From Dongiaceae bacterium (GTDB lineage Bacteria > Pseudomonadota > Alphaproteobacteria > Dongiales > Dongiaceae), in contig JBBDMS010000021.1 of assembly GCA_040878185.1 (NCBI GenBank), positions 52,667 to 116,666 on the forward strand: a stretch of DNA of 64,000 nt, given 5' to 3'. Shown one piece after another: positions 1 to 64,000 of the stretch. The notes beneath the pieces are model-generated. The model made no database searches and was not told the DNA's origin. It saw only the letters and a program-made list of their open reading frames with translations. Positions within the stretch are counted from its first letter, which is position 1; every line of letters begins with the position of its first letter. A program made the position numbers and the translations under genes.

Positions 1-2865
1 GGACGATGCCGGACGAAACGCGGTAGCCAGCAAATAAGCGCCCGCGCCCCATTCCTCATCGACCTCGATCGTGGTTTCGATGCCCTCGGGCCCAGCATCA
101 ACGATCCATGTGCGGTAGATGCGATCGCTGGCGAGCGCCAACTGCACGGGTCCTTCGAAGGGCGCCGTAATGAACGCACGCACGCTGTCGCCGGGTTCGA
201 ACAGATCGCCTTCGAGACTGATCTGCAGTGTGTCGGGTGAATCGCCCTCGCCCGGTCGTCCGTACCAGCCGGCCTGGAATCGGTAGCTCGCCGCCACGCC
301 CGCTTCCGGATCGTAAACCTCGAGCCGGTAGGAACCCCAGTCGAGCACCATGCTGACCAGACCGTTGCCGTCGGATGTCGTTTCGACGCTGCCGCCCGTT
401 TGTGGCATGTCGCGCACGGTCACGCTGTAGTCCCAGATGCCGCTGTCGTAGTACCACTGATAGTCCCATTCCTCGCGAATGAGATCGTAACGCAGGCCCA
501 CAGCGTCGACTGGTTTGCGTGTCGCGGTGTCGAGCCGGATCACGTCAAACTCGGCCGGCAGCGAATAGGGTGCGGAATCATCGGCGAAACGCGGCTTGAT
601 ACCGATCGCGGTCGCTTCATCGCGCACCGGCAGCAGCAACGTCTCGCTGACCGCCCTTCCGCCGGGTTCGAGCACATCGACATAGAGGGTCGCGCGCAGC
701 GGACTGGCCGTGTCGGGCAGTTGCGCCGCGTCGACACCGAACTGCGAAATGCCGGCGGCATCGGTGACCGGTGCATCGAGCGAGATACGAACCGGCTCGA
801 GCGCTTCGTCGGCGAGACCGAAACGATAGTCCGGATATTCCGGAAACGGATCCGGATCGCGATCGATCACGAGTTCGCCCATCACCACGAGATCGGCACC
901 CGGTGCGCCATAGAGATAAGCGGCATCGGCCGTCACATCGACCGGCGTACCCGGTACGAGCTCGGTCGCGGCGGTTTCGATCTCGACTTCGATACGGGCG
1001 GGAATGACGTCCTCGATCAGGAAGCCGACCGACCCGACCGGATCGCCCTCCGGATCGACAAAAGCCAGAACCTGCCACTGCCCGGTCGGGCTCGAAGTCG
1101 TGAAGTCGAGCGGAATGTGATGGCCACCGAGCGCGGATACCTCGGAATGAATTTCCTGGGCGAGCGTACCGTCGGGCCGCAACACATTGAAGAACAGCGG
1201 CAGATCGGGCAACGCCGCGCCCGCCGCATCGCGCAACAGGGCTACAAGCTCGACCCTTTCACCGGGCCGGTAGACGCCGCGATCGGTGTAGAGCAGCGCA
1301 TCGTAGATGCCGGTGACGTCGCGGCCACCGACGCCGCGATCGCTAAGATCGAAGGCCGGGCCCGAAAGATCGAGAAATGCGAAATCGGTATCGCCGTGAC
1401 TGGCGGTGAGCATCGTCGGCGCCAGACCCTGCGAACCGCGCAGCAGACCCGGTGCGAATGTCGCCTTGCCGTCCTGATCGGTCGTCGCGGTGGCGAGCTC
1501 TTCATTGTTGCGCGCATAGAGCCGCAATGTTGCGCCGGCCATTGGCTCGGCGCTGTCGAGCGAACGCGCGAACACGGTCAGGCCGTCGGTGCCGCTCATT
1601 GTCAGAAGGCCGATGTCGGTGACGATCAGCCATTGCGTTGCCTTCGCTTCCCAGTCAAAGGCTTCGCTCTCGCCTGTATCGGCCATCAGGATGTACGTGC
1701 CGGGTTCGATCTCCTCGATCATTTCCTGAACCGGGATCGATGTGACCACGCGTTCATTGCGCACCGACTCGATTTCAACGCTACCGGTCCAGATTTCCTC
1801 GCCAAGATCTTCGATGATGTAATCCCGGACCCAGGGGTCCAAGAGCTGGAGGACTCGACCATCGCGAATCTGCTGCACGAGATTGCGGTCGTTGATCCGC
1901 AGCAAGCTGAGCTGCGCCTCAGTCACATTGACGGTGGTGAGCGGCACACCGGTACTGCCGATGCGCGGCAGCACATAGGCGGTCGAACGGAACCCGAGCA
2001 CCGGATCGCGATCGGGCACCGCAACGTCGAGCGCCACATCGTCGCCGAGGCGCATGGCCAATTCGTCCGGCAGATCGGCAAGAAACTCGTAGGAATCCGT
2101 GCCGGGCAGGCCGGCGAGCAGCTCGACGGTGTAGCTCTGCCCGTAGGCAAAGCCGCCGATGCAGAGCGAATCGTACGAGACGTAGTATTGGAGTTCGGTC
2201 GTTGGTTCGACGCGAACATAGTCCGCGTAATTAACCTGCTGCGCATCTGGCAGATAGACGTCGAATTGCACGCAAAGTTCGGCTAGGTCGCCTTCGGTCC
2301 GCAACTCGCGGCCGACCATCGAGAATTCGCGCGCCTCGGCGAGGGTCTGTTTGGCGCCGGCACCCTTCTCGGGCGTGTCCCCCTGGCTCTGCTGATAGGC
2401 GGCAGCGGCCGCCGCCGGATCGCCCAGCCGGTCCAGCACGGCGCCGGCAATTCGCCAGGTGGCGGCGACATCGCCGTCATTGCCCGCCAACGCCCTGGCG
2501 GCGGTCGCCGCGGCCAGAGCCTCGTGGTCGCGCCCGCCCAGGCGATAGACCTGCGCGAGGCGCAGCCATGTCCGAAATTCGCCACCGTCGGCCGCGATCG
2601 CCCGCTCGTAATATGGCAGGGTTGCGTCCCAGTCCCGATCGGCCATCAGCGCCTCGGCCTGCTGTCGCAGTGCGGTCGCTTCGTACGTGTCGTCAGGTGC
2701 ATGCCGGTAGGCCGAGGCGATGCGGGCCCGTTCGTTCGCAAGAGCCAAAGCCGGATCGTTTGAGTCATCGATCGGCGTCTGGCCTGTCTGCTGGGCGTAA
2801 GCCAAGTTTGCGACAAAGACGAACAGGAGAAGCAGTTGAACCAGAACGGCGCGCCGCAACAGCAT
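1..2865 (-). CDS. alpha-2-macroglobulin family protein, N-terminal ~955 codons (3' end lies beyond the window start)
   Basis: Absent from the ORF track because it has no stop inside the window. The minus-strand frame is open from ATG (2865-2863) to position 1; I checked it triplet by triplet. N-terminus MLLRRAVLVQLLLLFVFVANLAYAQQ looks like a signal peptide. An Ala-rich TPR-like stretch follows, then beta-rich MG-domain-like segments (YLYGAPGADLVVMGELVIDRD, SYRLEVYDPEAGVAASYRFQAGWYG). G/C dominates third codon positions in this frame. Confidence 0.7.
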   Translation of the reverse strand, partial: MLLRRAVLVQLLLLFVFVANLAYAQQTGQTPIDDSNDPALALANERARIASAYRHAPDDTYEATALRQQAEALMADRDWDATLPYYERAIAADGGEFRTWLRLAQVYRLGGRDHEALAAATAARALAGNDGDVAATWRIAGAVLDRLGDPAAAAAAYQQSQGDTPEKGAGAKQTLAEAREFSMVGRELRTEGDLAELCVQFDVYLPDAQQVNYADYVRVEPTTELQYYVSYDSLCIGGFAYGQSYTVELLAGLPGTDSYEFLADLPDELAMRLGDDVALDVAVPDRDPVLGFRSTAYVLPRIGSTGVPLTTVNVTEAQLSLLRINDRNLVQQIRDGRVLQLLDPWVRDYIIEDLGEEIWTGSVEIESVRNERVVTSIPVQEMIEEIEPGTYILMADTGESEAFDWEAKATQWLIVTDIGLLTMSGTDGLTVFARSLDSAEPMAGATLRLYARNNEELATATTDQDGKATFAPGLLRGSQGLAPTMLTASHGDTDFAFLDLSGPAFDLSDRGVGGRDVTGIYDALLYTDRGVYRPGERVELVALLRDAAGAALPDLPLFFNVLRPDGTLAQEIHSEVSALGGHHIPLDFTTSSPTGQWQVLAFVDPEGDPVGSVGFLIEDVIPARIEVEIETAATELVPGTPVDVTADAAYLYGAPGADLVVMGELVIDRDPDPFPEYPDYRFGLADEALEPVRISLDAPVTDAAGISQFGVDAAQLPDTASPLRATLYVDVLEPGGRAVSETLLLPVRDEATAIGIKPRFADDSAPYSLPAEFDVIRLDTATRKPVDAVGLRYDLIREEWDYQWYYDSGIWDYSVTVRDMPQTGGSVETTSDGNGLVSMVLDWGSYRLEVYDPEAGVAASYRFQAGWYGRPGEGDSPDTLQISLEGDLFEPGDSVRAFITAPFEGPVQLALASDRIYRTWIVDAGPEGIETTIEVDEEWGAGAYLLATAFRPASS

Positions 2866-2908
2866 CGTTACCCCCAGCAGGATCGTCCGGAATCATTGCG
2901 ATTCCGGA

Positions 2909-4078
2909 ATGCGAATATCATCCCTGCAATATGGCCCGATTGGGGCAGGAATGGCTCATACGATGGACTATGATGCACCGGACACAGAGTGGATGACCAT
3001 CGTGACCGAGACGATACAGGAACAGGTCGGAACAGCCCTGCCGCGCGTCTGGCTGCTGCTCGGCAATCGCGCCGGCGACAATGCACAGATCGCAGCGCTG
3101 GGTGAAGCGCTCGGCTGGCCGGTCGAGATCAAGCACCTCACCTTCAACGCCTTGCACCACAACCGTAACCTGTTCCTCGGCGCCTCGCGCCGGACGCTGG
3201 ACCGCGCCAAGTCCGACAAACTGGACGCGCCCTGGCCGGATCTGGTCATCGCCGCGGGACGGCGCAGCGCACCGATCGCGCGATGGGTCCGGCGCCGTTC
3301 CGGCGGCAAGACCCGCCTTGTCCATATCGGGCGGCCCTGGGCGCCGGCGGGCTGGTTCGACCTCATCATCACGACCCCGCAATACGGCATGCGCTGGCGC
3401 CCGAACGTGCTGGTCAACGCAGCACCCCTGCACGCCATGACGCCCGAGCGCATGGAGGTGGCCGCCACGCTCTGGCAGTCGACGCTGGCCCACCTGCCCC
3501 GGCCCTGGACCGCGCTTTTGATCGGTGGCCCGAGCGCCCCCTACCGGTTCGGTCCGGCCGAAGTCCGCGCGCTGATCGACCAGGCGGTCGCCACGACACG
3601 GGCGAGCGGCGGCAGCCTGCTGGTGACCACCAGCGGACGGACCCCCGGCTCGGTCGGCCCGGCGCTCGAAGCCTGGCTCGGCGATGTCGCGCACCATCTC
3701 TTTTTGTGGCGCAAGGGCCAGGGCGACAATCCCTATTACGGTTACCTCGCTTTGGCCGACCGGTTCATCGTCACCGGCGACAGCGTGTCGATGATGACAG
3801 AGGCGACCGCGACCGGACGGCCGGTCGCGATCTATCGGCCGGCCGAGCGGCGGCGTCTGATCGGCAAGCGGGCGACGCGCGTGCCGCCGCTGCGCTGGCT
3901 GGTCGATGTCGGACTGTTGCCCCATCCGCGCGACATCGGCGCGTTCTGCGACCGCCTCGTCGCGTCGGGCCGCGCTTATTATCTCGGCGATCCGCTACCC
4001 GAGCGCAGCAGTCCCGCGCCCGAAGACATGAGCCGCGCCGTCGAGCATGTGCGCGCTTTGTTCAAGACGGAAGGTTGA
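2909..4078 (+). CDS. ELM1/DUF1022-family protein (predicted GT-B-like glycosyltransferase); start uncertain (2909, 2951, 2963 or 2993)
   Basis: LLLGNRAGDNAQIAALGEALGWP near the N-terminus and VTGDSVSMMTEA near the C-terminus are typical of bacterial 'mitochondrial fission ELM1' family proteins. Divergent from the a2M gene. Confidence 0.6.
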   Translation: MRISSLQYGPIGAGMAHTMDYDAPDTEWMTIVTETIQEQVGTALPRVWLLLGNRAGDNAQIAALGEALGWPVEIKHLTFNALHHNRNLFLGASRRTLDRAKSDKLDAPWPDLVIAAGRRSAPIARWVRRRSGGKTRLVHIGRPWAPAGWFDLIITTPQYGMRWRPNVLVNAAPLHAMTPERMEVAATLWQSTLAHLPRPWTALLIGGPSAPYRFGPAEVRALIDQAVATTRASGGSLLVTTSGRTPGSVGPALEAWLGDVAHHLFLWRKGQGDNPYYGYLALADRFIVTGDSVSMMTEATATGRPVAIYRPAERRRLIGKRATRVPPLRWLVDVGLLPHPRDIGAFCDRLVASGRAYYLGDPLPERSSPAPEDMSRAVEHVRALFKTEG

Positions 4079-4109
4079 CTGCGGCAGCGGCGATTCAGGC
4101 GGCGGCAAA

Positions 4110-5000
4110 TCAGGCAGCAGCCAAGGGCGGGGTGCGGCGCAACAGATCGAGGGCGTCGTGGCGCAGATGGTTCTGGGCCATTTCCTTGCGGATCAGATCC
4201 TCGCCGACGATCCCCTTCTCCAGGCACTCGCGCAGCAGGCCAAAGAAGAAGCGCTCCTGATTGGGATCGGGATGCGGACGATAGGACGTGACGGCCGGGA
4301 TCGGCACGATCCGCGTCAGCCAGTCGGCGGGCACGATGCCGAGCAGCCGCGCGCGTAGCGTGAAGTCGACCGGCAGGCCGGTCTTCCAGGGCTGGGTCCG
4401 ACGCTTGGTGTTGTGCAGCAGCCTTGTGTTCGCATCGAGATGATCGAAATCGTTCCACATCGGCTCCAGATCGCCGATCGACACGCGCGGCTCGTACTGA
4501 AGCTGGGTCCATTTCAGATAGTCGCGCTTGAATGCAAACAGCTCGTCGAACTGCTCGGCGCAGCGCCAGTGCCGCAGCTTCGCGCAATCGAGCAGCATCA
4601 CCGACGTCGCCTTATATTGTTCGCTGCCGTTATGGCCGGGCCGCGGCCGGGCCCAGATGGCCTTGTCCTGCATATCGCGATCGAGCAGTTCCCAGATATC
4701 GCCGACCGCGAAGATATCCGGGTCCATGATGACGGCGCGGCCTTCGTATCCCATCAGTTCGGGCGGCAAGAACCGCAGCGGCGTGAAGCTCTGCAGATCG
4801 TCCATCTCCCAGACGCGCTTTTCGTTGCCGCGCAGGAAGCGCTGGCCTTCGCGCGCCTTGAGAAAATCGAAATCCTCGGCATGCAGAATCCGGATCTCGA
4901 ACCGGTCGGCATGGCGTGAATTGCGCTCGAGCGAATAGGCCGAGGCGATGGCCCCGATCCGCTGGCGTCGATTGGTGTGGATGAAGACGCAGGATCGCAA
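4110..5000 (-). CDS. GT8-like nucleotide-diphospho-sugar glycosyltransferase (putative)
   Basis: TTG start. DxD-type motif VIMDPDIFAVGDIWELL and SVMLLDCAKL resemble GT8 (LYLDxDxxV ... GVMLINL). Family assignment made by eye only. Confidence 0.45.
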   Translation of the reverse strand: MRSCVFIHTNRRQRIGAIASAYSLERNSRHADRFEIRILHAEDFDFLKAREGQRFLRGNEKRVWEMDDLQSFTPLRFLPPELMGYEGRAVIMDPDIFAVGDIWELLDRDMQDKAIWARPRPGHNGSEQYKATSVMLLDCAKLRHWRCAEQFDELFAFKRDYLKWTQLQYEPRVSIGDLEPMWNDFDHLDANTRLLHNTKRRTQPWKTGLPVDFTLRARLLGIVPADWLTRIVPIPAVTSYRPHPDPNQERFFFGLLRECLEKGIVGEDLIRKEMAQNHLRHDALDLLRRTPPLAAA

Positions 5001-5111
5001 CCCGACTCTCCTTGGTTCTGGCCGAATGATCTAACCCCGCCGGCGGTTCCGACTCAACCCGGACGGACGCCCGGCCCGCCGGCGGGCCGCCCGCTCCGCG
5101 GGCTTGCGCGC

Positions 5112-6179
5112 CTAGCGGGTTCCCGCCGGCCTGCTGCCCAGCGGCGTCAGGGCAACCTGCTTCAGCGCATCGTACAGCCCTCCGCATTCCGCCTTCAGGC
5201 GCGCCATCTGAGCCGGATCGATATCGGGCTGCCGCGTGAGTACGCCGGAATCGACCTGGCCGATGCTCTTGTCGAAACTGCTGTTCGATTCGATCGGCGC
5301 GCTGTTGAAGGTCGGTATCGTCATCGCCGGATGGAAGTCGATGCCGATCTTCATGCAGAGCGCGCGCATCATGCCGGGCGTGTCGCGGACCAGTTCGTCG
5401 AGACCGATGCAGATCACTTTGTCGCCGTAAGTCCGTTTGTTGCGCAAGGTCGCCTCGGCGGACCGGCGCCACCAGGCGATCGCCGTTTCGAACTGGTCAT
5501 ATTGCCGCTTGCGCGCCTTGCCGCGATTTTTCGACAAAGCCGAGGCGAGCCAGCTCACCGGATCGCGCACAATCGAGACCAGATGCCCATCGGGATAGTC
5601 GCGGAAATATCGCGCGATGGAATCCGGATTCATCGCAAGGCCGGGGCAGAAGGCGCTGATACAGGCCGCCTCGTCATAGGATACGATCCTGTTGCCCCAG
5701 GACTTGAAGAACGCGTGGTAGAAGCAATCGAGCGCGCCGCGCTGCGTTGCCGGCCGCTTCGCCTCGATCAGGTTGCAGAAGATGCGATGGTGAAGCCCGA
5801 CATCGTAGTCGAACGCGTGCATCCGGGTCGGGTTCTTGGCCTTTGAATAACCCGTGCGCGCCCGTTCGATAAAACGCCCGTCGACAAGATAGCGAAACAA
5901 AGCGCGTGCGCCTTTCGTCGGATCGAGATCGGGCCAGTCGGCCTTGCCCCTGGCAATATGCATGTCACCGGGATAGGCGGCGATCTGCGGATGACCGTCG
6001 AGAAGCTGGCTGAGCAGTGTGCCGCCCGAGCGATGGATCTGCGAGATCAGAATGACATTGCGACCAACCGGGCCCAGATCGGAGGCGATATCCGGCACCG
6101 GCGATCGGGGCGATGGAATGAGCCAGCGGTCGCGCAGCCGCTTGAAGCGTCGAAGGCCGGAACTTACCGCGCGAACCAT
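5112..6179 (-). CDS. sulfotransferase family protein (1 of 3)
   Basis: PAPS 5'-phosphosulfate loop HRSGGTLLSQLL and 3'-phosphate motif VSIVRDPVSW. ATG start at 6179. Confidence 0.7.
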   Translation of the reverse strand: MVRAVSSGLRRFKRLRDRWLIPSPRSPVPDIASDLGPVGRNVILISQIHRSGGTLLSQLLDGHPQIAAYPGDMHIARGKADWPDLDPTKGARALFRYLVDGRFIERARTGYSKAKNPTRMHAFDYDVGLHHRIFCNLIEAKRPATQRGALDCFYHAFFKSWGNRIVSYDEAACISAFCPGLAMNPDSIARYFRDYPDGHLVSIVRDPVSWLASALSKNRGKARKRQYDQFETAIAWWRRSAEATLRNKRTYGDKVICIGLDELVRDTPGMMRALCMKIGIDFHPAMTIPTFNSAPIESNSSFDKSIGQVDSGVLTRQPDIDPAQMARLKAECGGLYDALKQVALTPLGSRPAGTR

Positions 6180-6488
6180 GTTCCGATGCCTGCTGCGATC
6201 GTGAAAGGGACCGGCGCCGCGTCCGGAATGCTATGCAACCGGTCCGGCGAGGCCCGGATGGAGTCGCAAGCCAGCCCTCTAAAGTCAACGGATTTGTCGG
6301 TTTTCGGGCCCGCCCGGGGGCCCGAAGCGCGTCCATTTGGCGCAGCTAGGACCGGCCACCCCACCGCATCCTAGGGCTGTAACCCGCCGGCAATTGCCAA
6401 TCCCATGGGCACGCTGGTACCACCAGCCCGCATTTCACGGCCATGCCGCCCGTTGTCACGGTGGGCCCGAACACGCTCCGGAGCATGG

Positions 6489-7595
6489 ATGCCCAGTATC
6501 AAGATCATCGGCGCCGGTTCGATCGGCAACCACCTCGCCCATGCCGCCCGTTCCTTTGGCTGGCAGGTGACGCTGACCGACATCGACCCCGCGGCGCTCG
6601 AACGTTCGCGCGAGAGCATCTATCCGCAGCGTTACGGCGCATGGGACGATGCGATCCGGCTCAAGGATACGCGCGAGGCAATGGGCGACGCGGCCGATGT
6701 GGTCTTCATCGGTACGCCGCCCGACAGCCATATGAAAATCGCATCGGCGGTGCTCGATGCCGCGGCGCCGCGCGCGCTGGTAATCGAGAAGCCGCTCTGC
6801 GGCCCCGATCTTGCCGGCTGCGAGGAACTCTGGCAGCGCACGCGCAAGGCCGGCATCTTCGCCGGCGTCGGATACAATCACACGCTCGGTGCCAATACGG
6901 TGCTTGCCGAGCAGGCGCTGGCGACCGGCACGATCGGCGAGGTCGCGACCTTGTCGGCGCGCACGCGCGAACATTGGGGCGGCATCTTCAAGGCGCACTC
7001 CTGGCTTGCCGGTCCGGCCGACAGCTATCTCGGCTATTGGGCGCGCGGCGGCGGCGCGACCGGCGAGCATTCGCACGGCATCAATATGTGGCAGCATTTC
7101 GCGCATCGCATCGGTGCGGGCAAGGTCGTCGAAGTCAGCGCGACGATGGACATGGTGCGCGACGGCAAGACCGAATATGACCGGCTCGCGCTGATATCGC
7201 TCAAGACCAGCGAAGGGCTGACAGGCGACGTGATCCAGGATGTCGTGACGGCGCCGGCCCAGAAATCGGTGCGCATCCAGGGGCGCGACGGTTTCATCGA
7301 ATGGCGCGTCAATTATGGCCCCAATGTCGATGCGGTGATTACCGGCAGCGGTGACAAGGCGAACGAGCCGACATTGCTGCCGAAGACCCGGGCCGACGAC
7401 TTCAAGGCCGAGATCGCCCATCTTGCCGGCGTTCTCGATGGTGCTTTCGGGGGCAAGGCCGAGGGCTCACCCATTGCGCTCGAACGCGGCCTTGATACGA
7501 TGATGGTCATCGCCGCGGCCTTCAAATCCCATCAGACCGGGCGGCGGGTCGCCATCGACTGGCGCACCGGCTATCGTCCCGACGCCCTGCGCTGA
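6489..7595 (+). CDS. Gfo/Idh/MocA-family NAD(P)-dependent oxidoreductase
   Basis: Rossmann N-terminus MPSIKIIGAGSIGNHLA, then VVFIGTPPDSH and EKPL motifs. I prefer the internal ATG at 6489 to the track start at 6405. Confidence 0.7.
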   Translation: MPSIKIIGAGSIGNHLAHAARSFGWQVTLTDIDPAALERSRESIYPQRYGAWDDAIRLKDTREAMGDAADVVFIGTPPDSHMKIASAVLDAAAPRALVIEKPLCGPDLAGCEELWQRTRKAGIFAGVGYNHTLGANTVLAEQALATGTIGEVATLSARTREHWGGIFKAHSWLAGPADSYLGYWARGGGATGEHSHGINMWQHFAHRIGAGKVVEVSATMDMVRDGKTEYDRLALISLKTSEGLTGDVIQDVVTAPAQKSVRIQGRDGFIEWRVNYGPNVDAVITGSGDKANEPTLLPKTRADDFKAEIAHLAGVLDGAFGGKAEGSPIALERGLDTMMVIAAAFKSHQTGRRVAIDWRTGYRPDALR

Positions 7596-7622
7596 GTCGC
7601 CTGGAGAACCGCCGAGAACCCA

Positions 7623-9155
7623 ATGCAGAAACCGTTCAAGTTCAACGACCTGTTCATCTACGACCTGGCCAATAATCACCAGGGCGATATCGAGCACGCA
7701 TCCAACATCATTCGCGGGATCGGCAAGGCGAACGCCGACGCCGGCGCGCGTGGCGCGTTCAAGTTCCAGTTTCGCCAGCTCGACACGTTCATTCATCCCG
7801 ACTACCAGACCCGGAACGATCTCAAGTTCATTAAACGGTTCAACGAAACCCGGATGTCGATGGACGATTTCCGGAAACTTGCCGACCTGATCCGCGCGCA
7901 GGGCATGCTCACCATGTGCACGCCGTTCGACGAGGAATCGGTCGACGTCATCTGCGACATGGGCCTCGACATCATCAAGGTGGCGAGCTGCTCGGCCGAC
8001 GATCGGCCGCTGCTCGAGAAGGTCGCGCGCGTCAATCGGCCGCTGGTCGTGTCAACGGCGGGCCTGCGGATCGAGGAGATCGACTGGCTGGTTAATTTCC
8101 TCGAAAGCGAGCGTGCGGATTTCGCGCTGATGCATTGCATCGCGGAGTACCCGACCGACGACGACAAGCTGCAGCTCAACCAGATCGAGTTTCTGCGTGA
8201 CCGCTATCGCACCGTTCCGATCGGCTGGTCGACGCATGAGGATCCGGACAACACGGACCCGATCAAGCTCGCCTACGCCAAGGGCGCACGGCTGTTCGAA
8301 CGGCATGTCGGCATCAAGACCGACAAGTATCCGCTGAACGCCTATTCCTCGACGCCCGAGCAGATCGCAAAATGGCTCGCCGCGCATAAATATGCGAAGG
8401 GCATGCTGGGCGCGGCCGAACGCGCGCCCTCCTCGCCGCTCGAACGCAAGACGCTCAAGGAACTGAAGCGCGGCGTCTATGCCAAGCGCACGCTCGCGAA
8501 GGGCAAGCCGATCAAGCGCGAGGATGTGTTCTTTGCGATGCCGGTCGAGGAGGATCAGCTTCTCAGCGGCCAGTGGCGCCCGGGCATGATCGCGCCCGCC
8601 GACATCGCCGCGAAGGCGGCGTTGCCCGAAAGCATGTCCAAGGAAGCGCTGACCGACGAACAACTCGTCTATCAGATCATGCTGCAGGTCCGCGCCATGC
8701 TGAACAAGGCGAACATCCATATCAATGAGGATGCATCGATCGAGATCTCGCATCATTACGGGTTGCGGCGTTTCCGCGAATATGGCGCGGTCATCGTCAC
8801 CTGCATCAACCGCAGTTACGCGAAGAAGCTGGTGATCCAGCTGCCGCGCCAGAAACATCCCTATCACCATCACAAGCAGAAGGAAGAAACCTTCCAGCTT
8901 CTGGATGGCGACATGGAGATCGTGAAGAACGGCGAGCGCATCTCGATGCGGCCGGGCGACACGTTCCTGGTCGAGCCCGACGCCTGGCACAAGTTCCATA
9001 CGTTGGACGGCGCCATCGTCGAGGAAGTCTCGACCACGCATTTCAACAACGATTCCTTCTACGAAGATCCGGAGATCGCCAAGAAGGAACGCCATGAGCG
9101 CAAGACCCAGGTCGACAACTGGCTGGCATATTTCCGGTCCAAGCATGCGCTTTAA
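7623..9155 (+). CDS. neuB: NeuB-family nonulosonate (sialic-acid-type) synthase fused to a C-terminal cupin domain
   Basis: NeuB-like TIM barrel (IIKVASCSADD, MHCIAEYPT, GWSTHE) and a SAF-like segment (GVYAKRTLAKGKPIKREDVFF). An extra ~150 aa forms a cupin: HPYHHHKQKEETF...GDTFLVEPDAWHKFH...EEVSTTHFNNDSFYED. Confidence 0.8.
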   Translation: MQKPFKFNDLFIYDLANNHQGDIEHASNIIRGIGKANADAGARGAFKFQFRQLDTFIHPDYQTRNDLKFIKRFNETRMSMDDFRKLADLIRAQGMLTMCTPFDEESVDVICDMGLDIIKVASCSADDRPLLEKVARVNRPLVVSTAGLRIEEIDWLVNFLESERADFALMHCIAEYPTDDDKLQLNQIEFLRDRYRTVPIGWSTHEDPDNTDPIKLAYAKGARLFERHVGIKTDKYPLNAYSSTPEQIAKWLAAHKYAKGMLGAAERAPSSPLERKTLKELKRGVYAKRTLAKGKPIKREDVFFAMPVEEDQLLSGQWRPGMIAPADIAAKAALPESMSKEALTDEQLVYQIMLQVRAMLNKANIHINEDASIEISHHYGLRRFREYGAVIVTCINRSYAKKLVIQLPRQKHPYHHHKQKEETFQLLDGDMEIVKNGERISMRPGDTFLVEPDAWHKFHTLDGAIVEEVSTTHFNNDSFYEDPEIAKKERHERKTQVDNWLAYFRSKHAL

Positions 9156-9762
9156 GGCGGTCGTCTTCGATTTCGACGGCACGCTTATCGATTCGGCCGA
9201 CGCCAAGCGCGATGCGTTCTTCCGCCTGTTTCCGGCGGCGGAGCCTTATCGCGCCATCGTCAATCGCGTACTGACCGCGGACCCGGACGGATCGCGCCAT
9301 GTCGTCATCCCGCGCATGATCGAAGCGATGACCGCTAAAAAGCTCGCCCTTCCGCACGGCCATAATGCGACCGACCGCATCGGTGCCTATGCGCAGGCAG
9401 TCTATGCGGCGCAGCGCGCGGCCGCGGAATGCCCCGGCGCCGAAACCCTGCTGCGCGCGCTCAAGGGTCACGCAGCCCTCTATATCAGCTCGAACACCCC
9501 CGAACCCGATCTCGGCACGCTGGTTGCCGCGCGAGGCTGGAGCGAACTGGTTGACGGTCTCTTCGGTCATCCGCGCGACAAGAGCGAAACGCTCGCGTTG
9601 CTGGTCGAGCGTCACGATGCGGCGAAGGACGAGATCGCCGTTGTAGGCGATGGCGAGAGCGACGAACGCGCGGCATACGCGATCGGCTGTCCGTTCTTCC
9701 GGGTCTGCGGCCCCAAGGCACTCGCCGATGTCGGGCGCAAGCTCGGGCTCGAACATGTTTGA
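9145..9762 (+). CDS. HAD-superfamily (subfamily IA-like) phosphatase
   Basis: Motif I VVFDFDGTLID, motif II ISSNTP, motif IV VVGDGESD. Its ATG at 9145 overlaps the neuB stop (9153-9155). Confidence 0.75.
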   Translation: MRFKAVVFDFDGTLIDSADAKRDAFFRLFPAAEPYRAIVNRVLTADPDGSRHVVIPRMIEAMTAKKLALPHGHNATDRIGAYAQAVYAAQRAAAECPGAETLLRALKGHAALYISSNTPEPDLGTLVAARGWSELVDGLFGHPRDKSETLALLVERHDAAKDEIAVVGDGESDERAAYAIGCPFFRVCGPKALADVGRKLGLEHV

Positions 9763-10474
9763 GGGCAAGCGCGTCCTGGTCGTCGTGCCGGCGCGCGGCG
9801 GCAGCCAGGGCGTCAAGCTGAAGAACCTGCGCGAGATCGGCGGGGTTCCGTTGGTCGTACAAGCCGGACGGATCGCGATCGCACTCGATTTTGCCGATCG
9901 CTGCATCGTCTCGACCGATCACGCCGAGATCGCCCGCGTCGCGACGGAAGCCGGGCTTGCCGCGCCGTTTGTCCGACCCGAGGCGCTTTCGGGCGCAGTC
10001 ATCAGCGATCTACAGGTTCTGACGCACGCGCTCGAGGAAATGGAGCGCATCGACGGCCGGCGCTACGACATCGTCGTGATGCTTCAGCCGACTTCGCCGA
10101 GCCGCACCGTGCAGCATGTGCGCGACACGGTTACCCTACTGGTTCGCGGCGCCTTCGATGCGGTCTGGACCGTCAGCGAGAGCGACAGCAAGGCCCATCC
10201 GCTGAAGCAACTGACCGTGGGCGAGGGCGGCGGGCTCGACTACTACGATTCCAAGGGTGCTGCGATCGTGGCCCGCCAGCAGCTTCAGCCGGTCTATCAC
10301 CGCAACGGCATTACCTATGCGTTCACGCGTGCCTGCCTGCTCGACCAGAAAACAATCAAAGGCGCGCGTACCGGCGCGCTCGTCGTCGAGGGTCCGGTCG
10401 TCAATATCGACACCGAACTCGACCTCGAATGGGCGAATTTCCTGCATCAGCGCGCCACCACCGCGCGGCCCTAG
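9755..10474 (+). CDS. neuA: acylneuraminate cytidylyltransferase family (CMP-nonulosonate synthetase)
   Basis: VVVPARGGSQGVKLKNL and MLQPTSPSR are canonical CMP-NeuAc/CMP-Kdo synthetase motifs. Its start overlaps the HAD stop (ATGTTTGA). Confidence 0.8.
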   Translation: MFEGKRVLVVVPARGGSQGVKLKNLREIGGVPLVVQAGRIAIALDFADRCIVSTDHAEIARVATEAGLAAPFVRPEALSGAVISDLQVLTHALEEMERIDGRRYDIVVMLQPTSPSRTVQHVRDTVTLLVRGAFDAVWTVSESDSKAHPLKQLTVGEGGGLDYYDSKGAAIVARQQLQPVYHRNGITYAFTRACLLDQKTIKGARTGALVVEGPVVNIDTELDLEWANFLHQRATTARP

Positions 10475-10484
10475 CCGCCGCGCC

Positions 10485-11786
10485 TCAGCCGCGCGCGGGC
10501 GCGTGGGGAAAGGCTTCGGCGAAACGCACCGGCCAGGTTTCGATCGGGAACGACTGGAACGAGCCGTCGTTCACGATGAGATCGTGCCGCGCCAGCCGGT
10601 CCGCATGGCGTTGGCAGAACGTGGCCCAGGAATCGTACCAGTCGTTCAGAAAAACGCCGCTTTCGTACTTCTTCAGAAGATCGCGGTCGCGCTTGCGCTG
10701 GCGGTTGGTGCGATCCGACCGGGCCATCTCGCCGGACTGGATATGAGCGCGGAGCCGTTCGCCCTGCGCCATCAAGGTCAGAACCGTCACGCGATCGGCA
10801 ACTCCCATCAAATGCAGCACCGGATCGCGATCGTAGGACCGGATGCCGGTGCGCGACGGGCGCAGGAAATCGTAATGCAACAGCACGCGCTCGTTGCGAC
10901 CGTTCGGCATCGAATCCGCTTCCGACGCCTGCAGGAGCTGCCAGTCTGAGCCGTCCAGACCGTATTGGGCGCGCAGCGACGCATCCGCCATCAGCCGGTC
11001 GATCAACGTGCTCTTCCCCACGCTCGTCGGCCCGGTGACAATCGCGAGATGCCCGATGCGGCGCTTGCGCGCTTCGACCAGCACACGGCCCTTGAACGGC
11101 GAGCGGCTGATCGTAACAGGCTCGAATGCGTTCGTGTGCACGTTGAGCACGATTTCGAGCGCACCTGGTGTGAAGAGATAGGTGCGCCCCGCCGCATCGC
11201 CGCGCTTCTTCGGGATTCCGAGAAACATCGCCGGCGAACCGATGCCGAAGACGCGAAGCGGGTTGATCCGGTCGCGCACGACATCGCGCCAGGTCGGCAC
11301 GGCGACTTCCAGAACCAGCCGGTCGCGCGTCATCCGCATCATCTTCTGCAACCCGCCAAGCGGATCGAACAGATGATGCAGCACGTTCAGACAGGCCACC
11401 GTATCGAACTGCCGTCCCCGATCGTCCCATTCCTCGAAATTGGCGCGGATATATTCAGGCCGGACCTCAAGTAATTCGGCGAACTCGCGGGCCTGACGCA
11501 GATTGCGCGGGTCGGTCTCGATACCGGTGGCCGTGGCGGCGCCGCGCTGCAGCGCCTCGACGCAGAAATAGCCGAGATAGCTGCCGATATCGAAGAACGT
11601 CTTGCCGTGAAAATCGTCGCCGAAGAGACGTGGCAGCAGATAACTGCGATCATAACCCGGCGTCGTGCCGCCATCGGGCAGGACGAACGCCTGATATTCC
11701 GGCGCCTCGTCGAGCAACCGCTGCAGACGCGCATGCCATTCGGGATCGCGATCCGGCTGCGGCACCGTCACTTTGCGGTCGTTCAT
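10485..11786 (-). CDS. fusion protein: class I SAM-dependent methyltransferase (N-terminal) + P-loop NTPase/kinase-like domain (C-terminal), paralog A
   Basis: MTase motif I FFDIGSYLGYF and CLNVLHHL. Walker A VTGPTSVGKST, Walker-B-like VLLHYD. ATG at 11786 (MNDRKV) avoids overlap with the upstream gene. Colinear with the 16834-18087 product. Confidence 0.65.
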   Translation of the reverse strand: MNDRKVTVPQPDRDPEWHARLQRLLDEAPEYQAFVLPDGGTTPGYDRSYLLPRLFGDDFHGKTFFDIGSYLGYFCVEALQRGAATATGIETDPRNLRQAREFAELLEVRPEYIRANFEEWDDRGRQFDTVACLNVLHHLFDPLGGLQKMMRMTRDRLVLEVAVPTWRDVVRDRINPLRVFGIGSPAMFLGIPKKRGDAAGRTYLFTPGALEIVLNVHTNAFEPVTISRSPFKGRVLVEARKRRIGHLAIVTGPTSVGKSTLIDRLMADASLRAQYGLDGSDWQLLQASEADSMPNGRNERVLLHYDFLRPSRTGIRSYDRDPVLHLMGVADRVTVLTLMAQGERLRAHIQSGEMARSDRTNRQRKRDRDLLKKYESGVFLNDWYDSWATFCQRHADRLARHDLIVNDGSFQSFPIETWPVRFAEAFPHAPARG

Positions 11787-11796
11787 GCGCGGCGGG

Positions 11797-12735
11797 TCAC
11801 AACGAAATTGCGAGGCGCTGGATCTCGTCCAGATCGAGCGCACGAGAGAGCGTGTCGACGGGCCAGTCGGCCGGGCTCAGCTCGGGTGCGTAGATATCGG
11901 TGTACTGGATCAGCAGCATGACCCGCGTTTTACTGTTCTGCCGCGAGCCATAATGCAGACAGCGCGACGTGTCGACCAGCATGCTTTGGCCCGGCTGGCC
12001 GGTCAGCTTCACTTCGCGGCTCGGACCCAGAAACCGGTCGACCTCTTCGATCGTCAGCCGCCCGCGGTCATAATTCAGCCCTTCGACCACGCGCTCGGAT
12101 TCGTCCGCCGGCAGGAAGGTGAACGGCCCGTGCTCGTCGGTCACGTCGTCGACGCACACGAACAACTTGACCTGACGGTCATCGGCGAAATCGAGATGAT
12201 AGAGCTGGCTGCCGATCTCGGAGAGATTCGGCAGGCTGACCATGACCGACACATCGCTCAGGATCGGCACCGCGCCGAGATAGCGGCTCACCGCATCGAG
12301 GACCGGGCGCGCCAACGCGAGGCGCATAATGTCGAGATACTGCGCAGTCGCGCGCTTCTGCGTGGCATAGACCAGGAATTCCTTGCGCGAGGCACCGTGA
12401 TCGTAACGCTGCAGCGCTCCGGTGCGTTCGCTCTCGCGAAAGACTTCCATGCCCTGTTTTACAGCCGGCGCGATCTCGGGCAGGCGGTTCGGTGCGACGG
12501 CGGCACAGGCACGCGCCCGATCGATCGCAACTGCATCGCTGGCAGCGACGCCCATTTGCCGCGCAAGCTCGGGACGATGCAGATAGGGAAACGGATTCAT
12601 CCCGATGCCGACCGCACGGCTGATACGGATCGCCGGCACGCGCGGCACCCCGAGACGCTTCGCCAGGAACAGATTGAGGTTCCGGCTGGTTGCGTAACGG
12701 GCCTTGGCATAAGACTGGCGAAGCGACTGGCTCAT
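11797..12735 (-). CDS. Fe(II)/2-oxoglutarate-dependent oxygenase-like protein (PhyH-like), putative
   Basis: HxD facial-triad candidate LYHLDFAD, distal CLHYGSRQNSKTR (His plus Arg), and GPFTFLP. Confidence 0.5.
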   Translation of the reverse strand: MSQSLRQSYAKARYATSRNLNLFLAKRLGVPRVPAIRISRAVGIGMNPFPYLHRPELARQMGVAASDAVAIDRARACAAVAPNRLPEIAPAVKQGMEVFRESERTGALQRYDHGASRKEFLVYATQKRATAQYLDIMRLALARPVLDAVSRYLGAVPILSDVSVMVSLPNLSEIGSQLYHLDFADDRQVKLFVCVDDVTDEHGPFTFLPADESERVVEGLNYDRGRLTIEEVDRFLGPSREVKLTGQPGQSMLVDTSRCLHYGSRQNSKTRVMLLIQYTDIYAPELSPADWPVDTLSRALDLDEIQRLAISL

Positions 12736-12979
12736 TCGGTCAGAAGACCTTCTGCGTTTGGGAGCCGCTGGCAGGGCGGCCGCATCGCGAAATACGCCAT
12801 CGTCCTGGCGGAGGCGAATCCCTTCATTTCGCGGCGAATTAGCTGGCCAGCCTCCATTCTTGTCAAGGCGACGCCCGACCGCAGCCTGCGATCCGCGGCT
12901 CGACAGTCATGAGGCTGCCGACTAGGCTTCGGCCTCCGCGCAACGCCCAACCTTCCGTTTCGAGACCGATCGCTGCGCC

Positions 12980-13873
12980 ATGCAAGACGCCCCGCCGCCC
13001 TGGACCGAACGCGCCGCTTTGGTCTACGGGCCCCGCAAAGCCGGTACCACCTTGTTGCTGAACCTGCTGGACGGGAGCGACGCGCTATTGGCGTTTCCGA
13101 GCGAAGTGAAGCTGAAAGCGCTGCATCGCATCCCCGCCGGCGCGCATTCGCGTGAGACCTATCTGGCGCGATCGCGCATCGCCGAGGTCGACGCGGCCCG
13201 CCTGTCGCAGGATCGCTACCAGGCGCTTTGGGCAGCGGTCGATCCTAAAGCCGCCGCCGGCAGGCTTTGCACGCTGCTGCGCCTCGACGCATGGCATGTG
13301 CACCAGACCGCGGCGACGGCGCCGCGCGAACCGCAACTCTGGTGCGCCAAAGAGGTCGGCGGCGATACCGATGCGATCCTCGATCTGTGGCGGCGCTGTT
13401 TCCCCGATGCGCCGGTCCTGTTCATTCTGCGCAATCCCCTCATGGTCACGCGGGCCGTGTTGCAGGACCGCCGGCGCAAGGATCGACGATTGAGCATCGC
13501 CGAGATCGTCCGCGAAACCGCCGACCCGATGCGCGTGGTGGCGGCGCAGAGCCGTCATCTCGGCGATCCGCGCCTGCTCGCGATTGCATACGAGGACATG
13601 GTGACCGACACGCCCGCGACGATGCGACGCATCGCAGCGTTCCTCGGCATCCCCTTCGATGCGATCCTGTTGCAACCGACATTGTTCGGCGAACCAATCG
13701 TGGTGCGAACCTCGTCGCGTTCGACCACCGAAGTGTTTCAGGCTTCGGAGGAATGGGAGGATGGGCTGACCCGTCGGGAGCAGTTCTGGGTCAGGCTCAC
13801 GGCCGCTGTGCTCGGCTGTCTGCCCGGCTATCGCGTCGATTATGCATGGCTGCGGCAACGCGTGGCCGATTAG
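12980..13873 (+). CDS. sulfotransferase family protein (2 of 3)
   Basis: GPRKAGTTLLLNLL (5'-PSB loop) and FILRNPLMVTRA (3'-PB). Confidence 0.7.
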   Translation: MQDAPPPWTERAALVYGPRKAGTTLLLNLLDGSDALLAFPSEVKLKALHRIPAGAHSRETYLARSRIAEVDAARLSQDRYQALWAAVDPKAAAGRLCTLLRLDAWHVHQTAATAPREPQLWCAKEVGGDTDAILDLWRRCFPDAPVLFILRNPLMVTRAVLQDRRRKDRRLSIAEIVRETADPMRVVAAQSRHLGDPRLLAIAYEDMVTDTPATMRRIAAFLGIPFDAILLQPTLFGEPIVVRTSSRSTTEVFQASEEWEDGLTRREQFWVRLTAAVLGCLPGYRVDYAWLRQRVAD

Positions 13874-14202
13874 GAAATGGCCTGCAACGAGCGGGTCAGC
13901 CCGATCCACCTCCGCGTTCCGGCGCGGTGTCACGATATTGACCCGCCAATTGCGGCGGGGTTCCCGTATTCCCGCTTTCCCAGACGCGCCATTCACCGTT
14001 AGTCTTTGGAGAGATTGACTGATTCTTCCCGATTTGATCTCGCGCAATCGGGTAACCTTGGGCGATCCGGCCGGCGATGTTCGCGGAGTTCGCCACTTTC
14101 GCCCCAAAAGAGACCGATGAACGCAACCCGGCAGACCGGAATCCTTTCTGAAAGCGCACGTCGAACCGCGCCTTGCCTTTCGGCTTTTGGTAAACCCCGA
14201 TC

Positions 14203-15222
14203 ATGAACCCCGATAGCGGCGTCTATCGCAACCCGCCGTTGGAGGATCCGGTTCGGGTCATCTATGTCTGCTGCCACGGGCGAAGCGGCTCGACATTGCT
14301 CGGTGCCATCGCCGGCTTGCTGCCTCAGCACAGCTTCGTCGGCGAAGTGCGTACGATCTGGGAGGATGGTGTCGACAACAACAGGAATTGCGGCTGCGGC
14401 GAACCGTTCCGGAGCTGCCGCTTCTGGAACGAAGTGTTTAAGCGCGCCTATGGCGGGTTCGACACGCCGGCGGCCATGAAAACGCGCGACCTGCTGACGC
14501 GGCTTATGAAGGTCAACAGCAGGCCCGCTCTGTGGTGGGCGCTGCTGCGCGAAAACCGCCGGCACGAGACAACTCGCGCGTTGGCCGATGCGCTCGCCCC
14601 GCTCTATCGCGCCATCCACGACGTATCCGGTGGGCAGATCATCGTCGACACCTCCAAGCATGCACGGTTTGGTTTCGTCATTGCCAACATTCCCGGTGTC
14701 GATATCCGCTTCGTCAATCTGATCCGCGATGTTCGCGGCGTCATCTTTTCCCGTGCGCGACCGGCGCTGATGCGCGACGGCAGCACGCGACATGCGCAAC
14801 GCTCGAAGCAGCCGCACTACAGAACGGGAACCGTGTTGGGGCGTTGGCTCTTCCGGAATGCCCTCGCGATGCGCCTCGTTCGTCGCCATGGCGGCATTCG
14901 CGTACTTTATGAAGACTTCGTGCATGACCAGAAGCCCGCGCTCGTCGCATTGAGCGACAACGATCGCGCGCGGATCGCGCTGGATCGGCTGGCGTACCCG
15001 GATGCGGCGGAGATCGTCCAGCATCAGTTGGCGGGCAACTGGATCCGCAACCTGAAGATCGACACCTCGGAGCGTTGGCCCGACGAGCTGCCTCGTCCCG
15101 TGCAGCGGATCGCGACATTCTTCTCGTGGCCACTTCGGCGACGCTATCGCTACGAAGTGCAACAGCCGAGCGGCTTCGCCGAGCGTCCCGACACGAGGCA
15201 GAGCGCAAGAGCGGCTCGCTAG
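14203..15222 (+). CDS. sulfotransferase family protein (3 of 3)
   Basis: CCHGRSGSTLLGAI (5'-PSB) and VNLIRDVRGVIFS (3'-PB). Contains a Cys cluster CGCGEPFRSC. Confidence 0.7.
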   Translation: MNPDSGVYRNPPLEDPVRVIYVCCHGRSGSTLLGAIAGLLPQHSFVGEVRTIWEDGVDNNRNCGCGEPFRSCRFWNEVFKRAYGGFDTPAAMKTRDLLTRLMKVNSRPALWWALLRENRRHETTRALADALAPLYRAIHDVSGGQIIVDTSKHARFGFVIANIPGVDIRFVNLIRDVRGVIFSRARPALMRDGSTRHAQRSKQPHYRTGTVLGRWLFRNALAMRLVRRHGGIRVLYEDFVHDQKPALVALSDNDRARIALDRLAYPDAAEIVQHQLAGNWIRNLKIDTSERWPDELPRPVQRIATFFSWPLRRRYRYEVQQPSGFAERPDTRQSARAAR

Positions 15223-15332
15223 GCTCGAAATCGCACAATCGCTGTGTTAGGTTCGCGCGGCCTGCGAACCTGTCCCACCACCGCGCTTCCGGCCGCGCCA
15301 CGCGGCCCGAACCCGATCGAGCCCGCCCATTA

Positions 15333-16700
15333 ATGTCCCGTATACCGCCCGAGACCCTGGTCATTCCGGTCGAGACCCTGAACCGGGAGTTCGACGGCAA
15401 GCTATTGCTCGCGTTGGCCGCTGCCGAACGCGGCTATCGGGCGATCGTCGGTGGACGAACCCGCCTCCATCGGCATCTGACCGACCTGCCGCCCTCGATC
15501 TATCTCAGCAAGGGCATCCGCACCGGCAATCGCGTGATCCTCTCGCTGCTCGAGAAGCTCGGCCATACCGTGGTCGCGCTCGAGGAGGAAGGGCTCGTGC
15601 GCTTTTCCGACGAAGCGTACCTGATGATGCTCGATGTAGAAACGTTCAACCGCGCGCAGATGCTGTTTGCCTGGGGCCATGACAATGCCGAGGTGTGGCG
15701 GCGGTTCGGCGGCTATCGCGGTACGCCCATCATCGAGGCCGGCAACCCGCGCATGGACATGCTGCGACCCGAAGTCCGTAATTTCTACACCGACGATGTG
15801 GCGGCGATCCGGCAACGCTACGGCCGCTTCGCGCTCTTCAACAGCAATTTCAGTTTCGTCAATCATTTCATTCCCGGCCATATCCGCTTCCGCATTCCGG
15901 CCAATGCACGCTCGGAACGCTACGACCAGATGCGCAGCGGCGTGTATCAGCACAAAAAAGCGTTGTTCGACAGTTTCTGCGCGCTGATCCCGTCGCTAAG
16001 CAAAGCCGTGCAGCCGCACAATCTGGTGATTCGCCCGCATCCATCCGAGAACCGGCAGACCTGGAGAGATGTCGCAGCGGGCCTGCCCAACGTGCATGTC
16101 GTGTATGAGGGTACTGTCGTGCCGTGGCTGCTGGCCGCCGACGTGTTGGTGCATAACAGCTGCACGAGCGGCGTGGAGGCAGCCATCCTCGGCACGCCCG
16201 CCTTGTCCTATCGTCCGGTTTGGTCGGCGGAGTTCGATCCGCCCTTGCCGAACGATGTCAGCAGTGAGTTCGACGATGCAGCGGCGCTGGGCGATGCGGC
16301 GCAGGCGATCCTCGCGCGCAATTCGGCGGAGCGCTCGCTCTCGCCGGCGAACTATGAGCGGTTGTCCCATCACGTCGCGGCGCTCGACGGTAAACTGAGT
16401 TGCGACCGGATTCTCGATGCGCTGGTCGAACAGCAGGACCGGTTTGCGTCGATGCCGGCCCCAGGCTTGCTCGACCGGGCCATCGGTCATGCCGGCGTCG
16501 CCGCCCGCAATGCGCGACGGGCGATCACGACCCGGATGATGGGCCGCAGCAGTGCGACCTATACCGCCTACAAATTTCCGGGACTGGACGAGGCCTATGT
16601 CGCCACCCGGATCGAACGGTTTTGCACCCTCCTCGGGCGGTTCGACGGCATCGGCGTCCGACGCCTTCGGGACGATATCTTTCTGCTGGAACGGCGCTGA
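15333..16700 (+). CDS. surface-carbohydrate biosynthesis protein, GT-B-like (candidate nonulosonate/glycosyl or phospho-glycosyl transferase)
   Basis: ATG at 15333 (MSRIPPETL). C-terminal Rossmann-like IRPHPSE ... VLVHNSCTSGVEAAILGTPAL is typical of GT-B enzymes. From memory it resembles the family annotated 'surface carbohydrate biosynthesis protein' that accompanies nonulosonate loci. Confidence 0.5.
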   Translation: MSRIPPETLVIPVETLNREFDGKLLLALAAAERGYRAIVGGRTRLHRHLTDLPPSIYLSKGIRTGNRVILSLLEKLGHTVVALEEEGLVRFSDEAYLMMLDVETFNRAQMLFAWGHDNAEVWRRFGGYRGTPIIEAGNPRMDMLRPEVRNFYTDDVAAIRQRYGRFALFNSNFSFVNHFIPGHIRFRIPANARSERYDQMRSGVYQHKKALFDSFCALIPSLSKAVQPHNLVIRPHPSENRQTWRDVAAGLPNVHVVYEGTVVPWLLAADVLVHNSCTSGVEAAILGTPALSYRPVWSAEFDPPLPNDVSSEFDDAAALGDAAQAILARNSAERSLSPANYERLSHHVAALDGKLSCDRILDALVEQQDRFASMPAPGLLDRAIGHAGVAARNARRAITTRMMGRSSATYTAYKFPGLDEAYVATRIERFCTLLGRFDGIGVRRLRDDIFLLERR

Positions 16701-16833
16701 ACCGCGCGCATCGAGACAATCGCCCGGCGTCGCCCGGATGGGGGCCGATTGTTGCGATCCGGCCCCGGCTGGCGTATCTCCTGCCGACGTTCCCGCCGCC
16801 CGTCCGACGCGGCCCTGACCGGAGGCTGACCCC

Positions 16834-18087
16834 TTGAACGAAACCGGCTGGACCGAAGCGCGCATCCGCGACCTGCTCGCCACGAACGCCTTTACCTATC
16901 AGAATGTGAAGCTGCCGCACGGGCTGTCGACCGGCGGGAAAGACCGCTCCAAGACGGCGCGCGCCATTTTTCCAGCCGCAATACCCGGACGCTCGGTTTT
17001 CGATATCGGTTGCATGTACGGTTTCTTCTGTTTCGAAGCCGAGGATCGCGGCGCGACGCAAGCTGTCGGCGCAGACATCGATCCGGAGAACGTGCGCAAA
17101 TGCCGCCTGCTGGCGGAAGTCCGCGGCTCGAATGCGCAGTTCGTCTATTTCGATATCGAAGGCGACGAGATTCCACAGCAGTACGACTATGTGCTGTGCC
17201 TGAACGTGTTGCACCATCTGCGCAATCCGATCGGCGCGCTGGAGAAGATGATCCGCGCCACGCGCGAGCGTCTTGTTCTCGAAATCGCCTCGTTTGGGCC
17301 CAACGACCGCCGGAAGAACGGCGTGTCGAGACTCGCCGCCGCCTTCCTGCGCCGCTTGCCTGTCATGTACGTGCCCGGCTCGTCTTCCTGGGGGCGCAGC
17401 ACGAGCCAGACGTTTTTCATCACGGAAAAGGCGATCGAAACGCTGCTGCTGGCGCATCGCGCGTCGTTCGCAAAGATCGACTTCATCGATACCGGGCATA
17501 AGGGTCGTTACATCGCGGTCGCGCACAAGCGCCGCATCGGACATCTCGTCGTCGTGGCGGGGCTGCAGGCATCCGGCAAATCGACGCTGATCGAAGAGAT
17601 TCTTTCGAAATCGGGATCGCTGATCGCGAAGTATATCGACCTTGATCCGTCGAAAGCCTGGTCGGTGCAGCGCTTCGGCAGTCTGGTCGAGAACCGGCAG
17701 GCCGAGCACCCGAACCTGATCCTGCATTACAACATCTCGAAGCATCTCATCGACGGCGATCTGTTCCATCACAGCCGGGCGCTGGCCGACGTGATGGCGA
17801 CGGCCGAGAAGGTCACCATTGTGACCGTCTGGTGCCCGCGCGAACGGCTACTGCAGCAGTTCCGCGAAGGCCGCACCGGCAAACATCGGAAGACGATGCT
17901 CTCCCGCCAGCATCGCAAGAAAATCAAGCAGCTCTCGGCGCTGTACGAAAGCGAGACCGCCCTGCAGACGATGTTCGACGAATGGTTCGCTTTCGTGAAA
18001 CGCCGGTCGGACCCCGGATTCGTGGTCGAATACGACAAGGACTACCGGGTTTCGACGCTGGCTGCGTGGAATCCGACCCCGCTTTGA
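16834..18087 (+). CDS. fusion protein: class I SAM-dependent methyltransferase + P-loop NTPase/kinase-like domain, paralog B
   Basis: TTG start 9 nt after GGAGG. VFDIGCMYGFF, CLNVLHHL; Walker A VAGLQASGKST; LILHYN. Colinear with the 10485-11786 product, including a shared KRRIGHL linker. Confidence 0.65.
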   Translation: MNETGWTEARIRDLLATNAFTYQNVKLPHGLSTGGKDRSKTARAIFPAAIPGRSVFDIGCMYGFFCFEAEDRGATQAVGADIDPENVRKCRLLAEVRGSNAQFVYFDIEGDEIPQQYDYVLCLNVLHHLRNPIGALEKMIRATRERLVLEIASFGPNDRRKNGVSRLAAAFLRRLPVMYVPGSSSWGRSTSQTFFITEKAIETLLLAHRASFAKIDFIDTGHKGRYIAVAHKRRIGHLVVVAGLQASGKSTLIEEILSKSGSLIAKYIDLDPSKAWSVQRFGSLVENRQAEHPNLILHYNISKHLIDGDLFHHSRALADVMATAEKVTIVTVWCPRERLLQQFREGRTGKHRKTMLSRQHRKKIKQLSALYESETALQTMFDEWFAFVKRRSDPGFVVEYDKDYRVSTLAAWNPTPL

Positions 18088-18154
18088 CCGCCGCCCGCCG
18101 CGGGCCGGCCCGCCATATTGCCGGGCCCGGCCGATTGGTCTATTCAGCGACCGG

Positions 18155-19933
18155 ATGACCGATCGAGACAAAATGAGCAATTCCGCGGAGAATCTCGAAT
18201 ACGGACCGAAATATTTCGGTGCCTTGCGCATCTTCGCGACGACTCCGCCACTCCGTCAGGTCACGGTGCTGGTCTGCCTTATCGCCGCGACCTTCGCGGA
18301 AGGATTTGGCATGGCCGCCATTCTGCCGCTGCTGTCGATCGCACAGGGCAACGCGGGCGGCGATTCGGCGCTGAACCAGTTGATCACCGGCCTGATCCAT
18401 TTCATGGGACTGCCGCTCGACCTCGGTGTGGTCGCCTGTCTCATGGTCGCCGGATTCGTGGTCAAGGCCGCGCTGACGATGTTCGCGATGGGTCATGTCG
18501 GATACACGGTGACCAAGGTGACGACGGGGCTGCGGCTCAAGCTGATCGGGCGTCTGCTCGAAGCGAAATGGAGCTATTTCGCGCATCAGCCGGTCGGCCG
18601 GTTCGGCAATGCGATCAGCGGCGAAGCGGCGCGCGCGGGCGACGCGTATCTCGCGGTCGCAACGCTGATCGCCCTCACCTTCCAGACCATCATGTATCTG
18701 ATCCTTGCCTATCTGATGTCGTGGAAGCTCGCGCTTGCCGCAATCGCCCTTGGCGCGGTCATCGTCGTATCGCTCAACTGGCTGATCCGGGTGACAAAGC
18801 GCGCCGGCCGGACCCAGACCGCGCGCACCCGAAGCCTGACCGCGGGCCTGACCGACGCGCTGATCGGATTGAAACCGCTCAAGGCGATGGCACGCAACCT
18901 GCGATTCACCACGTTGTTCGACCGCGACGTGAAGGAGCTGAAGCGAGCTCTGCGCCGTCAGGTGCTGGCACGGAACGCAACCCGCTCCATGCAGGAAGTG
19001 ATGATCGTCGTGGCGATCGCGGTCGGATTTTATGGCGCCGTCGAAGTCGCGCATTACCCGGTCGATCAGGTCATCGTCATCGCGCTGCTTCTCATCAAGA
19101 CCGTGCTCACCTTGGCGCAGTCCCAGCGCACCCTGCAATCGGTCAATCAATGCGAGAGCGCCTACTGGTCGCTGCACGAGACGATCAAGGAAGCGGAAGC
19201 CGCCAAGGAGATATTCGTCGGCACCCGTGAACCGACTCTCGAACGCAACATCGAGTTTCACAATGTTGCGTTCTCGTTCGGGACCAAGGATGTGTTGCGC
19301 GGCGTGTCGCTCGAGATTCCCGCAGGCCAGGTGACGACGGTGACCGGCGGTTCCGGTGCCGGCAAAACAACGACCGCCGATCTCGTGCTCGGCCTCTATA
19401 TGCCCAAATCCGGCGATATTACCGTCGACGGCGTGTCGCTCCGCAACATCGATCTCCATAAATGGCGGGCGATGACCGGCTATGTGCCGCAGGAAGTGAT
19501 CCTCTTTCACGACACGATTTACGCCAACATCGCGCTCGGCGATCCGGCCTTCGACCCCGAGACGGTGCGCAATGCACTGGAAGCGGCCGGCGCATGGGAG
19601 TTCGTCACGGAATTGCCCGATCGGATGGACAGCGTCGTCGGCGAGCGCGGTACGCTCCTCTCGGGCGGCCAGCGCCAGCGCATTGCGGTCGCCCGTGCGA
19701 TCGTGCATCGACCCAAGCTGGTCATCCTCGACGAGGCGACGAGTGCACTCGATCCCGAAACCGAGTTCGCGATCTGCAGCAATCTGAAGTCGCTATCGCG
19801 CCGCACGGGCCTCACCATTCTGGCGATCACGCATCAGCCGGCCTGGGTCGAGGCGGCGGACCGGCTCTATCGCATCGCCGACGGACGGGTCATCGAGCCC
19901 ACGCCGCAGAGCGCGGCGATGGCGGCTTCCTGA
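18155..19933 (+). CDS. ABC exporter, fused TMD-NBD (MsbA/lipid-flippase-like half transporter)
   Basis: Six-helix N-terminal domain. Walker A GGSGAGKTT, signature LSGGQRQRIAVARA, Walker B LVILDEATSALD. Confidence 0.85.
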   Translation: MTDRDKMSNSAENLEYGPKYFGALRIFATTPPLRQVTVLVCLIAATFAEGFGMAAILPLLSIAQGNAGGDSALNQLITGLIHFMGLPLDLGVVACLMVAGFVVKAALTMFAMGHVGYTVTKVTTGLRLKLIGRLLEAKWSYFAHQPVGRFGNAISGEAARAGDAYLAVATLIALTFQTIMYLILAYLMSWKLALAAIALGAVIVVSLNWLIRVTKRAGRTQTARTRSLTAGLTDALIGLKPLKAMARNLRFTTLFDRDVKELKRALRRQVLARNATRSMQEVMIVVAIAVGFYGAVEVAHYPVDQVIVIALLLIKTVLTLAQSQRTLQSVNQCESAYWSLHETIKEAEAAKEIFVGTREPTLERNIEFHNVAFSFGTKDVLRGVSLEIPAGQVTTVTGGSGAGKTTTADLVLGLYMPKSGDITVDGVSLRNIDLHKWRAMTGYVPQEVILFHDTIYANIALGDPAFDPETVRNALEAAGAWEFVTELPDRMDSVVGERGTLLSGGQRQRIAVARAIVHRPKLVILDEATSALDPETEFAICSNLKSLSRRTGLTILAITHQPAWVEAADRLYRIADGRVIEPTPQSAAMAAS

Positions 19934-20009
19934 GCCTCGCCTTGTCCCTCGGGAACTCATTTGCTATGAGGCGGCCCGCCTTCTTCCCCCTCATGGACCC
20001 CTGCCTGGC

Positions 20010-21779
20010 ATGACGGAACCGAAACCGACTCCGACAACCCGCGCCCGTTTGCCATACCGGTGTGCCAATTTCGCGACGCTCGCCGAGGGGCTCGACTACG
20101 CCGCGCAGGGCCAATGCGGATTCAATTTCTATTCGGCACGCGGGCAATTGCTGAGCGCGCTGCCTTATGCCGAGCTGCGCGACCGTGCGATAGCGCTCGC
20201 GCGCGGGCTGATCGCGGCGGGGCTCAATCGCGGCGACCGTGTGCTGATGATCGCCGACACCGACCCCGATTTTATGATCGCGTTCTTCGCCTGCCAGTAT
20301 GCGGGCCTGTTGCCGGCATCGGCCGCGATCCCGACCAGCCTCGGCGGTCGCGAGGCCTATATCGCCTCGCTGCGCCGGCTGCTGCAATCGACCGGCTCGC
20401 GGGCCGCGATGGCGCCCGACAGTCTGATCGAATATCTGCGCGAGGCCGCCGACGGTCTCGATCTGCCGCTGGTCGGCGGGCCGCAGGATTTCTACAACCT
20501 CGCCCCGCGCGACGCGGCGTTGCGAACCTGGCAGAAGGACGAGCGCTGCTATCTGCAGTTCTCGTCGGGCAGTACGCGCTTTCCCCTCGGGATCGACATT
20601 TCCCAGCGCGTGCTGATGGCGAATGCCTATGCGATCGCGACCTACGGGCTCGAGATCGGCGCCGAGGATCGCTGTACGAGCTGGCTGCCGCTGTATCACG
20701 ATATGGGACTGGTCGGTTTTGCGCTGGTGCCCATGCTGACACAGATGTCGGTCGACTACCTCGCTACGCGCGATTTCGCACGCCGGCCGCTGATGTGGCC
20801 GACGCTCATCACGATGAACGGCGGGACGCTCTCTTACAGCCCGAGCTTCGGCTACGACCTCGCCGCGCGGCGCCTCCATGACGGCAATCTGCGGGTCGAG
20901 GGTATCGATCTCAGCCGCTGGCGCGGTGCCGGGATCGGCGGCGACATGATCCAGCCGAAAGTGCTCGAACGCTTTGCCGATATTTTTGGTCCCTACGGCT
21001 TCCGCCGCGAGGCCTTCGTGCCGAGCTACGGCATGGCGGAAACCGCGCTTGCGATTTCGTTCGCGCCGCTCGACACCGGCGTCGAGATCGATCGCGTCGA
21101 CCGGCAGCGTCTTGCCGAGCGCGGCGAGGCGGTTACGGCACCGGCCGATGCCTCGAACGCGCGGGATTTCGTACTCTGCGGCAAGCCGCTCGGCGGCCAC
21201 AGGATCGAAGTGCGCGACGAGACCGGACGCGCCTTGCCTGAACGCAAGCTCGGCCGCGTGTTCGTCAGCGGCCCCAGCATCATGGTCGGTTATTTCGAGG
21301 AGCCCGAGGCGACGGCCGCGGTGCTGCAGCCCGATGGCTGGCTCGATACCGGCGATCTCGGATACCTGACCGGCGGCCAGATCGTGATCACCGGCCGCAG
21401 CAAGGATCTCATCATCATCAACGGTCGCAATATCTGGCCGCAGGATCTCGAATGGTCGGTCGAGGACGGGCTGGGCCTGCGCCGCGGCGATACGGCAGCG
21501 TTTGCGTTCGAGGGCGATGACGGCAGCGAGCGCGTGATGATGCTGGTGCAATGCCGCGTGCCCGACGACGAGCGCCGTCAGCAGCTTGCGCGCGACGTCG
21601 CCGCCATCCTGCAACGCAGCCACGCGGTCGAGGCGGGCGTTTCGCTGGTGCCGCCGCACGGACTGCCGCAGACCTCGTCGGGCAAACTGAGCCGCACCCG
21701 GGCCAAGGCGAACTGGCTGTCCGGCCTCTACCAGGCGGGCCCCGACGGGATGCGAAAGACCGCCTCCGGGGCAAGCTGA
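20010..21779 (+). CDS. fatty acyl-AMP ligase / acyl-ACP synthetase (sphingolipid-associated)
   Basis: Adenylate-forming motifs YLQFSSGSTRFP, GYGMAET-like SYGMAETAL, and TGDLGY...GRSKDLIIINGRN. Directly upstream of the SDR-ACP-Spt genes. Confidence 0.8.
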   Translation: MTEPKPTPTTRARLPYRCANFATLAEGLDYAAQGQCGFNFYSARGQLLSALPYAELRDRAIALARGLIAAGLNRGDRVLMIADTDPDFMIAFFACQYAGLLPASAAIPTSLGGREAYIASLRRLLQSTGSRAAMAPDSLIEYLREAADGLDLPLVGGPQDFYNLAPRDAALRTWQKDERCYLQFSSGSTRFPLGIDISQRVLMANAYAIATYGLEIGAEDRCTSWLPLYHDMGLVGFALVPMLTQMSVDYLATRDFARRPLMWPTLITMNGGTLSYSPSFGYDLAARRLHDGNLRVEGIDLSRWRGAGIGGDMIQPKVLERFADIFGPYGFRREAFVPSYGMAETALAISFAPLDTGVEIDRVDRQRLAERGEAVTAPADASNARDFVLCGKPLGGHRIEVRDETGRALPERKLGRVFVSGPSIMVGYFEEPEATAAVLQPDGWLDTGDLGYLTGGQIVITGRSKDLIIINGRNIWPQDLEWSVEDGLGLRRGDTAAFAFEGDDGSERVMMLVQCRVPDDERRQQLARDVAAILQRSHAVEAGVSLVPPHGLPQTSSGKLSRTRAKANWLSGLYQAGPDGMRKTASGAS

Positions 21780-21782
21780 TCC

Positions 21783-22733
21783 ATGGCCCGACTGGTCGCC
21801 GTAACGGGTGCGACCGGGTTTGTCGGCGGCCATGTCGCTCGTGCCTTCACCGATGCCGGCTGGCGTGTGCGTATTCTCGCGCGGCGCATTCCGCTCAGCC
21901 CGCAGCTCGCCGATCTGACCCCCGACCTCGTCCCCGGCTCGCTCGAAGACGAAGATGCGCTGCGGGCTCTGGTGCGCGGTGCCGATGCGATCGTCCACGC
22001 GGCGGGCTCGGTCAAGGCCCTCGATGCCGCCTCGTTCCATCGCGACAACGCGGACGGCACCGCGCGGATGGTTGCGGCGGCGCACGCTGCTGCGCCGGAA
22101 GCAAGATTCCTGCTGATCTCGTCGCTATCGGCGCGCGAACCGGCCTTGTCGCCCTATGCGGCGAGCAAGCGCGCGGGTGAACGGGCGCTCGAAACCGGCG
22201 GCGCCAGTCTCGACTGGACGATCCTGCGACCGCCCGTGGTGTACGGGCCGGGCGACCGGGAAATGCTGCCGTTCTTCCGCATGGCGGCCAACGGCATGTT
22301 GGCGGCACCGGACAATGGCGCCGCCCGTCTTTCGCTCATCCATGCCGCCGATCTGGCACGAGCCTGCGTCGCGATCGTCGAGCGCCGCGAGTGGCGGCAC
22401 GCAACGATCGAGATCGACGATGGCCATCCCCGCGGCTATGGCTGGCCGGACATTGCGGACGCTCTCGCCGCCGCTGTCGGCCGGCCGGTTCGGCTGCGGC
22501 GGTTACCGCGCTGGCTGTTCGACGCGGTCGCCACCGTGAGCGCCGGCTGGGCCGAAATGACAAAATTGCCGGCCATGGTGACGCCCGGCAAGGTTCGCGA
22601 GCTGTTTCATCCGGACTGGATTTCCCGCGTGCCCGAATTTCCGCAAAATCTGGGCTGGTTGCCGCAATTCACTGTTAACAAAGGTTTTTCTGTGACGGCG
22701 GCGGCGTATCGCGGGCTCGGTCTGCTGCGATGA
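21783..22733 (+). CDS. NAD-dependent epimerase/dehydratase-family SDR (ceramide reductase CerR candidate)
   Basis: VTGATGFVGGHV Rossmann motif. Its position between the acyl-ACP ligase and ACP/Spt matches the Caulobacter ceramide locus (from memory). Confidence 0.7.
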   Translation: MARLVAVTGATGFVGGHVARAFTDAGWRVRILARRIPLSPQLADLTPDLVPGSLEDEDALRALVRGADAIVHAAGSVKALDAASFHRDNADGTARMVAAAHAAAPEARFLLISSLSAREPALSPYAASKRAGERALETGGASLDWTILRPPVVYGPGDREMLPFFRMAANGMLAAPDNGAARLSLIHAADLARACVAIVERREWRHATIEIDDGHPRGYGWPDIADALAAAVGRPVRLRRLPRWLFDAVATVSAGWAEMTKLPAMVTPGKVRELFHPDWISRVPEFPQNLGWLPQFTVNKGFSVTAAAYRGLGLLR

Positions 22734-22739
22734 ATCGAG

Positions 22740-22769
22740 TTGTAACAAAGGGTTACAATTCTTTATTTC
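22740..22769 (+). promoter_or_regulatory. perfect 7-bp inverted repeat TTGTAAC-N5-GTTACAA followed by a T-rich run, in an AT-rich island upstream of the ACP gene
   Basis: Read directly: ttgtaacaaagggttacaa ttctttatttc. Lies 7 nt after the SDR stop (22733). Either an operator or a weak intrinsic attenuator. Confidence 0.4.
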
Positions 22770-22869
22770 ACTAAACCCCTGACCTAATTGGAATCTACGG
22801 CTGTCCAGGCCACGACGCGCGTCGCGGTATTTGGATTCGTGGAGCGATCGAGTCGAGGCAGCGTTGAGA

Positions 22870-23121
22870 ATGGAAGTGGCCGAGTCTGGAACGTTCGAGC
22901 GGGTCGTGGAAGTTTTGCGACCGTTCCGGAAGAACGAGACCCCGATCGGACGGGGCAGCGATCTGGCCGACGATCTTCGCCTCGACTCGCTGGCGGTGAT
23001 GGACCTGATGATGGAACTCGAGGAACGGTTCGACATCACCATCCCATTGAATGCCGTTCCGGAAATCCGGACGGTCGGCGATCTGGCCGATTTCGTCGCA
23101 AAGCAGAAGGCAGAGGGATAA
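22870..23121 (+). CDS. acyl carrier protein (dedicated, sphingolipid-associated)
   Basis: Phosphopantetheine site DDLRLDSLAVMDLMMELEE. ATG at 22870 gives an 83-aa protein; the track's TTG at 22831 is probably too long. Confidence 0.85.
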   Translation: MEVAESGTFERVVEVLRPFRKNETPIGRGSDLADDLRLDSLAVMDLMMELEERFDITIPLNAVPEIRTVGDLADFVAKQKAEG

Positions 23122-23125
23122 GACG

Positions 23126-24343
23126 ATGGGTTTGTTCGACCGGTTCAAGGGCCTGAAGGCCGCCCATAGCGCCGCAAAGTCCTGCGGCGACGATCCATTT
23201 GCCATTCGCATGGACGAAGTGCTCTCGCCGACCGAAGCGATGATCGAAGGCCGGCACACCATCCTCGCCGGCACCAACAATTACCTCGGCCTCACCTTCG
23301 AGCCGTCCTGCGTCGCCGCCTCGGCCGAGGCGGTGCGCACGCACGGCACCGGCACCACCGGTTCGCGCGTCGCCAACGGCTCCTATGCCGGGCACAAGGC
23401 GCTTGAGGATTCGATTGCCGATTTCTTCGGTCGCAAGCACGCCATGGTTTTCACCACGGGCTACCAGGCCAATCTCGGCATCATCGCCACATTGGCCGGC
23501 CCACAGGACTATCTGATCATCGATTCCGACTCGCATGCGAGCATCTACGATGCGACGCGGCTGAGCAGCGCCACCGTTCTGCGCTTCAAGCATAACGATC
23601 CGGACGATCTCGACCGCCGCCTCTCGAAGCTCGGCAACGAGGCGGTCAACAAAGTGATCGTCGTCGAGGGTATCTACAGCATGCGCGGCGATATCGCGCC
23701 GCTGGCCGAGTTCGCGGCGGTGAAGCGCAAGCATGGCGCCTATCTCGTCGTCGACGAGGCGCATTCGATGGGCGTCATGGGCGATACCGGTCGCGGTGCG
23801 GCAGAGTTCTACGGCGTCGAGGCCGATGTCGATTTCATCGTCGGCACGTTCTCTAAGAGCCTGGGCGCGATCGGCGGCTATTGCGTCTCCGATCATCCGG
23901 AGTTCGATATCCTGCGCGTCGCCTGCCGGCCCTACATGTTCACGGCCTCGCTGCCGCCGTCGATCGTGGCCTCGGTCGCGGCCTCGCTCGAAGTGATGAA
24001 GGAGCGGCCGACATTGCGCGACAATCTCTGGGCCAATGTGAACCAGCTTTACGGCACGCTGCAGCGGCGTGGGTTCGTGCTCGGGCCGCACAAGAGCCCC
24101 GTCGTGGCGGTGCATCTGCCCGATCCGGCCAGTGCGATCCAGGTCTGGCACGAGCTGCTGCTGGCCGGCGTCTATGTGAACCTGACATTGCCGCCGGCGA
24201 CGCCGAACAATATAGCGCTGCTTCGCTGTAGCGTCTGTGCGGCGCATACGAGCGAGCAGCTTGCCGTCGTTGCGGACCGTCTGACCGAGATCGCCGAACG
24301 GCATGGCGTGATCGGCAGCATGCGCATGGCCGCCGCCGGCTGA
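23126..24343 (+). CDS. spt: serine palmitoyltransferase (alpha-oxoamine synthase family, PLP-dependent)
   Basis: AOS-family motifs: GTGTTGSRVANG, DSDSHASI, VDEAHSMG, PLP-lysine GTFSKSLG. ATG at 23126 lies 4 nt after the ACP stop, preceded by GAGGGA. Confidence 0.85.
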   Translation: MGLFDRFKGLKAAHSAAKSCGDDPFAIRMDEVLSPTEAMIEGRHTILAGTNNYLGLTFEPSCVAASAEAVRTHGTGTTGSRVANGSYAGHKALEDSIADFFGRKHAMVFTTGYQANLGIIATLAGPQDYLIIDSDSHASIYDATRLSSATVLRFKHNDPDDLDRRLSKLGNEAVNKVIVVEGIYSMRGDIAPLAEFAAVKRKHGAYLVVDEAHSMGVMGDTGRGAAEFYGVEADVDFIVGTFSKSLGAIGGYCVSDHPEFDILRVACRPYMFTASLPPSIVASVAASLEVMKERPTLRDNLWANVNQLYGTLQRRGFVLGPHKSPVVAVHLPDPASAIQVWHELLLAGVYVNLTLPPATPNNIALLRCSVCAAHTSEQLAVVADRLTEIAERHGVIGSMRMAAAG

Positions 24344-24372
24344 CGGCACGCTCACCACTGTTCGATAAGCAG

Positions 24373-24420
24373 ACGGCCGCCTCCGGGCGGCCGTTTCGCG
24401 TTCCGCCCGCGTCGGAACGC
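24373..24420. terminator. two tandem GC-rich hairpins between convergent genes (spt and the Tam41-like gene)
   Basis: ACGGCCGCC-tccg-GGCGGCCGT followed by TTT (24373-24396), and GCGTTCCG-N7-CGGAACGC (24398-24420). Confidence 0.55.
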
Positions 24421-24425
24421 CGTGG

Positions 24426-25382
24426 TCAGCGGAAGGCGCCGGCGCGGTAGAAGCGCCACAGCAATATCGGCGCCGCGAGGATCGGGTGGCGTCGCTCCCA
24501 GGGGCTCACCGGCGGCCGCACGGCGGCATGGCGCTCGACCTTCCAGAGCGCGTAATCGACCGCGCCGTCGACCGTAAAGACCGCCTTGATGAGACGCAGC
24601 AGGTTCAGGCTCTTGCCCGCGACACGCCGGCGGATCCACGCGCGACGGCCGGCTTTGCGCGCCGATGCATCGAGCGGATTGCGATAGAATCCGACATCGT
24701 GGGCAAAGGCGGCGTCGCCTAACGTTGCCGCCGTCAGCGCCTCATAGCGGTCGCGATCCGCCGCGACGATCAGGATGGCACGATCGCGGCCCCGTTCGCT
24801 GCGCAACTCGGCGCCATAGGTCGCGCGAAATCCCGTCTCCCACAGCCGTTCAGCGGTGAAGCGGTCGCCGACCAGTGGAAGGCTCGCCGCCACAAACGTT
24901 TCCACCGCATCGGCACAGGCGGCTTCGAACGCCCTTCCCACGGCCTCGTCCCGTGTGACAACAAGCCGTGCCGGCTGTGCGAACCGGGCCCAGAGCGCGC
25001 TGGTCTTGCTTCGCGGCCCGCATCCGCGCGCGAACTGCGCCAGCGAGATCACGGCATATTTGGCGCGCAGAGGCACGCCATTGATGATCGTTTCGACAAA
25101 GAACACGTTCGGCGGCAGAAGGCGATTGAAACGCGCGATCCAGGGTCGGTCGGGATAGGCGCTGCGGTAATCGTCCACCAGCAGATAGAAGTCGAGCAGG
25201 CTGTCGGGACTCGAGAGTGCTGCTTCGCCGCTGCGCAGGCAGGAGCCGTAGAACAGAACGGCCGCACTGCCGCTTCCATGTCGCTGCATCACCTGCGTCG
25301 CGAGGTCGCGCACCAATGCCGGAACCGGAAGCGCCAGTTCGTCGCGTACGATGGCCGAAACCTGCTGCATCGCCTGCTGCAT
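24426..25382 (-). CDS. Tam41/Mmp37-like nucleotidyltransferase-fold protein (putative lipid-phosphate cytidylyltransferase)
   Basis: NTase-like VLFYGSCLRSGE...DFYLLVDDY. RAKYAVISLAQF and LWARFAQPARLV resemble the Tam41 KYGV..(L) and LY.AGR..KPV segments. By-eye call that needs HMM confirmation. Confidence 0.45.
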   Translation of the reverse strand: MQQAMQQVSAIVRDELALPVPALVRDLATQVMQRHGSGSAAVLFYGSCLRSGEAALSSPDSLLDFYLLVDDYRSAYPDRPWIARFNRLLPPNVFFVETIINGVPLRAKYAVISLAQFARGCGPRSKTSALWARFAQPARLVVTRDEAVGRAFEAACADAVETFVAASLPLVGDRFTAERLWETGFRATYGAELRSERGRDRAILIVAADRDRYEALTAATLGDAAFAHDVGFYRNPLDASARKAGRRAWIRRRVAGKSLNLLRLIKAVFTVDGAVDYALWKVERHAAVRPPVSPWERRHPILAAPILLWRFYRAGAFR

Positions 25383-25405
25383 CGAAGGTCTTTCCGACGG
25401 GTCGG

Positions 25406-26365
25406 TCAGAGCCGCGCGAAGGTCAACGCATGCCCGCTTTCAACGATGATCGGCTCGCCCGGCACCGGATCGATCCGCTCACCGTCGAACAACAAAGGCG
25501 CGTCGGCCTCGATGGCGAGGCGAACGACGCGGCCGCTACGATAGCCTGCATCCTTCATCCAGTCGCGCGGCGTCCCGCGGATCAGCGGCAAAAGGGCCGA
25601 AAGGAAGCGGCGCGGCGGGCTCTGAACCCATGTCCATCGAATCGGCGCCTCGCCGGCGCCCCAGAACGGATCGGCCCCGAGAATGAGGCCCGGCAAGGTT
25701 GTCGCGAGAAAGAGATAGCACTCACCGCTGGCTATCTCCGCATTGTCACCGACCAACCGAATGCGTGTTCCCTGTTTTCGCCCGGCAAAAACGGTGTGCA
25801 CGATCAGCATGAACGCCGCCGCTGCAGCCGCGGTCGACTGGGCAAAACCGACCGGGTGAACGCGCCGGCGCGCCAGCTGCGTCGTATTGTAAAACGCAGC
25901 GCCGCCGAGCAGCAGACCGTACTGGATATCGGCATTCGCCCCGGCCCGAACCGACAGGACCGGATGCGTCAGCAGATCGAGCGGACGCCCTGCATCGCGC
26001 CGCTGCAACAGCGCCGTGAGCCCGAAATCGGGCTTGCCTGGAATACCGAGCCGATGACCGGTGACGTTCGTCATGCCGCCGGCCAGCACGGCGAGAGGCG
26101 GCGTGATGGCAAAGGGATTACGGCCGATCAGTGCCGTCATCGTTGCCTGCACGGTGCCATCGCCACCGGAAACCGCCAGCAAGGTCGCGCCAGCCGCGGC
26201 GAATTCGTCCAGCACCGCCGGAATGTCTCCAATATGCTCGATCTCGCGCGTCAGCACGCGCTGCGCCGGGCGATAGACCGCGCGCACGCGCTCGAGCCGC
26301 TCGCGGTTGCGCCGGCTGCGCGGGTTGACGATCAGCCCGATCGGACCGCTGAAGACGCCGTTCAT
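25406..26365 (-). CDS. diacylglycerol/sphingosine-kinase-family lipid kinase (ceramide kinase candidate)
   Basis: DAGK catalytic motif LLAVSGGDGTV and LAVLAGGMTN. ATG at 26365 forms an ATGA overlap with the upstream gene's stop. The 533-aa track ORF is an upstream over-extension. Confidence 0.75.
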   Translation of the reverse strand: MNGVFSGPIGLIVNPRSRRNRERLERVRAVYRPAQRVLTREIEHIGDIPAVLDEFAAAGATLLAVSGGDGTVQATMTALIGRNPFAITPPLAVLAGGMTNVTGHRLGIPGKPDFGLTALLQRRDAGRPLDLLTHPVLSVRAGANADIQYGLLLGGAAFYNTTQLARRRVHPVGFAQSTAAAAAAFMLIVHTVFAGRKQGTRIRLVGDNAEIASGECYLFLATTLPGLILGADPFWGAGEAPIRWTWVQSPPRRFLSALLPLIRGTPRDWMKDAGYRSGRVVRLAIEADAPLLFDGERIDPVPGEPIIVESGHALTFARL

Positions 26366-27522
26366 GCCGTCTCCGTCAGCCAGGATCGCAACGCGCCGTT
26401 GCGCCGCTTCGCGAGCACCGCCTGCCCGATCCGCACCAGATGGAACAGCAGCGAAAGGATCGTCCAAATCGCAACGGCGATGAATCCTTCCGCCGGCCGG
26501 TCGAACAGGATCGCGAGCGTCAGGATGGCGAGGTTGGGATTGCGCCGCGCGGTGATCGTGCGGAACCAGTAATCGACCGGCCGCCAGATATGAATTTCGA
26601 TACCGAAGCGCGCCATGAAGAATCCTTCTTCGGCGCGTCCGAGCACATAGCCGGCGACGATTACCCAGAGCGCGGGCAATAGCCATTCGCCCAGTTCGGG
26701 CGATACCGGCACAGTCGCCAGCCCGACATACCAGGCCCAGTACCAGAAAGGTGGATGGATAAGATCGATGCCATGATCGAACACCTCGCCCATTTTGGTC
26801 GAGGTGAGCGTAACGCGGGCGAGCTTGCCATCGACCGTGTCGAGGAACGTCATTCCCCAGGCGGCGACCAGACCGAGCGCGAACTGCCCGGTCCAGAACA
26901 GCCAGAATGCGGCGATCACCAGCAACAGGCTGACGAACGTCACCGCGTTGGGCGAAATGCCGAGCGCGCTGCACCAGCGCGTCACCTGGCGCGCCGGCCA
27001 AGGCCATAGATATTTGGTTACGAAATCGGTCGCGCCTTTGTACGCGCCCGAGAAACTCGCGCGTTCGAGAACGTCGCGCGGCGTGCCGTCGAGCGGCAGC
27101 AGATATGGCGTCGCGCGCTTGCGCAGGGTCGCATCGTAGGAGCCGGCCAGTTCCACCGGTCCAAGCCGTTCGAGCCCGGCCCCGCGCACGACCCCGTCCA
27201 GGTCGATCTCGCCGGAAGCACCAGCGGCGGCGGCTCCGGCCCTCACATGCGCGGCAACGAGTTTTGAACGGTCCGCCGGATCGACCAGCGCCCGGCCCGG
27301 TTGCCCGATCAGCGCCCGGATGATGGATTCGTCATAGAGATAGTCCGTGCGAAGCAGGAGCAGGCCGCCCGCCGACGCCGCGCCAACGGTCGAATCGATC
27401 CCCGCGCGCAGCAAGGCGCGGCGCAGCCGCTCGGCCCCGGTTAACCCCCAGAGCCGTCGTCCGGCGGAACCGAGCAACCGAACTGCGGGTTTATCCGCGT
27501 TGCGGGGGTGTGAATCTGTCAT
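26362..27522 (-). CDS. CDP-alcohol phosphatidyltransferase-family membrane protein with an N-terminal ~170-aa soluble extension
   Basis: Signature DTVDGKLARVTLTSTKMGEVFDHGIDLI (D-x2-DG-x2-AR-x8-G-x3-D-x3-D) and multiple TM helices. ATG at 27522, or TTG at 27540. Confidence 0.8.
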   Translation of the reverse strand: MTDSHPRNADKPAVRLLGSAGRRLWGLTGAERLRRALLRAGIDSTVGAASAGGLLLLRTDYLYDESIIRALIGQPGRALVDPADRSKLVAAHVRAGAAAAGASGEIDLDGVVRGAGLERLGPVELAGSYDATLRKRATPYLLPLDGTPRDVLERASFSGAYKGATDFVTKYLWPWPARQVTRWCSALGISPNAVTFVSLLLVIAAFWLFWTGQFALGLVAAWGMTFLDTVDGKLARVTLTSTKMGEVFDHGIDLIHPPFWYWAWYVGLATVPVSPELGEWLLPALWVIVAGYVLGRAEEGFFMARFGIEIHIWRPVDYWFRTITARRNPNLAILTLAILFDRPAEGFIAVAIWTILSLLFHLVRIGQAVLAKRRNGALRSWLTETA

Positions 27523-27595
27523 GAGAGAATCTGGCCGCAATCCGGGGATGAGTTTGAAGGCCGCATGGGCCGCCGCTTGACCGAACCGGCCGGCC

Positions 27596-28579
27596 TTGGG
27601 ACAAGACCAGCCGACCCGCTCTTATAACCGCCCACTGGACTCCCGCCAATTGTTCACCCTGGCCCATCTTTCCGATCCGCATTTGGCCGGCTGGCCCCTG
27701 CCCGGCCTGCGCGCGATCGCCAACAAGCGGGCCTTCGGCCTTCTGTCCTGGCAATTGCGCCGGCGGCGCATCCATCTGTCGAGCGTGCTCGCCGCTCTTT
27801 GCGCGGATCTTCGGAAGGCGGCCCCCGATCACACGGTCATTACCGGCGATATCGTCAATATCTCGCTGCCCGAAGAGTTCGCGCGCGCGACCCAATGGCT
27901 GGGCGCGTTCGGGACACCCGAGGCGTTGACGGTGATCCCGGGCAATCACGATGCGTATATCGACCTGCCCTGGGACGAGACGATCGGCCACTGGCGATGT
28001 TACATGCGCGACGAACCGGCAGCGAGCGCGATCGGGAAGCCGTTCGAGGGGCCCGACGACTTCCCGTTCGTGCGGCGTCGCGGCCGGATCGCTCTCGTGG
28101 GCACGTCGAGCGCCTGCGCGATGCCGATCGGCAGCGCGGCCGGCCGCCTCGGTGCCCCGCAGATCGAACGACTGCGCCATCGGCTCGACGAACTCGGCAA
28201 GGAAAATCTGTTCCGGGTCGTGCTGATCCATCATCCGCCGTTCGAGGATCGCCATCATCGCCGCAAGGAACTCGAAGATATCGTCGAGCTGCGCGCCGCG
28301 ATTGCCGCGAGCGGCGCCGAACTGGTCCTGCATGGGCACACACACCGTTCGAGCCTGAACCGCATCGCCGTGCCGGATGGCACGGCGCCCGTCATCGGCG
28401 TCGCTTCAGCATCGGCTCGTGCCTGGGCCAACAAGGATCCGGCGCGCTATCATCTTTACCGCATCGAACCCGCCGGCGATGGCTGGCGGGTGGAAGTTGA
28501 GGTCCGCACCGTCACCGTCACGCTCGATCGATTCGAACGGACCGGTGGTTTCCGACTGGATGTCCCGCTGGCCGCATAA
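27596..28579 (+). CDS. calcineurin-like metallophosphoesterase
   Basis: LSDPHL, ITGDIVN, GNHD, IHHPP, LHGHTHR motifs. TTG start (uncertain). Confidence 0.75.
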   Translation: MGQDQPTRSYNRPLDSRQLFTLAHLSDPHLAGWPLPGLRAIANKRAFGLLSWQLRRRRIHLSSVLAALCADLRKAAPDHTVITGDIVNISLPEEFARATQWLGAFGTPEALTVIPGNHDAYIDLPWDETIGHWRCYMRDEPAASAIGKPFEGPDDFPFVRRRGRIALVGTSSACAMPIGSAAGRLGAPQIERLRHRLDELGKENLFRVVLIHHPPFEDRHHRRKELEDIVELRAAIAASGAELVLHGHTHRSSLNRIAVPDGTAPVIGVASASARAWANKDPARYHLYRIEPAGDGWRVEVEVRTVTVTLDRFERTGGFRLDVPLAA

Positions 28580-28649
28580 AATCGGCAGGCCGGGCGGAAC
28601 GCGTCAACCTTCCGGCCCGTGCTAGGTTGCGGTCGAACCAAGGAATGAG

Positions 28650-29099
28650 ATGGCCGACGCCGGCATCAACGCGACCATGAAGACATTCGGCCATCCGGAT
28701 ACGGTTCTGGCCGAATATCCCCATTGGGTGGTCCTGCTTCGCCCGCAGCAGGCGACGCTTGGTGCACTGGTGCTCGCCGCGCGCGGCCCGGCGACGCGCT
28801 TTTCCGATCTCGACGCGGCCGCCATGGCGGGATTACACAATGCAATCGCCGACATCGAGCGGACGCTCATGTCCTTGTTCACCTACGACAAGATCAACTA
28901 TCTGATGCTGATGATGGTCGATCCGCATGTGCATATGCATGTGATTCCCCGCTATGCCGCGAAACGCGCGTTCGAAAGCGTCGAGTTTCTGGATCCGGGC
29001 TGGCCGCGCACGCCCGATCTCGCGCATGCGACCACTGTCGACGATGCGTTGCGGCAACGCCTGGCGACCATGCTGCGCGATGCATGGCCGCGGCGCTGA
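28650..29099 (+). CDS. HIT-family (histidine triad) nucleotide hydrolase/transferase
   Basis: Histidine triad DPHVHMHVIPR. AAGGAA RBS upstream of the ATG. Confidence 0.7.
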   Translation: MADAGINATMKTFGHPDTVLAEYPHWVVLLRPQQATLGALVLAARGPATRFSDLDAAAMAGLHNAIADIERTLMSLFTYDKINYLMLMMVDPHVHMHVIPRYAAKRAFESVEFLDPGWPRTPDLAHATTVDDALRQRLATMLRDAWPRR

Positions 29100-29105
29100 T
29101 CGACG

Positions 29106-30296
29106 ATGACCCTGCTCGATCGCTATATCCTCAGCCGCATCATGTGGCCGCTGTTCGGCACGGTGGCGATCGCGCTGATGGCGCTGCTGCTGGAGCGGAT
29201 GGTGCGGCTGCTCGACTTCGTCGTCGCAAAGGGCGGCCCGATCATCTTCGTGCTGCGGATGCTGGCCAATCTCATCCCGCATTATCTCGGCCTCGCACTG
29301 CCGCTCGCCTTCTTCATCGGCATCATTCTGGCGATCAGCCGCCTCAGCGCCGACAGCGAGATCGACGCGATGAACGCGACCGGCGTCTCGTTGCATCGGC
29401 TGGTGGCGCCGATCATGCTGGTCGCGATCATGCTGGTCGCCTGCGGCAGCATCATCTTCGGGTTCCTTCAACCCTATACCCGCTACGCCTATCGCGCGCT
29501 GGTCTATGTGGTGACCGAAACCGCGTGGGAATCGGCCCTCGAACGCGGCTCATTCTTCACCGGGTTCGGCAATTTCACGATCATGGCCAACGACATCGCG
29601 GATGGCGGCCGAGTGCTGAGTGGGATTTTCGTGCATGAGGAACGCCCGTCTGGCGGTTCGATCACGACGACCGCGGAGACGGGTCGCGTGTTTCGCTCGA
29701 CCGACGATCTTGCGTTGGTGCTCCGCCTCGAGAACGGGATTCGTGTCGATGCCGGTCTGATCGGCAGTGAGGCGACGGTTCTGTCCTTTGACTCACTCAC
29801 GCTGCCGCTTGACGATTCGCTCGGGCCGAGTCCGTTCCGCATGCGCGGCGATTCCGATCGCGAGATGACTATTCCCGAATTGTGGAACGCGATCGAGAAC
29901 CCGCCACCCGATATCGACAAAGTGCGCTTCGAGACGGAACTGCATGCCCGCGTCGTGCGAACCCTGTCGTTTATTTTCCTGCCGCTGCTGGCAGCCCCGC
30001 TGGCGATGACGACGCGGCGCAGCCGGCGCGGCGTCAGCCTCGGCAGCGGCATCGTCATATTGCTGATCTACCACTACCTGCTGCAGCTCGGCGAAGGGCT
30101 GAGCGATCAGGGCCGCCTCTCGCCCTGGATCGCGCTCTGGACGCCGTTCTTCGTTTTCCTGACTCTCAGCACTTGGTGTTTCTGGGTAACCAGCGTGCGG
30201 CCAGGTTCGAACCCGCTCAATTGGCTGCTCAGCGGCCTCGACGATGTTTACGGAAGCATCATCTCGTTCGGCCAACGCCGGCGGGAGGCGACATGA
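29106..30296 (+). CDS. lptF: LPS export ABC transporter permease LptF
   Basis: YjgP/YjgQ family: MTLLDRYILSRI..., six TM segments and a periplasmic beta-jellyroll region. Confidence 0.8.
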   Translation: MTLLDRYILSRIMWPLFGTVAIALMALLLERMVRLLDFVVAKGGPIIFVLRMLANLIPHYLGLALPLAFFIGIILAISRLSADSEIDAMNATGVSLHRLVAPIMLVAIMLVACGSIIFGFLQPYTRYAYRALVYVVTETAWESALERGSFFTGFGNFTIMANDIADGGRVLSGIFVHEERPSGGSITTTAETGRVFRSTDDLALVLRLENGIRVDAGLIGSEATVLSFDSLTLPLDDSLGPSPFRMRGDSDREMTIPELWNAIENPPPDIDKVRFETELHARVVRTLSFIFLPLLAAPLAMTTRRSRRGVSLGSGIVILLIYHYLLQLGEGLSDQGRLSPWIALWTPFFVFLTLSTWCFWVTSVRPGSNPLNWLLSGLDDVYGSIISFGQRRREAT

Positions 30297-31387
30297 CCTG
30301 GACGCTGACGCGCTACATATCGCGCCTCTTTCTCGGGAACCTGACCGCCATCGTGATCGGCTTTGCCGGGTTGCTGCAGCTGCTCGATCTGCTGAACAAC
30401 GCCGACCGGCTGTTCGCCCGGCACGGCGACAGCCTCTGGGTGCTCGCACGCTATGCGATGCTGCGCATGCCGGAAGTGTTCGGTTTCATACTGCCCTTCG
30501 CGACCCTGATCGCAACATTGCTGACGCTGGCACGCCTCGCGCAGAACAGCGAGATCCTCGCCGCCAAGGCGGCGGGACTTTCCTTTTACCGGATCCTGCT
30601 CTGCTTCCTGCCGGCGGCCGCTCTGGTGGCGGTGGTGAATTTCTACGTCGTCGATCGGGCGACGCCGCTCACCCAGCGCACGCTGATCGACTGGGATGCG
30701 GAAGCAGATTCTCTGTCCGACCAGCCGGCCGCGGACACCAGCGAAGGCGTATGGATCCGCGACGGGCTGTCGCTGGTTCGGGTTTCCCTGGTTCTCAATC
30801 AGGGCCGCGAGCTGCATGACGTCACGTTTTTCGTCCGCGACGAAGACGGCAATCTCGCCAAGCGCATCACCGCCGACGTCGCACTCTATCTCGAGAACGG
30901 CCGCTGGCAGCTCTACGACGTGGAAACACTGGTTATGGAGCGGCATGCCGGCGGCGAGTTCACGCGTCAGGCGACCGATGTGTGGGAGGGCACGCTGGTG
31001 CCCGGTCACTACGCCGATATCGTCGCCCCACCCACGAGCCTGACGCTGGATCAGCTTGAAGCCTTCACGCAAGCCGAAGGCGAAATCGGCAACCGGCCGG
31101 ACTATTACTATGAGACCTGGCTGCACAAGCGATACGCCGTGCCGGTCGCGGTGTTCATCATGGTGATCCTCGCAGCCCCCATGGCCCAGACGCTGCGGCG
31201 GAACCAGCGCATGGCGATGGGCCTCGCCGCCGGTGTCGGCATGGGGTTCCTCTATTTCGTCACCGACGGGGTGTGTCAGGCGCTTGGCGAGACGGGGGCC
31301 ATTCCGGCAGCCGTAGCGGCCTGGAGCCCGGGGCTCCTGTTTCTCAGCTTCGGGCTGGCGGGGTTGATCCGGATCGAAGGCTACTAG
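30293..31387 (+). CDS. lptG: LPS export ABC transporter permease LptG
   Basis: MTWTLTRYISRLFLGN.... ATGA overlap with the lptF stop. The track ORF from 29882 is over-extended. Confidence 0.8.
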   Translation: MTWTLTRYISRLFLGNLTAIVIGFAGLLQLLDLLNNADRLFARHGDSLWVLARYAMLRMPEVFGFILPFATLIATLLTLARLAQNSEILAAKAAGLSFYRILLCFLPAAALVAVVNFYVVDRATPLTQRTLIDWDAEADSLSDQPAADTSEGVWIRDGLSLVRVSLVLNQGRELHDVTFFVRDEDGNLAKRITADVALYLENGRWQLYDVETLVMERHAGGEFTRQATDVWEGTLVPGHYADIVAPPTSLTLDQLEAFTQAEGEIGNRPDYYYETWLHKRYAVPVAVFIMVILAAPMAQTLRRNQRMAMGLAAGVGMGFLYFVTDGVCQALGETGAIPAAVAAWSPGLLFLSFGLAGLIRIEGY

Positions 31388-31479
31388 CGGGCCGGTCGAA
31401 GGGCGAAAACCGCGACATTACAACGCGTTGTCGGTAGGGTGCCTTGCCGGAACCCCGGTCGAGAGCTAGATTGGGCGGC

Positions 31480-32259
31480 ATGAGCTTCTGGACTCGCACC
31501 CACAATCTTTCGCGCATGTCGCTCGGCGATCTGCTGCGCGTCTTCTTCACCTATCCGGCGGTCATCGCCTACCTGCTGTTCGGCATCGCCGCAGCAGCGG
31601 CCGCTGCCTATTTCTATCGGGCCGGCGACTGGCTCGGCGTCCTGGTCGCAATCGGCCTTGCGGTCGTCATCTATCCGCTGGTCTGGTACGTCCTGCATCG
31701 CTGGGTGCTGCACAGCCGCTATCTCTATCGTAGCCCGCTGACGGCCAAGACCTGGAAGCGTATCCATTTCGACCATCATCAGGATCCGTACGATCTACGC
31801 GTGCTGTTTGGCGCGCTGCATACAACGCTGCCGACGATCGCAATCGCAACGGCGCCGATCGGCTGGCTTGTCGGTGGCTGGAGCGGCGCCGCGGCCGCGC
31901 TGTCGACCGGATTGCTGACCACCTGCTTCTACGAGTTCTGCCATTGCGTGCAGCACCTCAATACGAAGCCCCGCACGACCTTCCTGCAGCACATCAAGCG
32001 CCTGCATCTCGCGCATCACTTCCACAACGAGCAGGGCAATTTCGGTATCACCAATTTCCTCTGGGACCGCTGGCTCGGCACTTTCTATGAATCGCCGCGC
32101 CAGGTGACGAAGAGCCCGACCGTGTTCAATCTCGGTTACACCGAGGAACAGGCCGCCATTTATCCGTGGGTGGCCGCACTCTCCGGCGGCACGCGCGGCG
32201 ACCAGAACCCGCGCCGCTTCCGTGTCGATCCCGACGTTCGGGGCGACCGTGCCGCCTGA
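31480..32259 (+). CDS. fatty acid hydroxylase superfamily (sterol desaturase-like) membrane di-iron enzyme; candidate sphingolipid/acyl hydroxylase
   Basis: His boxes HRWVLH, HFDHH, HLAHHFH. ATG at 31480. Confidence 0.7.
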   Translation: MSFWTRTHNLSRMSLGDLLRVFFTYPAVIAYLLFGIAAAAAAAYFYRAGDWLGVLVAIGLAVVIYPLVWYVLHRWVLHSRYLYRSPLTAKTWKRIHFDHHQDPYDLRVLFGALHTTLPTIAIATAPIGWLVGGWSGAAAALSTGLLTTCFYEFCHCVQHLNTKPRTTFLQHIKRLHLAHHFHNEQGNFGITNFLWDRWLGTFYESPRQVTKSPTVFNLGYTEEQAAIYPWVAALSGGTRGDQNPRRFRVDPDVRGDRAA

Positions 32260-32271
32260 GCGACACGCCGC

Positions 32272-33429
32272 TTGCCCACGTCTGCCGACATCCGCATCGT
32301 TCCGGCACAATCGAATCCGGCCCGTCGCGATTTCCTGAAACTGCCGCTGACGCTCTATGCCTGTGCTCCGGGCTATGCGCCCGGCCTGCTGATGGAGCGC
32401 AGGGCTGCGATCGACCCCGCCCGCAATCCCTTTTTCGAGCATGCCGAGGCGGCATTCTGGGTCGCCTATCGCGGCGACAAACCGGTCGGCCGCATCAGCG
32501 CGCAGGTCGATCGTCTCGCGCGCGAGCGATACGGCGCCGATCTCGGCCATTTCGGCTATCTCGATGCGATCGACGATCCGGCGGTGTTCGCGGCCTTGTT
32601 CGCAACGGCCGAGGATTGGCTGCGCGCGCGCGGCACGAAGCGCGTCCAGGGTCCGTTCAGCCTTTCTATCAATGAGGAAACCGGCCTGCTGGTCGACGGC
32701 TTCGATACCCGGCCGATGCTGATGATGAGCTATCACCCGTCGTTCGCGCGCGCCCATGTCGAAGCGAGGGGCTATGCCAAGGCGAAGGACGTCATCGCCT
32801 ATGACTATGACGTGACGCAGACGCTGCCGATCGACAGTATGCGTTTGATCGAGCGCGCGAAGGCCGATCTCGACATCCGGCTGCGGCCGCTCGACATGCG
32901 CCGCTATAACGAGGATCTGAGGATCATCCTCGACATCTTCAACGACGCGTGGGCGGACAATTGGGGCTTCATCCCGATGACCGAGGCGGAGGTCGCCCAC
33001 ACCGCGCACGAGATGCGGCAGATCATCGTGCCGGATCTGGTCTGGATCGCCGAAATCGACGGCGAACCGGTCAGCATGATCGTCTGCCTGCCCAACCTGC
33101 TCGAGGCGACGGCAGATCTCCGCGGCAGCCTGCTACCGTTCGGCTGGGCGAAACTGCTCTGGCGGCTCAAGGTCCGGGGGCTGCATACCGGGCGCGTGCC
33201 GCTGTTCGGCCTGCGCCGGCGCTATCACCGCTCGCCCTATGGCGCGGCCGTGATCTTCATGCTGCTCGATGCACTGCGACGAAGCGGCGTCGCACGCGGC
33301 ATCCGCAGCGCGGAGCTGTCCTGGATTCTCGAAGATAATTGGGCGATCCGATCGATCATCGAGCGTCTTGGCGGCCGACCGTACAAGACCTACCGCGTCT
33401 TTGAAAATACGCTCGCACCGCCATCATGA
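32272..33429 (+). CDS. large GNAT-fold N-acyltransferase (bacterial ceramide synthase bCerS candidate)
   Basis: TTG start. ~385 aa with tandem acyl-CoA N-acyltransferase-like halves (FWVAYRGDKPVGRISA..., LVWIAEIDGEPVSMIVCLPN...). Size and genomic context match the GNAT-type ceramide synthase of Caulobacter (from memory). Confidence 0.5.
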   Translation: MPTSADIRIVPAQSNPARRDFLKLPLTLYACAPGYAPGLLMERRAAIDPARNPFFEHAEAAFWVAYRGDKPVGRISAQVDRLARERYGADLGHFGYLDAIDDPAVFAALFATAEDWLRARGTKRVQGPFSLSINEETGLLVDGFDTRPMLMMSYHPSFARAHVEARGYAKAKDVIAYDYDVTQTLPIDSMRLIERAKADLDIRLRPLDMRRYNEDLRIILDIFNDAWADNWGFIPMTEAEVAHTAHEMRQIIVPDLVWIAEIDGEPVSMIVCLPNLLEATADLRGSLLPFGWAKLLWRLKVRGLHTGRVPLFGLRRRYHRSPYGAAVIFMLLDALRRSGVARGIRSAELSWILEDNWAIRSIIERLGGRPYKTYRVFENTLAPPS

Positions 33430-34223
33430 ACGAGCGGCTCACGGTGCTGCTGCTGGCGGGGTCGCGCGGGCCCGCCGATCCCGTTGCGCAAGCGGCCGAG
33501 GTGCCGGTCAAGGCTCTCGCCCCGGTGCGCGGGCGCGCCATGATCGAGCGCGTGGTCGATACGCTGCAGCGTTATGAGCGGATCGGCCGCATCGTCATCG
33601 CAACAGACGACCGGCCGGAAGCCGCGGCGCAGTTCGAGCGGCTGGCCCGCCGCGCCGGCGTCGAGCTGATGGCGCAGGCGCAGTCGCCGGCCGCAACCGT
33701 AAGCGCCGCCCTTGCGCATATCGGGGATGCTGGCTTTCCGATTCTGGTTACCACGGCGGATCATCCGCTGCTGACCGCCGACATGATCGAAACGCTGCTG
33801 AACGCCAGCCTGGCCGATGCCGACATCGCCGTTGCGCTCGCCGATGCGGACAATGTCGCCGCCGCATATCCCAACTCGATCCGCACGGTGCTGAAACTCG
33901 GATCGGGGCGATATTGCGGCTGCAATCTCTTCCTGCTGCAGCATCCGCGCGCCGGCGGCGCGATCGCGTTCTGGCGCAGGATGGAACGCAACCGGAAAAA
34001 GCCCTGGCGGCTCGCTGCGGCGATCGGCCCGAAGACGCTGATGCTCTATTTGCTGGGGCGTCTCGATCTAACGGCGGCCTTCGCGCGGCTCTCGGCGCTC
34101 AGCGCCAGCAATATCCAGCCGGTGATCCTGCCGCAGCCGGAAGCGGCGATCGATGTCGACAAACCGGCCGACCTCGCTTTGGCCGAGCGCATTCTCGCCG
34201 CACGCGAGCGACCCGAAAGCTAG
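33426..34223 (+). CDS. MobA-like NTP-transferase-fold nucleotidyltransferase
   Basis: LLLAGSRG...KAL, VTTADHPLL. ATGA overlap with the upstream GNAT stop. Confidence 0.55.
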   Translation: MNERLTVLLLAGSRGPADPVAQAAEVPVKALAPVRGRAMIERVVDTLQRYERIGRIVIATDDRPEAAAQFERLARRAGVELMAQAQSPAATVSAALAHIGDAGFPILVTTADHPLLTADMIETLLNASLADADIAVALADADNVAAAYPNSIRTVLKLGSGRYCGCNLFLLQHPRAGGAIAFWRRMERNRKKPWRLAAAIGPKTLMLYLLGRLDLTAAFARLSALSASNIQPVILPQPEAAIDVDKPADLALAERILAARERPES

Positions 34224-34244
34224 GTCGTCGCGAACGAGTCTCGG

Positions 34245-34970
34245 CTACCAGCCGCGCACCATCCGTTCGGCCTGTTGCAGATCTTCGTGGAAGTCAATCT
34301 CGCCCCATTGCAGGCCTTCGATCGAGGCGGTCTCGACCGTGCCCTCGCGCGCAAGGATGTCGATGACCTTGAGATACCACCATTTGAGGCCGTCGGGCGT
34401 GTGCATGGTGCGATCGATCGCCTCGGCGAAAAGACGTGGCCCTGCGCCGCGAAAGAGGAGCATGCCGATCGATTCCCCGTTGACCCGATCGAGCAGCAGC
34501 GTCTTGCCGATCTCACGCAACCGCGTGCCCTCGGTGCGGACCTTCATATCGTCGGCATCGTACTCGGCCTTGCGATCGATCGTGACGGTGATCGGTGCCG
34601 CCGGGCTTGCGAGCAGGCGCGCCAGCACCGCCGGCTCGAACAATGTGTCGCCGTTCAGGATGATGAAATCGCGATCCATCTCACCGCGCGCGAGCCAGCA
34701 GCTTCCGAGATTGTCGGCGACGTTGAAGAACGGATTGAAAATCGTCCGGATCCGGAGCGACGGGCCGGCGAGCGTCGCGAGATGCGCCTCGACCAGAGCC
34801 GCCTGGAAACCGAGCACGACCGCGATCTCGTCGACGCCGCCGGCGGCGAGCTGCTTCACCTGCCACTCGATGACCGTGCGCGGGCCGACCGGCAGCATGC
34901 ATTTCGGTCGGTCCTTGGTCAGCGGCAGCAGGCGCGAGCCCTGGCCGGCACTGAGGATGAGGGCGCGCAT
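34245..34970 (-). CDS. LicC/sugar-phosphate-type nucleotidyl(cytidylyl)transferase
   Basis: MRALILSAGQGSRLLPLTKDRPKCML (G-x-G-x-R-L signature) and ILNGDTLF. Confidence 0.7.
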   Translation of the reverse strand: MRALILSAGQGSRLLPLTKDRPKCMLPVGPRTVIEWQVKQLAAGGVDEIAVVLGFQAALVEAHLATLAGPSLRIRTIFNPFFNVADNLGSCWLARGEMDRDFIILNGDTLFEPAVLARLLASPAAPITVTIDRKAEYDADDMKVRTEGTRLREIGKTLLLDRVNGESIGMLLFRGAGPRLFAEAIDRTMHTPDGLKWWYLKVIDILAREGTVETASIEGLQWGEIDFHEDLQQAERMVRGW

Positions 34971-35220
34971 GAGCGGGAGCGTGGAGCCTTTCGCTATCGT
35001 CGCCGGGCAGGGATTTCCGGGACCGGATCGGCCGAAGGCCGGGTGGCGGCGGCGAAGATGGCCAATGGGCCAGGACCCGTCAACCCGAGGCGCCGCACAA
35101 GCCTCACGCGAGACCGCAGACCGCCCGGAACGGCCGCTGGAAGCGCCACGGTTGGCAGCCTTGGCAGGCCCAAACCGGGTTGCTATAACGCGCCGCGCCT
35201 CCTGATATGGAAGCTACTGT

Positions 35221-35295
35221 TCCCCGGTAGCTCAGCGGTAGAGCAACCGGCTGTTAACCGGTTGGTCGCTGGTTCGAATCCGGCCCGGGGAGCCA
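35221..35295 (+). tRNA. tRNA-Asn: tRNA-Asn (anticodon GTT), CCA encoded
   Basis: Cloverleaf folded by hand: acceptor TCCCCGG/CCGGGGA, D stem GCTC/GAGC, anticodon stem ACCGG/CCGGT with loop CTGTTAA, T arm GCTGG-TTCGAAT-CCGGC, discriminator G, then CCA. Confidence 0.9.
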
Positions 35296-35304
35296 ATATC
35301 CATC

Positions 35305-35341
35305 AAAGGGCTTAGGTCGAAGCGACCTAAGCCCTTTTGCT
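35305..35341. terminator. bidirectional intrinsic terminator hairpin
   Basis: AAAGGGCTTAGGTC-gaagc-GACCTAAGCCCTTT followed by TGCTTT. Sits between the tRNA-Asn and the convergent minus-strand gene ending at 35379. Confidence 0.7.
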
Positions 35342-35378
35342 TTGGCGGTACGCGAATCGCGCAGGCGCTCGTCCATCG

Positions 35379-36245
35379 TCACGGTTTCCTGTGCTGCTGT
35401 AGATGGAGCAACCAGCCGAGCAGCGCGAGAATGAGGCCAGCGATCGCCGCGATGACGCCGGTGATGGCCATCAGCAACGGCAGCATGCCGGCTTCGACGT
35501 CGAGCGCTTCGAGGCCGAATCCGATCGCCGCGACGACGGCGGAAACAAGGAAGGCGATCAGACCCCAGCGGATTCTCTTGCGCCAGATATCAGGCTGCAC
35601 GACGATCTCGCGCCGCTCCACTTTCTGGAAATGCGCGAGAACCTTCTCCGCGTCGGCCGTCGCCGTTGGTGCGATCGGGACGCGAATAACGCCGGCATGC
35701 TGATGCACCATGATGACGGTCACGTTCGACATGGTGGTCATGCGTGTACCGAATTCGATGCTCGCAGGACTGCCGGGTATTATCTGGACGCCCGCGAAGC
35801 GGTACATGCCGGTGGTCACGATCGGGAAGTAACTGCCGTCGATCAGGACACCGTCGGTCGTGAAAATGACCTCGACCCCGTCTGGCCGCGATTTCCGCGA
35901 CGGTTTGTAGTCATTCCCATAGCCGGCACCGAGCGCGTTTCGTTCCTTGTTGTACGCGCGAAACGCATCGAAACGATCCGCCGGCACGATCCAGCGCGCG
36001 AGGCGATTGTCTCCGCGGCGCACCGACTGGGCCATCTTCATCCCCTTGAGGGAGAGGACGAACATGGCGAGGGAAATGATCCCGACGACAAGGCCGGCGC
36101 CGATCGCGGCGCCGGTGGCGCCGGTCTCATGCCCGAGCGCGTTCATCTCGGCAATGCCCCAGAGAACGCTAACGGTCGAGGCAACAACCAAAATGACGCA
36201 GATGATGGCATTCCGCCCGGGATTGCTCAGACCGCTGTTTTTCAT
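35379..36245 (-). CDS. hypothetical membrane protein (2 N-terminal + 2 C-terminal TM helices around a soluble beta-rich domain)
   Basis: Hydrophobic segments IICVILVVASTVSVLWGI, AIGAGLVVGIISLAMFVL, WGLIAFLVSAVVAAIGF, LLMAITGVIAAIAGLILALLGWL. No recognisable catalytic motif. Confidence 0.5.
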   Translation of the reverse strand: MKNSGLSNPGRNAIICVILVVASTVSVLWGIAEMNALGHETGATGAAIGAGLVVGIISLAMFVLSLKGMKMAQSVRRGDNRLARWIVPADRFDAFRAYNKERNALGAGYGNDYKPSRKSRPDGVEVIFTTDGVLIDGSYFPIVTTGMYRFAGVQIIPGSPASIEFGTRMTTMSNVTVIMVHQHAGVIRVPIAPTATADAEKVLAHFQKVERREIVVQPDIWRKRIRWGLIAFLVSAVVAAIGFGLEALDVEAGMLPLLMAITGVIAAIAGLILALLGWLLHLQQHRKP

Positions 36246-36267
36246 GCCGTCCTCTCAAGATCTGTGT

Positions 36268-38055
36268 CTAATGATCGAAGCGCATATGCAACGCCTGTTT
36301 GCCGTCCGGCGTCGCCCGCGCGGTCACCTTGCGGGCCCACCGCCGGATCAGCACCGCGCGCAGGCGCGATTCGACCTGATCCATGTCGATATCCGCCAGT
36401 TCTTCTTCGCGAATCGGCGCCGCATTGTCGAGCCGGATCGGCAGGCCGGCATAGGTCAGGCGCAGATCGACGTGATACTCGTCGAACGCCAGATCGATCC
36501 GCACCGGCACACCGGTTTCCATCAATGACCGGCGCGCATCGGCGAACTCCAGCAATGCGCGCGTGACGTCGCGCATCACGTCCACGCGTGCCCCCCAATG
36601 GCTCCCCTGCTCGCGCACCCAGGTTTCGAGCGCGTCATACTGAAGCTCGCTCGCGGGCAGGGTCAACGTCGCGCTTCGCGACACCCCGATTCGGAACAGC
36701 AGGTTCAATAGCAGGGCGCTTATGATGACAACGGTAAGGTCGGATCCGGAAATCGCCAGCAGCTCCGGCGGCAGCTTGTCGTAGATGTGCGGCACGATAT
36801 TGCGGCTGAGGCCAAGGATCAGCGGAATACCGAGCATCAGGATGTGGCGTGAGTCCAGAAGCCGGCTCATGATCACCTGGACTCCGTTGAAGATGATGAA
36901 GGCCGCGGCAAAGATCAGAACGCCGCCCAGAATGGGTCGCGGCAATGCCAGGAAGAACGACGATACGCCCGGCAACAGCGCGATCAGGAACAGCCATCCC
37001 GCGATCGCATAGCCGATCCGGCGCGCCGTCAACCCCGTCGCGGCCGCAATACCGATACTGCCGGAGAAGGTATTCATGCCGATCGGACCGCCGATGACGC
37101 CGGCAAGCGCAGTTCCCATTCCGTCGGCAAAGATGCCGCCGCGAATGCTGCGCATCTCCGGCCGTACCCAGTCGCTGTCTTCGACCTTCTGCAGGGTGAT
37201 GATATCGCCCATCGCGCGCAGACTGCAGGTGAGCGCACTGATCGCAAATTCGACCGCCAGCAGCGGCTCGAAACTCGGCGTCAGCAAAGGCGGGATCGGG
37301 ATGGCCACGCCCTGCTCGATGACGGTATCGAAGAGGGTCGACAGATCCATCATGCCGCTCGTCATCGCAATCAGGCAGCCGGCCGTGATACCGAGCAGCG
37401 TGCCGTAGATCCGGAGGTTCCCTTTCGCCCACACGTTGAGCGCGACGACGGTCGCCAGCGTAATGACGCCGAGCCACGGCAAACGGCTGTCGCCGTCGAA
37501 ACTCAGTCCCCCGACACCCCCATCGGCGATGAGGCGGACGCCGAGTATGCCGAGAATGATGCCGATCATCAGGACGGCAAGACCGCCGATCTCCGGCGGT
37601 AAATAGGGCCGCAGCCACCGCAGCGCCGGCGCGAGCGCCATCTGGAAGAGGCCGGCAAAAATCAGCATACCCATGACCAGCGAGGGTCCGCCCTGCTCCA
37701 TCGCGATGAGACAGGGCGGCAGATAGGCCGCCGTGAACGTCGTCGGCGCGAGATAGCCCGAGCCCACGAATCTGCCCCGCTGGATCTGGAAAATCGTGCC
37801 GAGACCGAGGCCGATCAGCGCAAGGCTGAGCAGACGCTGGGTCATCTCGGTGTCGAGATTGCCCTTGCTGAGAACGAGGAGCGGCATGGCGATGCCGACG
37901 CCCAGGATGACCGCGCTGTGCTGCAGACCGGCCAGCAACAGGGTGCGGGTCGGAACCGGATCGTCGCGCGACGGTGCGCGGGTCGAGGGCGGCGTCATCG
38001 GCAACCGGTGGTCATGGGATGAACTTTCGTCGAAATCGCCGCGCCATGTGCTCAC
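36268..38055 (-). CDS. NCS2/SLC23-type (xanthine/uracil-permease-family) transporter with a ~140-aa C-terminal cytoplasmic domain
   Basis: More than 10 TM helices; LPRPILGGVLIFAAAFIIFNGVQ resembles the NCS2 signature. GTG at 38055, or ATG at 37998. Confidence 0.6.
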   Translation of the reverse strand: MSTWRGDFDESSSHDHRLPMTPPSTRAPSRDDPVPTRTLLLAGLQHSAVILGVGIAMPLLVLSKGNLDTEMTQRLLSLALIGLGLGTIFQIQRGRFVGSGYLAPTTFTAAYLPPCLIAMEQGGPSLVMGMLIFAGLFQMALAPALRWLRPYLPPEIGGLAVLMIGIILGILGVRLIADGGVGGLSFDGDSRLPWLGVITLATVVALNVWAKGNLRIYGTLLGITAGCLIAMTSGMMDLSTLFDTVIEQGVAIPIPPLLTPSFEPLLAVEFAISALTCSLRAMGDIITLQKVEDSDWVRPEMRSIRGGIFADGMGTALAGVIGGPIGMNTFSGSIGIAAATGLTARRIGYAIAGWLFLIALLPGVSSFFLALPRPILGGVLIFAAAFIIFNGVQVIMSRLLDSRHILMLGIPLILGLSRNIVPHIYDKLPPELLAISGSDLTVVIISALLLNLLFRIGVSRSATLTLPASELQYDALETWVREQGSHWGARVDVMRDVTRALLEFADARRSLMETGVPVRIDLAFDEYHVDLRLTYAGLPIRLDNAAPIREEELADIDMDQVESRLRAVLIRRWARKVTARATPDGKQALHMRFDH

Positions 38056-38081
38056 AACGCTGGCACAGGCCCTTCAAACAC

Positions 38082-38930
38082 TCATGCCTTGCGCCAATGC
38101 CAGCCGCTCCCCGTCAGGAGCGGTCGCAGTGCGCCGGCCGCAGCGATTGTCAGACATATGGCGAGAACAAACCAGACCGGCCGGATGGTCGGATCGAACA
38201 TGAGATTGGCCTGCAGCACGCGTAGCGGCGAAACGCCCACCTTGATCCAGTAATAGATCGATTCGCCGATCGCGGTTGCGGCGGCGGCGAAGAGCGCGAG
38301 AAGCGTCGGCCACCAGGCAGCGAGCCTTCCGTCGATCCCACCGCTCCACGACACCAGCCGGTAACCCATCAGCCAGACGAAGAGACCGGCCATGACAAAG
38401 GGCTCGTCCACTTTGAGTTTCGATTGCATGAAAAAATGTACGACCGCGAGCAGTCCTGCAAGATAAACCAGCCGATGCAGCCGGCGCCAACGCTTGCCCC
38501 CGAGGCGCCGGATCATGCCGTTCGTCGACGTCGATGCCATGATCGTCAGGATCAGCAGCGCTGCAAATCCGATTGTCAGATAGATCCGGATCAGGATTTC
38601 GGTCGCGACCTTGCGAAGATCGAAAGCCTCATCGGTGATGTAGAGGGAGAGATGCATGGCGGCATAGGCGAAGGCTGCGACGCCGATCATGCGACGCACC
38701 TGCATCAGCCGCGGCCATTGCAGAACTCGCCGGGCGGGGGTGATGAAAAGCGAAATCAGGATGAGCCGCAGAGCCCAGGTGCCGATCTGGTGGAGTGCCT
38801 CGTTGAGCGGCCGCGGACCCAGCAGCCCGTTGTCGTAGCGGAACGCGATCACGATGGCCGGAACGAAGAGCAGGATGAAAACGGCCAGCTTGAAGGCCGA
38901 GAACCGCCCCGCGGGGTCACGCCATGGCAT
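38082..38930 (-). CDS. MsrQ/YedZ-like ferric-reductase-type heme-b membrane protein (orphan, with a C-terminal extension)
   Basis: GTWALRLILISLFITPARR, His-containing helices (AMHLSLY, LAVVHFF). No msrP gene is adjacent. Confidence 0.6.
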   Translation of the reverse strand: MPWRDPAGRFSAFKLAVFILLFVPAIVIAFRYDNGLLGPRPLNEALHQIGTWALRLILISLFITPARRVLQWPRLMQVRRMIGVAAFAYAAMHLSLYITDEAFDLRKVATEILIRIYLTIGFAALLILTIMASTSTNGMIRRLGGKRWRRLHRLVYLAGLLAVVHFFMQSKLKVDEPFVMAGLFVWLMGYRLVSWSGGIDGRLAAWWPTLLALFAAAATAIGESIYYWIKVGVSPLRVLQANLMFDPTIRPVWFVLAICLTIAAAGALRPLLTGSGWHWRKA

Positions 38931-38981
38931 TCGATCGTGCGCCTGTGCCGGAGTTTCGCTGGCTGCCGTCCCGATAGTGTG

Positions 38982-39965
38982 TCATCGGCCGATATCCCCG
39001 GCAAGCAAGGGAAGCGTTGGTGATATCGGCATGAGGTTCTTCCAGTCCCGCCACTCCGCCGGTTCACTCATCACCCGAACGGCAAGACGGTCGGCGAAGC
39101 TCTGCGCGATGACGGCAACACGTTCACGCAGCGTTCCCGCGGAGGGTGCAGCAATTTCGCTTTCGACGATCACGCGAATGTCGGGGCCGGCTCCGCGTAC
39201 CGTGAAGACCGGCAGCAATGTGGCGCCGTTGAAAAGCGCAAGCCCTGCCGCCCCGGCTGCGAGTTTCAGCCCGCCCCCGAGCAGATCGACATCGACCGGT
39301 TTGCGCCCTTCCCAGGCACCGGCCGTTATCGAAACAATTCCATTCCCGGCCAGTATCTGCCGCGCCTGCAGCATCGCGCTGCCCGGTCTCGTGCGGTCGA
39401 TCTCGATGCGCCCGGCGAGGAACGGGGTCTCCGCACCGATGCGGATCGGGTTGAAGCAGGCCATGCCGAACCGTGACTTCGAGAAGCCGTGTTCCGGCCG
39501 GCTGACGTGCCAGAGCGCATAGCCGGCACGATGCAAGGTCATCTTGGTTGCGAGCGAATTGAAGCAAAAATGTCCGATCCAGAGCACACAACCCCGTCCC
39601 CCGCCCAGCGCCCGATCGATGTGTTCGTATCCCTCCAGTATCAGCGCCGGTTTCCATCCACCGGGCCGACAGCAGCGGAGCACTTGCAAATGGCACTCGC
39701 TGCGCCCGGCTGCGGATTCGATCGCGAACTTGCGCGACGGCGACGTATTGAACACGCGGGCCGCGGCAACGGCCACCGGTTGGGGATCGAACAACCCGAT
39801 CCTCGCCTTGATAGCTTCGAAAATTCGGCACGCCGCGAACCAACCGCGTTGCGGCAAAAGCCAGGAAAGCGCCAGCAGAAGCGGCAACTCGAACAGAATC
39901 CGAACATCGGATGCATGAATCCATGCTCGGGCGAAAGAGCCGGATGCGCGCGGCGGCTCCCTCAT
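38982..39965 (-). CDS. LpxL/HtrB-like acyltransferase-family protein with an atypical active-site motif
   Basis: N-terminal TM helix. VLWIGHFCFNS occupies the place of the H-x4-D/E motif (HxGNWE). LLGGGLKLAAGAAGLALFNGATLLPVF resembles the acceptor-binding segment. ATGA overlap with the upstream GT gene. Confidence 0.45.
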   Translation of the reverse strand: MREPPRASGSFARAWIHASDVRILFELPLLLALSWLLPQRGWFAACRIFEAIKARIGLFDPQPVAVAAARVFNTSPSRKFAIESAAGRSECHLQVLRCCRPGGWKPALILEGYEHIDRALGGGRGCVLWIGHFCFNSLATKMTLHRAGYALWHVSRPEHGFSKSRFGMACFNPIRIGAETPFLAGRIEIDRTRPGSAMLQARQILAGNGIVSITAGAWEGRKPVDVDLLGGGLKLAAGAAGLALFNGATLLPVFTVRGAGPDIRVIVESEIAAPSAGTLRERVAVIAQSFADRLAVRVMSEPAEWRDWKNLMPISPTLPLLAGDIGR

Positions 39966-41005
39966 CCTGCCGAATCCGCCGCCGGTTTCTGCCCCCGATC
40001 GACGGATATACCGGAAAGCTGTGCGATGTGACGATCGAGCGGAAGAAACTCGGCGATCGACCCCAGGAACGGAGCGAAATCGGGAATCAGGTCGTCCCGG
40101 TCCAGCACCCGTTTCGTCAGCTTCCTCGCATTCATCAGAAAATTATGACGATCAAAAGCCAGCAGGTTTCCGACATGGCCGCGAATGCGGCGACGATCGA
40201 TGCGCTGCCCTGCCAGATCCCTTACGGCGGCTGCAATCGCATCGGGGTCGTCACGAACAATCCGGCAATACGCATTCTCTAGATAGCGATCGCGCCCGCC
40301 GATGCTCCGGGTCGAAACGACCGGCAATCCGCAAAGGAGATACTCCATCGAGACGCGCATGCACCCTTCGGCAGCGCTCAGACAAAGGCCGGTCGCGGCA
40401 TGGGCAAACAGGCGTATGACGTCCACGGGATCGAGCAGTTTGTAGGAACCATCACCGAACGAATGATTGGCATAGTACGCCTTCGGCAGGATCGATAATG
40501 CACGGCGATAGGCGGCGTCATTTTCGATCTCGATGGTATGGGGATACACCAGAATCAGCCGCGGCACGCCGGTAGCAAGATTGTGCCGCTTGCTGATGGC
40601 AAGCCGCGCGGAGTAGACCGCATCGAACAACCCGATCCTGGGAAAGCTCGCTTCGACAATCCGCCAAACCCGCTCGTCGGTAAAGATCAGCCCACTGCCC
40701 AGCAGGCTGGGGCGGCCCTTCTCGGCAAGCAGATACATCTCCATTTCGCTGGCCGCGAGCGGCACGAAGGCATGCCCCGGCATCCCACATTCCGCCACAT
40801 CAAAGGCGGCGGCGATCCTATCGATGTAAGGTTCCATCGTGTGCGTCATGTGCACGAAATGAAGGCCGCGCGGCCGACCGAAGATATCGGGCAACGCCGC
40901 CGCGAGACGGAGCAGCGGAACCGCATCAAGGCCGCTGCTGCTGAAGGTCAGCAGCGGATCCCAGCTGAGAATCCGGACGGCGAACCAGGGCGTGTCGTTG
41001 CTCAT
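39962..41005 (-). CDS. GT-B glycosyltransferase (family 1/4-like)
   Basis: SAAEGCMRVSMEYLLCGLPVVSTRSIGG matches the E-x7-E region of GT4. ATG at 41005 (MSNDTPW); the track ORF is over-extended. Confidence 0.6.
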   Translation of the reverse strand: MSNDTPWFAVRILSWDPLLTFSSSGLDAVPLLRLAAALPDIFGRPRGLHFVHMTHTMEPYIDRIAAAFDVAECGMPGHAFVPLAASEMEMYLLAEKGRPSLLGSGLIFTDERVWRIVEASFPRIGLFDAVYSARLAISKRHNLATGVPRLILVYPHTIEIENDAAYRRALSILPKAYYANHSFGDGSYKLLDPVDVIRLFAHAATGLCLSAAEGCMRVSMEYLLCGLPVVSTRSIGGRDRYLENAYCRIVRDDPDAIAAAVRDLAGQRIDRRRIRGHVGNLLAFDRHNFLMNARKLTKRVLDRDDLIPDFAPFLGSIAEFLPLDRHIAQLSGISVDRGQKPAADSAG

Positions 41006-41225
41006 TCTCGCGTCCCCATATCCTGCACCGGCTCGGCCAGGAACAGGCGGGTGCCGCCGTTCGACCGGCCGGCGTCGGGCCGCCACCCGGCAAGCAAGCC
41101 GGTTCGGCCCCACCCGGCTTGCCGTTCTGGCCGGTCTAATAGGCCCGGCTCGGCCCCTTTCGCAACCGGTCCGGACGCGGCACAATACGGTTCAGAACAA
41201 GTCAGGTCCCGAGGAGGCCCGTTCG

Positions 41226-42008
41226 ATGGCGCAGTCCGGCTTTTCACCGCGAATCGTCAAGTCAGGGTACAGCTACAGCGAAGCCGACGAACGACGGCTG
41301 CGCGAGGAGCTGGCCGCCTGTTATCGGCTGATCGCCCATTTCCGGATGACCGACCTTATCTACACCCACATCTCCGCCCGCCTGCCCGGTCCGGAGAACC
41401 ACTATCTGTTTAATCCCTACGGGCTCATGTACGACGAGATCAGCGCCTCGAACCTGATCAAGCTAGATCTCGAGGGCAATCTCGTCGAACCCAGCGAATG
41501 GGGCTTCAACGACGCCGGCTACACCATTCATTCGGCGATACTCGCGGGGCGACCGGATGTCGTTTGCGCGCTGCATACCCACACCAAGGCTGGCTTTGCC
41601 GTTTCCTGCCAGAAGGTTGGATTGCTGCCGCTCAATCAGATCGCCCTGCAATTCTACGGGCAGGTCGCCTATCACAGTTACGAGGGCATCGCCCTCGATC
41701 ACGATGAATGCCCGCGCCTCGTCGCCGATCTCGGCAACAAGCCGACGATGATCCTGCGCAATCACGGGCTCTTGACCGTCGGGCGCACCGTGCCCGAAGC
41801 CTTCATGCTGATGTACTACCTCGAAAAATCCTGTGAAATTCAGATCTCGGCACAGATGACCGGTGCCGAGCTGATCATTCCTTCGCCGGAAGTATGCGCA
41901 CATACGCAGTCGCAATACGGCATGAACGAAGGATCGGAATGGGCCAACCAGCCTTGGGACGCGCTGATCCGGATGATCGACCGGATCGATCCGAGCTATC
42001 GAAACTGA
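41226..42008 (+). CDS. class II aldolase/adducin-family protein
   Basis: HSAILAGRPDVVCALHTHT and ILRNHGLLTVG motifs. ATG at 41226 preceded by GAGGAGG. Confidence 0.75.
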   Translation: MAQSGFSPRIVKSGYSYSEADERRLREELAACYRLIAHFRMTDLIYTHISARLPGPENHYLFNPYGLMYDEISASNLIKLDLEGNLVEPSEWGFNDAGYTIHSAILAGRPDVVCALHTHTKAGFAVSCQKVGLLPLNQIALQFYGQVAYHSYEGIALDHDECPRLVADLGNKPTMILRNHGLLTVGRTVPEAFMLMYYLEKSCEIQISAQMTGAELIIPSPEVCAHTQSQYGMNEGSEWANQPWDALIRMIDRIDPSYRN

Positions 42009-42014
42009 TGCTGC

Positions 42015-43526
42015 TCAGCCGGCCGACGGCAGGGTGAAGCGGACGGTCAGTCCGCGATCGCTGTTGTTGTCGGCATAAACCCACCCGCCCATCGCCGAGA
42101 TATTCCGGCGCACAACCCAGAGCCCGATGCCGGCATGCCAGCTCGTGCCGCTTTCAGGCGTCGAATCGTCCGGCTGCGCGCGCTGCTGACGGGTGGAGAA
42201 ATTTCGGTCGAAGATGCGATCGAGAAACTCCGGAGGGACGCCCGGTCCTTCGTCGGAGAGCAGGAACTCGACCGTGTCGTCGGCCGGTTTGGTCAGCACA
42301 ACGGTAATGCGCCCGCCGCGTGGCGACACGCTGATGGCATTGTCGACGATGTTCTCCAGAACGTTCTCGACCAGCTCCTCACCGCCGCGAATCTGAATGC
42401 CCGGTGCCACGAACGCTTCGAGTTCGAGATTCTGCCGCTCCAGCAAGGGGCTGTAACCTTCCAGCGTACGCTCGACCAGGGCCGACAGATCGATGCGCCG
42501 CCGCGGCGGATCGAGCAGCTCGGCCGTCGTTTCATCGACCCGGCGCGCCGTCGCAACCAGATGGTCGAGCCGTTCGACCGCGCCTTCCATCACCGACAGG
42601 GCGCGCTGCCCGCGCGGCTCGCCTTCGGAAAGGATCCGTCGCAGCGGCTCGAGCGATTGTCGGATGATGGCAAGCGGCGTTTTGAACGCATGCGCGTTAT
42701 CCTGCGCCGCCGCCCGAATGCTGTCCGAGGCGCGCTGGAGCGAACCGACCAGACGGTCGAGCTCGCCGGCAACGCCGGAGAGTTCCGACAGACGATTGGT
42801 TTCGGTGAAGCTGGCGGTCGCCGCCTCGCCGCGATTCTTCGCTTGCGCGAGGCGATGGACGCGCAGTAGCGCGGAGCGCACCGTACCGAAGACCACGAAG
42901 ACCAACCCGGCGAGCGCCAGATAGATCGCCGCCGCCACCTGCATCTCGGGCCGCGCCCAGTACGGCTTTCCCAAGATCGCGCCGATCTCCCCGGCGAGCG
43001 GGTGAGAAACGACCAAAGCCCAGCAACCCCAGCTCGACTGCACCGGCGTGATCGAGGTCCAGATTTCTTCCTTCCCCTCGGGATCGCTGTAGCGCTCGGC
43101 CAGCGGAAGGTCGCCGCTGCAACTGGTGGCGAGCTGGTCGAGCACGCCGAGCTTCCGCAGCGCCTCGCGCTCGTCCGACAGGGTCTCGTCGGTTGCCGGC
43201 GGCGCGGCGGCGACAAAGTAGAAATCCTGCTCGCCGGCCGAATCGGCCGGACGGAACAGCATTTTCAGCTTGGTTTCGCGGGTGGCGAAGGGCTCGAGCG
43301 AGACCTGAAGATCGGTCAGCGGCGAGACTTCCGTGCGACTGAGCAATGGCGACAGCGCGACCGCCGCCAGATGCCCCTGGTCGCGCACGCTCTCCAGCAG
43401 AAGGGTCTGCCGCTCGCTATCGGCCTGGGCGAGCGTCAGATAGATGGCAACCGGCACGGCAATGAACCATACCGCCAGCAGGAAGAGCCATGCCGTCAGT
43501 GACCGTTTGCGTTCCTCGTTCGCCAT
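42015..43526 (-). CDS. sensor histidine kinase (2 TM, HisKA + HATPase_c)
   Basis: H-box NAHAFKTPLAIIRQS, N-box ENIVDNAISV, G-boxes SDEGPGV and GIGLWVV. Confidence 0.85.
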   Translation of the reverse strand: MANEERKRSLTAWLFLLAVWFIAVPVAIYLTLAQADSERQTLLLESVRDQGHLAAVALSPLLSRTEVSPLTDLQVSLEPFATRETKLKMLFRPADSAGEQDFYFVAAAPPATDETLSDEREALRKLGVLDQLATSCSGDLPLAERYSDPEGKEEIWTSITPVQSSWGCWALVVSHPLAGEIGAILGKPYWARPEMQVAAAIYLALAGLVFVVFGTVRSALLRVHRLAQAKNRGEAATASFTETNRLSELSGVAGELDRLVGSLQRASDSIRAAAQDNAHAFKTPLAIIRQSLEPLRRILSEGEPRGQRALSVMEGAVERLDHLVATARRVDETTAELLDPPRRRIDLSALVERTLEGYSPLLERQNLELEAFVAPGIQIRGGEELVENVLENIVDNAISVSPRGGRITVVLTKPADDTVEFLLSDEGPGVPPEFLDRIFDRNFSTRQQRAQPDDSTPESGTSWHAGIGLWVVRRNISAMGGWVYADNNSDRGLTVRFTLPSAG

Positions 43527-43541
43527 GGCGATCGACGACGA

Positions 43542-44138
43542 TCAGTTCTCGACCAGCGCGCTGCGCAGCGTATCGCGATAGGCCGCAACGTCGCGAACAT
43601 AGGAGACGGTATGCATGCCATGCATCAGGCGCATTGCCTCTTCGACGCCGCCGCGCCAGCGATTGGCGTCGAGCCCGTGCGCCGCCGCCCATTGGCGCGC
43701 CTGCTCGATGTTCATCGGACCCGCCTGATAGGCGGCGATGGCGAACAGCACGCGCTCGGCCGGATCGATCGCCGGATCGGCGAAGCTGATGTCAATCATG
43801 GCCCGGAGATAGCGTACGCCGGCATGTATATTGCCGTCGGCATCGTAGATCGCGGTCAGGGATACGACCGCGCTGGCGGCCGTCGCCGGCGCGATCTGCA
43901 TGATGCCGATATGGCCGCCCGGTCCGCGCGCGCCCTGATCGAACCCGGATTCCTGAAACGCGATTCCGGCAATCCAGGTCCAGTCCAGATCGTAGAGCGC
44001 GGCATAACGCTCCATGATGTCCCGCAACGTTTCGAGACGAGCCTGGGGCCCTGCGGCCAACGGGTCGCGCGCATTGTCGGCAAATGCCGGACCGGCGGCG
44101 ACAAGCAACATCGCCGCAGCCACCAGAAGCCGGCGCAC
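43542..44138 (-). CDS. secreted lytic transglycosylase (SLT domain)
   Basis: GTG start. Signal peptide MRRLLVAAAMLLVAAGPAFA. Catalytic IAFQESGF, GIMQI, AAYQAGP. Confidence 0.75.
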   Translation of the reverse strand: MRRLLVAAAMLLVAAGPAFADNARDPLAAGPQARLETLRDIMERYAALYDLDWTWIAGIAFQESGFDQGARGPGGHIGIMQIAPATAASAVVSLTAIYDADGNIHAGVRYLRAMIDISFADPAIDPAERVLFAIAAYQAGPMNIEQARQWAAAHGLDANRWRGGVEEAMRLMHGMHTVSYVRDVAAYRDTLRSALVEN

Positions 44139-44896
44139 TAGGCACTATCCTTCCAGCGATAGCCGTAGCCCGGATAATTGACGATCGAATCGAACTCGGG
44201 ATCGACGGCCCGGAATTTCTGGCGAATCCGTTTGATGAACGATCGTACGTTGACCTTGTATCCTTCGTCGCCATAGCCGGCGACGAAATCGGTACCGCGC
44301 GCAAGGTCGTAGATCTGGCGATAGGTCACGTCGCGATCGGTGACGGCCGCGAGTGCCGACACGATATTGAATTCGGTCAATGTCAGATCGACCAGTTTGC
44401 TCTTCCATGTCGCGCGGCTGGTATCGGTCAGGAGTTCGAGATCGCCGCGCCGAACCTGGTCCGGTTGCGCGGGCCCGCCGCTTGCGGGTCCCGCCCGCCG
44501 CTCTTCCGCCAGCATTTCGAGCCGCAACCGAAGGCGCTGCATGATGATCGAGAAGCTGCGCGACTTCTCGATGAAGTCGACCGCGCCATAGCGCAGGCCC
44601 GCTTCTTCATAGATCTCATCAGACAGTGAGGTAAGAAAGAGAACCGGCGTCCGGACGCCCGCCTCGCGCAGCGCTTTCAGCACCGCCAGTCCGTCCATTC
44701 GCGGCATTCGCCAATCGAGCAGAATGGCATCGGCCGTGCCCTTCTCCTCGAGAAGATATTTCAGAAAGCTCGGGCCGTCGCTGAACTCGACGATGCGGAA
44801 GCCGCTATCCTCAAGATTGAGCGAGATCGATTCCCGGAACATATCGTCGTCGTCGACGATGGCGATGCAGGGGGCATTTTCAGCTGGCATGGGCAC
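44138..44896 (-). CDS. OmpR/PhoB-family response regulator
   Basis: Receiver IAIVDDDD ... LLDWRMPRMDG and winged helix ...GYGYRW. Its stop shares one nucleotide with the SLT start. Confidence 0.85.
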   Translation of the reverse strand: MPMPAENAPCIAIVDDDDMFRESISLNLEDSGFRIVEFSDGPSFLKYLLEEKGTADAILLDWRMPRMDGLAVLKALREAGVRTPVLFLTSLSDEIYEEAGLRYGAVDFIEKSRSFSIIMQRLRLRLEMLAEERRAGPASGGPAQPDQVRRGDLELLTDTSRATWKSKLVDLTLTEFNIVSALAAVTDRDVTYRQIYDLARGTDFVAGYGDEGYKVNVRSFIKRIRQKFRAVDPEFDSIVNYPGYGYRWKDSA

Positions 44897-45350
44897 GTCT
44901 CACTGCGGTGACGCAGGCATGTTCGCCGGCGCTGTCGGTTGCCGGCTCGATCGCATAGGTCAATGCCAGGAAGCGCGTTCCATCGAGTTCCGGATAGAAG
45001 AACAGTCGGAGCGTACAAAGATTCGGCACTTCGTAAACCCAGATCAGTGCCGGTGCCTGATCTTCGGTACGATCGGGGGCACCGAGAATGCTGGCAGTCT
45101 CCGCGGTGTCGAGCTTGAGCAGATCGTCGGGATCGCCCTCGGGCAACGCCGCCATGGATTCGGGCATCGCATCCGGCTTGGGCGGGGGCGCATCGGCCGG
45201 CGGCAGCGCCTCGGGTTCAGCGGCCGGCTCGGGGTCGGCCGCGACCGCTTCCTGGGGCCCTCGTTCCGCGGACCCGGTCTGCTGGGCGGTACTGCAGCCC
45301 GCCAGAAGCGCGCACAAACTCAACCCAACGATATAGCGCAAGTCGACCAT
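44880..45350 (-). CDS. lipoprotein, Pro/Ala/Glu-rich linker, unknown function
   Basis: Lipobox LLAGC after a hydrophobic leader. The 3' end overlaps the response-regulator start by 17 nt. Confidence 0.6.
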   Translation of the reverse strand: MVDLRYIVGLSLCALLAGCSTAQQTGSAERGPQEAVAADPEPAAEPEALPPADAPPPKPDAMPESMAALPEGDPDDLLKLDTAETASILGAPDRTEDQAPALIWVYEVPNLCTLRLFFYPELDGTRFLALTYAIEPATDSAGEHACVTAVRRAHAS

Positions 45351-45439
45351 GCCACCCTGTCCTGCGAATTTCCCGGCGATCTTATCAGCCCCGACCCGGC
45401 ACCCTCAATCAGTCGCCGGCCAATCAGGCGCCGGCCGCG

Positions 45440-46279
45440 CTATTTCTTTTTCGGCCGAAGCGACTCCCAGTCGTCCTCGGTCATGGCGCGAAGAAAATTG
45501 AACTGCCCCGCCCCTTCGAGCCATTCACCGCCATCGATCGTCACGACCTCGCCGTTAATGAAGCCGGCTCCGTCCGACATGAGGTAGCTGGCCAGGTTGG
45601 CCAATTCCTCATGACGACCCGGCCGCCCCATCGGGTTACGTGTCTCGAATTCACGCGCCAGTTCGGGGCGCGGCACGAGCCGTTCCCAAGCGCCCGGCGT
45701 CGGAAACGGCCCCGGCGCGATCGCATTGGTTCTGATGCCACGGCCCCCCCATTCCACCGCCAGGCTCCGGGTCAGCGCGAGCACACCGCCTTTGGCCATT
45801 GCCGACGGAACGACATAGGCCGACCCGGTCCACGCGTAGGTGGTTACGATATTCAGGATCGAGCCACGTTGATTTGCCGCAAGCCAGCGCCGGCCGCATC
45901 CGATCGAACAATAGGCGGCGCCGTGCAGCACGATATTCAGGACCGCATCCACGGCACGCGGCGACAAGGTCTCGGTCTTGGCGATGAAATTGCCGGCCGC
46001 ATTGTTGACGAGCCCGTCGAGCGGCTCCTCCTGCCAGATCGCCTCCAGCATCGCCTCGACCGCGTCGGCATCGCGAATGTCGCAGCGATACCCGTGTACC
46101 TTGCCGCCGGTCTCTCTCGCAAGCGATGCAACGGCCTCGTCGATAACTTCCTGACGACGGCCGCAGATGACCAACGATGCCCCGAGCTCGAGGAAACGCC
46201 GGCCCATACTGAGGCCGAGCCCGGTCCCGCCGCCGGTCACGAGCACGCGCTTGCCGGAAAGGAGAGTCTTCTCGAACAT
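45440..46279 (-). CDS. SDR-family oxidoreductase (2,4-dienoyl-CoA-reductase-like)
   Basis: VTGGGTGLG, NNAAGNF, and the YVVPSAMAK catalytic Y-x3-K region. Confidence 0.75.
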   Translation of the reverse strand: MFEKTLLSGKRVLVTGGGTGLGLSMGRRFLELGASLVICGRRQEVIDEAVASLARETGGKVHGYRCDIRDADAVEAMLEAIWQEEPLDGLVNNAAGNFIAKTETLSPRAVDAVLNIVLHGAAYCSIGCGRRWLAANQRGSILNIVTTYAWTGSAYVVPSAMAKGGVLALTRSLAVEWGGRGIRTNAIAPGPFPTPGAWERLVPRPELAREFETRNPMGRPGRHEELANLASYLMSDGAGFINGEVVTIDGGEWLEGAGQFNFLRAMTEDDWESLRPKKK

Positions 46280-46316
46280 CGTTCCTGCCTCGTGACGTCG
46301 CGTCTATTTCGGCGGA

Positions 46317-47108
46317 CTATTCGCCGCGAAAGACGGGCGCGCGGCGTTCGACGGACGCAGCCATCGCTTCCTCGAAGTCTTTGCTTTCGGCGCAGCGCTG
46401 GCCCGCGGCCCGCTCGAGATGGAGCTGCGCGTCGAGCGATCGCGACTGCGCGCCGTCGATCAGCCGCTTCGCTTCGATCTGCGCCAGGGTTGGGCCCTGC
46501 GCGAGCATCCCGGCAAAGGCGAGCGCCTTCGGCAGCAACTCGTCCGCCGGATATATTTCCGATACGAGGCCGCGCGCCTTCGCCTCCGGCGCCAGCCATG
46601 TCTCGCCGGTAAAAACAAAACGCTTCGCTGCCTCGATGCCGACAGCCCGCGGCAACAACCAGCTGCCGCCGGCATCAGGTGGATACGCCATCTTCGTGTA
46701 GGCGCAGATAAACTTCGCGCTGTCGGCCGCGAAGCGAAAATCGCAGGCCAGTGCCAGATCGAGCCCGGACCCCACGGCTGCACCGTTCAGGACGGCGATC
46801 GACGGCTTCTGATAGGCGGCAACATCGCGAATCAGTCCGTGCATCTCGTCCATCCAGGGCGATTCTTCGGCCTTGCCCGATGCTTCCGCCTCGGCCCATT
46901 CCGCGACATCGGCCCCGGCGCAGAAGCCTTTGCCGGCTCCGGTCAGAACGAGACAGCGAACGGACGCCGCACTAGCGTCCGCTACCGCGGCGCGCAGCCT
47001 GCGCAATAACGGGGTGCTGAGCGCGTTGCGAACGTCGGACCGGTTCATCGTAAGCAGGCGAACCGGGCCTTGATCCTCGATCTGCAGAATGTCGTCCGCA
47101 TGGCCCAT
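46317..47108 (-). CDS. enoyl-CoA hydratase/isomerase (crotonase) family
   Basis: LTGAGKGFCAGADV oxyanion-hole motif and VLNGAAVGSGLDLALACD. Confidence 0.8.
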   Translation of the reverse strand: MGHADDILQIEDQGPVRLLTMNRSDVRNALSTPLLRRLRAAVADASAASVRCLVLTGAGKGFCAGADVAEWAEAEASGKAEESPWMDEMHGLIRDVAAYQKPSIAVLNGAAVGSGLDLALACDFRFAADSAKFICAYTKMAYPPDAGGSWLLPRAVGIEAAKRFVFTGETWLAPEAKARGLVSEIYPADELLPKALAFAGMLAQGPTLAQIEAKRLIDGAQSRSLDAQLHLERAAGQRCAESKDFEEAMAASVERRAPVFRGE

Positions 47109-47576
47109 GATGATCTCCGGCCGGTTGCTGACCGCCAGCGATGGCGAGGGATGCTTGCGTTGATGCCATGGAACACCGGTCGCTGCCTAGCGATTACCCG
47201 GATGGGCTTCAACGGGTGCGGGCGGTCGGTTTCGCGGTGCCGTGTCGTTCCACGCCCCGGGAACGCGGGGGATTCCCTGCAAACCGGCCCTCGGTGGTGG
47301 CCGATTCCGGATGATCCGGCTCCCTGTCCAAAGTTCGGCAGAAGCAATTTTTTGACCACAAATCATGGTGTTAGATGGGTTTGTAACGCACAACCGCTGC
47401 GATCGGGGTGTCAGGGGTAGTCCGCCTCATTTCAGCCCCCTTATACTGTTGCTATCCGTCAAACCCGCACCGGTCCGGCCCTGGGCTTGGACGCCGGACC
47501 GGCAAGGCGGGGGCAATGCACTCGCAATTGCGATGCATCAGCGAAAAAAGATGAGGCATCCAAGGAGACGTATCGC

Positions 47577-48704
47577 ATGACAAAGATCAATCCCGATCGC
47601 CTGCTCAAGGATCTGCGCAGCAACAAGTTCGACCGGCGGACGTTCATGCAGGGCGTGGCGGCCGCGGGTCTCAGCACCGTGCTGATTCCGACCGCCCCAA
47701 ATCTCGTTCGCGCCGACACGACCATCACCTATTTCACCTGGTCGGGCTACGATTTGCCGGAGATGTTCCCGGAATATATCTCGAAATATGGAACGCCGCC
47801 GACCTTCGCCATTTTCGGCGAAGAGGAAGAGGCACTGCAGAAATTGCGCGGCGGATTCACGGCCGACATTTCGCATCCCTGCACCTCAAATGTTCGCCGC
47901 TGGCGTGACGCCGAAGTTATTACGGCGATCGACGTGTCGCGGATCGAGCGCTGGGACGAGATCATGCCGGCGCTGAAGAAGCCCAAGGGCGTCGAGATCG
48001 ACGGACAGAACTACTTCATGCCGTGGGACTGGGGTAATACGTCGCTGCTCTATCGCGCAGACCTCGTGGATATGACGCCCGAGGATGAAACCTATGCGAT
48101 CCTTCTCGACGAGCGCTATGCCGGAAAGATGTCTGTTTTCGACTCTGCGGAAACGGTTGCGGCCATCGCCGGCCTGCTGACCGGTGCAAAGGATCCCTTC
48201 GACCAGACACCCGAAGAAATCACGGCAACGTTCGAACTCTGGAAGCAGATTCACGCGAACCTGCGTTTCTACTGGACCGATACGACACAATTTGAGCAGG
48301 CCCTTGCGACCGGCGAGATTGTCGTGGCATCGGCGTGGAACGAATCCGTCGGCAAGCTGCAGGCCGAAGGTGTCGATGTGCGCTACATGGTCCCGAAGGA
48401 AGGAATTCTTACCTGGGTCTGCGGACTTGCCGCCAATCTAAATGCCGACGGCGACGACCAGGAAGTGTACGACATGATGAATGCCATGCTCGACCCCGAG
48501 GTCGGGAAATGGCTGATCGAGTACTATAATTACGGTCATTCGAACGCGAAGTCGTATGACATCGCGGATCCGGAAATTCTCGCAAGCATGGGCCTGACGG
48601 ACCCGGTCGCGATGATCGAGAACACAGTCTTCTTCGATGAAATGCCGACGGAGATGCGCGAAACCATCAACGCCGAGCTCGAGCGGGTGAAGGCCGGGCT
48701 GTAA
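47577..48704 (+). CDS. PotD/PotF-like periplasmic solute-binding protein with Tat-type signal (orphan; no cognate permease or ATPase adjacent)
   Basis: ATG at 47577 after AAGGAGA. Twin-arginine DRRTFMQGVAAAGL. Fold call made by eye. Confidence 0.65.
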   Translation: MTKINPDRLLKDLRSNKFDRRTFMQGVAAAGLSTVLIPTAPNLVRADTTITYFTWSGYDLPEMFPEYISKYGTPPTFAIFGEEEEALQKLRGGFTADISHPCTSNVRRWRDAEVITAIDVSRIERWDEIMPALKKPKGVEIDGQNYFMPWDWGNTSLLYRADLVDMTPEDETYAILLDERYAGKMSVFDSAETVAAIAGLLTGAKDPFDQTPEEITATFELWKQIHANLRFYWTDTTQFEQALATGEIVVASAWNESVGKLQAEGVDVRYMVPKEGILTWVCGLAANLNADGDDQEVYDMMNAMLDPEVGKWLIEYYNYGHSNAKSYDIADPEILASMGLTDPVAMIENTVFFDEMPTEMRETINAELERVKAGL

Positions 48705-48732
48705 CCGCCCGACTTTGTCTTCCCTCGGTTCA

Positions 48733-48769
48733 AAGCCCCCGCCCCTCCTGGGCGGGGGCTTTTCTGTTT
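48733..48769 (+). terminator. rho-independent terminator
   Basis: 12-bp stem AAGCCCCCGCCC-ctcct-GGGCGGGGGCTT followed by TTCTGTTT, 29 nt after the SBP stop. Confidence 0.8.
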
Positions 48770-48869
48770 CCGGATTGTCTCGCCATCGGCCTTATCGCCA
48801 GGCCTGCGGCGTCGCGCCGCGAGACCCCGAATTCGCCCGGGATTTCAAGAGGATATTGGCTGTATAGCC

Positions 48870-48894
48870 ATTCAATAAGTTTAGATTATTGAAT
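48870..48894. promoter_or_regulatory. perfect 9-bp inverted repeat ATTCAATAA-N7-TTATTGAAT (candidate TetR/BetI-type operator)
   Basis: Read directly in the AT-rich island 48840-48940, just upstream of the -35 element of the TetR gene. Confidence 0.5.
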
Positions 48895-48902
48895 ATATAC
48901 CA

Positions 48903-48931
48903 TTGACTTAAAGGAATTTCTAACATATAAA
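48903..48931 (+). promoter_or_regulatory. sigma-70-like promoter TTGACT-N17-TATAAA
   Basis: The -10 ends 7 nt before the ATG at 48939 and no RBS is visible. This predicts a leaderless or near-leaderless TetR mRNA. Confidence 0.5.
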
Positions 48932-48938
48932 TTTTCTC

Positions 48939-49580
48939 ATGGGACGGCGTGAAATCAAGGAGTTCCGGCGGATCCAGCTCATCGAGGCGACCATCGATAC
49001 GGTCGCCCGCAAGGGCTTCACCGACCTCACTTTGGCCGATGTGGCGGACGCAGCGCGGCTGTCCCGCGGCATCGTGAATTTCTATTTCCACAGCAAGGAA
49101 GAGTTGCTGGCGGAGACGCTGCGTTACATGACGCAGGAATATGAAGAGGCCTGGCGCGAAGCCACCTCTCGTGCCGGCTCCGATCCCGTCACACGGCTCC
49201 GTGCGATGGTCGACGGCGATTTCGGACCGCGGACCAGCAGCCGCAAGCGGGTTGCCGTCTGGTACGCGTTCTGGGGCGAGGCGCGTTGGCGGCCGGAATA
49301 TTTGCGCATCTGCCAGGAAGTCTCGGCACAGTACTTCGCAGAGACTCGGCTTCTGGTCGAGGCGATCGCAACCGCCGGCGGTTACACCGGTCTCGACGCC
49401 GGCCTCGTTGCGCGCGGCCTCAATGCGATGATCGACGGCCTGTGGCTCGACCTGCTGATCGAACCGAAGGATGTCGACCGCAACAGCGGGAAACGCTGCT
49501 GCTATCAGTTTCTTGCCGCCCATTTCCCGCGCGAGTTCGCCGGGCTCGTACCGTTGCCCGGCGCCATCGCTGCGGCCTGA
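48939..49580 (+). CDS. TetR/AcrR-family transcriptional regulator (BetI-like)
   Basis: HTH RRIQLIEATIDTVARKGFTDLTLADVADAARLSRGIVNFYFHSKEELL. Confidence 0.85.
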   Translation: MGRREIKEFRRIQLIEATIDTVARKGFTDLTLADVADAARLSRGIVNFYFHSKEELLAETLRYMTQEYEEAWREATSRAGSDPVTRLRAMVDGDFGPRTSSRKRVAVWYAFWGEARWRPEYLRICQEVSAQYFAETRLLVEAIATAGGYTGLDAGLVARGLNAMIDGLWLDLLIEPKDVDRNSGKRCCYQFLAAHFPREFAGLVPLPGAIAAA

Positions 49581-49632
49581 CCAATAACATCACGACCGAA
49601 CGATCGGATCGAACGCCAAGGAGACCGGATCC

Positions 49633-50829
49633 ATGAACATGCCACTCACGACCGCCGACCTCGCCTGGACGCCGAAGCAGACATTGCCCGGCTGGTCCTA
49701 TTCGAACGCCGAGTTTTTCGCGCTCGAGAAGGAACATCTCTTTCTCTCGACCTGGCAGATCGTCTGCCATGTCGGCGAGCTGCCGAATCCCGGCGCCTAT
49801 GTGACCCTCAACCTGCTTGGCGAGCGGGCAGTCGTGGTGCGCGGCGAGGATGGCCAGATCCGCGCCTTCTACAATGTGTGCCGGCACCGCGCGTCGGCGG
49901 TCGTAAAAGGCCGCAGCGGGAGTTGCCGCCATGCGTTGCGCTGCCCCTATCATGGCTGGACTTATGGTCTCGACGGCGCACTCAAGGCCGTGCCGGGCGA
50001 GAAAACCTTCCCGGGTCTCGACAAACCGGAATTCGGCCTGACCCCGATCGAAGCCGAAGTCTGGATGGGTTTCGTGTTCGTGCGGTTCCGCGAAGGCGGG
50101 CCGAGCGTTGCCGAACGGATGGCGCCCTATGCGGCCGAACTCGCGCCGTACCGCTTCGCGGACATGGTCCCCGCCGGCGACATCTGGAAGGGCGAGCCGG
50201 GCGTCGACTGGAAGAACGTGATGGACAATTACCTTGAGGGCTATCATGTGCCGGTCGGTCATCCCGGTCTCTATCGCCTGTTCGGCGTCGACTACGAAAC
50301 CGACGTAAAGCCCAGCCATGTTTCGCGTGCCATGCACTGGCTGCGCGACACGCCCTCGAACAACTGGAGCGAGCGGCGCTACCAGACGCTGCTGCCGGAG
50401 ATCGATCATCTGCCGACCGAACGCCGCCGCGCCTGGGCTTATTATACGCTGCTGCCGAACATCGCGTTCGATGTGTATCCCGACCAGATCGATTTTTTCC
50501 ATGTCGTACCGACGGCACCGGGCAAATGCCGCATTCGCAGCCGCGCCTACCGGCTGCCAAACCCCTCGCCCGCGCTCAAGGCGGTGCAATATTTGAACTG
50601 GCGGATCAACGCGCAGGTGCAGAGCGAGGACGAAGAGCTGATCCGCTCGGTGCAGGAAGGTCTCGGTTCCGAGAGTTATGGCAGCGGCATTCTTTCCGAA
50701 AAGGAAATGTGCCTCGCACAGATGCACGATCATGTGCGTTCGGTGCTGCCGGTCGCCAACTTGCCCGAGCCGCCCGCGCCCGGCACCATGGCCGCCACCA
50801 ATGCGGCCATGACCGGCGCCGTATCCTGA
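49633..50829 (+). CDS. Rieske [2Fe-2S] non-heme-iron oxygenase, alpha-subunit type (GbcA/CntA-like)
   Basis: Rieske CRHR...CPYHGW. Mononuclear iron site NYLEGYHVPVGH. Confidence 0.8.
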   Translation: MNMPLTTADLAWTPKQTLPGWSYSNAEFFALEKEHLFLSTWQIVCHVGELPNPGAYVTLNLLGERAVVVRGEDGQIRAFYNVCRHRASAVVKGRSGSCRHALRCPYHGWTYGLDGALKAVPGEKTFPGLDKPEFGLTPIEAEVWMGFVFVRFREGGPSVAERMAPYAAELAPYRFADMVPAGDIWKGEPGVDWKNVMDNYLEGYHVPVGHPGLYRLFGVDYETDVKPSHVSRAMHWLRDTPSNNWSERRYQTLLPEIDHLPTERRRAWAYYTLLPNIAFDVYPDQIDFFHVVPTAPGKCRIRSRAYRLPNPSPALKAVQYLNWRINAQVQSEDEELIRSVQEGLGSESYGSGILSEKEMCLAQMHDHVRSVLPVANLPEPPAPGTMAATNAAMTGAVS

Positions 50830-50863
50830 TCGACCGTTCAACCTCTAACCGACGGGTTTTCCC

Positions 50864-52039
50864 ATGACCTATCCCCTGCCCGCGCATCTGCGCGCGTTGA
50901 AGCAGAAGCTGCGCACGTTCCTCGCCGAGGATGTCATTCCGTGGGAAACCCATGCCGAGATGAATGGCGGCGAGATTCCCGAGGACGTGCGTGCCGAGCA
51001 TTATCGTCGCGCAAAGGAACTCGGGCTGCACGGCATCTCGGTGCCGAAGGAGTATGGCGGTGTCGGGATGAGCGCGCTCGAGCAGGCCGCCGTGCAGGAA
51101 GAGATCGGCCGCGTCACCAACGGGCTCGGCTGGTGCTTCCACTCGACGCCACCCTGGATGATCGGCCCCTGCTCCGATTATCAGATGGAAACCTGGGTGA
51201 AGCCGAACATTCGCGGCGAGCGCAACGAGTGCTACGCGATTACCGAGGAACATGCCGGGTCGGATGTCGAGGCGATACGCTCAACCGCCCGGCGCGAAGG
51301 CGACGAGTACGTGCTCAACGGCGAAAAGTGGCACGTCACCAGCGCTAACAAGGCCGACCATTTCATTTTCCAGGCGAAGCTCGAGGGCGGGCCCAATGCG
51401 GGCAAACACGCCCTTTTCTTCGTCGACATCGATACGCCGGGCGTCGTGCTGGTGCGCACGCCCGCTTACATGCACACCTACTCTTCGCACCATCCGATCT
51501 TTCGCTTCGAGAACGTGCGCGTTCCGGCGCGCAATCTGATCGGCAAGGAAGGCGAAGGGATGGAGTTCACCTATGACTGGTTCCGCTACGAGCGTCTTGG
51601 CATCGCGGCGCGCTGCTGCGGCGCTGCGGGCCGGCTCATCGACGAGGCGACCGCCTTCGCCAAACAGCGCATCGCCTTCGGCGAGCCGATCGCCAATTAT
51701 CAGTCGATCCAGTTCATGCTGGCCGACAGCGCGACCGAGCTCTGGGCCGCGCGCCTCATCACCTACCGGACTGCGGAAGAGATCGATGCCGGCGCCGATC
51801 GCAAGGTGAGCCATGCGCAATGTTCGATGGCCAAACTCTATGCCTCGGAGATGGCAAACCGTGTCGCCGACCGCGCGGTGCAGATCTTCGGCGGACGCGG
51901 CTACATGCGCGAGAACGTGGCGGAACGGTTCTTTCGCGAGCTGCGGGTCGACCGCATCTGGGAAGGCACCAGCGAGATCCAGCGGCTGATCGTCGCCAAC
52001 GGTCTCTACAAGCGCGGGCTCGATACGCTGATCGACTAG
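50864..52039 (+). CDS. acyl-CoA dehydrogenase family protein
   Basis: AITEEHAGSD, QIFGGRGYMRE, IWEGTSEIQR. Confidence 0.85.
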   Translation: MTYPLPAHLRALKQKLRTFLAEDVIPWETHAEMNGGEIPEDVRAEHYRRAKELGLHGISVPKEYGGVGMSALEQAAVQEEIGRVTNGLGWCFHSTPPWMIGPCSDYQMETWVKPNIRGERNECYAITEEHAGSDVEAIRSTARREGDEYVLNGEKWHVTSANKADHFIFQAKLEGGPNAGKHALFFVDIDTPGVVLVRTPAYMHTYSSHHPIFRFENVRVPARNLIGKEGEGMEFTYDWFRYERLGIAARCCGAAGRLIDEATAFAKQRIAFGEPIANYQSIQFMLADSATELWAARLITYRTAEEIDAGADRKVSHAQCSMAKLYASEMANRVADRAVQIFGGRGYMRENVAERFFRELRVDRIWEGTSEIQRLIVANGLYKRGLDTLID

Positions 52040-52100
52040 GGGCTCTTGCCAGCCCGGCCAGCGGCAGCGGATGCTGGCGGGCGGAGAAGGGGGTGGGGCC

Positions 52101-53378
52101 ATGCGCAAGACCGTTCCGGCCGTCATCCAGGTATTGCTGGCGGTTATCCTGCTGGATGCCGCCCTCGCCATCCTGTCACCCCTGATCGGCCTCCAGCTCG
52201 CCCGCCGCGGCGTCGCGCCGGAAGTCATCGGCCTCATCAGTTCGGCTTATTACGGCGGGTTCCTGGTCGGCACCCTCACCTGCCACAAGATCATCGATCG
52301 GGTCGGCCATATCCGGGCCTTCGGCGTGTTCGCCGTGGTCGCCGCCAACTCGACCCTGCTGCACATCCTGTTCACGGATGCCTATTTCTGGATCGGCCTG
52401 CGCATCGTCGTCGGCTATGGCGTCGCCGGCCTCGTTGTCATCGTCGAAAGCTGGTTGAACGACAAGGCGACCACCGAAAATCGCGGTCGCGTTTTCGCGC
52501 TCTACATGGCGGTCACCTGGGCGGCCAGCGGGCTCGGTCCGCTCGCACTCAACATCGATGATCCGACGGGTCAGATCCTGTTCGTGATGATCACGATGCT
52601 GATCGCCTTCTCGCTGGTACCGATGTCGCTGACGAAAATCCGCAACCCCGAAATTTCGCAGCGCCAGCATTTCGGTATCAGCCGGCTCTACTCGATTTCA
52701 CCGACCGGCACGATCGTTTCGTTCGCTTCGGGGCTGGTGCCGACATCGATTTATGCGCTGCTCCCGTTCTATACGGAGGAAAAAGGCTATTCGACGGCGC
52801 AGCTCTCGATCGTATTCAGCCTCGCCGTCATCGCCGGGCTCGTCATCCAGTTTCCGATCGGCCATCTCGCCGACCGGCTCGGCCGTCGGCCGCTGATGCT
52901 GGCAAGCGCGCTGGGCGCCGCTGTCACCAGCGTTGCGTTAGTTTTTCTCGGCGACCGATCGTTCTGGTGGCTGCTCGCGCTCTACTTCCTGCTCGAAGGA
53001 TTGCTCGCACCGCTCTACGCGCTCGCGGTCGGACAGGCGAGCGACTATGTCGAGAAGAAGGATTTCGTCGCGACCAGCGCCGGGCTGCTGTTCGCCTGGG
53101 GCGTCGGCGCCAGCCTCGGGCCGACCGTGGGCGGCATTCTGATCCGGCCGCTCGGCGCCGAGGGGCTGTTCATGTTCACCGCCGCCAGCCTTTTATTGAT
53201 CGCCATCTTCGTTGCGTATCGAATGATGCGCCGACAGGCGAAGTCGGTCCTCGAGCAAAGCAACTATGTCGCGGTGCCGCAGACCGCCGCTACCTGGGGC
53301 GCGCCGGAACTCGATCCGCGCGGCGAGCCCGAAAGCGAAGAACGCCCGAAGGTTCCCAAGACCGAAGATATCGCCTGA
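52101..53378 (+). CDS. MFS transporter (12 TM)
   Basis: Loop GHLADRLGRRPLM (MFS motif A). ATG at 52101 after GGAG; alternative ATG at 52071. Confidence 0.75.
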   Translation: MRKTVPAVIQVLLAVILLDAALAILSPLIGLQLARRGVAPEVIGLISSAYYGGFLVGTLTCHKIIDRVGHIRAFGVFAVVAANSTLLHILFTDAYFWIGLRIVVGYGVAGLVVIVESWLNDKATTENRGRVFALYMAVTWAASGLGPLALNIDDPTGQILFVMITMLIAFSLVPMSLTKIRNPEISQRQHFGISRLYSISPTGTIVSFASGLVPTSIYALLPFYTEEKGYSTAQLSIVFSLAVIAGLVIQFPIGHLADRLGRRPLMLASALGAAVTSVALVFLGDRSFWWLLALYFLLEGLLAPLYALAVGQASDYVEKKDFVATSAGLLFAWGVGASLGPTVGGILIRPLGAEGLFMFTAASLLLIAIFVAYRMMRRQAKSVLEQSNYVAVPQTAATWGAPELDPRGEPESEERPKVPKTEDIA

Positions 53379-53400
53379 TCGCCGGAGCAACCAACGCATC

Positions 53401-54405
53401 ATGAACGAGACCCATCGCAGGATCCTGCTGCGCCGACGCCCGGCCGGCTGGGTCACCGAAGACTGTTTCGAGCTCGTCGAAAGCCCGCTGCCGAAGCCGG
53501 GACCCGGCGAAGCGCTGGTGCGCATGCATTATCTTTCGGTCGATCCCTATATGCGCGGCCAGATGGACGATGCGCGCTCCTATGTCGAACCGACCGCGCT
53601 GAACGATGTGATGCCCGGCGACACGGTCGGCGAGATCGTTCATTCCAACGATCCGAAGCTCCGGCCGGGACAGTTCGTGCATGGCTATCTCGGCTGGCAG
53701 ACCCATGCGGTTGCGCCCGTGCGCGAACTGGCGCCGATCGACCCTGCAGCGGGATCGATCACGCTCGCAATCGGGCCGCTCGGGATGATCGGTGCGACGG
53801 CGTGGATCGGGCTCATGCATATCGGTCAGCCGAAGCCCGGCGAGACGGTTGTCGTATCGGCCGCCGCCGGCGCCGTCGGCTCGCTGGTCGGGCAGCTCGC
53901 GCGCGAGGCGGGCTGCAGGACGATCGGCATCGCAGGCGGGCCCGAAAAATACCGGTTCGTGACCGACGCGCTCGGCTTCGACCAATGCGTCGACTACAAG
54001 TCTGCGGGCTTTACCGACGCGCTGGCCGCCGCGACGCCGGATGGCATCGACATCTATTTCGAGAATGTCGGTGGCGCCATCTTCGATGCCGTGCTGCCGC
54101 GGCTGCGGCGGTTCGCCCGGGTGCCGGTCTGCGGACTGATCTCGCGCTACAATTCGCCCCACCCGCATCCGATCCGCGATGCGCGTCCATTCCTCGTGAA
54201 CCGCATTCGGTATGAGGGGTTCATCTGCACCGACCGGATGGACCTCTGGCCGAAGGCCCATGCGGACTTCGCCCGGCTCTTGAAGGAAGGCCGGCTGGTC
54301 TGGCGCGAATCCGTCGCGCAGGGTATCGAGAACGCCCCCGCCGCCTTCATTTCGATGCTCAAGGGCGGCAATATCGGCAAGCAACTCGTGAAGCTCATCC
54401 CATGA
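53401..54405 (+). CDS. NADP-dependent medium-chain reductase (YncB/PTGR-type alkenal/one oxidoreductase)
   Basis: YLSVDPYMRG and VVSAAAGAVGSLVGQLA. ATG at 53401. Confidence 0.75.
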   Translation: MNETHRRILLRRRPAGWVTEDCFELVESPLPKPGPGEALVRMHYLSVDPYMRGQMDDARSYVEPTALNDVMPGDTVGEIVHSNDPKLRPGQFVHGYLGWQTHAVAPVRELAPIDPAAGSITLAIGPLGMIGATAWIGLMHIGQPKPGETVVVSAAAGAVGSLVGQLAREAGCRTIGIAGGPEKYRFVTDALGFDQCVDYKSAGFTDALAAATPDGIDIYFENVGGAIFDAVLPRLRRFARVPVCGLISRYNSPHPHPIRDARPFLVNRIRYEGFICTDRMDLWPKAHADFARLLKEGRLVWRESVAQGIENAPAAFISMLKGGNIGKQLVKLIP

Positions 54406-55697
54406 CCGTCGACCATATCGACAGCTATTACGCCCGTACCCGTACACTTGGGGCCGACCGCCCGCCGCTCGAGGGCGACCGTGAAACCGATATCGCTATC
54501 ATTGGCGGGGGACTGGCGGGCCTGTCGGCGGCGCTGAGCCTCATCGAGCGCGGCCACAAGAACGTGACGGTGATCGAGGCGCGCAAGGTCGGCTGGGGCG
54601 CTTCGGGCCGCAACGGCGGGTTCGTCTCGCCCGGCTTTGCCAAGGGCATGAATGCCCTGATCAGAAGCGTGGGCCGCGACAAGGCGCTCGCCCTTTATGG
54701 GCTCACCCGCGATGCGATCGCCCTCGTGCGCCGCCGCGTCGACCGCTATGCCATCCCCTGCGAGCCGGTCGATACCGGCATGATCCAGGGCTGGTGGACC
54801 GACGATGCCGAAGGCGCAAAGCACGACCGCGAAGAACTGAATCGCGTGCTCGGTGAAACCTGGGAGTTCTGGCCGCGCGAGCGGATGCGCGAAGCCCTCG
54901 TCACGCACCGTTACTATGACGGACTCTTTCGCAAGGAAGGCTTTCACTTCCACTGTCTCAACTATGCGCGCGGCGTTGCACAGGCGATCGAGGCCGGCGG
55001 CGGCCGCATCTTCGAGCAAACGCCGGCGCGCCGCATCGAGCGGGACAACAAAGGCTGGTCGATCCAGACCGAAGACGGCCGGCTGCGGGCGCGTCAGGCC
55101 ATCGTCGCTTGCGGCGGTTACATTCGGGATCTGCATCCGGCGATGTCGGCGGCGATCCAGCCGGTCGCAACTTATGTGATCGCGACCGAACCGCTCGGCG
55201 AGCGGCTCAAAACGGCGATCCGCGGCAACTGGATGATCGCGGATTCGCGCTTCGATTTCGACTATTACCGCGCGCTACCCGATACGCGCATCCTGTTCGG
55301 CGGTGGTATCGCGATCTGGGGCGAGAATCCGCCCGGCATGCGCGCGCGCATGCGGCGGCGGTTGCTCGCGGTCTATCCGCAACTGGCCGACGTCAAAATC
55401 GAAACCGCCTGGGGCGGCACGATGGGCTATCCGATCCACAAGATGCCGATGGTCGGCGAGGCGGAGCCCGGTCTCTGGTACACGCTCGGCTATGGCGGGC
55501 ACGGCATGGGCACGACCGCCATGACCGGCGAACTGGTCGCCGGCGCGATCGCCGAGCGCGACGACCGTTACAGGATGCTCGCCTCGTTCTCGCTGCGCGG
55601 CGCCGGCGGTAAGCTCGGCCTGCTCGGCGCGCAGGCGCTCTACTGGTACTATCAGGGCCGCGACCGCCTCAGCGATCGAGGACCAGCTCGCGCCTGA
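54402..55697 (+). CDS. FAD-dependent oxidoreductase (DAO family, PuuB/gamma-glutamylputrescine-oxidase-like)
   Basis: IAIIGGGLAGLSAAL, GASGRNGG. 4-nt overlap with the upstream gene. Confidence 0.75.
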   Translation: MTVDHIDSYYARTRTLGADRPPLEGDRETDIAIIGGGLAGLSAALSLIERGHKNVTVIEARKVGWGASGRNGGFVSPGFAKGMNALIRSVGRDKALALYGLTRDAIALVRRRVDRYAIPCEPVDTGMIQGWWTDDAEGAKHDREELNRVLGETWEFWPRERMREALVTHRYYDGLFRKEGFHFHCLNYARGVAQAIEAGGGRIFEQTPARRIERDNKGWSIQTEDGRLRARQAIVACGGYIRDLHPAMSAAIQPVATYVIATEPLGERLKTAIRGNWMIADSRFDFDYYRALPDTRILFGGGIAIWGENPPGMRARMRRRLLAVYPQLADVKIETAWGGTMGYPIHKMPMVGEAEPGLWYTLGYGGHGMGTTAMTGELVAGAIAERDDRYRMLASFSLRGAGGKLGLLGAQALYWYYQGRDRLSDRGPARA

Positions 55698-57729
55698 ACG
55701 CCACCTCGCCGTCGCGCGGCGCATCGAGCTCGCGCGCATAGCGGTGTCCGGCGTAGACGGCGGCGGCAATCGTCGCCGGCGCAAGACAGTCGCCGATCGC
55801 CGTCACCGATTTGATCCCCGCCCGCCCGAGCGCCGCCTGATCGGCATTCAACGCAAGCGCCAGCAATTCATCCGGCAGCCGCATGGTGACGCTGACAAGC
55901 GACGCGCAGGCGCGCTCGGTTCGTTTTCCCGTATAGATACATTGCAGCACGGCCTGGCCGCCCGCAAATCCGACGAGATTGTGTTTGCATACCAGCTCGA
56001 CGCCGATTTTCATCAGGCGCTTCTGGATATGCTCCATCTCGAGCGTGTTTCGCGTCCAGCTCGAGGCGACGTCGGCCGGCGTCACCAGCGTGACCTCGCG
56101 GCCGGCCGCGCGAATTTTTTCGGCCAGAACACCGCCCATGTAATAATGGTCGTCGTCGAACACGATGACCGGCCCTTCCGGAAGCATGCCCGCCATGATG
56201 TCGTCGGGCGTATGGACATTCGCCTCGTCCAGTCCCGCGATCGGAAAGCGGTTGGCACGACCGATCCCGTCGCGGCGCCAGTGTGACCCGGTCGCGACGA
56301 CGACGCGGTCGGCGCCGAATTCGAGTACGTTCTCCGGCGTCAGACGGCTGTCGAGATAGATGTCGACCTGCGGATACTTATGAAGCTGCTGGATCCGCCA
56401 GTCGCGCACCCGCGCCCATTCCGACAGACCGGGAAGCCGGGACTCGCGCGAGACGCGGCCGCCGAGCTCTTTCCCCGCTTCGGCGAGGATGACCTTGTAG
56501 CCGCGCTGGCCCAGCGCCCGCGCCGCTTCGAGCCCGGACGGTCCGCCGCCGACCACCAGAACGCTGTCGCCCGATTGCTTCGCCGGAATGATCTCCGGGT
56601 GCCAGCCCTTGCGCCATTCCTCGCCCATCGTCGGGTTCTGCGTGCACCGCATATGGGTGATGGTAAAATCGCCCGAGACACACATGTTGCAGCCGATGCA
56701 CTCGCGGATATCCTCGAGACGACCCTCCTCGATCTTCACCGGCAGGAACGGATCGGCAATCGACGGGCGCGCCGCGCCGATCATGTCCATCACGCCCTTG
56801 CGGATCAGCGACACCATCGTATCCGGCGAGGTGAACCGCCCGACACCGACCACCGGCTTGGTCGTGAGTTTCTTGACGAACTCGATATAGGGAAGCTGGC
56901 AACCTTCCTTCTCGAACCGGGAGGTCGTGGAATCGTTGTACCAGGCGCTGACATTCACATCCCAGAGATCAGGCAGTTCCGCCAGCATCTCGACCACCTC
57001 GCGGCCTTCGACCGCGCTGGTGATGCCATGTTCGCCCAGCAGTTCCTCGACTGCAAAGCGCACGACGACGCCACATGTATCGCCGACGGCGTCCTTTGTG
57101 TCCTCGATCACCTCGCGGAACAGCCGCACCCGGTTCTCGAGACTGCCGCCATATTCGTCGGTACGGAAGTTTCGCCAGCGCTGAATGAAATGCATCGGCA
57201 GCGACAGGTCGTGCCCGGCATAGACATAGATGAGATCAAAGCCGGCGCGCTTCGCCCGTAGCGCCGCCTCGCGATGCCAGCGGCGATAGTCGCGGATATC
57301 CTGCCGGTCCATCGCGCGTGCCTGATAGGGCCAGTAACCGGCAAGCGGCTGATGCGAAGGCGCGATCGCGACCTCGCGGCTGTAGCTGTTGCTGGAGGTC
57401 GGGCCGTTATGGACGAGCTCGATGCCGGCGAGCGAGCCGTGCCGGTGCACCTGATCGGCCATCATGGCGAGCGCCGGGATATCGTCGTCGTCCCAGAGCC
57501 GGGCTTCGCGATAGGGCGACACATCGCCGCTCGGATGGATTTCGCATTCCTCGGTGCAGACCACGGCCCAGCCGCCCTCGGCCTTGATGCCGCGCATCGC
57601 CGACATCGCGCGCGGCTGGTCGGTGCCCATGCCGTTGCAATGCGGAACCTGATAGAAGCGGTTCCGAGCCGTTACCGGTCCGATCCGGACCGGTTCGAAA
57701 AGAATGTCGTAGCGCGGATCGCGTGCCAT
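55669..57729 (-). CDS. trimethylamine/dimethylamine/histamine-dehydrogenase-family FMN + [4Fe-4S] + ADP-binding flavoprotein
   Basis: ARDPRYDILFEPVRIGPVTARNRFYQVPHCNG (the Cys aligns with the 6-S-cysteinyl-FMN site of TMADH). Cluster motif CIGCNMC-x11-C. VLVVGGGPSGLEAA. Confidence 0.8.
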   Translation of the reverse strand: MARDPRYDILFEPVRIGPVTARNRFYQVPHCNGMGTDQPRAMSAMRGIKAEGGWAVVCTEECEIHPSGDVSPYREARLWDDDDIPALAMMADQVHRHGSLAGIELVHNGPTSSNSYSREVAIAPSHQPLAGYWPYQARAMDRQDIRDYRRWHREAALRAKRAGFDLIYVYAGHDLSLPMHFIQRWRNFRTDEYGGSLENRVRLFREVIEDTKDAVGDTCGVVVRFAVEELLGEHGITSAVEGREVVEMLAELPDLWDVNVSAWYNDSTTSRFEKEGCQLPYIEFVKKLTTKPVVGVGRFTSPDTMVSLIRKGVMDMIGAARPSIADPFLPVKIEEGRLEDIRECIGCNMCVSGDFTITHMRCTQNPTMGEEWRKGWHPEIIPAKQSGDSVLVVGGGPSGLEAARALGQRGYKVILAEAGKELGGRVSRESRLPGLSEWARVRDWRIQQLHKYPQVDIYLDSRLTPENVLEFGADRVVVATGSHWRRDGIGRANRFPIAGLDEANVHTPDDIMAGMLPEGPVIVFDDDHYYMGGVLAEKIRAAGREVTLVTPADVASSWTRNTLEMEHIQKRLMKIGVELVCKHNLVGFAGGQAVLQCIYTGKRTERACASLVSVTMRLPDELLALALNADQAALGRAGIKSVTAIGDCLAPATIAAAVYAGHRYARELDAPRDGEVAFRRELVLDR

Positions 57730-57767
57730 CGATCTCCCCCTGACGCTAATGCCGCGCTACTGTAGGG

Positions 57768-58445
57768 ATGACCATGCGCACTCACAAGACGATGCGGCTT
57801 TTCGGAATCGGGGCGCTCGCTGTTGCGATTTTGCTGGCGATGGAGAACGCCCGGGCAGCCGATGACGACGCGGCACTGGCCGCTGCGCGCGCGGCATCCG
57901 ATGCTGTGATCGTCGTGAAGGAACAATACGAGGCAACCAGCGCGTTCAGCGGCACCGAGCGGCAACAGGACTTGCCCTATATCGCACAGCCTTTCGCCGA
58001 CCTCGCCGCCCGCCTGTTGGGACTTGCCGGTATTGCTGTCACTTCGAGCGCCGACGGTGGCATGACGATGACGATCGATGCGACGGGGCGCACGGAGGCG
58101 GTGCTGTACGACACGTCGATCGATGGAACCCGGATCCGCGATACGACCTATCGGTCCGCCATCGTGAGCGGGACGATCCGGATCGAAACGACCGGCGGCA
58201 CGATCGAGCGATCCTTCACCGGCACGATCCCCGCCCCCTTCGATTTCATGGTGACGTTCGGCTACGACCCTTATCGCGATCCGAACAACGCACCGTTCCG
58301 CGAGGCGTTCGAGGCGGATGACGGCTATGCCGAGGCGATCGCGCGACTGCTCGGCGAGATCTATGGGCCGGAACTGCTGGACCGGGCCGCCGGCGACCGC
58401 GATCCGCTGATCCGGCGTGCCGCGGAACTGGCGCTCAGCGACTGA
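57768..58445 (+). CDS. secreted hypothetical protein with a C-terminal HEAT-like repeat
   Basis: Signal peptide LFGIGALAVAILLAMENARA. C-terminal DRDPLIRRAAELAL. Confidence 0.5.
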   Translation: MTMRTHKTMRLFGIGALAVAILLAMENARAADDDAALAAARAASDAVIVVKEQYEATSAFSGTERQQDLPYIAQPFADLAARLLGLAGIAVTSSADGGMTMTIDATGRTEAVLYDTSIDGTRIRDTTYRSAIVSGTIRIETTGGTIERSFTGTIPAPFDFMVTFGYDPYRDPNNAPFREAFEADDGYAEAIARLLGEIYGPELLDRAAGDRDPLIRRAAELALSD

Positions 58446-58474
58446 GCGCCCCGCAACGGCGGTCGTTGCCCGGG

Positions 58475-60538
58475 TTACTCGGCGGCGCTCGGCCGCTGGA
58501 ACACCGGCTCGACCAGCGCAAGCTCTTCGAGCGGGATATGGCAGAGAATGCGATGACCCTTGGCGTCCCGGCGTTCGGGCGGCGGCACGTTGTCGCAAAT
58601 TTCGCCGAGATGGCGCGGACAGCGGGTCGAGAACGGACAACCGAGCGGCACGTTCGTCGGGCTCGGAATGGAGCCCTCGAGCACGATGCGCTTCTGCTGC
58701 AGATCGGGATCGGCGACGGGCACCGCCGAGAGCAGCGCCTCGGTATAGGGATGATAGGGCGGCGAAAATACTTCCTCGACCGTTCCGAATTCGACAATGC
58801 GGCCGAGATACATGACCGCCACGCGGTCGGCGAGATAACGCACCACCGACAAATCGTGCGAAATGAAAACCAGCGTCGCCTGGCGTCCCGCCTGAATTTC
58901 GAGCAGCAGGTTGATGATCGCGGCTTGAACCGACACGTCGAGCGCCGAGACCGGTTCGTCGGCGACGATCAGATCGGGATCGCCGGCCAGTGCGCGCGCA
59001 ATGGCAACGCGCTGCTTCTGACCGCCGGAAAGCTGGCGCGGCTTGCGGCCGACGAAGTCGGGCGGAAGCTGCACGGTCGCCATCAGATCGCGGGTCTGCT
59101 GCCGCAGTTTCGAGCCGCCGATCCGCTTCAACCGTCGGATCGTGCGACCGACCGTATAGCCCACCGAATGGGACGGATTGAGCGTACTGTCGGGATTCTG
59201 AAATACCATCTGCAGCTTGCGCTTGATCTCGCGCGGCCGCCGCTCGACCGCGGTCATCCCGATATCGACGCTATCGAGCTTGACGGTCCCGTCGGTGGCC
59301 AGCTCGAGACCCGTCAGCACCTTGGCGAATGTCGACTTGCCGCAACCGGATTCCCCAACGATCGCCAACGTCATGCCGCGGGTCGCGTCCATCGTGATGT
59401 CGTTGCAGGCCTTCACGTCGTAGCCACGCGCGCCGAACATGCCCGATGTCTGGTGATAGAACTTCTTCATACTCTCGACTTCGAGCACCGGCTCGTTCGA
59501 CATGACCGCATCGGCAGCCGCGACCGACCCGGTCGGGCGCCGATGCCGCGGCAGCTCTTCGCTGCGTACGCACTGGACCCGATGCGGCGTTGCGTCCGGC
59601 ACCTCGAAAGTCGGAATGCGATCCGTCGTGCAGCGCCCGATCTCCACGTACTCGCAGCGCGGCGCGAAGATACAACCCCGCGGCCGGTTCAATGCCGGCG
59701 GCACCTGACCCGGAATCGGAACCAGCGGCGCCGAATGCTTATCGCTGCCGAGCACCGGAATGCAGTTGAGCAGCCCGCGCGTATAGGGATGGCGCGGGTT
59801 GCGGAACACCGTGCCGATTTCGCCTTCCTCGATCAGTTCGCCCGAATACATGACACCGATCCGGTCGCAGATCCGAACCACGGTACCGAGATTGTGGCTA
59901 ATGAACACGATCGCCGAATTATGCTTGCGCCGCAGATTGCGAACGAGATCGAGCACCGCCGCTTCGACTGTCACATCGAGACCGGTCGTCGGCTCGTCCA
60001 TGATCAGCAGCGACGGCTCCGCCATCAGGGCCATCGCGATTACGACACGCTGCTGCTGGCCGCCTGAAATCTGATGGGGGTAGCGGTCGAACACCGCCTC
60101 CGGATCGGGCAGGTTCACTTCGCCAAGCATCTGCAGCGCCCGTTCGCGCGCTTCCTTTTCGCCGGCGCCGCGATGGATGATCGGCACTTCCATGAGCTGC
60201 TTGCCGATCGTCAGCACCGGATTGAGGCTGGACATCGGGTCCTGATAGACCATGGCCATCTTGCCGCCGCGGATCTTGCGCAGCTCCTGCGGGCTCATTG
60301 TGGCCATGTCCCGGCCTTCGAACAGGATTCGGCCGCCGGTAATCCGTCCCGCGCCACCCAGATAGCTCATGATCGAAAATGCCACAGTCGACTTGCCGCA
60401 ACCGGATTCGCCGACCAGCCCGATCGCCTCGCCCTGCTCCAGCGCAAAGCTGATCCCGGGGACGACGTTGATCTCGCCCGCGCGGGTAAAATAGGAAATG
60501 CGAACGTTATCGAGCTCCAGAACCGGTGTCGCCATCAT
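58475..60538 (-). CDS. peptide/nickel-type ABC transporter ATP-binding protein, duplicated NBD (DppD-DppF fusion)
   Basis: Two Walker A motifs GESGCGKST. Signatures ISGGQQQRV and LSGGQKQRV. C-terminal oligopeptide-type extensions. Confidence 0.9.
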   Translation of the reverse strand: MMATPVLELDNVRISYFTRAGEINVVPGISFALEQGEAIGLVGESGCGKSTVAFSIMSYLGGAGRITGGRILFEGRDMATMSPQELRKIRGGKMAMVYQDPMSSLNPVLTIGKQLMEVPIIHRGAGEKEARERALQMLGEVNLPDPEAVFDRYPHQISGGQQQRVVIAMALMAEPSLLIMDEPTTGLDVTVEAAVLDLVRNLRRKHNSAIVFISHNLGTVVRICDRIGVMYSGELIEEGEIGTVFRNPRHPYTRGLLNCIPVLGSDKHSAPLVPIPGQVPPALNRPRGCIFAPRCEYVEIGRCTTDRIPTFEVPDATPHRVQCVRSEELPRHRRPTGSVAAADAVMSNEPVLEVESMKKFYHQTSGMFGARGYDVKACNDITMDATRGMTLAIVGESGCGKSTFAKVLTGLELATDGTVKLDSVDIGMTAVERRPREIKRKLQMVFQNPDSTLNPSHSVGYTVGRTIRRLKRIGGSKLRQQTRDLMATVQLPPDFVGRKPRQLSGGQKQRVAIARALAGDPDLIVADEPVSALDVSVQAAIINLLLEIQAGRQATLVFISHDLSVVRYLADRVAVMYLGRIVEFGTVEEVFSPPYHPYTEALLSAVPVADPDLQQKRIVLEGSIPSPTNVPLGCPFSTRCPRHLGEICDNVPPPERRDAKGHRILCHIPLEELALVEPVFQRPSAAE

Positions 60539-60547
60539 GTCTCCCTT

Positions 60548-60595
60548 CTACTTGAACAACCCGATCCCGCGCATACCATCCGCGAAAAAACCGAT
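60548..60595 (-). repeat. 48-bp in-frame tandem copy of the permease 3' end, including its own stop codon (vestigial terminus)
   Basis: Immediately after the permease TAG (60596-60598), the same frame reads IGFFADGMRGIGLFK-TAG. The live terminus reads FNFLADGMREIGLRD-TAG. The best-aligned 32-nt core is 28/32 identical. The vestigial stop is followed by AAGGGAG and the ATPase ATG. Confidence 0.7.
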
Positions 60596-61465
60596 CTAGT
60601 CGCGCAAGCCGATCTCGCGCATGCCATCCGCGAGAAAGTTGAACCCGATAACCAATGAGGATATCGCAATGCAAGGAAATATCGCCATGTGCGGGTACGA
60701 GGAAAGCAGGGCATAGCCCTGATTGACCATGCCGCCCCAGTCCGGGGTGGGTGGCGGCAGCCCCAGCCCGAGAAAGCCCAGGACGCCGATCTGGATGATC
60801 GTATAGCCGGTTCTCAGGCACAAATCGACAATAAGGGGACCCCGGGCGTTCGGTAGAATCTCCACAACCATGATGTAAAGGGCGCCCTCGCCGCGCATCT
60901 TCGCGGCCGCGACGAAATCCCGCTCGCGGAGTTCGAGCGTGATGCCACGGACCAGCCGCGCGACCTGAGGCGCCGCAATCAGGGTGACCGCGATGATCAC
61001 GTTGGTGACCGACGGGCCGAACAATGTGATGATGATGATGAACAGCACGATCGGCGGGATCGAGAGGATGATGTTCGTGATCCGGCTCATCATTACGTCG
61101 ACCCAGCCGATATAGTAGCCGGCCAGAAGGCCGAGCGTGCAGCCGACGAAATAGGCGACGGCGACCGCGAGCGGCGCGACGATGAGAACCGTGCGAGAGC
61201 CCCAGATGATGCGCGAAAGCACGTCGCGGCCGCTGCTGTCGAGTCCCAGCCAGTGTTGGGCCGACGGATCGAGGAACGCCAACATCTCGTAATGGGTTTC
61301 GTTCGGGTCGTAGGGCGAAAGAATCGGCGCGAAGATCGCGACCACAATCCAGAACAGGATGATGAACGCGCCGATCATGCCCACCGGCGATTCGCGCAGC
61401 AGCGAAATCCGATGAACCCAGGCGGAGAACGCCGATCCGGCGGCCCTCGATGTGGTTGCCGTCAT
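60596..61465 (-). CDS. ABC transporter permease (DppC/OppC-like)
   Basis: Binding-protein-dependent transport signature AAKMRGEGALYIMVVEILPNARGPL. Confidence 0.85.
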   Translation of the reverse strand: MTATTSRAAGSAFSAWVHRISLLRESPVGMIGAFIILFWIVVAIFAPILSPYDPNETHYEMLAFLDPSAQHWLGLDSSGRDVLSRIIWGSRTVLIVAPLAVAVAYFVGCTLGLLAGYYIGWVDVMMSRITNIILSIPPIVLFIIIITLFGPSVTNVIIAVTLIAAPQVARLVRGITLELRERDFVAAAKMRGEGALYIMVVEILPNARGPLIVDLCLRTGYTIIQIGVLGFLGLGLPPPTPDWGGMVNQGYALLSSYPHMAIFPCIAISSLVIGFNFLADGMREIGLRD

Positions 61466-61472
61466 CGATGCC

Positions 61473-62414
61473 TCATTTGAAACGGATCCGCGGATTGAGA
61501 ATCATGTAGCCGAGATCGCCAACCACCTGCGTTGCGACCGCCACGAACACCGCGATCAGCGCGCCGGCCTCGATGACCGCATAATCTTTCGTCAGCGCCG
61601 CCTCGAGGATCATCCGGCCGAACCCCGGATAGGCGAACACGATCTCGACGACGACGAGGCTTGTGATCAGAAAATTGATCTGAAGCAGGAAGACGGTCAC
61701 CGGCGTGATCATCGCGTTGCGGAACGCGTGTTTCCAGATGACAGACCGGAAATCCAGGCCCTTCAGGATCGCGGTCCGGATATAGGGTCTGGTCATCACT
61801 TCGACCATCGACGCGCGCACCATACGCACCAGGTAGCCGACGTAGTAGAGCAGCACCACCGAGACCGGCAGCACATACTGGGTCCAGATCGGCCAGCCGC
61901 CTGCGGTCGACAGGGTCGAGGTGCCGGGCAGCCAGCCGAGCAGGATCACGAAGATTGTGGCGAGGAACACACCCGAGGCGAATTCCGGGATCGAGGTGGT
62001 GGCGATCGAGACAACCGAAATCGTCCGATCGAGCTTGCCGCCCTCGCGCATGCCGGCGAGTACGCCAAGCAGGGTTGAGAGCGGGACCATGATGACGAAG
62101 GCAATCGCGGCGAGCCGCAACGTGCTGCCCAGCCGGTCCCAGATGATATCGGAAACCGGCACCTTGAACGTCGTGGAGAAACCAAGATCGCCGGTCAGGA
62201 GCTGGCCGACCCACTCGAAATAGCGAATCCAGACTGGTCGGTTGAGGCCGAGCTCTTCGGTCAGCAGAGCAACCTGCTCGACGGTGGCAAAGGGTCCCAG
62301 GATCTTCCGCGCGACGTCGCCCGGCGTGAACTCAAGCAGAAGGAAGATGATGACCGAGACGGCCACCATCGTTATCAGCAGATCAAGCAATCGCTTCGCA
62401 AAGAACCGCAGCAT
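61473..62414 (-). CDS. ABC transporter permease (DppB/OppB-like)
   Basis: MLRFFAKRLLDLLITMVAVSVIIF N-terminus and RTAILKGLDFRSVIWKHAFRNA EAA loop. Confidence 0.85.
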   Translation of the reverse strand: MLRFFAKRLLDLLITMVAVSVIIFLLLEFTPGDVARKILGPFATVEQVALLTEELGLNRPVWIRYFEWVGQLLTGDLGFSTTFKVPVSDIIWDRLGSTLRLAAIAFVIMVPLSTLLGVLAGMREGGKLDRTISVVSIATTSIPEFASGVFLATIFVILLGWLPGTSTLSTAGGWPIWTQYVLPVSVVLLYYVGYLVRMVRASMVEVMTRPYIRTAILKGLDFRSVIWKHAFRNAMITPVTVFLLQINFLITSLVVVEIVFAYPGFGRMILEAALTKDYAVIEAGALIAVFVAVATQVVGDLGYMILNPRIRFK

Positions 62415-62535
62415 GGCCGCCGCTCGTCCCCCAGACGTTATCGTTCTTACGGAGAAGCGGCAGAGGGCGGGCGCCGCTCCCCGGAAGCACCCGCCCTCGG
62501 CATAGAGATATGGTCCTTATACGGACCTTGTAACC

Positions 62536-64000
62536 TTACGCAGTAACGTCCCACTCCTCGGCGAACATGTAGTAAGTGGGATGGATTTCAAAGCCCGTGA
62601 CGCGCTTCGCCATGACGGTGAACACGGCGCGCCACAAAGGCTGGCAAGCCGGACCCACTTCCTGCATCAGGGTCTCGATATCGACCATGATCGCCCGGCG
62701 CGCTTCCACATCGAGGGTACCCTCCGCCTTCGCGAGCAGCGCATCGAACTCCGCATTCGACCAATGTGCCTCGTTCCAGGGAACGTTGGACCGGTAGGCG
62801 AGGCCGAGCACCATCACGCCGAGCGGACGATGCGTCCACGAGGTGAAGGCGAACGGCGCCGTCGGCGCGTTCCAGATGTCCCAATACTGGGACGACGGCA
62901 GAACGTTGATCTTGATGTTGGCACCGGCCTGTTTCCACATCTCGGCCATCGCCTGCACCGTGATCGGTTCCCAGTCCGGATCGCTCTTGCAGAAGATCTC
63001 GGCATTGAAGCCGTTGGGATAGCCGGCTTCCGCCAACAGTGCCTTGGCTCCCTCGATGTCCTGCTTCATGAAGTCGAGCTTCGCGTACTCGGGATGGATC
63101 GGGCAGACATGGTGATGTTCGCCCGGCAGACCGAGGCCGAGATGGCCGACCTGAAGCAGCTTTTCCGTATCGAGCGCGAGGCGCATTGCCTTGCATACCC
63201 GCGGATCGGCGAAAGCTGCCGCCTGGTTTGCCGGATCGGTCATGTCCACGTGGATCGGCTGCATGCGCGCGATGGCCGTCTGGCCGGTCGCGACCTGGTG
63301 AACCTGCACATGCTCGATCTTTTGCAGCGCCGCGTACTGGGTCGTCTGCGCCTCGTACATACCGTCGACCTGCTGCGATGCGATGGCCTGCACCGCGGCC
63401 GCCGCATCGTCGCCATGATCGATGAACTCGACCGCATCGAGCTTGACCGGATTGCCCCAGTAACCATCGCGACGGCGCAGGACTGCCTTCTTCCCGACTT
63501 CGAGTTCGGTCAGCGAGAACGCGCCGGTACCGATCGAGTCGACGCCGAATACACCGTTTTCGCTCGGATGCAGGATTAGGGCCGGATAGTGGAAGAGATG
63601 TTCCGGCACCGCGAGCTGCGGTTCCTGACAATTGAGGCGGACCGTGTAGTCATCGACCTTCTCGATCGCGTTGTCCGCCCACAGACGGGTGGCCATCTTC
63701 TGGCTGCCGTCTTCGTTGGTCTCGCCGGTGTCGAATTCGACGAGCATGTAGCCCTTCATGAGACCGAGCACCGAAGATCCGACGCTTTCGTCGAGCCACC
63801 GGGTCAGGTTCCAGATCACATGATCGGCATTGAACTCGTCGCCGTTCGACCATTTGATCCCCTGCTTCAGATGAAGCGTCCAGGTCTTGAGGTCGTCGCT
63901 CGCTTCCCAGCTCTCGAGCAGCCACGGCCGCGTGACATTGTCGGTACCGGTACGCGTCAGATAATCGCAAACTTGGCGCGTGATGTTCGAATCATAGACC
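62536..64000 (-). CDS. family-5 (peptide/opine/nickel) ABC substrate-binding protein, 5' end beyond the window end
   Basis: The frame stays open upstream of the track's GTG (63819) to 64000: VYDSNITRQVCDYLTRTGTDNVTRPWLLESWEASDDLKTWTLHLKQGIKWSNGDEFNADHV.... This is a typical SBP_bac_5 core. Confidence 0.8.
   Translation of the reverse strand, partial: VYDSNITRQVCDYLTRTGTDNVTRPWLLESWEASDDLKTWTLHLKQGIKWSNGDEFNADHVIWNLTRWLDESVGSSVLGLMKGYMLVEFDTGETNEDGSQKMATRLWADNAIEKVDDYTVRLNCQEPQLAVPEHLFHYPALILHPSENGVFGVDSIGTGAFSLTELEVGKKAVLRRRDGYWGNPVKLDAVEFIDHGDDAAAAVQAIASQQVDGMYEAQTTQYAALQKIEHVQVHQVATGQTAIARMQPIHVDMTDPANQAAAFADPRVCKAMRLALDTEKLLQVGHLGLGLPGEHHHVCPIHPEYAKLDFMKQDIEGAKALLAEAGYPNGFNAEIFCKSDPDWEPITVQAMAEMWKQAGANIKINVLPSSQYWDIWNAPTAPFAFTSWTHRPLGVMVLGLAYRSNVPWNEAHWSNAEFDALLAKAEGTLDVEARRAIMVDIETLMQEVGPACQPLWRAVFTVMAKRVTGFEIHPTYYMFAEEWDVTA

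Follow-up and report, generated by a model that had tools for sequence, protein, structure and literature searches.

Between 2.9 and 35 kb of a 64,000-nucleotide stretch of DNA (the whole stretch is called the window here) from a Dongiaceae MAG, a soil-type alphaproteobacterium, genes for glycan tailoring in a left half adjoin genes for sphingolipid synthesis in a right half (20-35 kb). The left half contains a pathway for a nonulosonic, sialic-acid-like sugar (NulO), a putative transferase of the TIGR04396 family, two more glycosyltransferases, three sulfotransferases, two methyltransferase/P-loop fusions and an ABC exporter. The original prediction, that these enzymes act on a ceramide lipid, gained support from the recurrent linkage of both gene sets, which is an association only. 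Since many unrelated bacteria also have these two gene sets side by side, the locus probably builds an undescribed bacterial glycosphingolipid; no description of such a lipid was found in the literature searched. On balance, the genomic association favours a sulfated, methylated, NulO-bearing glycosphingolipid. Its assembly would take place in the cytoplasm, with the ABC exporter as its flippase and Lpt paralogues passing it outward.

Organization of the Locus

Genes were called by GC3 and then checked against Pfam and NCBIfam. From 12980 to 24343, every gene is located on the plus strand, and the short gaps originally described were measured as 1-329 nt. The order in this run was also as claimed, with two sulfotransferases, the TIGR04396 protein, a methyltransferase/Walker-A fusion, the ABC exporter, a ligase, an SDR, an ACP and Spt identified by Pfam and NCBIfam. 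Of the genes listed further upstream, the ELM1-like, GT8-like, sulfotransferase, NeuB/HAD/NeuA-like and methyltransferase fusion genes were confirmed, but not the 2OG-oxygenase-like gene; a GFO/MocA oxidoreductase had been missing from that list. Downstream, the DAGK-type kinase, CDP-alcohol phosphotransferase, bCerS homologue and fatty-acid hydroxylase were all found by Pfam. Here, a metallophosphoesterase, a HIT protein, LptF, LptG and two nucleotidyltransferases had been missed, and the region had not been recognized as the Caulobacter CPG/CPG2 cluster.

The Sphingolipid Genes

The right half begins on the plus strand with an AasR-like acyl-ACP synthetase of the AMP-binding ligase type (g16, 20010-21779), a CerR-like SDR (g17, 21783-22733), an AcpR-like ACP (g18, 22870-23121) and the aminotransferase-class serine palmitoyltransferase Spt (g19, 23126-24343), all assigned by Pfam, with gene roles as in PMC11324152. 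This order is kept in most of 80 loci retrieved with the ligase, Caulobacter among them. On the minus strand follow a CpgC-like gene (g20, 24426-25382), a CpgB-like ceramide kinase (g21, 25406-26365, Pfam DAGK_cat) and a CpgA-like CDP-alcohol phosphotransferase (g22, 26362-27540, Pfam CDP-OH_P_transf), which are syntenic with CC_1161 to CC_1159. Counterparts of CC_1158 to CC_1155 were identified by Pfam on the plus strand within 27596-31387, where genes for a metallophosphoesterase and a HIT protein (g23-g24) lie 5' of the LptF paralogue (g25, 29106-30296) and the LptG paralogue (g26, 30293-31387). Within 31444-34223, also on the plus strand and by Pfam, a fatty-acid hydroxylase gene (g27) lies 5' of the bCerS homologue (g28, 32272-33429), which is followed by a CpgD-like cytidylyltransferase (g29, 33426-34223; for CpgD function, see PMC12275187). 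The products of these three genes share 46-53% identity with those of same-position genes of relatives. The last gene, on the minus strand, codes for a nucleotidyltransferase (g30, 34245-34970, Pfam NTP_transferase); from its position after the CpgD-like gene, it would be the counterpart of CC_1152, the Caulobacter locus that was compared ending before CC_1152. CC_1152 acts in CPG2 formation (PMC11324152).

Judged by synteny over the 80 loci including Caulobacter and by the published roles of CC_1165 to CC_1152, the 20-35 kb region is a gene-for-gene homologue of the Caulobacter ceramide/ceramide-diphosphoglycerate (CPG2) cluster, including the dedicated LptF/LptG. A competing fate of ceramide is therefore known, and the acceptor of the glycan enzymes could be a phosphorylated derivative.

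Predicted Synthesis of the Sugar

The NulO genes are located on the plus strand. A GFO/IDH/MocA oxidoreductase (g05, 6405-7595, Pfam), accompanied in 26 loci by NeuB, HAD and CMP-transferase genes, precedes a NeuB-family synthase with a fused C-terminal cupin of the lyxose/mannose-isomerase-like type (g06, 7623-9155; Pfam NeuB with 139.7 bits, Cupin_2, Lyx_isomer). In NCBIfam, the synthase reaches neither the NeuB nor the PseI cutoff, and its top PDB match is 3g8r. A HAD phosphatase (g07, 9094-9762, Pfam Hydrolase and HAD_2) and a CMP-nonulosonate synthetase-like cytidylyltransferase (g08, 9728-10474, Pfam CTP_transf_3) follow, the latter with CMP-NeuAc synthetases as top PDB matches, above KdsB. 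Because no NeuC, aminotransferase or acetyltransferase gene was identified, the sugar is presumably non-aminated and Kdn-like.

Candidate Glycosyltransferases

The TIGR04396 "surface carbohydrate biosynthesis protein" (g13, 15333-16700, plus strand) was identified with 332 bits against an NCBIfam cutoff of 125. Its AF2 model (pLDDT 86.7) has a GT-B-like fold matching TagF and a 2-epimerase. An EEEG motif at 84-87 and an invariant RPHPSE motif at 234-239 agree with the D/E-D/E-G and HP motifs which define the bacterial GT-B sialyltransferases of GT38, GT52 and GT80 and which bind CMP-sialic acid (PMC2169525). Many TIGR04396 members have alanine or serine in place of the glycine in the first motif, and Pfam and PDB searches revealed no detectable sequence similarity to the three families. 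The protein is predicted to be a CMP-ulosonic/nonulosonic acid transferase; because the fold is also like that of UDP-GlcNAc 2-epimerases, it may instead have a biosynthetic role.

Two further proteins are candidates for adding sugars. The ELM1-like protein (g02, 2909-4078, plus strand; PF06258, 227 bits against a Pfam cutoff of 27) gave no match in a PDB sequence search and is a presumed glycosyltransferase. Its homologues adjoin sphingolipid genes or a TIGR04396 gene in 17 loci. The GT8-like protein of 296 aa (g03, 4110-5000, minus strand) belongs to an unnamed, highly conserved family with 5967 homologues and gave nothing over threshold in Pfam. Its AF2 model (pLDDT 81.6) has a GT-A fold with LgtC, GlyE and glycogenin, all GT8, as the best Foldseek matches, and its DxD motif, D93-P94-D95, is invariant.

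Sulfate and Methyl Groups

Three Sulfotransfer_3 proteins were identified by Pfam, g04 on the minus strand (5112-6179, 56.3 bits against a cutoff of 27) and g11 (12980-13873, 62.8 bits) and g12 (14203-15222, 29.1 bits against the cutoff of 27) on the plus strand. Methyltransferase domains, assigned by Pfam and fused to a Walker-A P-loop, are present in g09 (10485-11786, with the ORF extending to 11843, minus strand; GPTSVGKST) and g14 (16834-18087, plus strand; GLQASGKST). L081 and L086, both close relatives, are the only loci with g09 homologues, and the methyltransferase domain of g14 has a weak likeness to sugar O-methyltransferases and WbdD. The gene originally called 2OG-oxygenase-like (g10, 11797-12735, minus strand) encodes a 312-aa protein with no Pfam match at E<=10 and no PDB sequence match, and it is dissimilar to the KdoO/2OG genes neighbouring in relatives. 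Homologues of g10 adjoin NulO genes in L081, L085, L086, L102, L115, L131 and L150.

The Exporter and the Fate of the Glycan

The ABC exporter (g15, 18155-19933, plus strand; Pfam ABC_membrane and ABC_tran), whose membrane and ATPase domains are fused, scores below the NCBIfam equivalog cutoffs for MsbA (254.7 bits against 602), HepA and PglK. Homologues were identified in 19 module or sphingolipid loci, the exporter travelling with the module and spt, and it is predicted to be the flippase for the finished lipid. An improbable alternative is that a HepA/ChvA-type exporter secretes a sulfated NulO oligo- or polysaccharide, capsular or free, with no covalent link to ceramide. The HepA heterocyst-polysaccharide exporter family is the top NCBIfam match of g15, below cutoff, the turnover of tailoring genes is like that of surface polysaccharide loci, and L085 contains GT2 genes and a UDP-glucose dehydrogenase gene. 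This explanation leaves the tight, operon-like position after spt unexplained, and neither the window nor the related loci examined yielded a gene for a priming transferase, a polymerase, a co-polymerase or outer-membrane export. As originally claimed, no Wzx/Wzy, Wzm/Wzt, Wza, Kps or polyprenyl-phosphate priming transferase domain was present in the 61 Pfam-scanned ORFs, which cover almost the whole window (all except 57768-58445 and 60596-63819).

Linkage in Relatives and Distant Taxa

The whole order was found conserved in the relatives L086, L081 and L082/L083, with 93%, 70% and 64% TIGR04396 identity: NulO genes, tailoring genes, TIGR04396, ABC, ligase, CerR, ACP, Spt and cpgCBA. Within it the tailoring genes turn over, L081 having a KdoO-like gene (PF11004) and L082 having other methyltransferases together with an AsnB-like gene. 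Linkage of both gene sets extends to distant contigs, so that the originally proposed check of conservation and the originally named refuting case, gene sets never linked elsewhere, both came out in favour of the prediction; TIGR04396 homologues of 36-40% identity are located directly beside spt on unrelated contigs of 41-51% GC, in several gene orders. In L123, L142, L146, L152, L153 and L164, the TIGR04396 gene starts about 30-130 nt past the spt stop codon, in L124 and L143 tblastn places it directly 3' of spt, and orders of other kinds occur in L109, L127, L134, L140 and L144. The spt-linked members, whose contigs have 41-64% GC, form four clusters at 50% identity. A search with the TIGR04396 alignment revealed spt, the ligase or bCerS in 13 of 79 metagenome loci, and in 5 of the 14 with at least 5 kb on both sides, the chance expectation for a random gene in a genome of about 4 Mb being about 0.5% by our estimate. 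With the GT8-like protein as an independent query, three of five sampled contexts lay inside or beside sphingolipid clusters: L165 has the module between cpgA and the ligase; L166 has three ELM1-like genes, GT11, GT2, a sulfotransferase and the GT8-like gene between spt-ABC and cpgC-cpgB-LptGF; and in L168, ABC, methyltransferase, ELM1 and GT8-like genes abut FAH-bCerS-CpgD-...-spt.

The juxtaposition exceeds chance, being found again both among relatives and in very distant taxa. Mere adjacency, by chance or by insertion of an island with no common function, is strongly disfavoured and would be very surprising. None of the 80 species-representative, ligase-retrieved loci contains NulO, sulfotransferase or TIGR04396 genes within 10 kb, and the module is therefore accessory to a minority of sphingolipid clusters. 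The nearest of these loci, L001, has ELM1, GT8-like and ABC genes (its exporter, upstream of the ligase, shares 41% identity with g15 over 547 aa) and is without g04-g14, which makes 5.1-18 kb look like an insertion. Against this stand the linkage in at least four deep TIGR04396 lineages with several gene orders and the absence of an integrase, a repeat boundary or a composition shift.

More weight, at a level still unlikely, is given to the possibility that the module acts on LPS (lipid A or core) or another non-sphingoid anchor, the two halves being neighbours only via a larger neighbourhood for outer-leaflet biogenesis which includes the LptF/G paralogues. Lpt genes are indeed present in the same locus, and the cassette is solitary in Rhodoligotrophos defluvii (L084) and in L085, L088, L104 and L169, long-flank copies with no spt within 10 kb. 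In L114, also with no spt within 10 kb, a gene for a lipid A biosynthesis acyltransferase (PF03279, 100 bits) directly adjoins the TIGR04396 gene, a context in keeping with LPS as the acceptor in this lineage, and the PF11004 gene of L081 is Kdo-hydroxylase-like. A weak LpxL-like gene and a GT4 gene lie at 38982-41185 of the window, but this pair occurs in none of the other loci. Apart from the L114 acyltransferase, lpx, waaA and core heptosyltransferase genes were not seen in linked loci, and a dedicated ABC exporter would duplicate MsbA. Moreover, glycosyltransferase and NulO genes are interleaved among sphingolipid genes in at least three ways (L165, L166, L168), and a marine clade has the TIGR04396 gene directly 3' of spt.

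Proposed Pathway

For the favoured glycosphingolipid, the whole region would be a single envelope-lipid locus, with the left half as an accessory head-group module. AasR, AcpR, Spt, CerR and bCerS would form (dihydro)ceramide, which the CpgA-D homologues may convert to ceramide (di)phosphoglycerate. The oxidoreductase, NeuB-cupin protein, HAD phosphatase and cytidylyltransferase would provide a CMP-activated, non-aminated ulosonic/nonulosonic acid (Kdn-like), to be transferred by the TIGR04396 protein to the sphingolipid, either ceramide or its phosphorylated derivative. Further sugars would be added by the ELM1-like and GT8-like transferases, and the glycan may be decorated by the three PAPS-type sulfotransferases and the two methyltransferase/P-loop fusions. 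Because all head-group enzymes need a cytoplasmic cofactor, assembly is placed on the inner leaflet. The product would then be flipped by the neighbouring ABC exporter and could be moved outward by the LptF/G paralogues, dedicated proteins proposed to transport sphingolipids to the outer membrane. A point against this scheme is that the complete CPG2 route in the window uses the C1-hydroxyl of ceramide. In addition, CerR has been reported to be periplasmic, which is disputed; with CerR in the periplasm, it would be harder to explain how finished ceramide is glycosylated in the cytoplasm.

Comparison to Known Systems

The Caulobacter crescentus CPG2 cluster, CC_1168 to CC_1152 (PMC11324152, PMC9393093, PMC12275187), has a gene order near-identical to that of 20-35 kb. 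Common to both are aasR, cerR, acpR and spt, cpgC, cpgB and cpgA on the opposite strand, and the genes for the metallophosphoesterase, HIT protein, LptF2 and LptG2, cerS, cpgD and the CC_1152-like protein. However, the window has an extra fatty-acid hydroxylase, shows no LptC2 and no CC_1166-type "flippase", with an ABC exporter 5' of the ligase instead, and has about 15 kb of attached glycan, sulfate and methyl tailoring genes which are absent in Caulobacter.

Among the known bacterial glycosphingolipids, Caulobacter GSL-2 is formed by the GT4 enzymes Sgt1 and Sgt2 (PMC6445935), and a GlcA-ceramide series is present in Sphingomonas and Zymomonas (PMC13028669). With these, the predicted product would share an anionic sugar on ceramide, an Spt pathway of the same type and a proposed outer-membrane role. 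The known enzymes are GT4 proteins unlinked to spt, whereas those in the window are TIGR04396, ELM1-like and GT8-like proteins linked to spt. The predicted head group includes a CMP-activated ulosonic/nonulosonic acid, sulfate and methyl groups, and the literature searched reports none of the three for a bacterial glycosphingolipid.

The proposed route resembles that of Kdo2-lipid A (WaaA, KdoO, MsbA, LptB2FGC) in its logic, namely transfer of a CMP-activated 2-keto-3-deoxy acid sugar to a membrane lipid at the cytoplasmic face, flipping by an ABC exporter and outward movement by LptF/G-type machinery; the KdoO-like gene in the L081 module adds to this likeness. In contrast, the window has a synthase of the NeuB type and not KdsA, a cytidylyltransferase nearer to NeuA than KdsB, a transferase other than WaaA and an exporter scoring below the MsbA cutoff, and the predicted lipid is a sphingolipid. 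The two methyltransferase/NTP-binding fusions recall methyl(-phosphate) capping enzymes such as the WbdD chain terminators of ABC-transporter-dependent O-antigens, which combine a methyltransferase and a kinase. Unlike in WbdD, the second domain is a Walker-A P-loop and not a protein-kinase-like fold, a coiled coil and a Wzm/Wzt partner are absent, and the fusions are restricted to the closest relatives. To the sialyltransferases of GT38, GT52 and GT80, the TIGR04396 protein is similar in its two-Rossmann GT-B fold, its two motifs and the neighbouring CMP-NulO supply, its activity being predicted.

Like the eukaryotic gangliosides and sulfatides, the predicted product would be a ceramide with a nonulosonic acid and/or sulfate esters. 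The enzymes in the window are entirely unrelated to the eukaryotic ones, the sugar is likely Kdn-like and non-aminated, and the setting is the bacterial outer membrane. If the prediction is true, the likeness to gangliosides and sulfatides would be convergent.

Gene Organization of the Locus

Gene calls were based on third-position GC, and the products were annotated with Pfam and NCBIfam. A co-directional array on the plus strand, with gaps of 1-329 nt, was identified at 12980-24343. In order, it codes for two Sulfotransfer_3 proteins, a TIGR04396 "surface carbohydrate biosynthesis protein" (15333-16700; 332 bits, NCBIfam cutoff 125), a methyltransferase/Walker-A fusion, an ABC exporter with fused membrane and ATPase parts, an AMP-binding ligase, an SDR protein, an ACP, and a serine palmitoyltransferase (Spt). 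The original prediction had described both this array and its gene order, and both were recovered. Upstream, at 2909-12735, genes were identified for an ELM1-like protein (2909-4078, +), a 296-aa protein (4110-5000, -), a third sulfotransferase, a GFO/MocA oxidoreductase (GFO), a NeuB-cupin protein, a HAD phosphatase, a protein resembling CMP-nonulosonic acid synthetases, a second methyltransferase/Walker-A fusion, and a 312-aa protein (11797-12735, -). Downstream, at 24426-34970, a 318-aa gene is followed by genes for a DAGK-type kinase, a CDP-alcohol phosphotransferase, a metallophosphoesterase, a HIT protein, LptF, LptG, a fatty-acid hydroxylase, a bCerS homologue, and two nucleotidyltransferases. 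The flanking gene lists proposed originally were accurate, except for a "2OG-oxygenase-like" label on the 312-aa protein, which has neither a Pfam match at E<=10 nor a match in the PDB sequence search. Its assignment as a 2OG oxygenase was not supported, since it is similar neither to the KdoO-like gene of L081, a close relative of the locus, nor to the 2OG gene of L001, the closest of the ligase matches listed.

A tRNA-Asn(GTT) gene at 35221-35295, directly past the last gene of the sphingolipid cluster, closes the locus at its right edge. It was the only hit in the Rfam and tRNA scans; no integrase, repeat, or island boundary was seen, and the GC content of the window is 60-67% without a compositional break. 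When 12.5-24.6 kb was scanned for promoters and terminators, the outcome was as expected from shuffled sequence and is therefore uninformative on cotranscription. A protein encoded by a Dongiaceae bacterium MAG, MEX0808000.1, matches the TIGR04396 protein at 100% identity; no record with the exact sequence of the ligase was found. At the left edge, an alpha-2-macroglobulin gene (1-2865, -) adjoins the ELM1-like gene; the same junction is present in L169 (12917-20211), where a gene for a PbpC-type penicillin-binding protein comes next.

Outside the locus, the ORFs scanned up to ~60.5 kb have ordinary roles in metabolism, regulation, and transport, apart from one LpxL-like/GT4 pair. In this pair (38982-41185, -), located ~4 kb past the cluster, a gene with weak similarity to lipid A acyltransferases (PF03279, E=1e-4) is translationally coupled to a gene for a GT4-type glycosyltransferase; the pair was found in none of the other loci of the linkage test. 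Among the 61 ORFs scanned with Pfam, a set that spans nearly the entire window except for the ORFs at 57768-58445 and 60596-63819, no priming transferase, Wzx/Wzy, Wzm/Wzt or other ABC-2 transporter, Wza, or Kps domain was identified, in agreement with the polymer-assembly gap originally reported. The lack of Wzx/Wzy, Wzm/Wzt, and Kps machinery in these ORFs argues against a free polysaccharide, which is an improbable product of the glycan genes.

The Ceramide Cluster and Its Candidate Exporters

A complete sphingolipid pathway had been predicted for the right half of the locus. The genes are indeed present, but their identity as a cluster for ceramide-diphosphoglycerate (CPG2) had been missed. 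All five genes of the set aasR-cerR-acpR-spt together with cerS were identified, with the expected Pfam domains and in conserved order, and the right half corresponds gene for gene to the region from CC_1165 to CC_1152 of C. crescentus. In that organism, CC_1160 is a ceramide kinase, and CC_1161, CC_1159, CC_1158, CC_1153, and CC_1152 are required for ceramide phosphoglycerate (CPG) and diphosphoglycerate (PMC11324152); CC_1153/ccna_01210 is the CTP:phosphoglycerate cytidylyltransferase CpgD (PMC12275187). Homologues of all six members of the CPG/CPG2 set (cpgA, cpgB, cpgC, cpgD, CC_1152, and CC_1158) are found in syntenic positions, with DAGK_cat, CDP-OH_P_transf, Metallophos, NTP_transf_3, and NTP_transferase domains and a cpgC-like gene of 318 aa. 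As judged from sequence, the window encodes homologues for CPG and CPG2 formation, and since the right half is a CPG2 cluster, ceramide would have a known anionic, non-glycan fate here.

The two Lpt paralogues inside the cluster match PF03739 with 245 bits (LptF) and 242 bits (LptG). In C. crescentus, which has LptF and LptG in two copies each, their counterparts are the second ones, CC_1156 and CC_1155, and these have been proposed as sphingolipid transporters (PMC11324152). Whereas LptF2 and LptG2 thus have counterparts in the window, neither LptC2 nor a CC_1166-type protein is encoded ahead of the ligase, and no LptC domain was found by Pfam in the scanned ORFs. In the window, the ABC exporter (18155-19933, +) takes this place upstream of the ligase, but in Caulobacter sp. 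L018 a 443-aa protein and an LptC gene are located there. The L018 protein (8644-9975) lacks a Pfam match at E<=10 and has no relation to the ABC exporter. The protein at this CC_1166 position has been proposed as a "flippase" (PMC11324152), so that two different candidate flippases occupy the same cluster position.

The exporter had been called MsbA-like. It is an ABC exporter, but with 254.7 bits against a cutoff of 602 it does not reach the MsbA equivalog TIGR02203, and it also remains below the cutoffs for HepA and PglK. Homologues with ~40-46% identity accompany the glycan module or sphingolipid genes in 19 loci. The transport route of bacterial sphingolipids has been described as unknown (PMC11324152).

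A Predicted Pathway for an Acidic Sugar

The NeuB domain was identified with 139.7 bits (Pfam cutoff 22.1), and the cytidylyltransferase matches CTP_transf_3 with 58.4 bits (cutoff 22.6); the PDB matches of the latter are CMP-NeuAc synthetases, and it is nearer to NeuA than to KdsB. The NeuB protein stays below the NCBIfam equivalog cutoffs for NeuB/PseI, with 135.9 against 399.65 for TIGR03569 and 118.8 against 340.25 for TIGR03586, and no genes for NeuC, an aminotransferase, or an acetyltransferase were found in the module by Pfam. The module thus differs from the specific pathways for Neu5Ac, pseudaminic acid, and legionaminic acid. Because both the equivalog-level match and these three genes are missing, the sugar is predicted to be non-aminated, either Kdn-like or an 8-carbon product. 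The cupin fused to NeuB is related to lyxose/mannose isomerases. The HAD gene overlaps with both of its neighbours, by ~35 nt with the CMP-transferase gene (9728-9762) and by 62 nt with the NeuB-cupin gene (9094-9155). The 62-nt overlap was also called in L081, which is consistent with a tight translational coupling of the sugar pathway.

The two methyltransferase/Walker-A fusions (10485-11786, -, and 16834-18087, +) are paralogues, combine a SAM methyltransferase with a GxxxxGKST motif, and were seen only in the closest relatives, L081 and L086. When their P-loop halves were checked for sulfotransferase and APS-kinase domains, only the Walker-A motif and sub-threshold AAA matches were found. 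In architecture they are reminiscent of WbdD and other methyl-phosphate capping enzymes, from which they differ in the fold class of the second domain.

Linkage of Glycan and Ceramide Genes

With the ligase as query, a scan of genome collections returned at least 80 loci, with a best ligase identity of 60%; closer relatives were not among the matches listed. The order of the ceramide cluster is common to most of the 80 loci listed (35-68% identity, L018 included) and comprises ligase-CerR-ACP-Spt, then cpgC-kinase-CDP-OH transferase on the opposite strand, and metallophosphoesterase-HIT-LptF-LptG-(fatty-acid hydroxylase)-bCerS-cytidylyltransferase. Carriers include Caulobacter, Phenylobacterium, Brevundimonas, and Acetobacteraceae. 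In all 80 loci listed, the surrounding 10 kb lack homologues of the TIGR04396 gene, the sulfotransferases, the nonulosonic acid (NulO) genes, the 312-aa gene, and the methyltransferase fusions. L001, only 60% identical in the ligase, has counterparts of the ELM1-like and 296-aa genes and, upstream of its ligase, an ABC exporter with 41% identity; compared with this plainer layout, positions 5.1-18 kb of the window look inserted. Only a minority of sphingolipid clusters have the module as an accessory, which counts against ceramide as its acceptor. Taken alone, the ligase-anchored result looked like a refutation; it was set aside when closer relatives with the module were found via the TIGR04396 protein.

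These relatives (L086, L081, and L082/L083, with 93%, 70%, and 64% identity in TIGR04396) keep the gene order, a favourable outcome of the check on conservation of the 2.9-35 kb arrangement that had been proposed. It runs sulfotransferase, GFO, NeuB-cupin, HAD, CMP-transferase, tailoring genes, TIGR04396, (methyltransferase), ABC, ligase, CerR, ACP, Spt, and cpgCBA. The tailoring block varies: in L082 it has other methyltransferases and a gene resembling asparagine synthases, and in L081 an additional PF11004 Kdo-hydroxylase-like (KdoO-like) gene. The latter (7662-8594) lies within the module and adjoins a homologue of the 312-aa gene; by analogy to Kdo2-lipid A, it hints that the ulosonic acid may be modified while lipid-bound.

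A metagenome scan with the TIGR04396 family alignment gave 79 loci, 13 of which contain spt, ligase, or bCerS; where the contig extends by 5 kb or more in either direction (14 loci), one of these genes is present in 5 and NulO genes are present in 9. TIGR04396 homologues of 36-40% identity, on contigs of 41-51% GC, directly adjoin ceramide genes. In six loci (L123, L142, L146, L152, L153, and L164), the TIGR04396 gene starts ~30-130 nt past the spt stop and is followed, where the contig is long enough, by GFO, NeuB-cupin, HAD, and CMP-transferase. By tblastn matches, it also directly follows spt in L124 and L143. Other orders were identified as well, with a PLD-like gene between spt and TIGR04396 (L134 and L144), the order spt, ABC, PLD, TIGR04396 (L109), the module ahead of the ligase (L140), or the module abutting spt on the opposite strand (L127). 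The spt-linked TIGR04396 members fall into 4 clusters at 50% identity and 7 at 70%. Linkage of the two gene sets, whose absence from related genomes would have spoken against the original prediction, hence recurs in distant taxa and in several gene orders.

The PLD-like gene (PLDc_2, two HKD stretches, ~350-400 aa) recurs directly upstream of the TIGR04396 gene in lower-GC loci of marine or sediment type, between spt or ABC and the NulO module (L109:7533-8657, L127:3418-4476, L134:8880-9983, L144:5114-6253, and L164:19169-20389), and is not present in the window. In those lineages, its product might make a phospho-linked head group. One ORF of 1065 aa (L119:8117-11314) consists of a TIGR04396-like region (39% identity) fused to further sequence.

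The 296-aa gene served as an independent query, and sphingolipid linkage was identified in three of five sampled contexts. In L165 (Rhodovibrionaceae), the whole module sits between cpgA and the ligase. In L166 (a gammaproteobacterial MAG), the segment between spt-ABC and cpgC-kinase-LptGF contains the 296-aa homologue along with three ELM1-like genes, GT11, GT2, and a sulfotransferase, and in L168 (a Rhodospirillales MAG), ABC, methyltransferases, ELM1, and the 296-aa homologue adjoin fatty-acid hydroxylase-bCerS-CpgD-...-spt. L169 combines GT2, two sulfotransferases, ABC, two ELM1-like genes, and the 296-aa homologue beside the alpha-2-macroglobulin gene known from the window, with no spt within 10 kb; in L167, the neighbours are unrelated genes. 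A conserved genomic coupling of glycan genes with ceramide synthesis genes was thus found, and chance adjacency of the two sets is considered very improbable.

For several copies of the module, no spt lies within 10 kb although the flanks are long, and in L114 a gene for a lipid A-type acyltransferase adjoins the TIGR04396 gene. Both count against ceramide and speak for LPS or another lipid as the acceptor of the module, an alternative that is regarded as rather unlikely overall.

Candidate Glycosyltransferases

PDB sequence searches with the ELM1-like, 296-aa, and TIGR04396 proteins, as with the 312-aa protein, gave no matches, so fold prediction was needed for the 296-aa and TIGR04396 proteins. 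The AF2 model of the TIGR04396 protein (pLDDT 86.7) has a two-Rossmann, GT-B-type fold; its nearest structures in Foldseek are TagF and UDP-GlcNAc 2-epimerases, with TagF and other GT-B-type matches at TM ~0.45-0.6. Two motifs were identified, EEEG at 84-87, the glycine of which is A or S in some relatives, and RPHPSE at 234-239, which is invariant in 14 sequences. Their equivalents in the GT-B sialyltransferases of bacteria are the D/E-D/E-G and HP motifs, by which CMP-Neu5Ac is bound (PMC2169525). By sequence, the protein is not a member of GT38, GT52, GT80, or the Pfam sialyltransferase families, with no Pfam match at E<=10 and no PDB sequence match. In the minimal cassettes of L084, L142, and L152, it is the sole candidate transferase. 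On the basis of the motifs and these cassettes, it is read as a candidate CMP-ulosonic/nonulosonic acid transferase; given the nearest structures, a 2-epimerase-like biosynthetic role may apply instead. The family comprises 6016 representative clusters at E<=1e-3 and 2374 at E<=1e-30, and its name occurs in one unrelated genome paper in the literature search.

The 296-aa protein is predicted to have a GT8-like GT-A fold with a DxD motif, and its top Foldseek matches are GT8 structures. It has 5967 homologues, with ~60-65% identity across orders and an invariant DPD. With 12.2 bits it is below the cutoff of 24.3 for PF01501, for which one homologue has a precomputed match. Paralogues were identified in L088 (1181-9849; three ELM1-like and two GT8-like genes), L166 (3152-13008; three ELM1-like genes), and L127 (two TIGR04396 genes, 4488-5858 and 9983-11389), which suggests longer or branched glycans there.

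A Possible Class of Acidic Glycosphingolipids

All tailoring enzymes would use cytoplasmic donors, namely CMP- or NDP-sugars, PAPS, and SAM. A complex anionic glycosphingolipid would accordingly be assembled at the inner leaflet on ceramide, ceramide 1-phosphate, or CPG, then flipped, and then exported. With cytoplasmic donors, no polymer machinery in the scanned ORFs, a dedicated ABC exporter and Lpt paralogues, and a module repeatedly interleaved with ceramide genes, a glycan on a sphingoid lipid is the most economical product and appears somewhat probable. The reported, but disputed, periplasmic location of CerR counts against it. Comparative genomics supports a bacterial glycosphingolipid variant. 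It is proposed more tentatively that the genes define a widespread, unrecognised class of outer-membrane lipids, in which the TIGR04396 protein would attach a CMP-activated Kdn/Kdo-like acid sugar directly to the sphingolipid as a conserved lipid-proximal step, followed by extension by ELM1-like, GT8-like, or GT4 enzymes, sulfation and methylation, flipping by the ABC exporter, and export by the Lpt paralogues.

If ceramide is decorated, this would provide the first functional context for TIGR04396, the GT8-like family, and bacterial ELM1-like proteins, with thousands of sequence clusters, as well as a candidate flippase for bacterial sphingolipids. Sulfated, sialic-acid-like glycolipids would be predicted on environmental Proteobacteria, with a bearing on resistance to phages and antimicrobial peptides and on immune recognition, and an LPS-like, ceramide-based outer leaflet would become testable through defined genes.

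Bacterial sphingolipids support outer-membrane integrity and can replace lipid A in Caulobacter. The known bacterial glycosphingolipids bear hexoses, hexuronic acids, and hexosamines, and the known enzymes are GT4 proteins that are unlinked to spt (PMC6445935, PMC13028669). In 2026, their known glycan diversity was called limited, with several transferases unknown (PMC13028669). The mainly open-access literature searched yielded no nonulosonic acid or sulfate ester on a sphingolipid from bacteria and no mention of this gene linkage. If the proposal is true, the lipid would be a ceramide-based, convergent counterpart of Kdo-lipid A and LPS, and a bacterial analogue of gangliosides and sulfatides.

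Follow-up and report, generated by a model that had tools for sequence, protein, structure and literature searches.

The sphingolipid and ceramide-phosphoglycerate locus of Caulobacter crescentus comprises aasR, cerR, acpR, spt, cpgABC, cpgD, bcerS, and LptC2/F2/G2 (PMC11324152, PMC9393093, PMC12275187), and its second Lpt copies have been proposed to move sphingolipids (PMC11324152). In two of the papers on this locus, no mention of a sulfotransferase was found. Several sulfotransferases in one glycan cluster are known from the xss (synechan) cluster of Synechocystis, which carries XssA and XssE (PMC8205485). The window analyzed here, meaning the whole stretch of 64,000 nucleotides from a Dongiaceae bacterium, has the same core order as Caulobacter, aasR-cerR-acp-spt (20010-24343, plus strand; AMP-binding, Epimerase, and Aminotran_1_2 domains, with an ACP reading frame in the spacer at 22734-23050), together with a convergent cpgC-cpgB-cpgA. 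The likeness extends to an LptF/G-family gene, a fatty-acid hydroxylase, a GNAT-like candidate ceramide synthase, and a CpgD-like nucleotidyltransferase. Unlike the Caulobacter locus, which is not known to carry a nonulosonic-acid module, the window has about 15 kb of genes for sugar synthesis and tailoring immediately upstream of the core, three sulfotransferases among them, and an MsbA-like ABC exporter is found where Caulobacter has another putative flippase. The first-pass annotation of this DNA reported the sulfotransferases and did not describe this context, a NeuB-cupin ulosonic-acid cassette joined to a Caulobacter-type ceramide locus, which points to a likely substrate for them.

The three sulfotransferases all scored above the gathering score of 27 bits for Sulfotransfer_3 (PF13469): ST1 (355 aa; 5112-6179, minus strand) with 56.3 bits, ST2 (297 aa; 12980-13873, plus strand) with 62.8 bits and a further 29.2 bits to PF00685, and ST3 (339 aa, with a conserved Cys cluster; 14203-15222, plus strand) with 29.1 bits. 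The reading frames, strands, and motifs given in the first-pass annotation were recovered, namely HRSGGTLL and VRDP in the translation of ST1, GPRKAGTTLL and LRNP in ST2, and HGRSGSTLL and IRDVRG in ST3. Among 32 homologues of ST1, R50, S51, G52, and G53 (the 5'-PSB loop), D61, H63, and R205...S213 are invariant, the last forming the 3'-PB motif with a spacing of 8. ST2 has G17, R19, K20, G22, T23, T24, E42, K44, K124, R151, and P153 invariant in 35 homologues, while Thr/Arg replaces the classical Ser of its 3'-phosphate motif. In 40 homologues of ST3, the invariant residues are R27, S28, G29, T31, E48, C63, C65, C72, D149, K152, and R175, and S183, eight residues past R175, is conserved in at least 90%. 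By Pfam score ST3 is the weakest assignment of the three; its AlphaFold model (pLDDT 86) returned solely sulfotransferases as top Foldseek matches in the PDB (CurM ST, TPST1/2, Stf9, Stf1, and SULT1E1). Against the PDB, ST1 weakly matched the OLS sulfotransferase 4gox (E 1.9e-5), and ST2 matched 4gox and tyrosylprotein sulfotransferases. All three genes evolve under purifying selection, with dN/dS values of 0.13-0.19 against same-genus orthologues (0.13 for ST1). The suggestion that they are mutually divergent and not recent duplicates is borne out by BLASTP, in which ST1 was 23% identical to ST2 (E 1e-9) and ST3 gave no significant match to either, and no close paralogues of the three occur in the whole genome. 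The best explanation is that they are PAPS-dependent O-sulfotransferases, with predicted activity, from three separate subfamilies within the Sulfotransfer_3 group.

As previously noted, cysD, cysN, and cysC are absent from the window. A genome search placed the APS-kinase and PAPS_reduct matches solely on other contigs, with CysD on C15, a CysN-CysC fusion on C52, and a CysH of the APS type on C27. The first-pass annotation had named the lack of an APS kinase or PAPS pathway as grounds for giving up its sulfotransferase claim; as an APS kinase is encoded elsewhere in the genome, the claim is not refuted in this way. PAPS would come from cysD and cysN-cysC away from the window. With a CysH that belongs to the APS-reductase type, this genome probably retains its APS-kinase domain mainly to feed its many sulfotransferases.

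These number about 20 (18-25 PF13469 matches) in many contexts, with further clusters on three contigs (C41, C32, and C50). Genomes of the same genus hold 12-18 Sulfotransfer_3 genes, the family median is about 7, and some homologous cassettes in other genomes contain 3-4 sulfotransferases each. The view that such enzymes usually occur singly and that the group is a rarity consequently does not hold for this genome or its relatives. Three within 10 kb still exceeds chance, with about 0.02-0.05 such triplets expected in this sulfotransferase-rich genome.

The cassette begins at its left edge with a putative glycosyltransferase of the Elm1 family (2909-4078, plus strand; PF06258, 227 bits). ST1 and the 296-aa gene downstream of it (4110-5000, minus strand) probably form a two-gene unit; for the 296-aa protein, the family search returned only a non-significant GT8 hint (E 0.13). 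Divergent from ST1 is the four-gene sugar-synthesis operon (6405-10474, plus strand, with refined start codons), which was assigned by Pfam/NCBIfam matches to a GFO/IDH/MocA oxidoreductase (6405-7595), a NeuB-cupin fusion synthase (7623-9155), a HAD phosphatase (9145-9762), and a CMP-ulosonate synthetase (9755-10474). A minus-strand pair (10485-12735) follows, reading first a PhyH-like oxygenase candidate (11797-12735), named from a weak PhyH match to a homologue, and then methyltransferase/P-loop kinase fusion A (10485-11843), whose methyltransferase domains precede a predicted C-terminal fold (pLDDT 88.7) that matches adenylate and guanylate kinases, PSTK, and zeta toxin. This C-terminal model matches neither APS kinases nor sulfotransferases. 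Downstream of ST2 and ST3 on the plus strand, a TIGR04396 "surface carbohydrate biosynthesis protein" (15333-16700, start codon set at 15333; NCBIfam 332 bits, cut-off 125) weakly matches the BFO_1060 glycosyltransferase domain and is a candidate ulosonic-acid transferase. Fusion B (16834-18087, plus strand), with Pfam methyltransferase domains and 34% identity to fusion A over the full length, and an MsbA-like half-ABC exporter (18155-19933, plus strand; ABC_membrane and ABC_tran domains) come next.

The GFO, NeuB-cupin, HAD, CMP-transferase, ST2, oxygenase-like, and TIGR04396 genes recur in at least 12 loci of varied alphaproteobacterial MAGs and cultured Rhodoligotrophos. The four sugar-synthesis genes keep a constant order in at least 12 loci, with synthase identities of 61-94%. 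Conserved loci carry 1-4 sulfotransferases, of which only ST2 was present in all the loci examined; among Hyphomicrobiales its gene directly follows the CMP-transferase gene with a 4 nt overlap. ST2 is the cassette's core sulfotransferase, and ST3 and ST1 are accessory members. ST3 occurs in 6 cassette loci and is missing from the related contig L018, close orthologues of ST1 are limited to the same genus and one related contig, and both are exchanged between the cassettes of relatives. This distribution makes it plausible, as had been proposed, that the three act on different acceptors or positions. The 296-aa gene is co-conserved with the Elm1 gene in 10 loci (51-95% identity). Co-conservation with the cassette was seen for the Elm1 gene at several unlinked loci and for the exporter where the cassette is unlinked from spt. 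ST2 tracks ulosonic-acid genes: where isolated ST2 homologues lie on a chromosome, the same genome still has a NeuB-cupin gene, and a 38% homologue in a Solemya symbiont adjoins a classical NeuB/NeuC/CMP-transferase set.

In the genus of this genome, the cassette lies directly upstream of aasR-cerR-acp-spt and is co-directional with it. ST2, ST3, the TIGR04396 gene, the methyltransferase-kinase fusion, the ABC exporter, aasR, cerR, acp, and spt share one strand, and terminator-like sites showed no excess over chance. The junction was also found in a same-genus MAG and in a more distant metagenome contig. In most lineages, the cassette does not adjoin spt. The ceramide core is encoded elsewhere in 12 of 13 other cassette genomes, compared to a background of about 20%. 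All 10 cassette genomes reached through loci have an Spt orthologue (422-537 bits), and in the five whose Spt setting was examined the gene has aasR-cerR-spt-cpgC surroundings, with the order aasR-cerR-acp-spt kept in all five. Cultured Rhodoligotrophos appendicifer and R. defluvii each have both the cassette and the spt core. In a sample of 201 genomes of the order, Spt occurred in 4 of 5 cassette genomes and 40 of 196 cassette-free genomes (one-sided Fisher p = 0.009), a statistic that overstates independence since the compared genomes are related. About 20% of the order has Spt regardless of the cassette. No Spt was found in the cassette genome G063, which is fragmented, with its NeuB-cupin match on the 270th contig. 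In the sister genus (G004), a different nonulosonic-acid module (NeuA/B/C) with Elm1 and TIGR04396 genes occupies the same spot beside the ceramide core.

Judging from the genes, the best reading is that the ulosonic-acid head group of a glycosphingolipid is O-sulfated in the cytoplasm, and we place it somewhat above even chances. The oxidoreductase, NeuB-cupin synthase, HAD phosphatase, and CMP-transferase would yield a CMP-activated ulosonic acid, probably deaminated (Kdn-like), as the gene set includes the phosphatase and no aminotransferase or acetyltransferase. The TIGR04396 glycosyltransferase would add this sugar to a base probably laid down by the Elm1-like glycosyltransferase. The likeliest acceptor is the head group of a ceramide-anchored glycolipid, because in this genus the cassette directly precedes the MsbA-like exporter and aasR-cerR-acp-spt in the same orientation. 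Decoration would comprise sulfate from ST1-ST3, probably methyl phosphate from the two fusion proteins, and possibly a hydroxyl from the oxygenase candidate. ST2 probably sulfates the ulosonic acid itself, while ST3 and ST1 may place further, lineage-variable sulfates at other positions or on a neighboring sugar; the pairing of each enzyme with a particular hydroxyl is entirely what we infer. Sulfation would have to take place at the inner membrane on its cytoplasmic side, as PAPS is available there, after which the ABC exporter would flip the lipid and the locus's own Lpt-like proteins would carry it outward. Since the sulfotransferase cassette is joined to ceramide genes, its product may be a "ganglioside-like" bacterial lipid carrying sulfate, which, if true, is previously undescribed. 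Literature searches found neither a sulfated sphingolipid nor a sulfated nonulosonic acid reported from bacteria, and no lipid structure, sulfate labelling, or enzyme assay for this or related organisms.

The main rival, which we consider unlikely, is that the cassette and its sulfotransferases decorate lipopolysaccharide, so that sulfate, methyl phosphate, and a hydroxyl would be added to a Kdo/Kdn-like residue in the lipid A core, and the ceramide genes would merely mark a general envelope-lipid neighborhood that also holds Lpt genes. A KdoO-family (PF11004) hydroxylase gene in the related locus L018 agrees with this, as the substrate of KdoO is Kdo bound to lipid A, and so does the Elm1-type glycosyltransferase, a family found in lipooligosaccharide outer-core loci. 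The window also contains LptF/G and a weak match to a lipid A acyltransferase, the majority of cassette copies are not beside spt, and LPS, with LpsS, is to our knowledge the sole sulfated rhizobial envelope glycan with a named enzyme. Weighing against lipopolysaccharide are the co-occurrence with the ceramide core, the co-directional junction in two lineages, and the replacement module at the same spot in the sister genus. The cassette also carries its own MsbA-like exporter, independent of the housekeeping copy, and the second Lpt copies of Caulobacter are proposed to serve sphingolipids (PMC11324152).

Less probable still is that the genes build a capsular or extracellular polysaccharide with sulfate, or a nonulosonic-acid-bearing glycan attached to protein, comparable to synechan or the Tannerella S-layer glycan. 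The alphaproteobacterial loci examined contain no polymerase, Wzx/Wzy pair, outer-membrane polysaccharide exporter (Wza), KpsMT pair, or oligosaccharyltransferase; their glycosyltransferase candidates number just two or three, their one exporter is a half-ABC protein of the lipid type, and this gene content suggests a glycolipid rather than a polymer. The weak BFO_1060 match of the TIGR04396 protein speaks for this rival, the domain being named after a Tannerella locus tag. The ST2 homologue of the Solemya symbiont likewise lies in an apparent O-antigen or capsule cluster, which also has genes for UDP-glucose dehydrogenase, PMT_2, and GT2, and in synechan two sulfotransferases of different subfamilies serve one polysaccharide (PMC8205485). 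That at least one of ST1-ST3 acts on a small metabolite or peptide, independently of its neighbors, appears very unlikely, even in a genome with so many Sulfotransfer_3 genes, with polyketide intermediates and tyrosine as substrates of the nearest solved relatives, and with ST2 homologues in unrelated neighborhoods in two genomes. In many lineages, homologues of ST2 and ST3 occur on the same contigs and in the same cassettes, ST1 adjoins the Elm1 and 296-aa genes in its three closest loci, and the low chance expectation for a triplet also speaks against it.

Compared to known systems, the cassette resembles xss as a bacterial glycan cluster with several sulfotransferases of distinct subfamilies and PAPS genes elsewhere. 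The xss product is, however, a Wzx/Wzy-polymerised exopolysaccharide made with eight glycosyltransferases, whereas this cassette is without polymerisation or polysaccharide export genes and has a nonulosonic-acid pathway and a ceramide association. NodH, NoeE, LpsS, M. loti KpsS, and Stf0/Stf1/Stf9 likewise perform PAPS-dependent O-sulfation of envelope or secreted glycoconjugates, and the structural matches of ST3 include Stf1 and Stf9. The earlier comparison with NodH and NoeE does not extend to orthology: a NoeE-type identity was rejected for ST1-ST3 at 11-13 bits to the NoeE equivalog (cut-off 500), and no Stf0-type Pfam match was found in them. The rhizobial and mycobacterial enzymes target Nod factors, LPS, capsule, and trehalose and are unlinked to nonulosonic-acid genes. 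WbdD of E. coli O9a (PMC3482155) combines a kinase and a SAM methyltransferase in one protein in a glycan locus with an ABC exporter, as the fusions here appear to do. By analogy, this suggests methyl-phosphate capping beside the sulfations. The kinase fold of WbdD is eukaryotic-protein-kinase-like, and the kinase-like domain modeled here has a small P-loop kinase fold, so the likeness would be convergence at most. WSCD1/WSCD2 and the sulfated gangliosides and sulfatide (PMC9304399) would offer no more than a functional analogy to the sialic-acid-type O-sulfation on a ceramide-anchored glycan proposed here, with the vertebrate enzymes residing in the Golgi lumen, while ST1-ST3 would act in the cytoplasm.

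The three sulfotransferase ORFs of the first-pass annotation, ST1 (5112-6179, minus strand), ST2 (12980-13873, plus strand), and ST3 (14203-15222, plus strand), were recovered by profile search, and the quoted cofactor motifs were confirmed in their translations. Family membership was assigned by the gathering threshold of Pfam Sulfotransfer_3 (PF13469, 27 bits), which all three exceeded with 56.3, 62.8, and 29.1 bits, respectively. ST2 also passed the Sulfotransfer_1 cut-off, and ST3 was marginal by sequence. Homologue searches gathered 127, 409, and 217 matches for ST1, ST2, and ST3. In the ST1 alignment, the 5'-phosphosulfate loop R50-S51-G52-G53 was invariant, as were R205 and S213 of the 3'-phosphate motif, which lie 8 residues apart. 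In ST2, the loop residues G17/R19/K20/G22/T23/T24 were invariant together with E42 and R151; T157/R158 stand where a Ser at +8 is expected, and no conserved Ser was found 8 residues past R151 in the homologue alignment. ST3 showed an invariant loop (R27-S28-G29/T31), E48, R175, and cysteine cluster (C63/C65/C72), with S183, at +8 from R175, nearly invariant.

Because the Pfam score of ST3 was marginal and a PDB sequence search with it gave no match, its structure was modelled (pLDDT 86, pTM 0.86). The top 16 Foldseek matches of the model in the PDB were all sulfotransferases, with moderate TM-scores of only 0.43-0.55, and included the CurM ST domain, TPST1/2, Stf9, Stf1, SULT1E1, and an Anopheles cytosolic sulfotransferase. 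By sequence, ST1 and ST2 matched the OLS polyketide sulfotransferase 4gox (E 2-3e-5), and ST2 also matched TPSTs. An earlier comparison with the Nod-factor enzymes NodH/NoeE was not borne out, and membership in that group was rejected: against a cut-off of 500 bits for NCBIfam NF052394 (NoeE), ST1 and ST2 scored 11.4 and 13.5 bits, and ST3 gave no match. Judged by profile, motifs, and, for ST3, predicted fold, the three are genuine divergent sulfotransferases and new members of a known family.

ST1 and ST2 shared 23% identity (BLASTP, E 1e-9), and no significant BLASTP similarity linked ST3 to either. When ST1-3 were used as tblastn queries against the whole genome, only self-matches and the weak ST1/ST2 cross-match were returned; therefore none is a recent duplicate, in line with the mutual divergence described for them earlier. 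Recent foreign acquisition was rejected as well, as ST1-3 match their neighbours in GC and GC3 (GC3 0.77-0.78) and composition gives no signal. dN/dS against same-genus orthologues was 0.13, 0.17, and 0.19 for ST1, ST2, and ST3, so the genes are kept by selection; values were lower for the synthase (0.07) and for Spt (0.05), the aminotransferase-domain product of the ceramide core, and the three sulfotransferase genes thus evolve faster. A non-coding spacer of 329 nt (13874-14202) separates ST2 from ST3, and in the metagenome contig L018 (JGI contig Ga0645780_01780) the TIGR04396 gene comes straight after ST2. ST3 may have been inserted later, bringing its own promoter.

The genome (3.68 Mb, 68 contigs), in which the window lies on contig C21 with a G+C content of ~64%, contained 18 Sulfotransfer_3 matches at E<=1e-5 and 25 at E<=0.01. 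Further clusters among these profile matches comprised three genes within 3.5 kb on contig C41 (223-3709), four within 8 kb on C32 (11823-19816), and two on C50 (43336-47996), besides others. Within the genus, 12-18 matches were found in each of the other three genomes, compared with a median of ~7 in the rest of the family, which gives the genus the highest Sulfotransfer_3 density within its family. Sulfotransferases are thus a lineage trait, and the argument from rarity, that such enzymes usually occur singly, did not hold for this lineage. Three within 10 kb far exceeded the chance expectation of ~0.02-0.05. Many of the matches belong to frames 500-630 aa in length, so that many of the genome's predicted sulfotransferases may be fused to other domains. 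According to the synechan paper (PMC8205485), no earlier bacterial polysaccharide cluster was known to carry two sulfotransferases, so that multi-sulfotransferase glycan loci are still little described.

The window itself holds no PAPS genes, as had been noted; APS kinase and cysD are encoded on other contigs. The single APS-kinase match of the genome is located at the start of contig C52 (2-1693), in a frame of 563 aa that is cut by the contig end and fits a bifunctional CysN/CysC model with 554 bits. CysD is encoded at the edge of contig C15 (324-1235), pointing off the contig. With cysD running off one contig end and cysN-cysC open at the start of another, both probably belong to a single operon that an assembly gap interrupts. 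CysH (contig C27; locus L003:1294-2082) carries CC...CxxC cysteines and an ECGIH terminus, which are marks of an APS reductase rather than a PAPS reductase. With a CysH of this type, assimilation would bypass PAPS, and the APS-kinase domain therefore probably exists mainly for supplying the sulfotransferases. CysQ activity could come from the four inositol-phosphatase-family genes of the genome. The reading of the first-pass annotation, which depended on an APS kinase or PAPS pathway in the genome, thus finds cysD and a cysN-cysC fusion in place; its genuine, divergent enzymes with PAPS supplied in trans stand, while its rarity argument and Nod-factor comparison fall away.

The left end of the window truncates a bacterial alpha-2-macroglobulin gene (1-2865, minus strand), whose product has MG domains and an N-terminal TPR region. 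Next come genes for an Elm1-family glycosyltransferase (2909-4078) and a 296-aa protein of no known family (4110-5000, minus strand). Beyond ST1, the stretch 6405-10474 encodes a GFO/IDH/MocA oxidoreductase, a 510-aa NeuB-cupin protein, a HAD phosphatase, and a CMP-transferase, and 10485-12735 (minus strand) a methyltransferase / P-loop fusion (fusion A, 10485-11843) and an oxygenase-like protein. ST2 and ST3 are followed by a gene for a TIGR04396 surface-carbohydrate protein (15333-16700, 332 bits), and a second methyltransferase / P-loop fusion (fusion B, 16834-18087, plus strand) and an MsbA-like exporter lie between it and aasR, where the ceramide core aasR-cerR-acp-spt (20010-24343, plus strand) begins. 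After spt come convergent cpgC/B/A, an LptF/G gene, a fatty-acid hydroxylase, a GNAT-like protein, and a CpgD-like transferase. A PDB-type sequence search with the Elm1-like, 296-aa, oxygenase-like, and TIGR04396 proteins gave no solved-structure match.

The cassette corresponds to no published family and was defined here by the occurrence of the GFO, 510-aa NeuB-cupin, HAD, CMP-transferase, ST2-type, and TIGR04396 genes in one locus. This full set was present in the window and at least 12 other loci. Besides Rhodoligotrophos appendicifer, the contexts of ST2 homologues came from several MAGs assigned to Hyphomicrobiales, Parvibaculaceae, or Aestuariivirga and from unclassified alphaproteobacterial MAGs. 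Across them, the order GFO, NeuB-cupin, HAD, CMP-transferase, ST2 recurred, and the overlap of the ST2 and CMP-transferase genes was often 4 nt. Cassette loci also held the oxygenase-like gene, the TIGR04396 gene, and 1-3 additional sulfotransferases, the latter counted per locus from precomputed Pfam labels because family-specific HMMs built here missed some Pfam-annotated accessory sulfotransferases. The Elm1 gene, the 296-aa gene, and the ABC exporter were often present too. Across the cassette copies examined, ST2 occurred in all, ST3 in six loci, and ST1 in the closest relatives only. One MAG locus (L052:15849-19266; bin.62, GCA_022842165.1) has two Elm1-type genes, each with a ~300-aa neighbour gene, and between them an additional sulfotransferase and an ATP-grasp (ATPgrasp_ST) gene.

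Among five cases of stand-alone ST2 homologues, three had a NeuB-cupin gene at another site of the genome. A 38% ST2 homologue of the Solemya velum gill symbiont adjoins a classical NeuB/NeuC/CMP-transferase set and two other sulfotransferases. Cassette, stand-alone, and Solemya contexts together indicate that ST2-type enzymes track nonulosonic-acid genes. In the window, the NeuB domain (7623-9155) is joined to a cupin (Cupin_2 / lyxose-isomerase-like) where SAF is usual. The protein was exactly 510 aa long in every Pfam-annotated cassette copy, and tblastn matches spanned nearly all 510 residues. The cupin might provide the aldose substrate through isomerisation. The gene set includes a HAD phosphatase and no aminotransferase or acetyltransferase, which suggests that the cassette sugar is deaminated and Kdn-like, with many free hydroxyls, a form that would suit multiple O-sulfation.

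The C-terminal domains of the two fusions (10485-11060 and 17515-18084) were modelled as small P-loop kinases (pLDDT 88.7) resembling adenylate kinase, guanylate kinase, PSTK, and zeta toxin. Several cassette loci contained homologues of the fusions, at times present as separate genes. Like WbdD (PMC3482155), the fusions could be a methyl-phosphate-adding kinase/methyltransferase pair. A hidden APS kinase or extra sulfotransferase domain in them was rejected, the Pfam matches being generic Walker-A hits and the fold adenylate/guanylate-kinase-like; no APS kinase was among the 50 listed structural matches of the P-loop domain model.

The ceramide core is of the Caulobacter type, with the order aasR-cerR-acp-spt and with cpg genes and a GNAT-like candidate ceramide synthase (385 aa) nearby. 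From ST2 through spt, genes run on one strand with short gaps. Terminator-like sites (15 against 13.7 expected) were not in excess over chance, and one promoter-like site against 3.8 expected was uninformative on transcription units. The fusion of cassette and ceramide core was also found in the same-genus MAG locus L020, at 86-95% identity, and in the distant contig L018. All ten other cassette genomes reached via the loci carried an Spt orthologue (422-537 bits, compared with 150-212 for paralogous aminotransferases), and the Spt context was aasR-cerR-spt-cpgC in five of five genomes examined in detail. Among 201 genomes drawn evenly from the order of Rhodoligotrophos, NeuB-cupin occurred in 5 and Spt in 44. 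Spt was present in 4 of the 5 NeuB-cupin genomes versus 40 of the 196 without the cassette (one-sided Fisher p = 0.009, a test that overstates independence because the sampled genomes are related).

In L018 (6418-12530), the flanking genes were 77-91% identical to those of the window, while ST2 reached 53%, TIGR04396 70%, and fusion A 69%. ST3 is missing there, and a KdoO-family (PF11004) gene is present, to which the 312-aa oxygenase-like protein of the window had no detectable similarity. The divergent ST2 inside similar flanks suggests allele replacement in a variable tailoring region within a conserved frame, an arrangement likewise seen in antigenically variable surface-glycan loci. Among 24 other genomes of the window's family, 23 had Spt, and ST2 was confined to this genus. 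The sister genus (G004, locus L053:10493-20000) has a classical nonulosonic-acid module, of the sialic-acid type, beside ABC-aasR-cerR-spt, in the same position as the window's cassette, with the order Elm1, CMP-transferase, NeuB-SAF, NeuC-type epimerase, a family-less gene, and TIGR04396; no sulfotransferase was found in this module. Ahead of its Elm1 gene lies a 958-aa AMP-binding/ACP/acyltransferase fusion. It is thus a trait of the family to have a nonulosonic-acid module by the ceramide core, and the sulfated NeuB-cupin version, as predicted from gene content, is the variant of this genus.

The reading we favour, tentatively, is O-sulfation of an ulosonic-acid head group on a ceramide-anchored glycolipid. 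A bolder form of it, which we consider less likely than not, gives this lipid a Kdn-type (sialic-acid-like) head group bearing up to three sulfate esters and methyl phosphates, so that sulfated gangliosides would have a counterpart in bacteria. In the favoured reading, CMP-ulosonic acid would be made in the cytoplasm and moved by the TIGR04396 enzyme onto a ceramide-linked sugar set by the Elm1-type enzyme. ST2 would sulfate the ulosonic acid, ST3 and ST1 would add extra sulfates at other positions or on a neighbouring sugar, and the two fusions, as in WbdD (PMC3482155), would add methyl phosphate. As PAPS is cytoplasmic and no obvious signal peptide was seen when the N-termini of ST1-3 were read by eye, sulfation would precede flipping. 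The ABC exporter would then flip the finished lipid, and the Lpt-like proteins of the locus would carry it outward, the same route as proposed for Caulobacter phosphosphingolipids (PMC11324152).

The main alternative, that the sulfotransferases and the cassette target the LPS core, draws on the KdoO-family gene of L018 and the Lpt genes close by, and we regard it as rather unlikely. Less likely again is a capsule, exopolysaccharide, or protein glycan as the product: no polymerases, Wzx/Wzy, outer-membrane polysaccharide exporters, or KpsMT were found in the cassette loci examined, which argues against a capsule or exopolysaccharide, and these loci carry a single lipid-type half-ABC exporter. 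That one or more of the sulfotransferases serves an unrelated role is the least probable reading and would surprise us.

The literature search found no paper on a sulfated bacterial sphingolipid or a sulfated bacterial nonulosonic acid, no paper tying spt to nonulosonic-acid genes, and no bacterial nonulosonic-acid sulfotransferase; the Caulobacter ceramide-locus literature searched made no mention of sulfotransferases. ST2 is a defined candidate for such an enzyme and, if confirmed, would be the first bacterial one. A multiply sulfated nonulosonic-acid ceramide lipid would be a new outer-membrane lipid class, strongly anionic, which could replace or supplement LPS, with consequences for envelope stability, metal binding, phage recognition, and host mimicry; lineage-specific surface charge patterns would then arise from the variable accessory sulfotransferases. 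Cultured Rhodoligotrophos species, among them R. appendicifer (GCA_007474605.1, locus L014) and R. defluvii, carry both cassette and ceramide core, so the sulfated ceramide-lipid idea can be tested now. To our knowledge, sulfated forms of glycolipids and of sialic acids are considered a eukaryotic chemistry, and the head groups of bacterial sphingolipids described to date are phosphoglycerate, phosphoethanolamine-type groups, and simple uronic sugars. The cassette-ceramide fusion predicts a sulfated, ganglioside-like bacterial lipid, and as a gene arrangement it departs in a new way from the envelope-lipid systems known so far.

Follow-up and report, generated by a model that had tools for sequence, protein, structure and literature searches.

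A four-gene operon built around a NeuB–cupin fusion synthase, probably for a Kdn-type ulosonic acid

Which sugar is made by a gene set that pairs a NeuB-type synthase with a fused cupin and lacks the enzymes leading to the precursors of neuraminic, pseudaminic and legionaminic acids? The question is raised by a locus in the window (the whole 64-kb stretch of DNA that was analysed), where a NeuB–cupin protein is encoded together with an oxidoreductase, a HAD hydrolase and a cytidylyltransferase. Judging from the domain identities and intact catalytic residues of these proteins and from their operon structure, co-conservation and fusions, it is on balance probable that the operon makes a CMP-activated, non-aminated, Kdn-type 3-deoxy-2-ulosonic acid directly from central sugar-phosphate metabolism. 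The operon contains the following elements.

6489–7595, plus strand: Gfo/Idh/MocA-family NAD(P) sugar oxidoreductase, the first gene of the operon (Pfam GFO_IDH_MocA and C3 domain)
7623–8639, plus strand: NeuB-type PEP-condensing ulosonic acid synthase domain, residues 1–339 of a 510-residue protein (TIM barrel and SAF/AFP-like subdomain)
8640–9155, plus strand: D-lyxose/D-mannose-isomerase-type cupin fused to the synthase, residues 340–510 and the stop codon
9145–9762, plus strand: putative HAD-IA (C1-capped) phosphatase (Pfam Hydrolase and HAD_2)
9755–10474, plus strand: CMP-nonulosonate synthetase-like cytidylyltransferase (CTP_transf_3)

The four genes (6489–10474) form a single operon. 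The oxidoreductase and synthase genes are 27 nt apart, and the remaining junctions overlap, as the earlier note had seen. The HAD gene starts with the ATG at 9145 (MRFKAVVFDFDGT), so that 11 nt are shared with the synthase gene, whose TAA stop lies at 9153–9155, and the cytidylyltransferase gene starts with the ATG at 9755, inside ATGTTTGA, overlapping by 8 nt the HAD gene and its TGA stop (9760–9762). No plus-strand terminator was found inside the unit, which is bounded upstream by a divergently transcribed gene and downstream by a convergent one. The earlier note described a minimal three-gene module and mentioned neither the oxidoreductase gene (6489–7595) nor a transferase gene further downstream (15330–16700). 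That count has to be raised to four: of the related loci whose upstream DNA is available, all 74 carry the oxidoreductase gene, and one protein (P0071) even joins its product to the synthase.

The NeuB–cupin fusion, which had been regarded as an unusual architecture, is common in databases. It is found in at least 263 species genomes of Alphaproteobacteria, Desulfobacterota, Nitrospirales, Kiritimatiellia and other groups. In 80 related loci from several phyla, on which all gene-neighbourhood counts given here are based, the order oxidoreductase, NeuB–cupin, HAD, cytidylyltransferase recurs and thus is not due to chance. The oxidoreductase gene occurs in 74 of them, the other six ending at a contig edge. 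The HAD gene is kept in 67 loci (it is missing from eight untruncated ones and also from locus L083) and the cytidylyltransferase gene in 66. Fusions are found at both ends of the synthase: in P0071 the oxidoreductase precedes NeuB–cupin, and P0366 is a NeuB–cupin–HAD triple fusion. The oxidoreductase is an obligate partner of the synthase. In agreement with the earlier note, no characterisation of the NeuB–cupin fusion was found in the literature or among curated models.

The same note had remarked on the absence of upstream enzymes, and this is borne out. When essentially every plausible ORF of the window was scanned against Pfam, no Epimerase_2 or NeuC protein, no PseB/LegB-type dehydratase, no DegT aminotransferase and no NeuD/PseH-type acetyltransferase was found. 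This absence is strong rather than absolute, because five ORFs of the window have no family match. Genes of the NeuC, PseB, PseC and PseH types are conserved beside the cassette in none of the 80 loci.

The ORF at 7623–9155 encodes 510 residues, carries the motifs HPYHHHKQKEETF, GDTFLVEPDAWHKFH and EEVSTTHFNNDSFYED, and is annotated at its source as N-acetylneuraminate synthase. Its residues 37–264 match Pfam NeuB (PF03102; E 1.4e-40, 139.7 bits, gathering cut-off 22.1), and its Foldseek matches include 3G8R, 1XUU and 8H2C. Ten residues (K47, Q49, T100, K119, S122, S144, S203, H205, E226 and H228) are invariant across the 78 synthase sequences that were aligned. K47, K119, S122, S144, S203, H205, E226 and H228 align to K53, K129, S132, S154, S213, H215, E234 and H236 of N. 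meningitidis NeuB (NmNeuB; structure 1XUZ), in which the two histidines are the metal-binding pair and the lysines and serines bind PEP. The clade is deeply separate, with only ~60–80 bits to any characterised NeuB, and its scores fall short of the cut-offs for N-acetylneuraminate synthase (TIGR03569, 135.9 bits against 399.65) and pseudaminate synthase (TIGR03586, 118.8 bits against 340.25). Several substrate contacts of NmNeuB are replaced (E134 by S124, D247 by N239), and the aldose could therefore be an unexpected one. The position of Arg314 is taken by M306, which is invariant in the 78 sequences, in a SAF region where the alignment is of lower confidence. This methionine, together with the amino-sugar enzymes missing from the cassette and the window, disfavours an N-acetylated substrate.

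The closest structure is 3G8R, a "probable spore coat polysaccharide biosynthesis protein E" of Chromobacterium violaceum, solved by structural genomics and with no function assigned. It is a member of this NeuB subfamily (E 3e-96, residues 9–330; 46% identity over 338 aligned columns in Foldseek). Where NmNeuB has E134 and D247, it carries the family-specific Ser and Asn, and it likewise lacks an arginine at the R314 position, with a Phe instead of the invariant Met. Unlike the protein described here, it is only 350 residues long and has no cupin domain.

The C-terminal ~170 residues of the synthase form a cupin of the D-lyxose/D-mannose isomerase family, as the earlier note had proposed, and isomerase activity is predicted for it. 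Residues 407–460 match Cupin_2 (E 3.8e-10), and the domain scores 35.3 bits with Lyx_isomer (PF07385; gathering cut-off 20.8) and 16.4 bits with the D-lyxose isomerase equivalog NF051472 (cut-off 350). The metal ligands H415, H417, E422 and H456 align to H69, H71, E82 and H137 of B. subtilis YdaE (2Y0O), and K420 and E468 to its K80 and E150; all six are invariant in the family alignment (78 sequences). The best cupin matches in Foldseek are D-lyxose isomerases, some with bound mannose and fructose: YdaE, the Thermofilum enzyme (7NZO/P/Q) and E. coli O157 Z5688 (3KMH). The fold, N-terminal helix included, is shared over ~160–185 residues, with target-normalised TM scores of 0.63–0.68 for 2Y0O and 7NZO–Q. 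The four metal ligands and the conserved Lys and Glu are thus common to the domain and these isomerases, from which it differs in sequence (~24% identity), in lacking six residues of the loop that follows the HxH motif, and in never being free-standing, as it is always fused to the C-terminus of NeuB.

The HAD protein has a DxDGT motif within MRFKAVVFDFDGT and a GDGESD motif, and it matches HAD_2 and HAD-IA models. Motifs I and II lie ~95 residues apart, which indicates a C1 cap. The family of KdsC-like Kdn-9-P phosphatases, which have a C0 cap, was considered and ruled out, since the protein is of the C1-capped HAD-IA type. A sequence search of the PDB found no relative at E ≤ 1e-3, although structures of BT1713 and KdsC are deposited there. 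The cytidylyltransferase matches CTP_transf_3 (E 7e-16, 59 bits). Its nearest solved relatives are the CMP-Neu5Ac synthetases 6IFD (3e-24) and 1EYR (1e-21), while KdsB is reached only at 5e-6, and the PseF model gives 108 bits (equivalog cut-off 205.7).

The start of the oxidoreductase at 6489 (MPSIKIIGAGS) was chosen from homologues of ~364 residues. The protein contains the Rossmann motif GxGxxG (GAGSIG) and an EKP motif (IEKPL) with an invariant K101. Its AF2 model (pLDDT 93.6) matches structures of the family, including the C-terminal α/β domain, and is equidistant in Foldseek from scyllo-inositol, levoglucosan, WlbA, GFOR and YjhC dehydrogenases.

In the pathway that we favour, the substrates, the order of steps and the product are predictions. 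The cupin domain would convert a ketose or ketose phosphate, e.g. fructose-6-P, to a manno-configured aldose; use of fructose-6-P is an assumption, because the substrates of the D-lyxose isomerases characterised so far carry no phosphate. The NeuB domain would condense the aldose with PEP. The HAD protein would then remove a phosphate, most likely from a 9-phosphononulosonate, with the not yet isomerised ketose phosphate as a less likely substrate, and the cytidylyltransferase would form the CMP-sugar. The oxidoreductase would perform an obligatory NAD(P)-dependent sugar step, either in preparing the ketose or in oxidising or epimerising the ulosonate in the manner of YjhC/NanOx, which oxidises or epimerises sialic acid at C4. 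Because such an obligatory oxidoreductase has no role in a plain Kdn route, the end product may be a stereoisomer of Kdn or an oxidised form and not Kdn itself.

Several known systems resemble this scheme in part. In animals (NANS, NANP and CMAS), a phosphorylated aldose and PEP yield a 9-phosphate, which is processed by a C1-capped HAD phosphatase before CMP activation. The cassette would share this logic and the cap type; it differs in lacking a kinase or epimerase (GNE), in its probably non-acetylated substrate, and in being a bacterial operon with an additional oxidoreductase. The published Kdn-9-P route (B. thetaiotaomicron BT1713–1715 and Prymnesium parvum) consists of a synthase, a phosphatase and a CMP-synthetase. 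In both that route and the cassette, a NeuB-family synthase is co-located with these two activities without amino-sugar steps, and a phosphorylated intermediate is implied. Only in the cassette is an isomerase domain fused to the synthase and an obligate Gfo/Idh/MocA oxidoreductase added, and its phosphatase is a C1-capped HAD-IA instead of a KdsC-type C0 HAD. The Kdn or sialate-9-phosphate logic proposed in the earlier note is thus matched by the gene triad and gains support from the NeuB–cupin–HAD triple fusion; it does not account for the oxidoreductase or for the type of the phosphatase. In the KL1/KL2 capsule loci of Serratia marcescens, a 747-residue NeuB carries a fused COG1082 domain (sugar-phosphate isomerase/epimerase) and NeuC is missing as well. 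Kdn has been observed there experimentally; it requires neuB and is made with only neuA and neuB. The Serratia isomerase is a xylose-isomerase-like TIM barrel and not a cupin, and its locus has neither a HAD nor a Gfo partner. The Serratia fusion is a separate, independent event.

The first alternative is a self-sufficient three-enzyme route, in which the cupin turns Fru-6-P into Man-6-P, NeuB makes Kdn-9-P, the HAD protein releases Kdn and the cytidylyltransferase yields CMP-Kdn, the oxidoreductase being irrelevant or tailoring the glycan. The triad fits the published logic, the cupin is of the isomerase type with its ligands intact, a NeuB–cupin–HAD fusion exists, and environmental bacteria without a known pathway often contain Kdn. 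We nevertheless consider this route unlikely: the oxidoreductase adjoins the synthase wherever upstream DNA is available and can be fused to it, and its conservation, tighter than that of the HAD protein or the cytidylyltransferase, argues for a core biosynthetic role. Most bacteria, moreover, already convert Fru-6-P to Man-6-P with a housekeeping PMI.

Somewhat less likely still is an oxidation-assisted epimerase or isomerase, in which the oxidoreductase would form a transient keto sugar from a common hexose phosphate and the metal cupin would enolise or re-face it, giving an unusual aldose (e.g. a rare stereoisomer, or ManNAc-6-P from GlcNAc-6-P) that NeuB would turn into a novel nonulosonate. 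It would explain why the two proteins are inseparable and sometimes fused, and it is consistent with the altered substrate contacts of the NeuB domain. Enzymes of the Gfo family commonly activate positions next to C3 or C4 of a sugar by oxidising one of these carbons, and levoglucosan dehydrogenase, glycoside 3-dehydrogenases, WlbA and YjhC are among the structural neighbours of this one. The cupin, however, has the full ligand set and the overall fold of aldose–ketose isomerases, and known sugar keto-isomerases and epimerases (FdtA, RmlC) score far lower on it.

It is doubtful that the product is a Kdo-like C8 acid, with the cupin making D-lyxose-5-P from D-xylulose-5-P and NeuB a 3-deoxy-octulosonate 8-phosphate. 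In its favour, D-lyxose corresponds to mannose less one carbon, the cupin is a member of the D-lyxose isomerase family, xylulose-5-P is universal, and Foldseek detects a remote similarity to KDO8P synthases, as would be expected. A nonulosonate is preferred over an octulosonate because the cytidylyltransferase is far nearer to CMP-Neu5Ac synthetases than to KdsB and because the transferase described below is related to the Pse/Leg transferases of Tannerella. The synthase is also a NeuB and not a KdsA, and the oxidoreductase would again have no explanation.

That the operon is simply one for Neu5Ac, legionaminic acid or pseudaminic acid, with precursor genes elsewhere in the genome (where they can indeed sit) and the cupin as an accessory or regulatory appendage, agrees with the source label of the protein but is very improbable. 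The synthase reaches only roughly a third of the cut-off in the NeuB and PseI equivalog models, an invariant Met stands at the position of the N-acetyl-binding Arg314, the precursor genes are not conserved beside any of the 80 cassettes, and the catalytic residues of the cupin are invariant, which suits no decayed appendage.

The fate of the proposed Kdn-type product can be approached from the neighbouring genes. The cassette sits in a surface-glycan locus beside sphingolipid genes.

15330–16700, plus strand: TIGR04396 "surface carbohydrate biosynthesis protein" (332 bits, cut-off 125)
2909–4078, plus strand: ELM1-family (PF06258) GT-B-like protein, accessory (Mito_fiss_Elm1, E 3.7e-67)
4110–5000, minus strand: conserved protein, possibly a GT8-like glycosyltransferase (MDPD motif), accessory (faint Glyco_transf_8 match, E 0.13)
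18155–19933, plus strand: MsbA/PglK/HepA-like ABC exporter (ABC_membrane and ABC_tran)
20010–24343, plus strand: sphingoid-base/ceramide core genes, namely
20010–21779, plus strand: fatty acyl-AMP ligase (NF006624, 801 bits)
21783–22733, plus strand: CerR-like reductase of the Epimerase family
22831–23121, plus strand: ACP (DSL motif)
23126–24343, plus strand: serine palmitoyltransferase (NF047599, 653 bits, cut-off 500)

The TIGR04396 protein is a probable CMP-nonulosonate-dependent glycosyltransferase that would consume the product and move the sugar onto a surface glycoconjugate. It weakly matches the BFO_1060 nonulosonate-transferase family (49.8 bits, cut-off 200), and its gene accompanies the cassette in 53 of the 80 loci, usually directly upstream of the oxidoreductase gene; L083 carries six to seven paralogues in tandem. 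The ELM1-family gene recurs with the cassette in 18 loci. Homologues of the 4110–5000 protein occur in 23 loci, adjoining ELM1, and in Nitrospirales the two are fused into an 811-residue product. The ABC exporter, which matches the HepA and MsbA models below their cut-offs and has homologues in 17 of the 80 loci, probably flips or exports a lipid-linked glycoconjugate.

The serine palmitoyltransferase, ACP, acyl-AMP ligase and CerR-like reductase of the window together make up a ceramide cluster of the Caulobacter type (PMC9393093); no bCerS was identified. Homologues of the ceramide genes lie directly upstream of the cassette, in one operon with it, in a deltaproteobacterial locus (L049) and in eight Nitrospirales loci. 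This sharing of an operon with serine palmitoyltransferase genes in Nitrospirales and some Desulfobacterota, together with the adjacency seen here, hints at a nonulosonate-bearing sphingolipid as the end use.

The ORF at 7623–9155 on the + strand encodes a 510-residue protein, in whose translation the motifs quoted in the earlier note are present. It belongs to an operon of four genes:

6489–7595, +, Gfo/Idh/MocA oxidoreductase (Gfo)
7623–9155, +, NeuB–cupin synthase
9145–9762, +, HAD protein
9755–10474, +, cytidylyltransferase (CTP_transf_3)

The HAD gene begins with the ATG at 9145 (MRFKAVVFDFDGT), an 11-nt overlap with the synthase gene, whose stop codon occupies 9153–9155. Its own TGA (9760–9762) sits within ATGTTTGA, which also holds the start of the cytidylyltransferase gene at 9755. 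The overlapping stops and starts proposed earlier for both junctions are confirmed in their coordinates, and the starts are backed by alignments of homologues. Longer ORFs starting at 9094 (HAD) and 9650 (cytidylyltransferase) were rejected because tblastn alignments of homologues favour 9145 and 9755; for Gfo, a start at 6405 was rejected because its homologues (~364 residues) favour 6489. The Gfo gene lies 27 nt upstream of the synthase gene, the + strand unit is flanked by the divergent 5112–6179 (−) and the convergent 10485–11843 (−), and a promoter and terminator scan found no + strand terminator-like site inside it; the four genes therefore form a single operon. The minimal three-gene module described before had missed Gfo, which accompanies the synthase in all 74 related loci with upstream DNA. 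Pfam searches of essentially all plausible ORFs in the window returned no NeuC-type 2-epimerase, PseB/LegB dehydratase, DegT aminotransferase or NeuD/PseH acetyltransferase, in agreement with the earlier view that the window lacks NeuC and the upstream enzymes of the Pse and Leg routes.

The NeuB–cupin fusion is real. Pfam finds NeuB (residues 37–264, E 1.4e-40), Cupin_2 (residues 407–460, E 3.8e-10) and Lyx_isomer in the same ORF, so that the C-terminal domain matches both cupin and isomerase models, the latter above its gathering score (35.3 bits vs 20.8). The solved structure nearest to the NeuB part is C. violaceum ‘SpsE’ (3G8R, E 3e-96 over residues 9–330), a protein of unknown function without the cupin. 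Characterised enzymes are much more distant, the NeuB part scoring 82 bits (B. subtilis SpsE), 80 bits (Leptospira NeuB), 60 bits (N. meningitidis NeuB) and 59 bits (C. jejuni PseI), and its scores with the NCBIfam NeuB and PseI equivalog models are about one-third of the cut-offs. The metal- and PEP-site residues of N. meningitidis NeuB are kept (H205, H228, K47, K119, S122, S144, S203 and E226 in the window protein) and are invariant across 78 sequences. R51, K68, R72 and R149 are also invariant in the family. Three substrate-side positions differ from N. meningitidis NeuB, also invariantly: E134→S124, D247→N239 and R314→M306, the last in a region of lower alignment confidence, where the R314A entry 4IPI, which the alignment includes, confirms the identity of R314. 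The roles of these active-site residues are those that we take the 1XUZ work to have assigned. Since the metal and PEP residues are kept and the three substrate-side positions are changed, the protein is very probably a catalytically active synthase that condenses PEP with an aldose other than ManNAc. The generic name that it carries in the sources, ‘N-acetylneuraminate synthase family protein’, is probably wrong as to substrate.

The cupin part can be aligned over its full length with YdaE of B. subtilis (2Y0O) and with Thermofilum 7NZO. Residues H415, H417, E422 and H456 correspond to YdaE H69, H71, E82 and H137, K420 to K80 and E468 to E150, and all six are invariant in the NeuB–cupin family. 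In a PDB search with an AlphaFold2 model (pLDDT 82), the best cupin matches, after NeuB and PseI structures, were the D-lyxose isomerases 2Y0O, 7NZQ, 7NZO, 7NZP and 3KMH, mannose- and fructose-bound forms included (162–200 alignment columns, E 3e-10 to 1e-8; target-normalised TM 0.63–0.68 for 2Y0O and 7NZO/P/Q, ~0.5 for 3KMH). The equivalog model of Gram-negative lyxose/mannose isomerases is not reached (16 bits vs 350). The likeness to D-lyxose and D-mannose isomerases noticed earlier is borne out by the invariant metal ligands and by these structural matches, and the domain is classed here, by alignment and predicted fold, as a divergent member of the D-lyxose isomerase family and a putative isomerase.

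The same fusion was found in other genomes. With each GTDB species represented by one genome, a scan gave 263 encoding stretches, that is, at least 263 species-level genomes of several phyla, cultured Rhodoligotrophos species and Nitrospira among them. Nitrospira is important in nitrification and wastewater treatment. The closest relatives are Dongiaceae and Rhodospirillaceae MAGs (94% identity), and the window protein's 120 best database relatives all have the NeuB, Cupin_2 and Lyx_isomer matches, a length of 508–512 residues and 65–92% identity. Locus counts refer to the 80 best of the 263 stretches; these come from Alphaproteobacteria (Dongiaceae and Rhodospirillaceae MAGs, Hyphomicrobiales, Aestuariivirga), Desulfobacterota/‘delta’ lineages, Nitrospirales, Kiritimatiellia, Marinimicrobia, Bacillota and others. 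By tblastn, Gfo is present in 74 of the 80 (in the other six the sequence ends within 410 nt of the synthase), HAD in 67 (of the remaining 13, five are truncated and eight are genuine absences), the cytidylyltransferase in 66 (the remainder being mostly truncated) and the TIGR04396 protein (window ORF 15075–16700, gene 15330–16700, +) in 53, where its gene mostly adjoins Gfo on the upstream side. When all ORFs up to 8 kb from the synthase were clustered without bias in the 80 loci, no further widely conserved enzyme emerged, nor any conserved kinase, aminotransferase or acetyltransferase.

Natural fusions extend the linkage. One database protein (P0366, 723 residues) joins NeuB–cupin to HAD, and another (P0071, 881 residues) joins Gfo to NeuB–cupin through a linker that resembles translated intergenic DNA and could reflect loss of a stop codon or a sequencing artefact. 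In a third protein (P0394, 414 residues), the same type of cupin is attached to a TPP-enzyme N-terminal domain. The cupin domain alone, used as an exhaustive phmmer query, gave 80 clusters at 50% identity (E≤1e-30); among the best 150 matches listed, full-length proteins mostly have ~500 residues with the cupin at residues 340–505. About ten representatives of 165–177 residues may be split genes or fragments, and matches of this query in a word-indexed database are mostly gene fragments on short contigs. The sole match in a plasmid search was a distant haloarchaeal neuB.

The cytidylyltransferase is nearest to CMP-Neu5Ac synthetases (6IFD, E 3e-24; 1EYR, E 1e-21) and far from KdsB (5e-6), which favours a nine-carbon acid as the predicted product; with the PseF model it scores 108 bits, under the cut-off. 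The HAD protein carries DxDGT (as DFDGT, with the nucleophile Asp) and GDGESD motifs and has no solved relative in a PDB sequence search. Its HAD-IA/HAD_2 type and large cap insertion place it, by sequence, outside the KdsC-like family to which the known Kdn-9-P phosphatase belongs. In Gfo the NAD-binding and EKP motifs are present, and many of its basic residues are invariant (model pLDDT 94). Its Foldseek neighbours are equally distant (E ~1e-21) and all are secondary-alcohol dehydrogenases of sugars or cyclitols: scyllo-inositol and levoglucosan dehydrogenases, WlbA, GFOR, AFR, glycoside 3-dehydrogenases and YjhC. No substrate, subfamily or specific function could be assigned, with NCBIfam matches of at most 30 bits and PDB sequence matches no better than E 7e-6, and its homologues are named only ‘predicted dehydrogenase’ in the sources. 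The 15330–16700 protein matches TIGR04396, ‘surface carbohydrate biosynthesis protein’, with 332 bits (cut-off 125), and weakly resembles the BFO_1060 family, whose Tannerella members are proposed Pse/Leg transferases (PMC5420450); on both grounds it is likely a transferase that uses a CMP-sugar.

The operon combines five intact catalytic domains that are inherited together across phyla and in part fused. In the proposed pathway the cupin would convert a ketose or ketose phosphate into a manno-type aldose, NeuB would condense this aldose with PEP, HAD would take off the phosphate, the cytidylyltransferase would activate the acid and the TIGR04396 protein would transfer it. We regard this general mechanism as reasonably probable, and Kdn itself, the non-aminated nonulosonic acid, as somewhat less likely than not to be the product. 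Known D-lyxose isomerases and bacterial NeuBs take free sugars, and HAD could also act first, on the ketose phosphate. Gfo is linked to the synthase more tightly than HAD (74/74 vs 67/80 loci). A plain Kdn route needs no oxidoreductase, yet Gfo is obligate, so the sugar may be an epimer of Kdn or an oxidised derivative; such a product could be a new sugar, misassigned as Kdn by mass alone. Gfo may instead serve to prepare the ketose.

The steps of the proposed pathway would mirror those of the Kdn-9-P route, which has been demonstrated biochemically in B. thetaiotaomicron and Prymnesium (PMC6200933), and the cassette resembles that route, or a sialate pathway of the animal type, with the addition of a fused isomerase that would supply the substrate in cis. 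A NeuB–isomerase fusion is also found in Serratia marcescens, where the isomerase domain is a different one (COG1082), the fusion is required for a Kdn-containing capsule and the capsule locus has neuA and neuB only (PMC9000132). The cassette enzymes belong to the NeuB, D-lyxose-isomerase, HAD-IA, CTP_transf_3 and Gfo/Idh/MocA superfamilies and fall short in all NCBIfam equivalog-level tests for characterised enzymes. Neither the curated NCBIfam models (release June 2026) nor the searched literature yielded a description of the fusion or the four-gene cassette, as the earlier note had surmised for the fusion, and a large phylogeny of NulO synthases is silent on cupins, on Kdn clades and on any oxidoreductase partner. 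The cassette is common in nature and its function unrecognised, Gfo is its one obligate component lacking an explanation, and its link to sphingolipid operons is recurrent and unexpected. Kdn/Neu-type nonulosonic acids are highly frequent in environmental bacteria by mass-spectrometric survey (PMC8157484). For non-aminated nonulosonates, however, we know of few bacterial routes. The cassette is a concrete candidate to close this gap and would add a new pathway architecture, a synthase–isomerase fusion with an obligate oxidoreductase.

The operon is surrounded by further genes:

2909–4078, +, ELM1-family GT-B-like protein
4110–5000, −, conserved, possibly GT8-like protein with a DxD-like MDPD motif
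5112–6179, −, sulfotransferase
10485–11843, −, methyltransferase-domain protein
11797–12735, −, conserved 312-residue protein, no Pfam or NCBIfam match
12980–13873, +, sulfotransferase
14203–15222, +, sulfotransferase
16834–18087, +, methyltransferase-domain protein
18155–19933, +, MsbA/PglK-like ABC exporter

The ELM1-family (PF06258, ‘mitochondrial fission ELM1’) and 4110–5000 proteins are probably glycosyltransferases of the cassette pathway; in Nitrospirales their counterparts are fused into one 811-residue protein (4885–7320 of locus L076). Sulfotransferases surround the operon and recur right after the cytidylyltransferase in Rhodoligotrophos defluvii (12903–13601 of locus L081) and at least seven further loci, a pattern suggestive of O-sulfation of the nonulosonate or its glycan. 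The two methyltransferase paralogues (~420–450 residues, 32–35% identical) share an N-terminal SAM-methyltransferase domain, to which the 16834 copy adds faint C-terminal P-loop (AAA_33/AAA_16) matches, and have homologues near the cassette in four loci (L014, L015, L019, L021). Homologues of the 312-residue protein (29–94% identity) adjoin the cassette in 12 loci, Nitrospirales among them.

Directly downstream of this neighbourhood lies a Caulobacter-type sphingolipid region (20010–24343 and 26362–35213):

20010–21779, fatty acyl-AMP ligase (NF006624, 801 bits)
21783–22733, CerR-like reductase
22831–23121, ACP
23126–24343, serine palmitoyltransferase (NF047599, 653 bits vs cut-off 500, equivalog level)
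26362–27621, CpgA-like CDP-alcohol transferase
27581–28579, metallophosphoesterase
28626–29099, HIT protein
29100–31387, LptF/LptG pair, embedded in the sphingolipid locus
31438–32259, fatty-acid hydroxylase
33405–35213, two nucleotidyltransferases

When this set is compared with the ceramide and ceramide-phosphoglycerate genes of Caulobacter (PMC9393093, PMC11324152), no bCerS or ceramide kinase is recognised in the window locus; the ORFs 24426–25439 (−) and 32260–33429 (+) are candidates for them. Eight Nitrospirales loci, and L049 from a deltaproteobacterium, carry genes for the acyl-AMP ligase, the reductase, ACP and the serine palmitoyltransferase directly upstream of the cassette on the same strand. 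In Nitrospirales a HIT gene precedes the ligase, and the lipid genes are followed by the fusion of the 4110-type and ELM1 proteins, TIGR04396, Gfo, NeuB–cupin, HAD and cytidylyltransferase; L049 has the same link without the ELM1 fusion. The clearest single same-strand operon is 559–14270 of L076 (Nitrospira sp. DJ, CP058931), with a methyltransferase after the cassette; the other loci in which sphingoid-base genes are joined to it are among L072–L080, besides L049. CpgA-like and 24426-type genes lie ahead of the cassette in three Desulfobacterota/‘delta’ loci (L038, L052, L055). The synthases of the three lipid-linked lineages are only 50–57% identical to each other, and therefore the lipid link is not one recently transferred island.

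It is conceivable, if rather doubtful as a joint reading, that an undescribed Kdn-type nonulosonic acid, its stereochemistry or oxidation state set by Gfo, is put on a ceramide-based lipid in some lineages, namely the Dongiaceae-like alphaproteobacterium, Nitrospirales and some Desulfobacterota. This would be a ‘ganglioside-like’ nonulosonate glycosphingolipid of the bacterial outer membrane, possibly sulfated or methylated. If the operon link with serine palmitoyltransferase reflects chemistry, bacteria would produce sialylated sphingolipids, which to our knowledge are so far known only from eukaryotes. The acceptor probably differs between genomes, since in some the cassette has no lipid genes nearby. 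That of cultured Rhodoligotrophos defluvii, whose four operon genes span 8892–12847 of L081, forms a compact island among housekeeping genes (TIGR04396, Gfo, NeuB–cupin, HAD, cytidylyltransferase and sulfotransferase). Lipid genes are likewise missing near the cassette of L083, a locus on a 4.4-Mb metagenomic contig, where Gfo, NeuB–cupin and cytidylyltransferase, with no HAD gene, are directly followed by six or seven tandem TIGR04396 paralogues of ~454 residues each (12672–21530), an array reminiscent of the way in which flagellin-glycosylating Maf proteins have expanded into paralogues.

At the window edge, the ORF at 1–2892 (−) is cut off after the first ~960 residues of its product, a bacterial alpha-2-macroglobulin (MG domains and TPR), and this gene is syntenic in the closest relative (L002).
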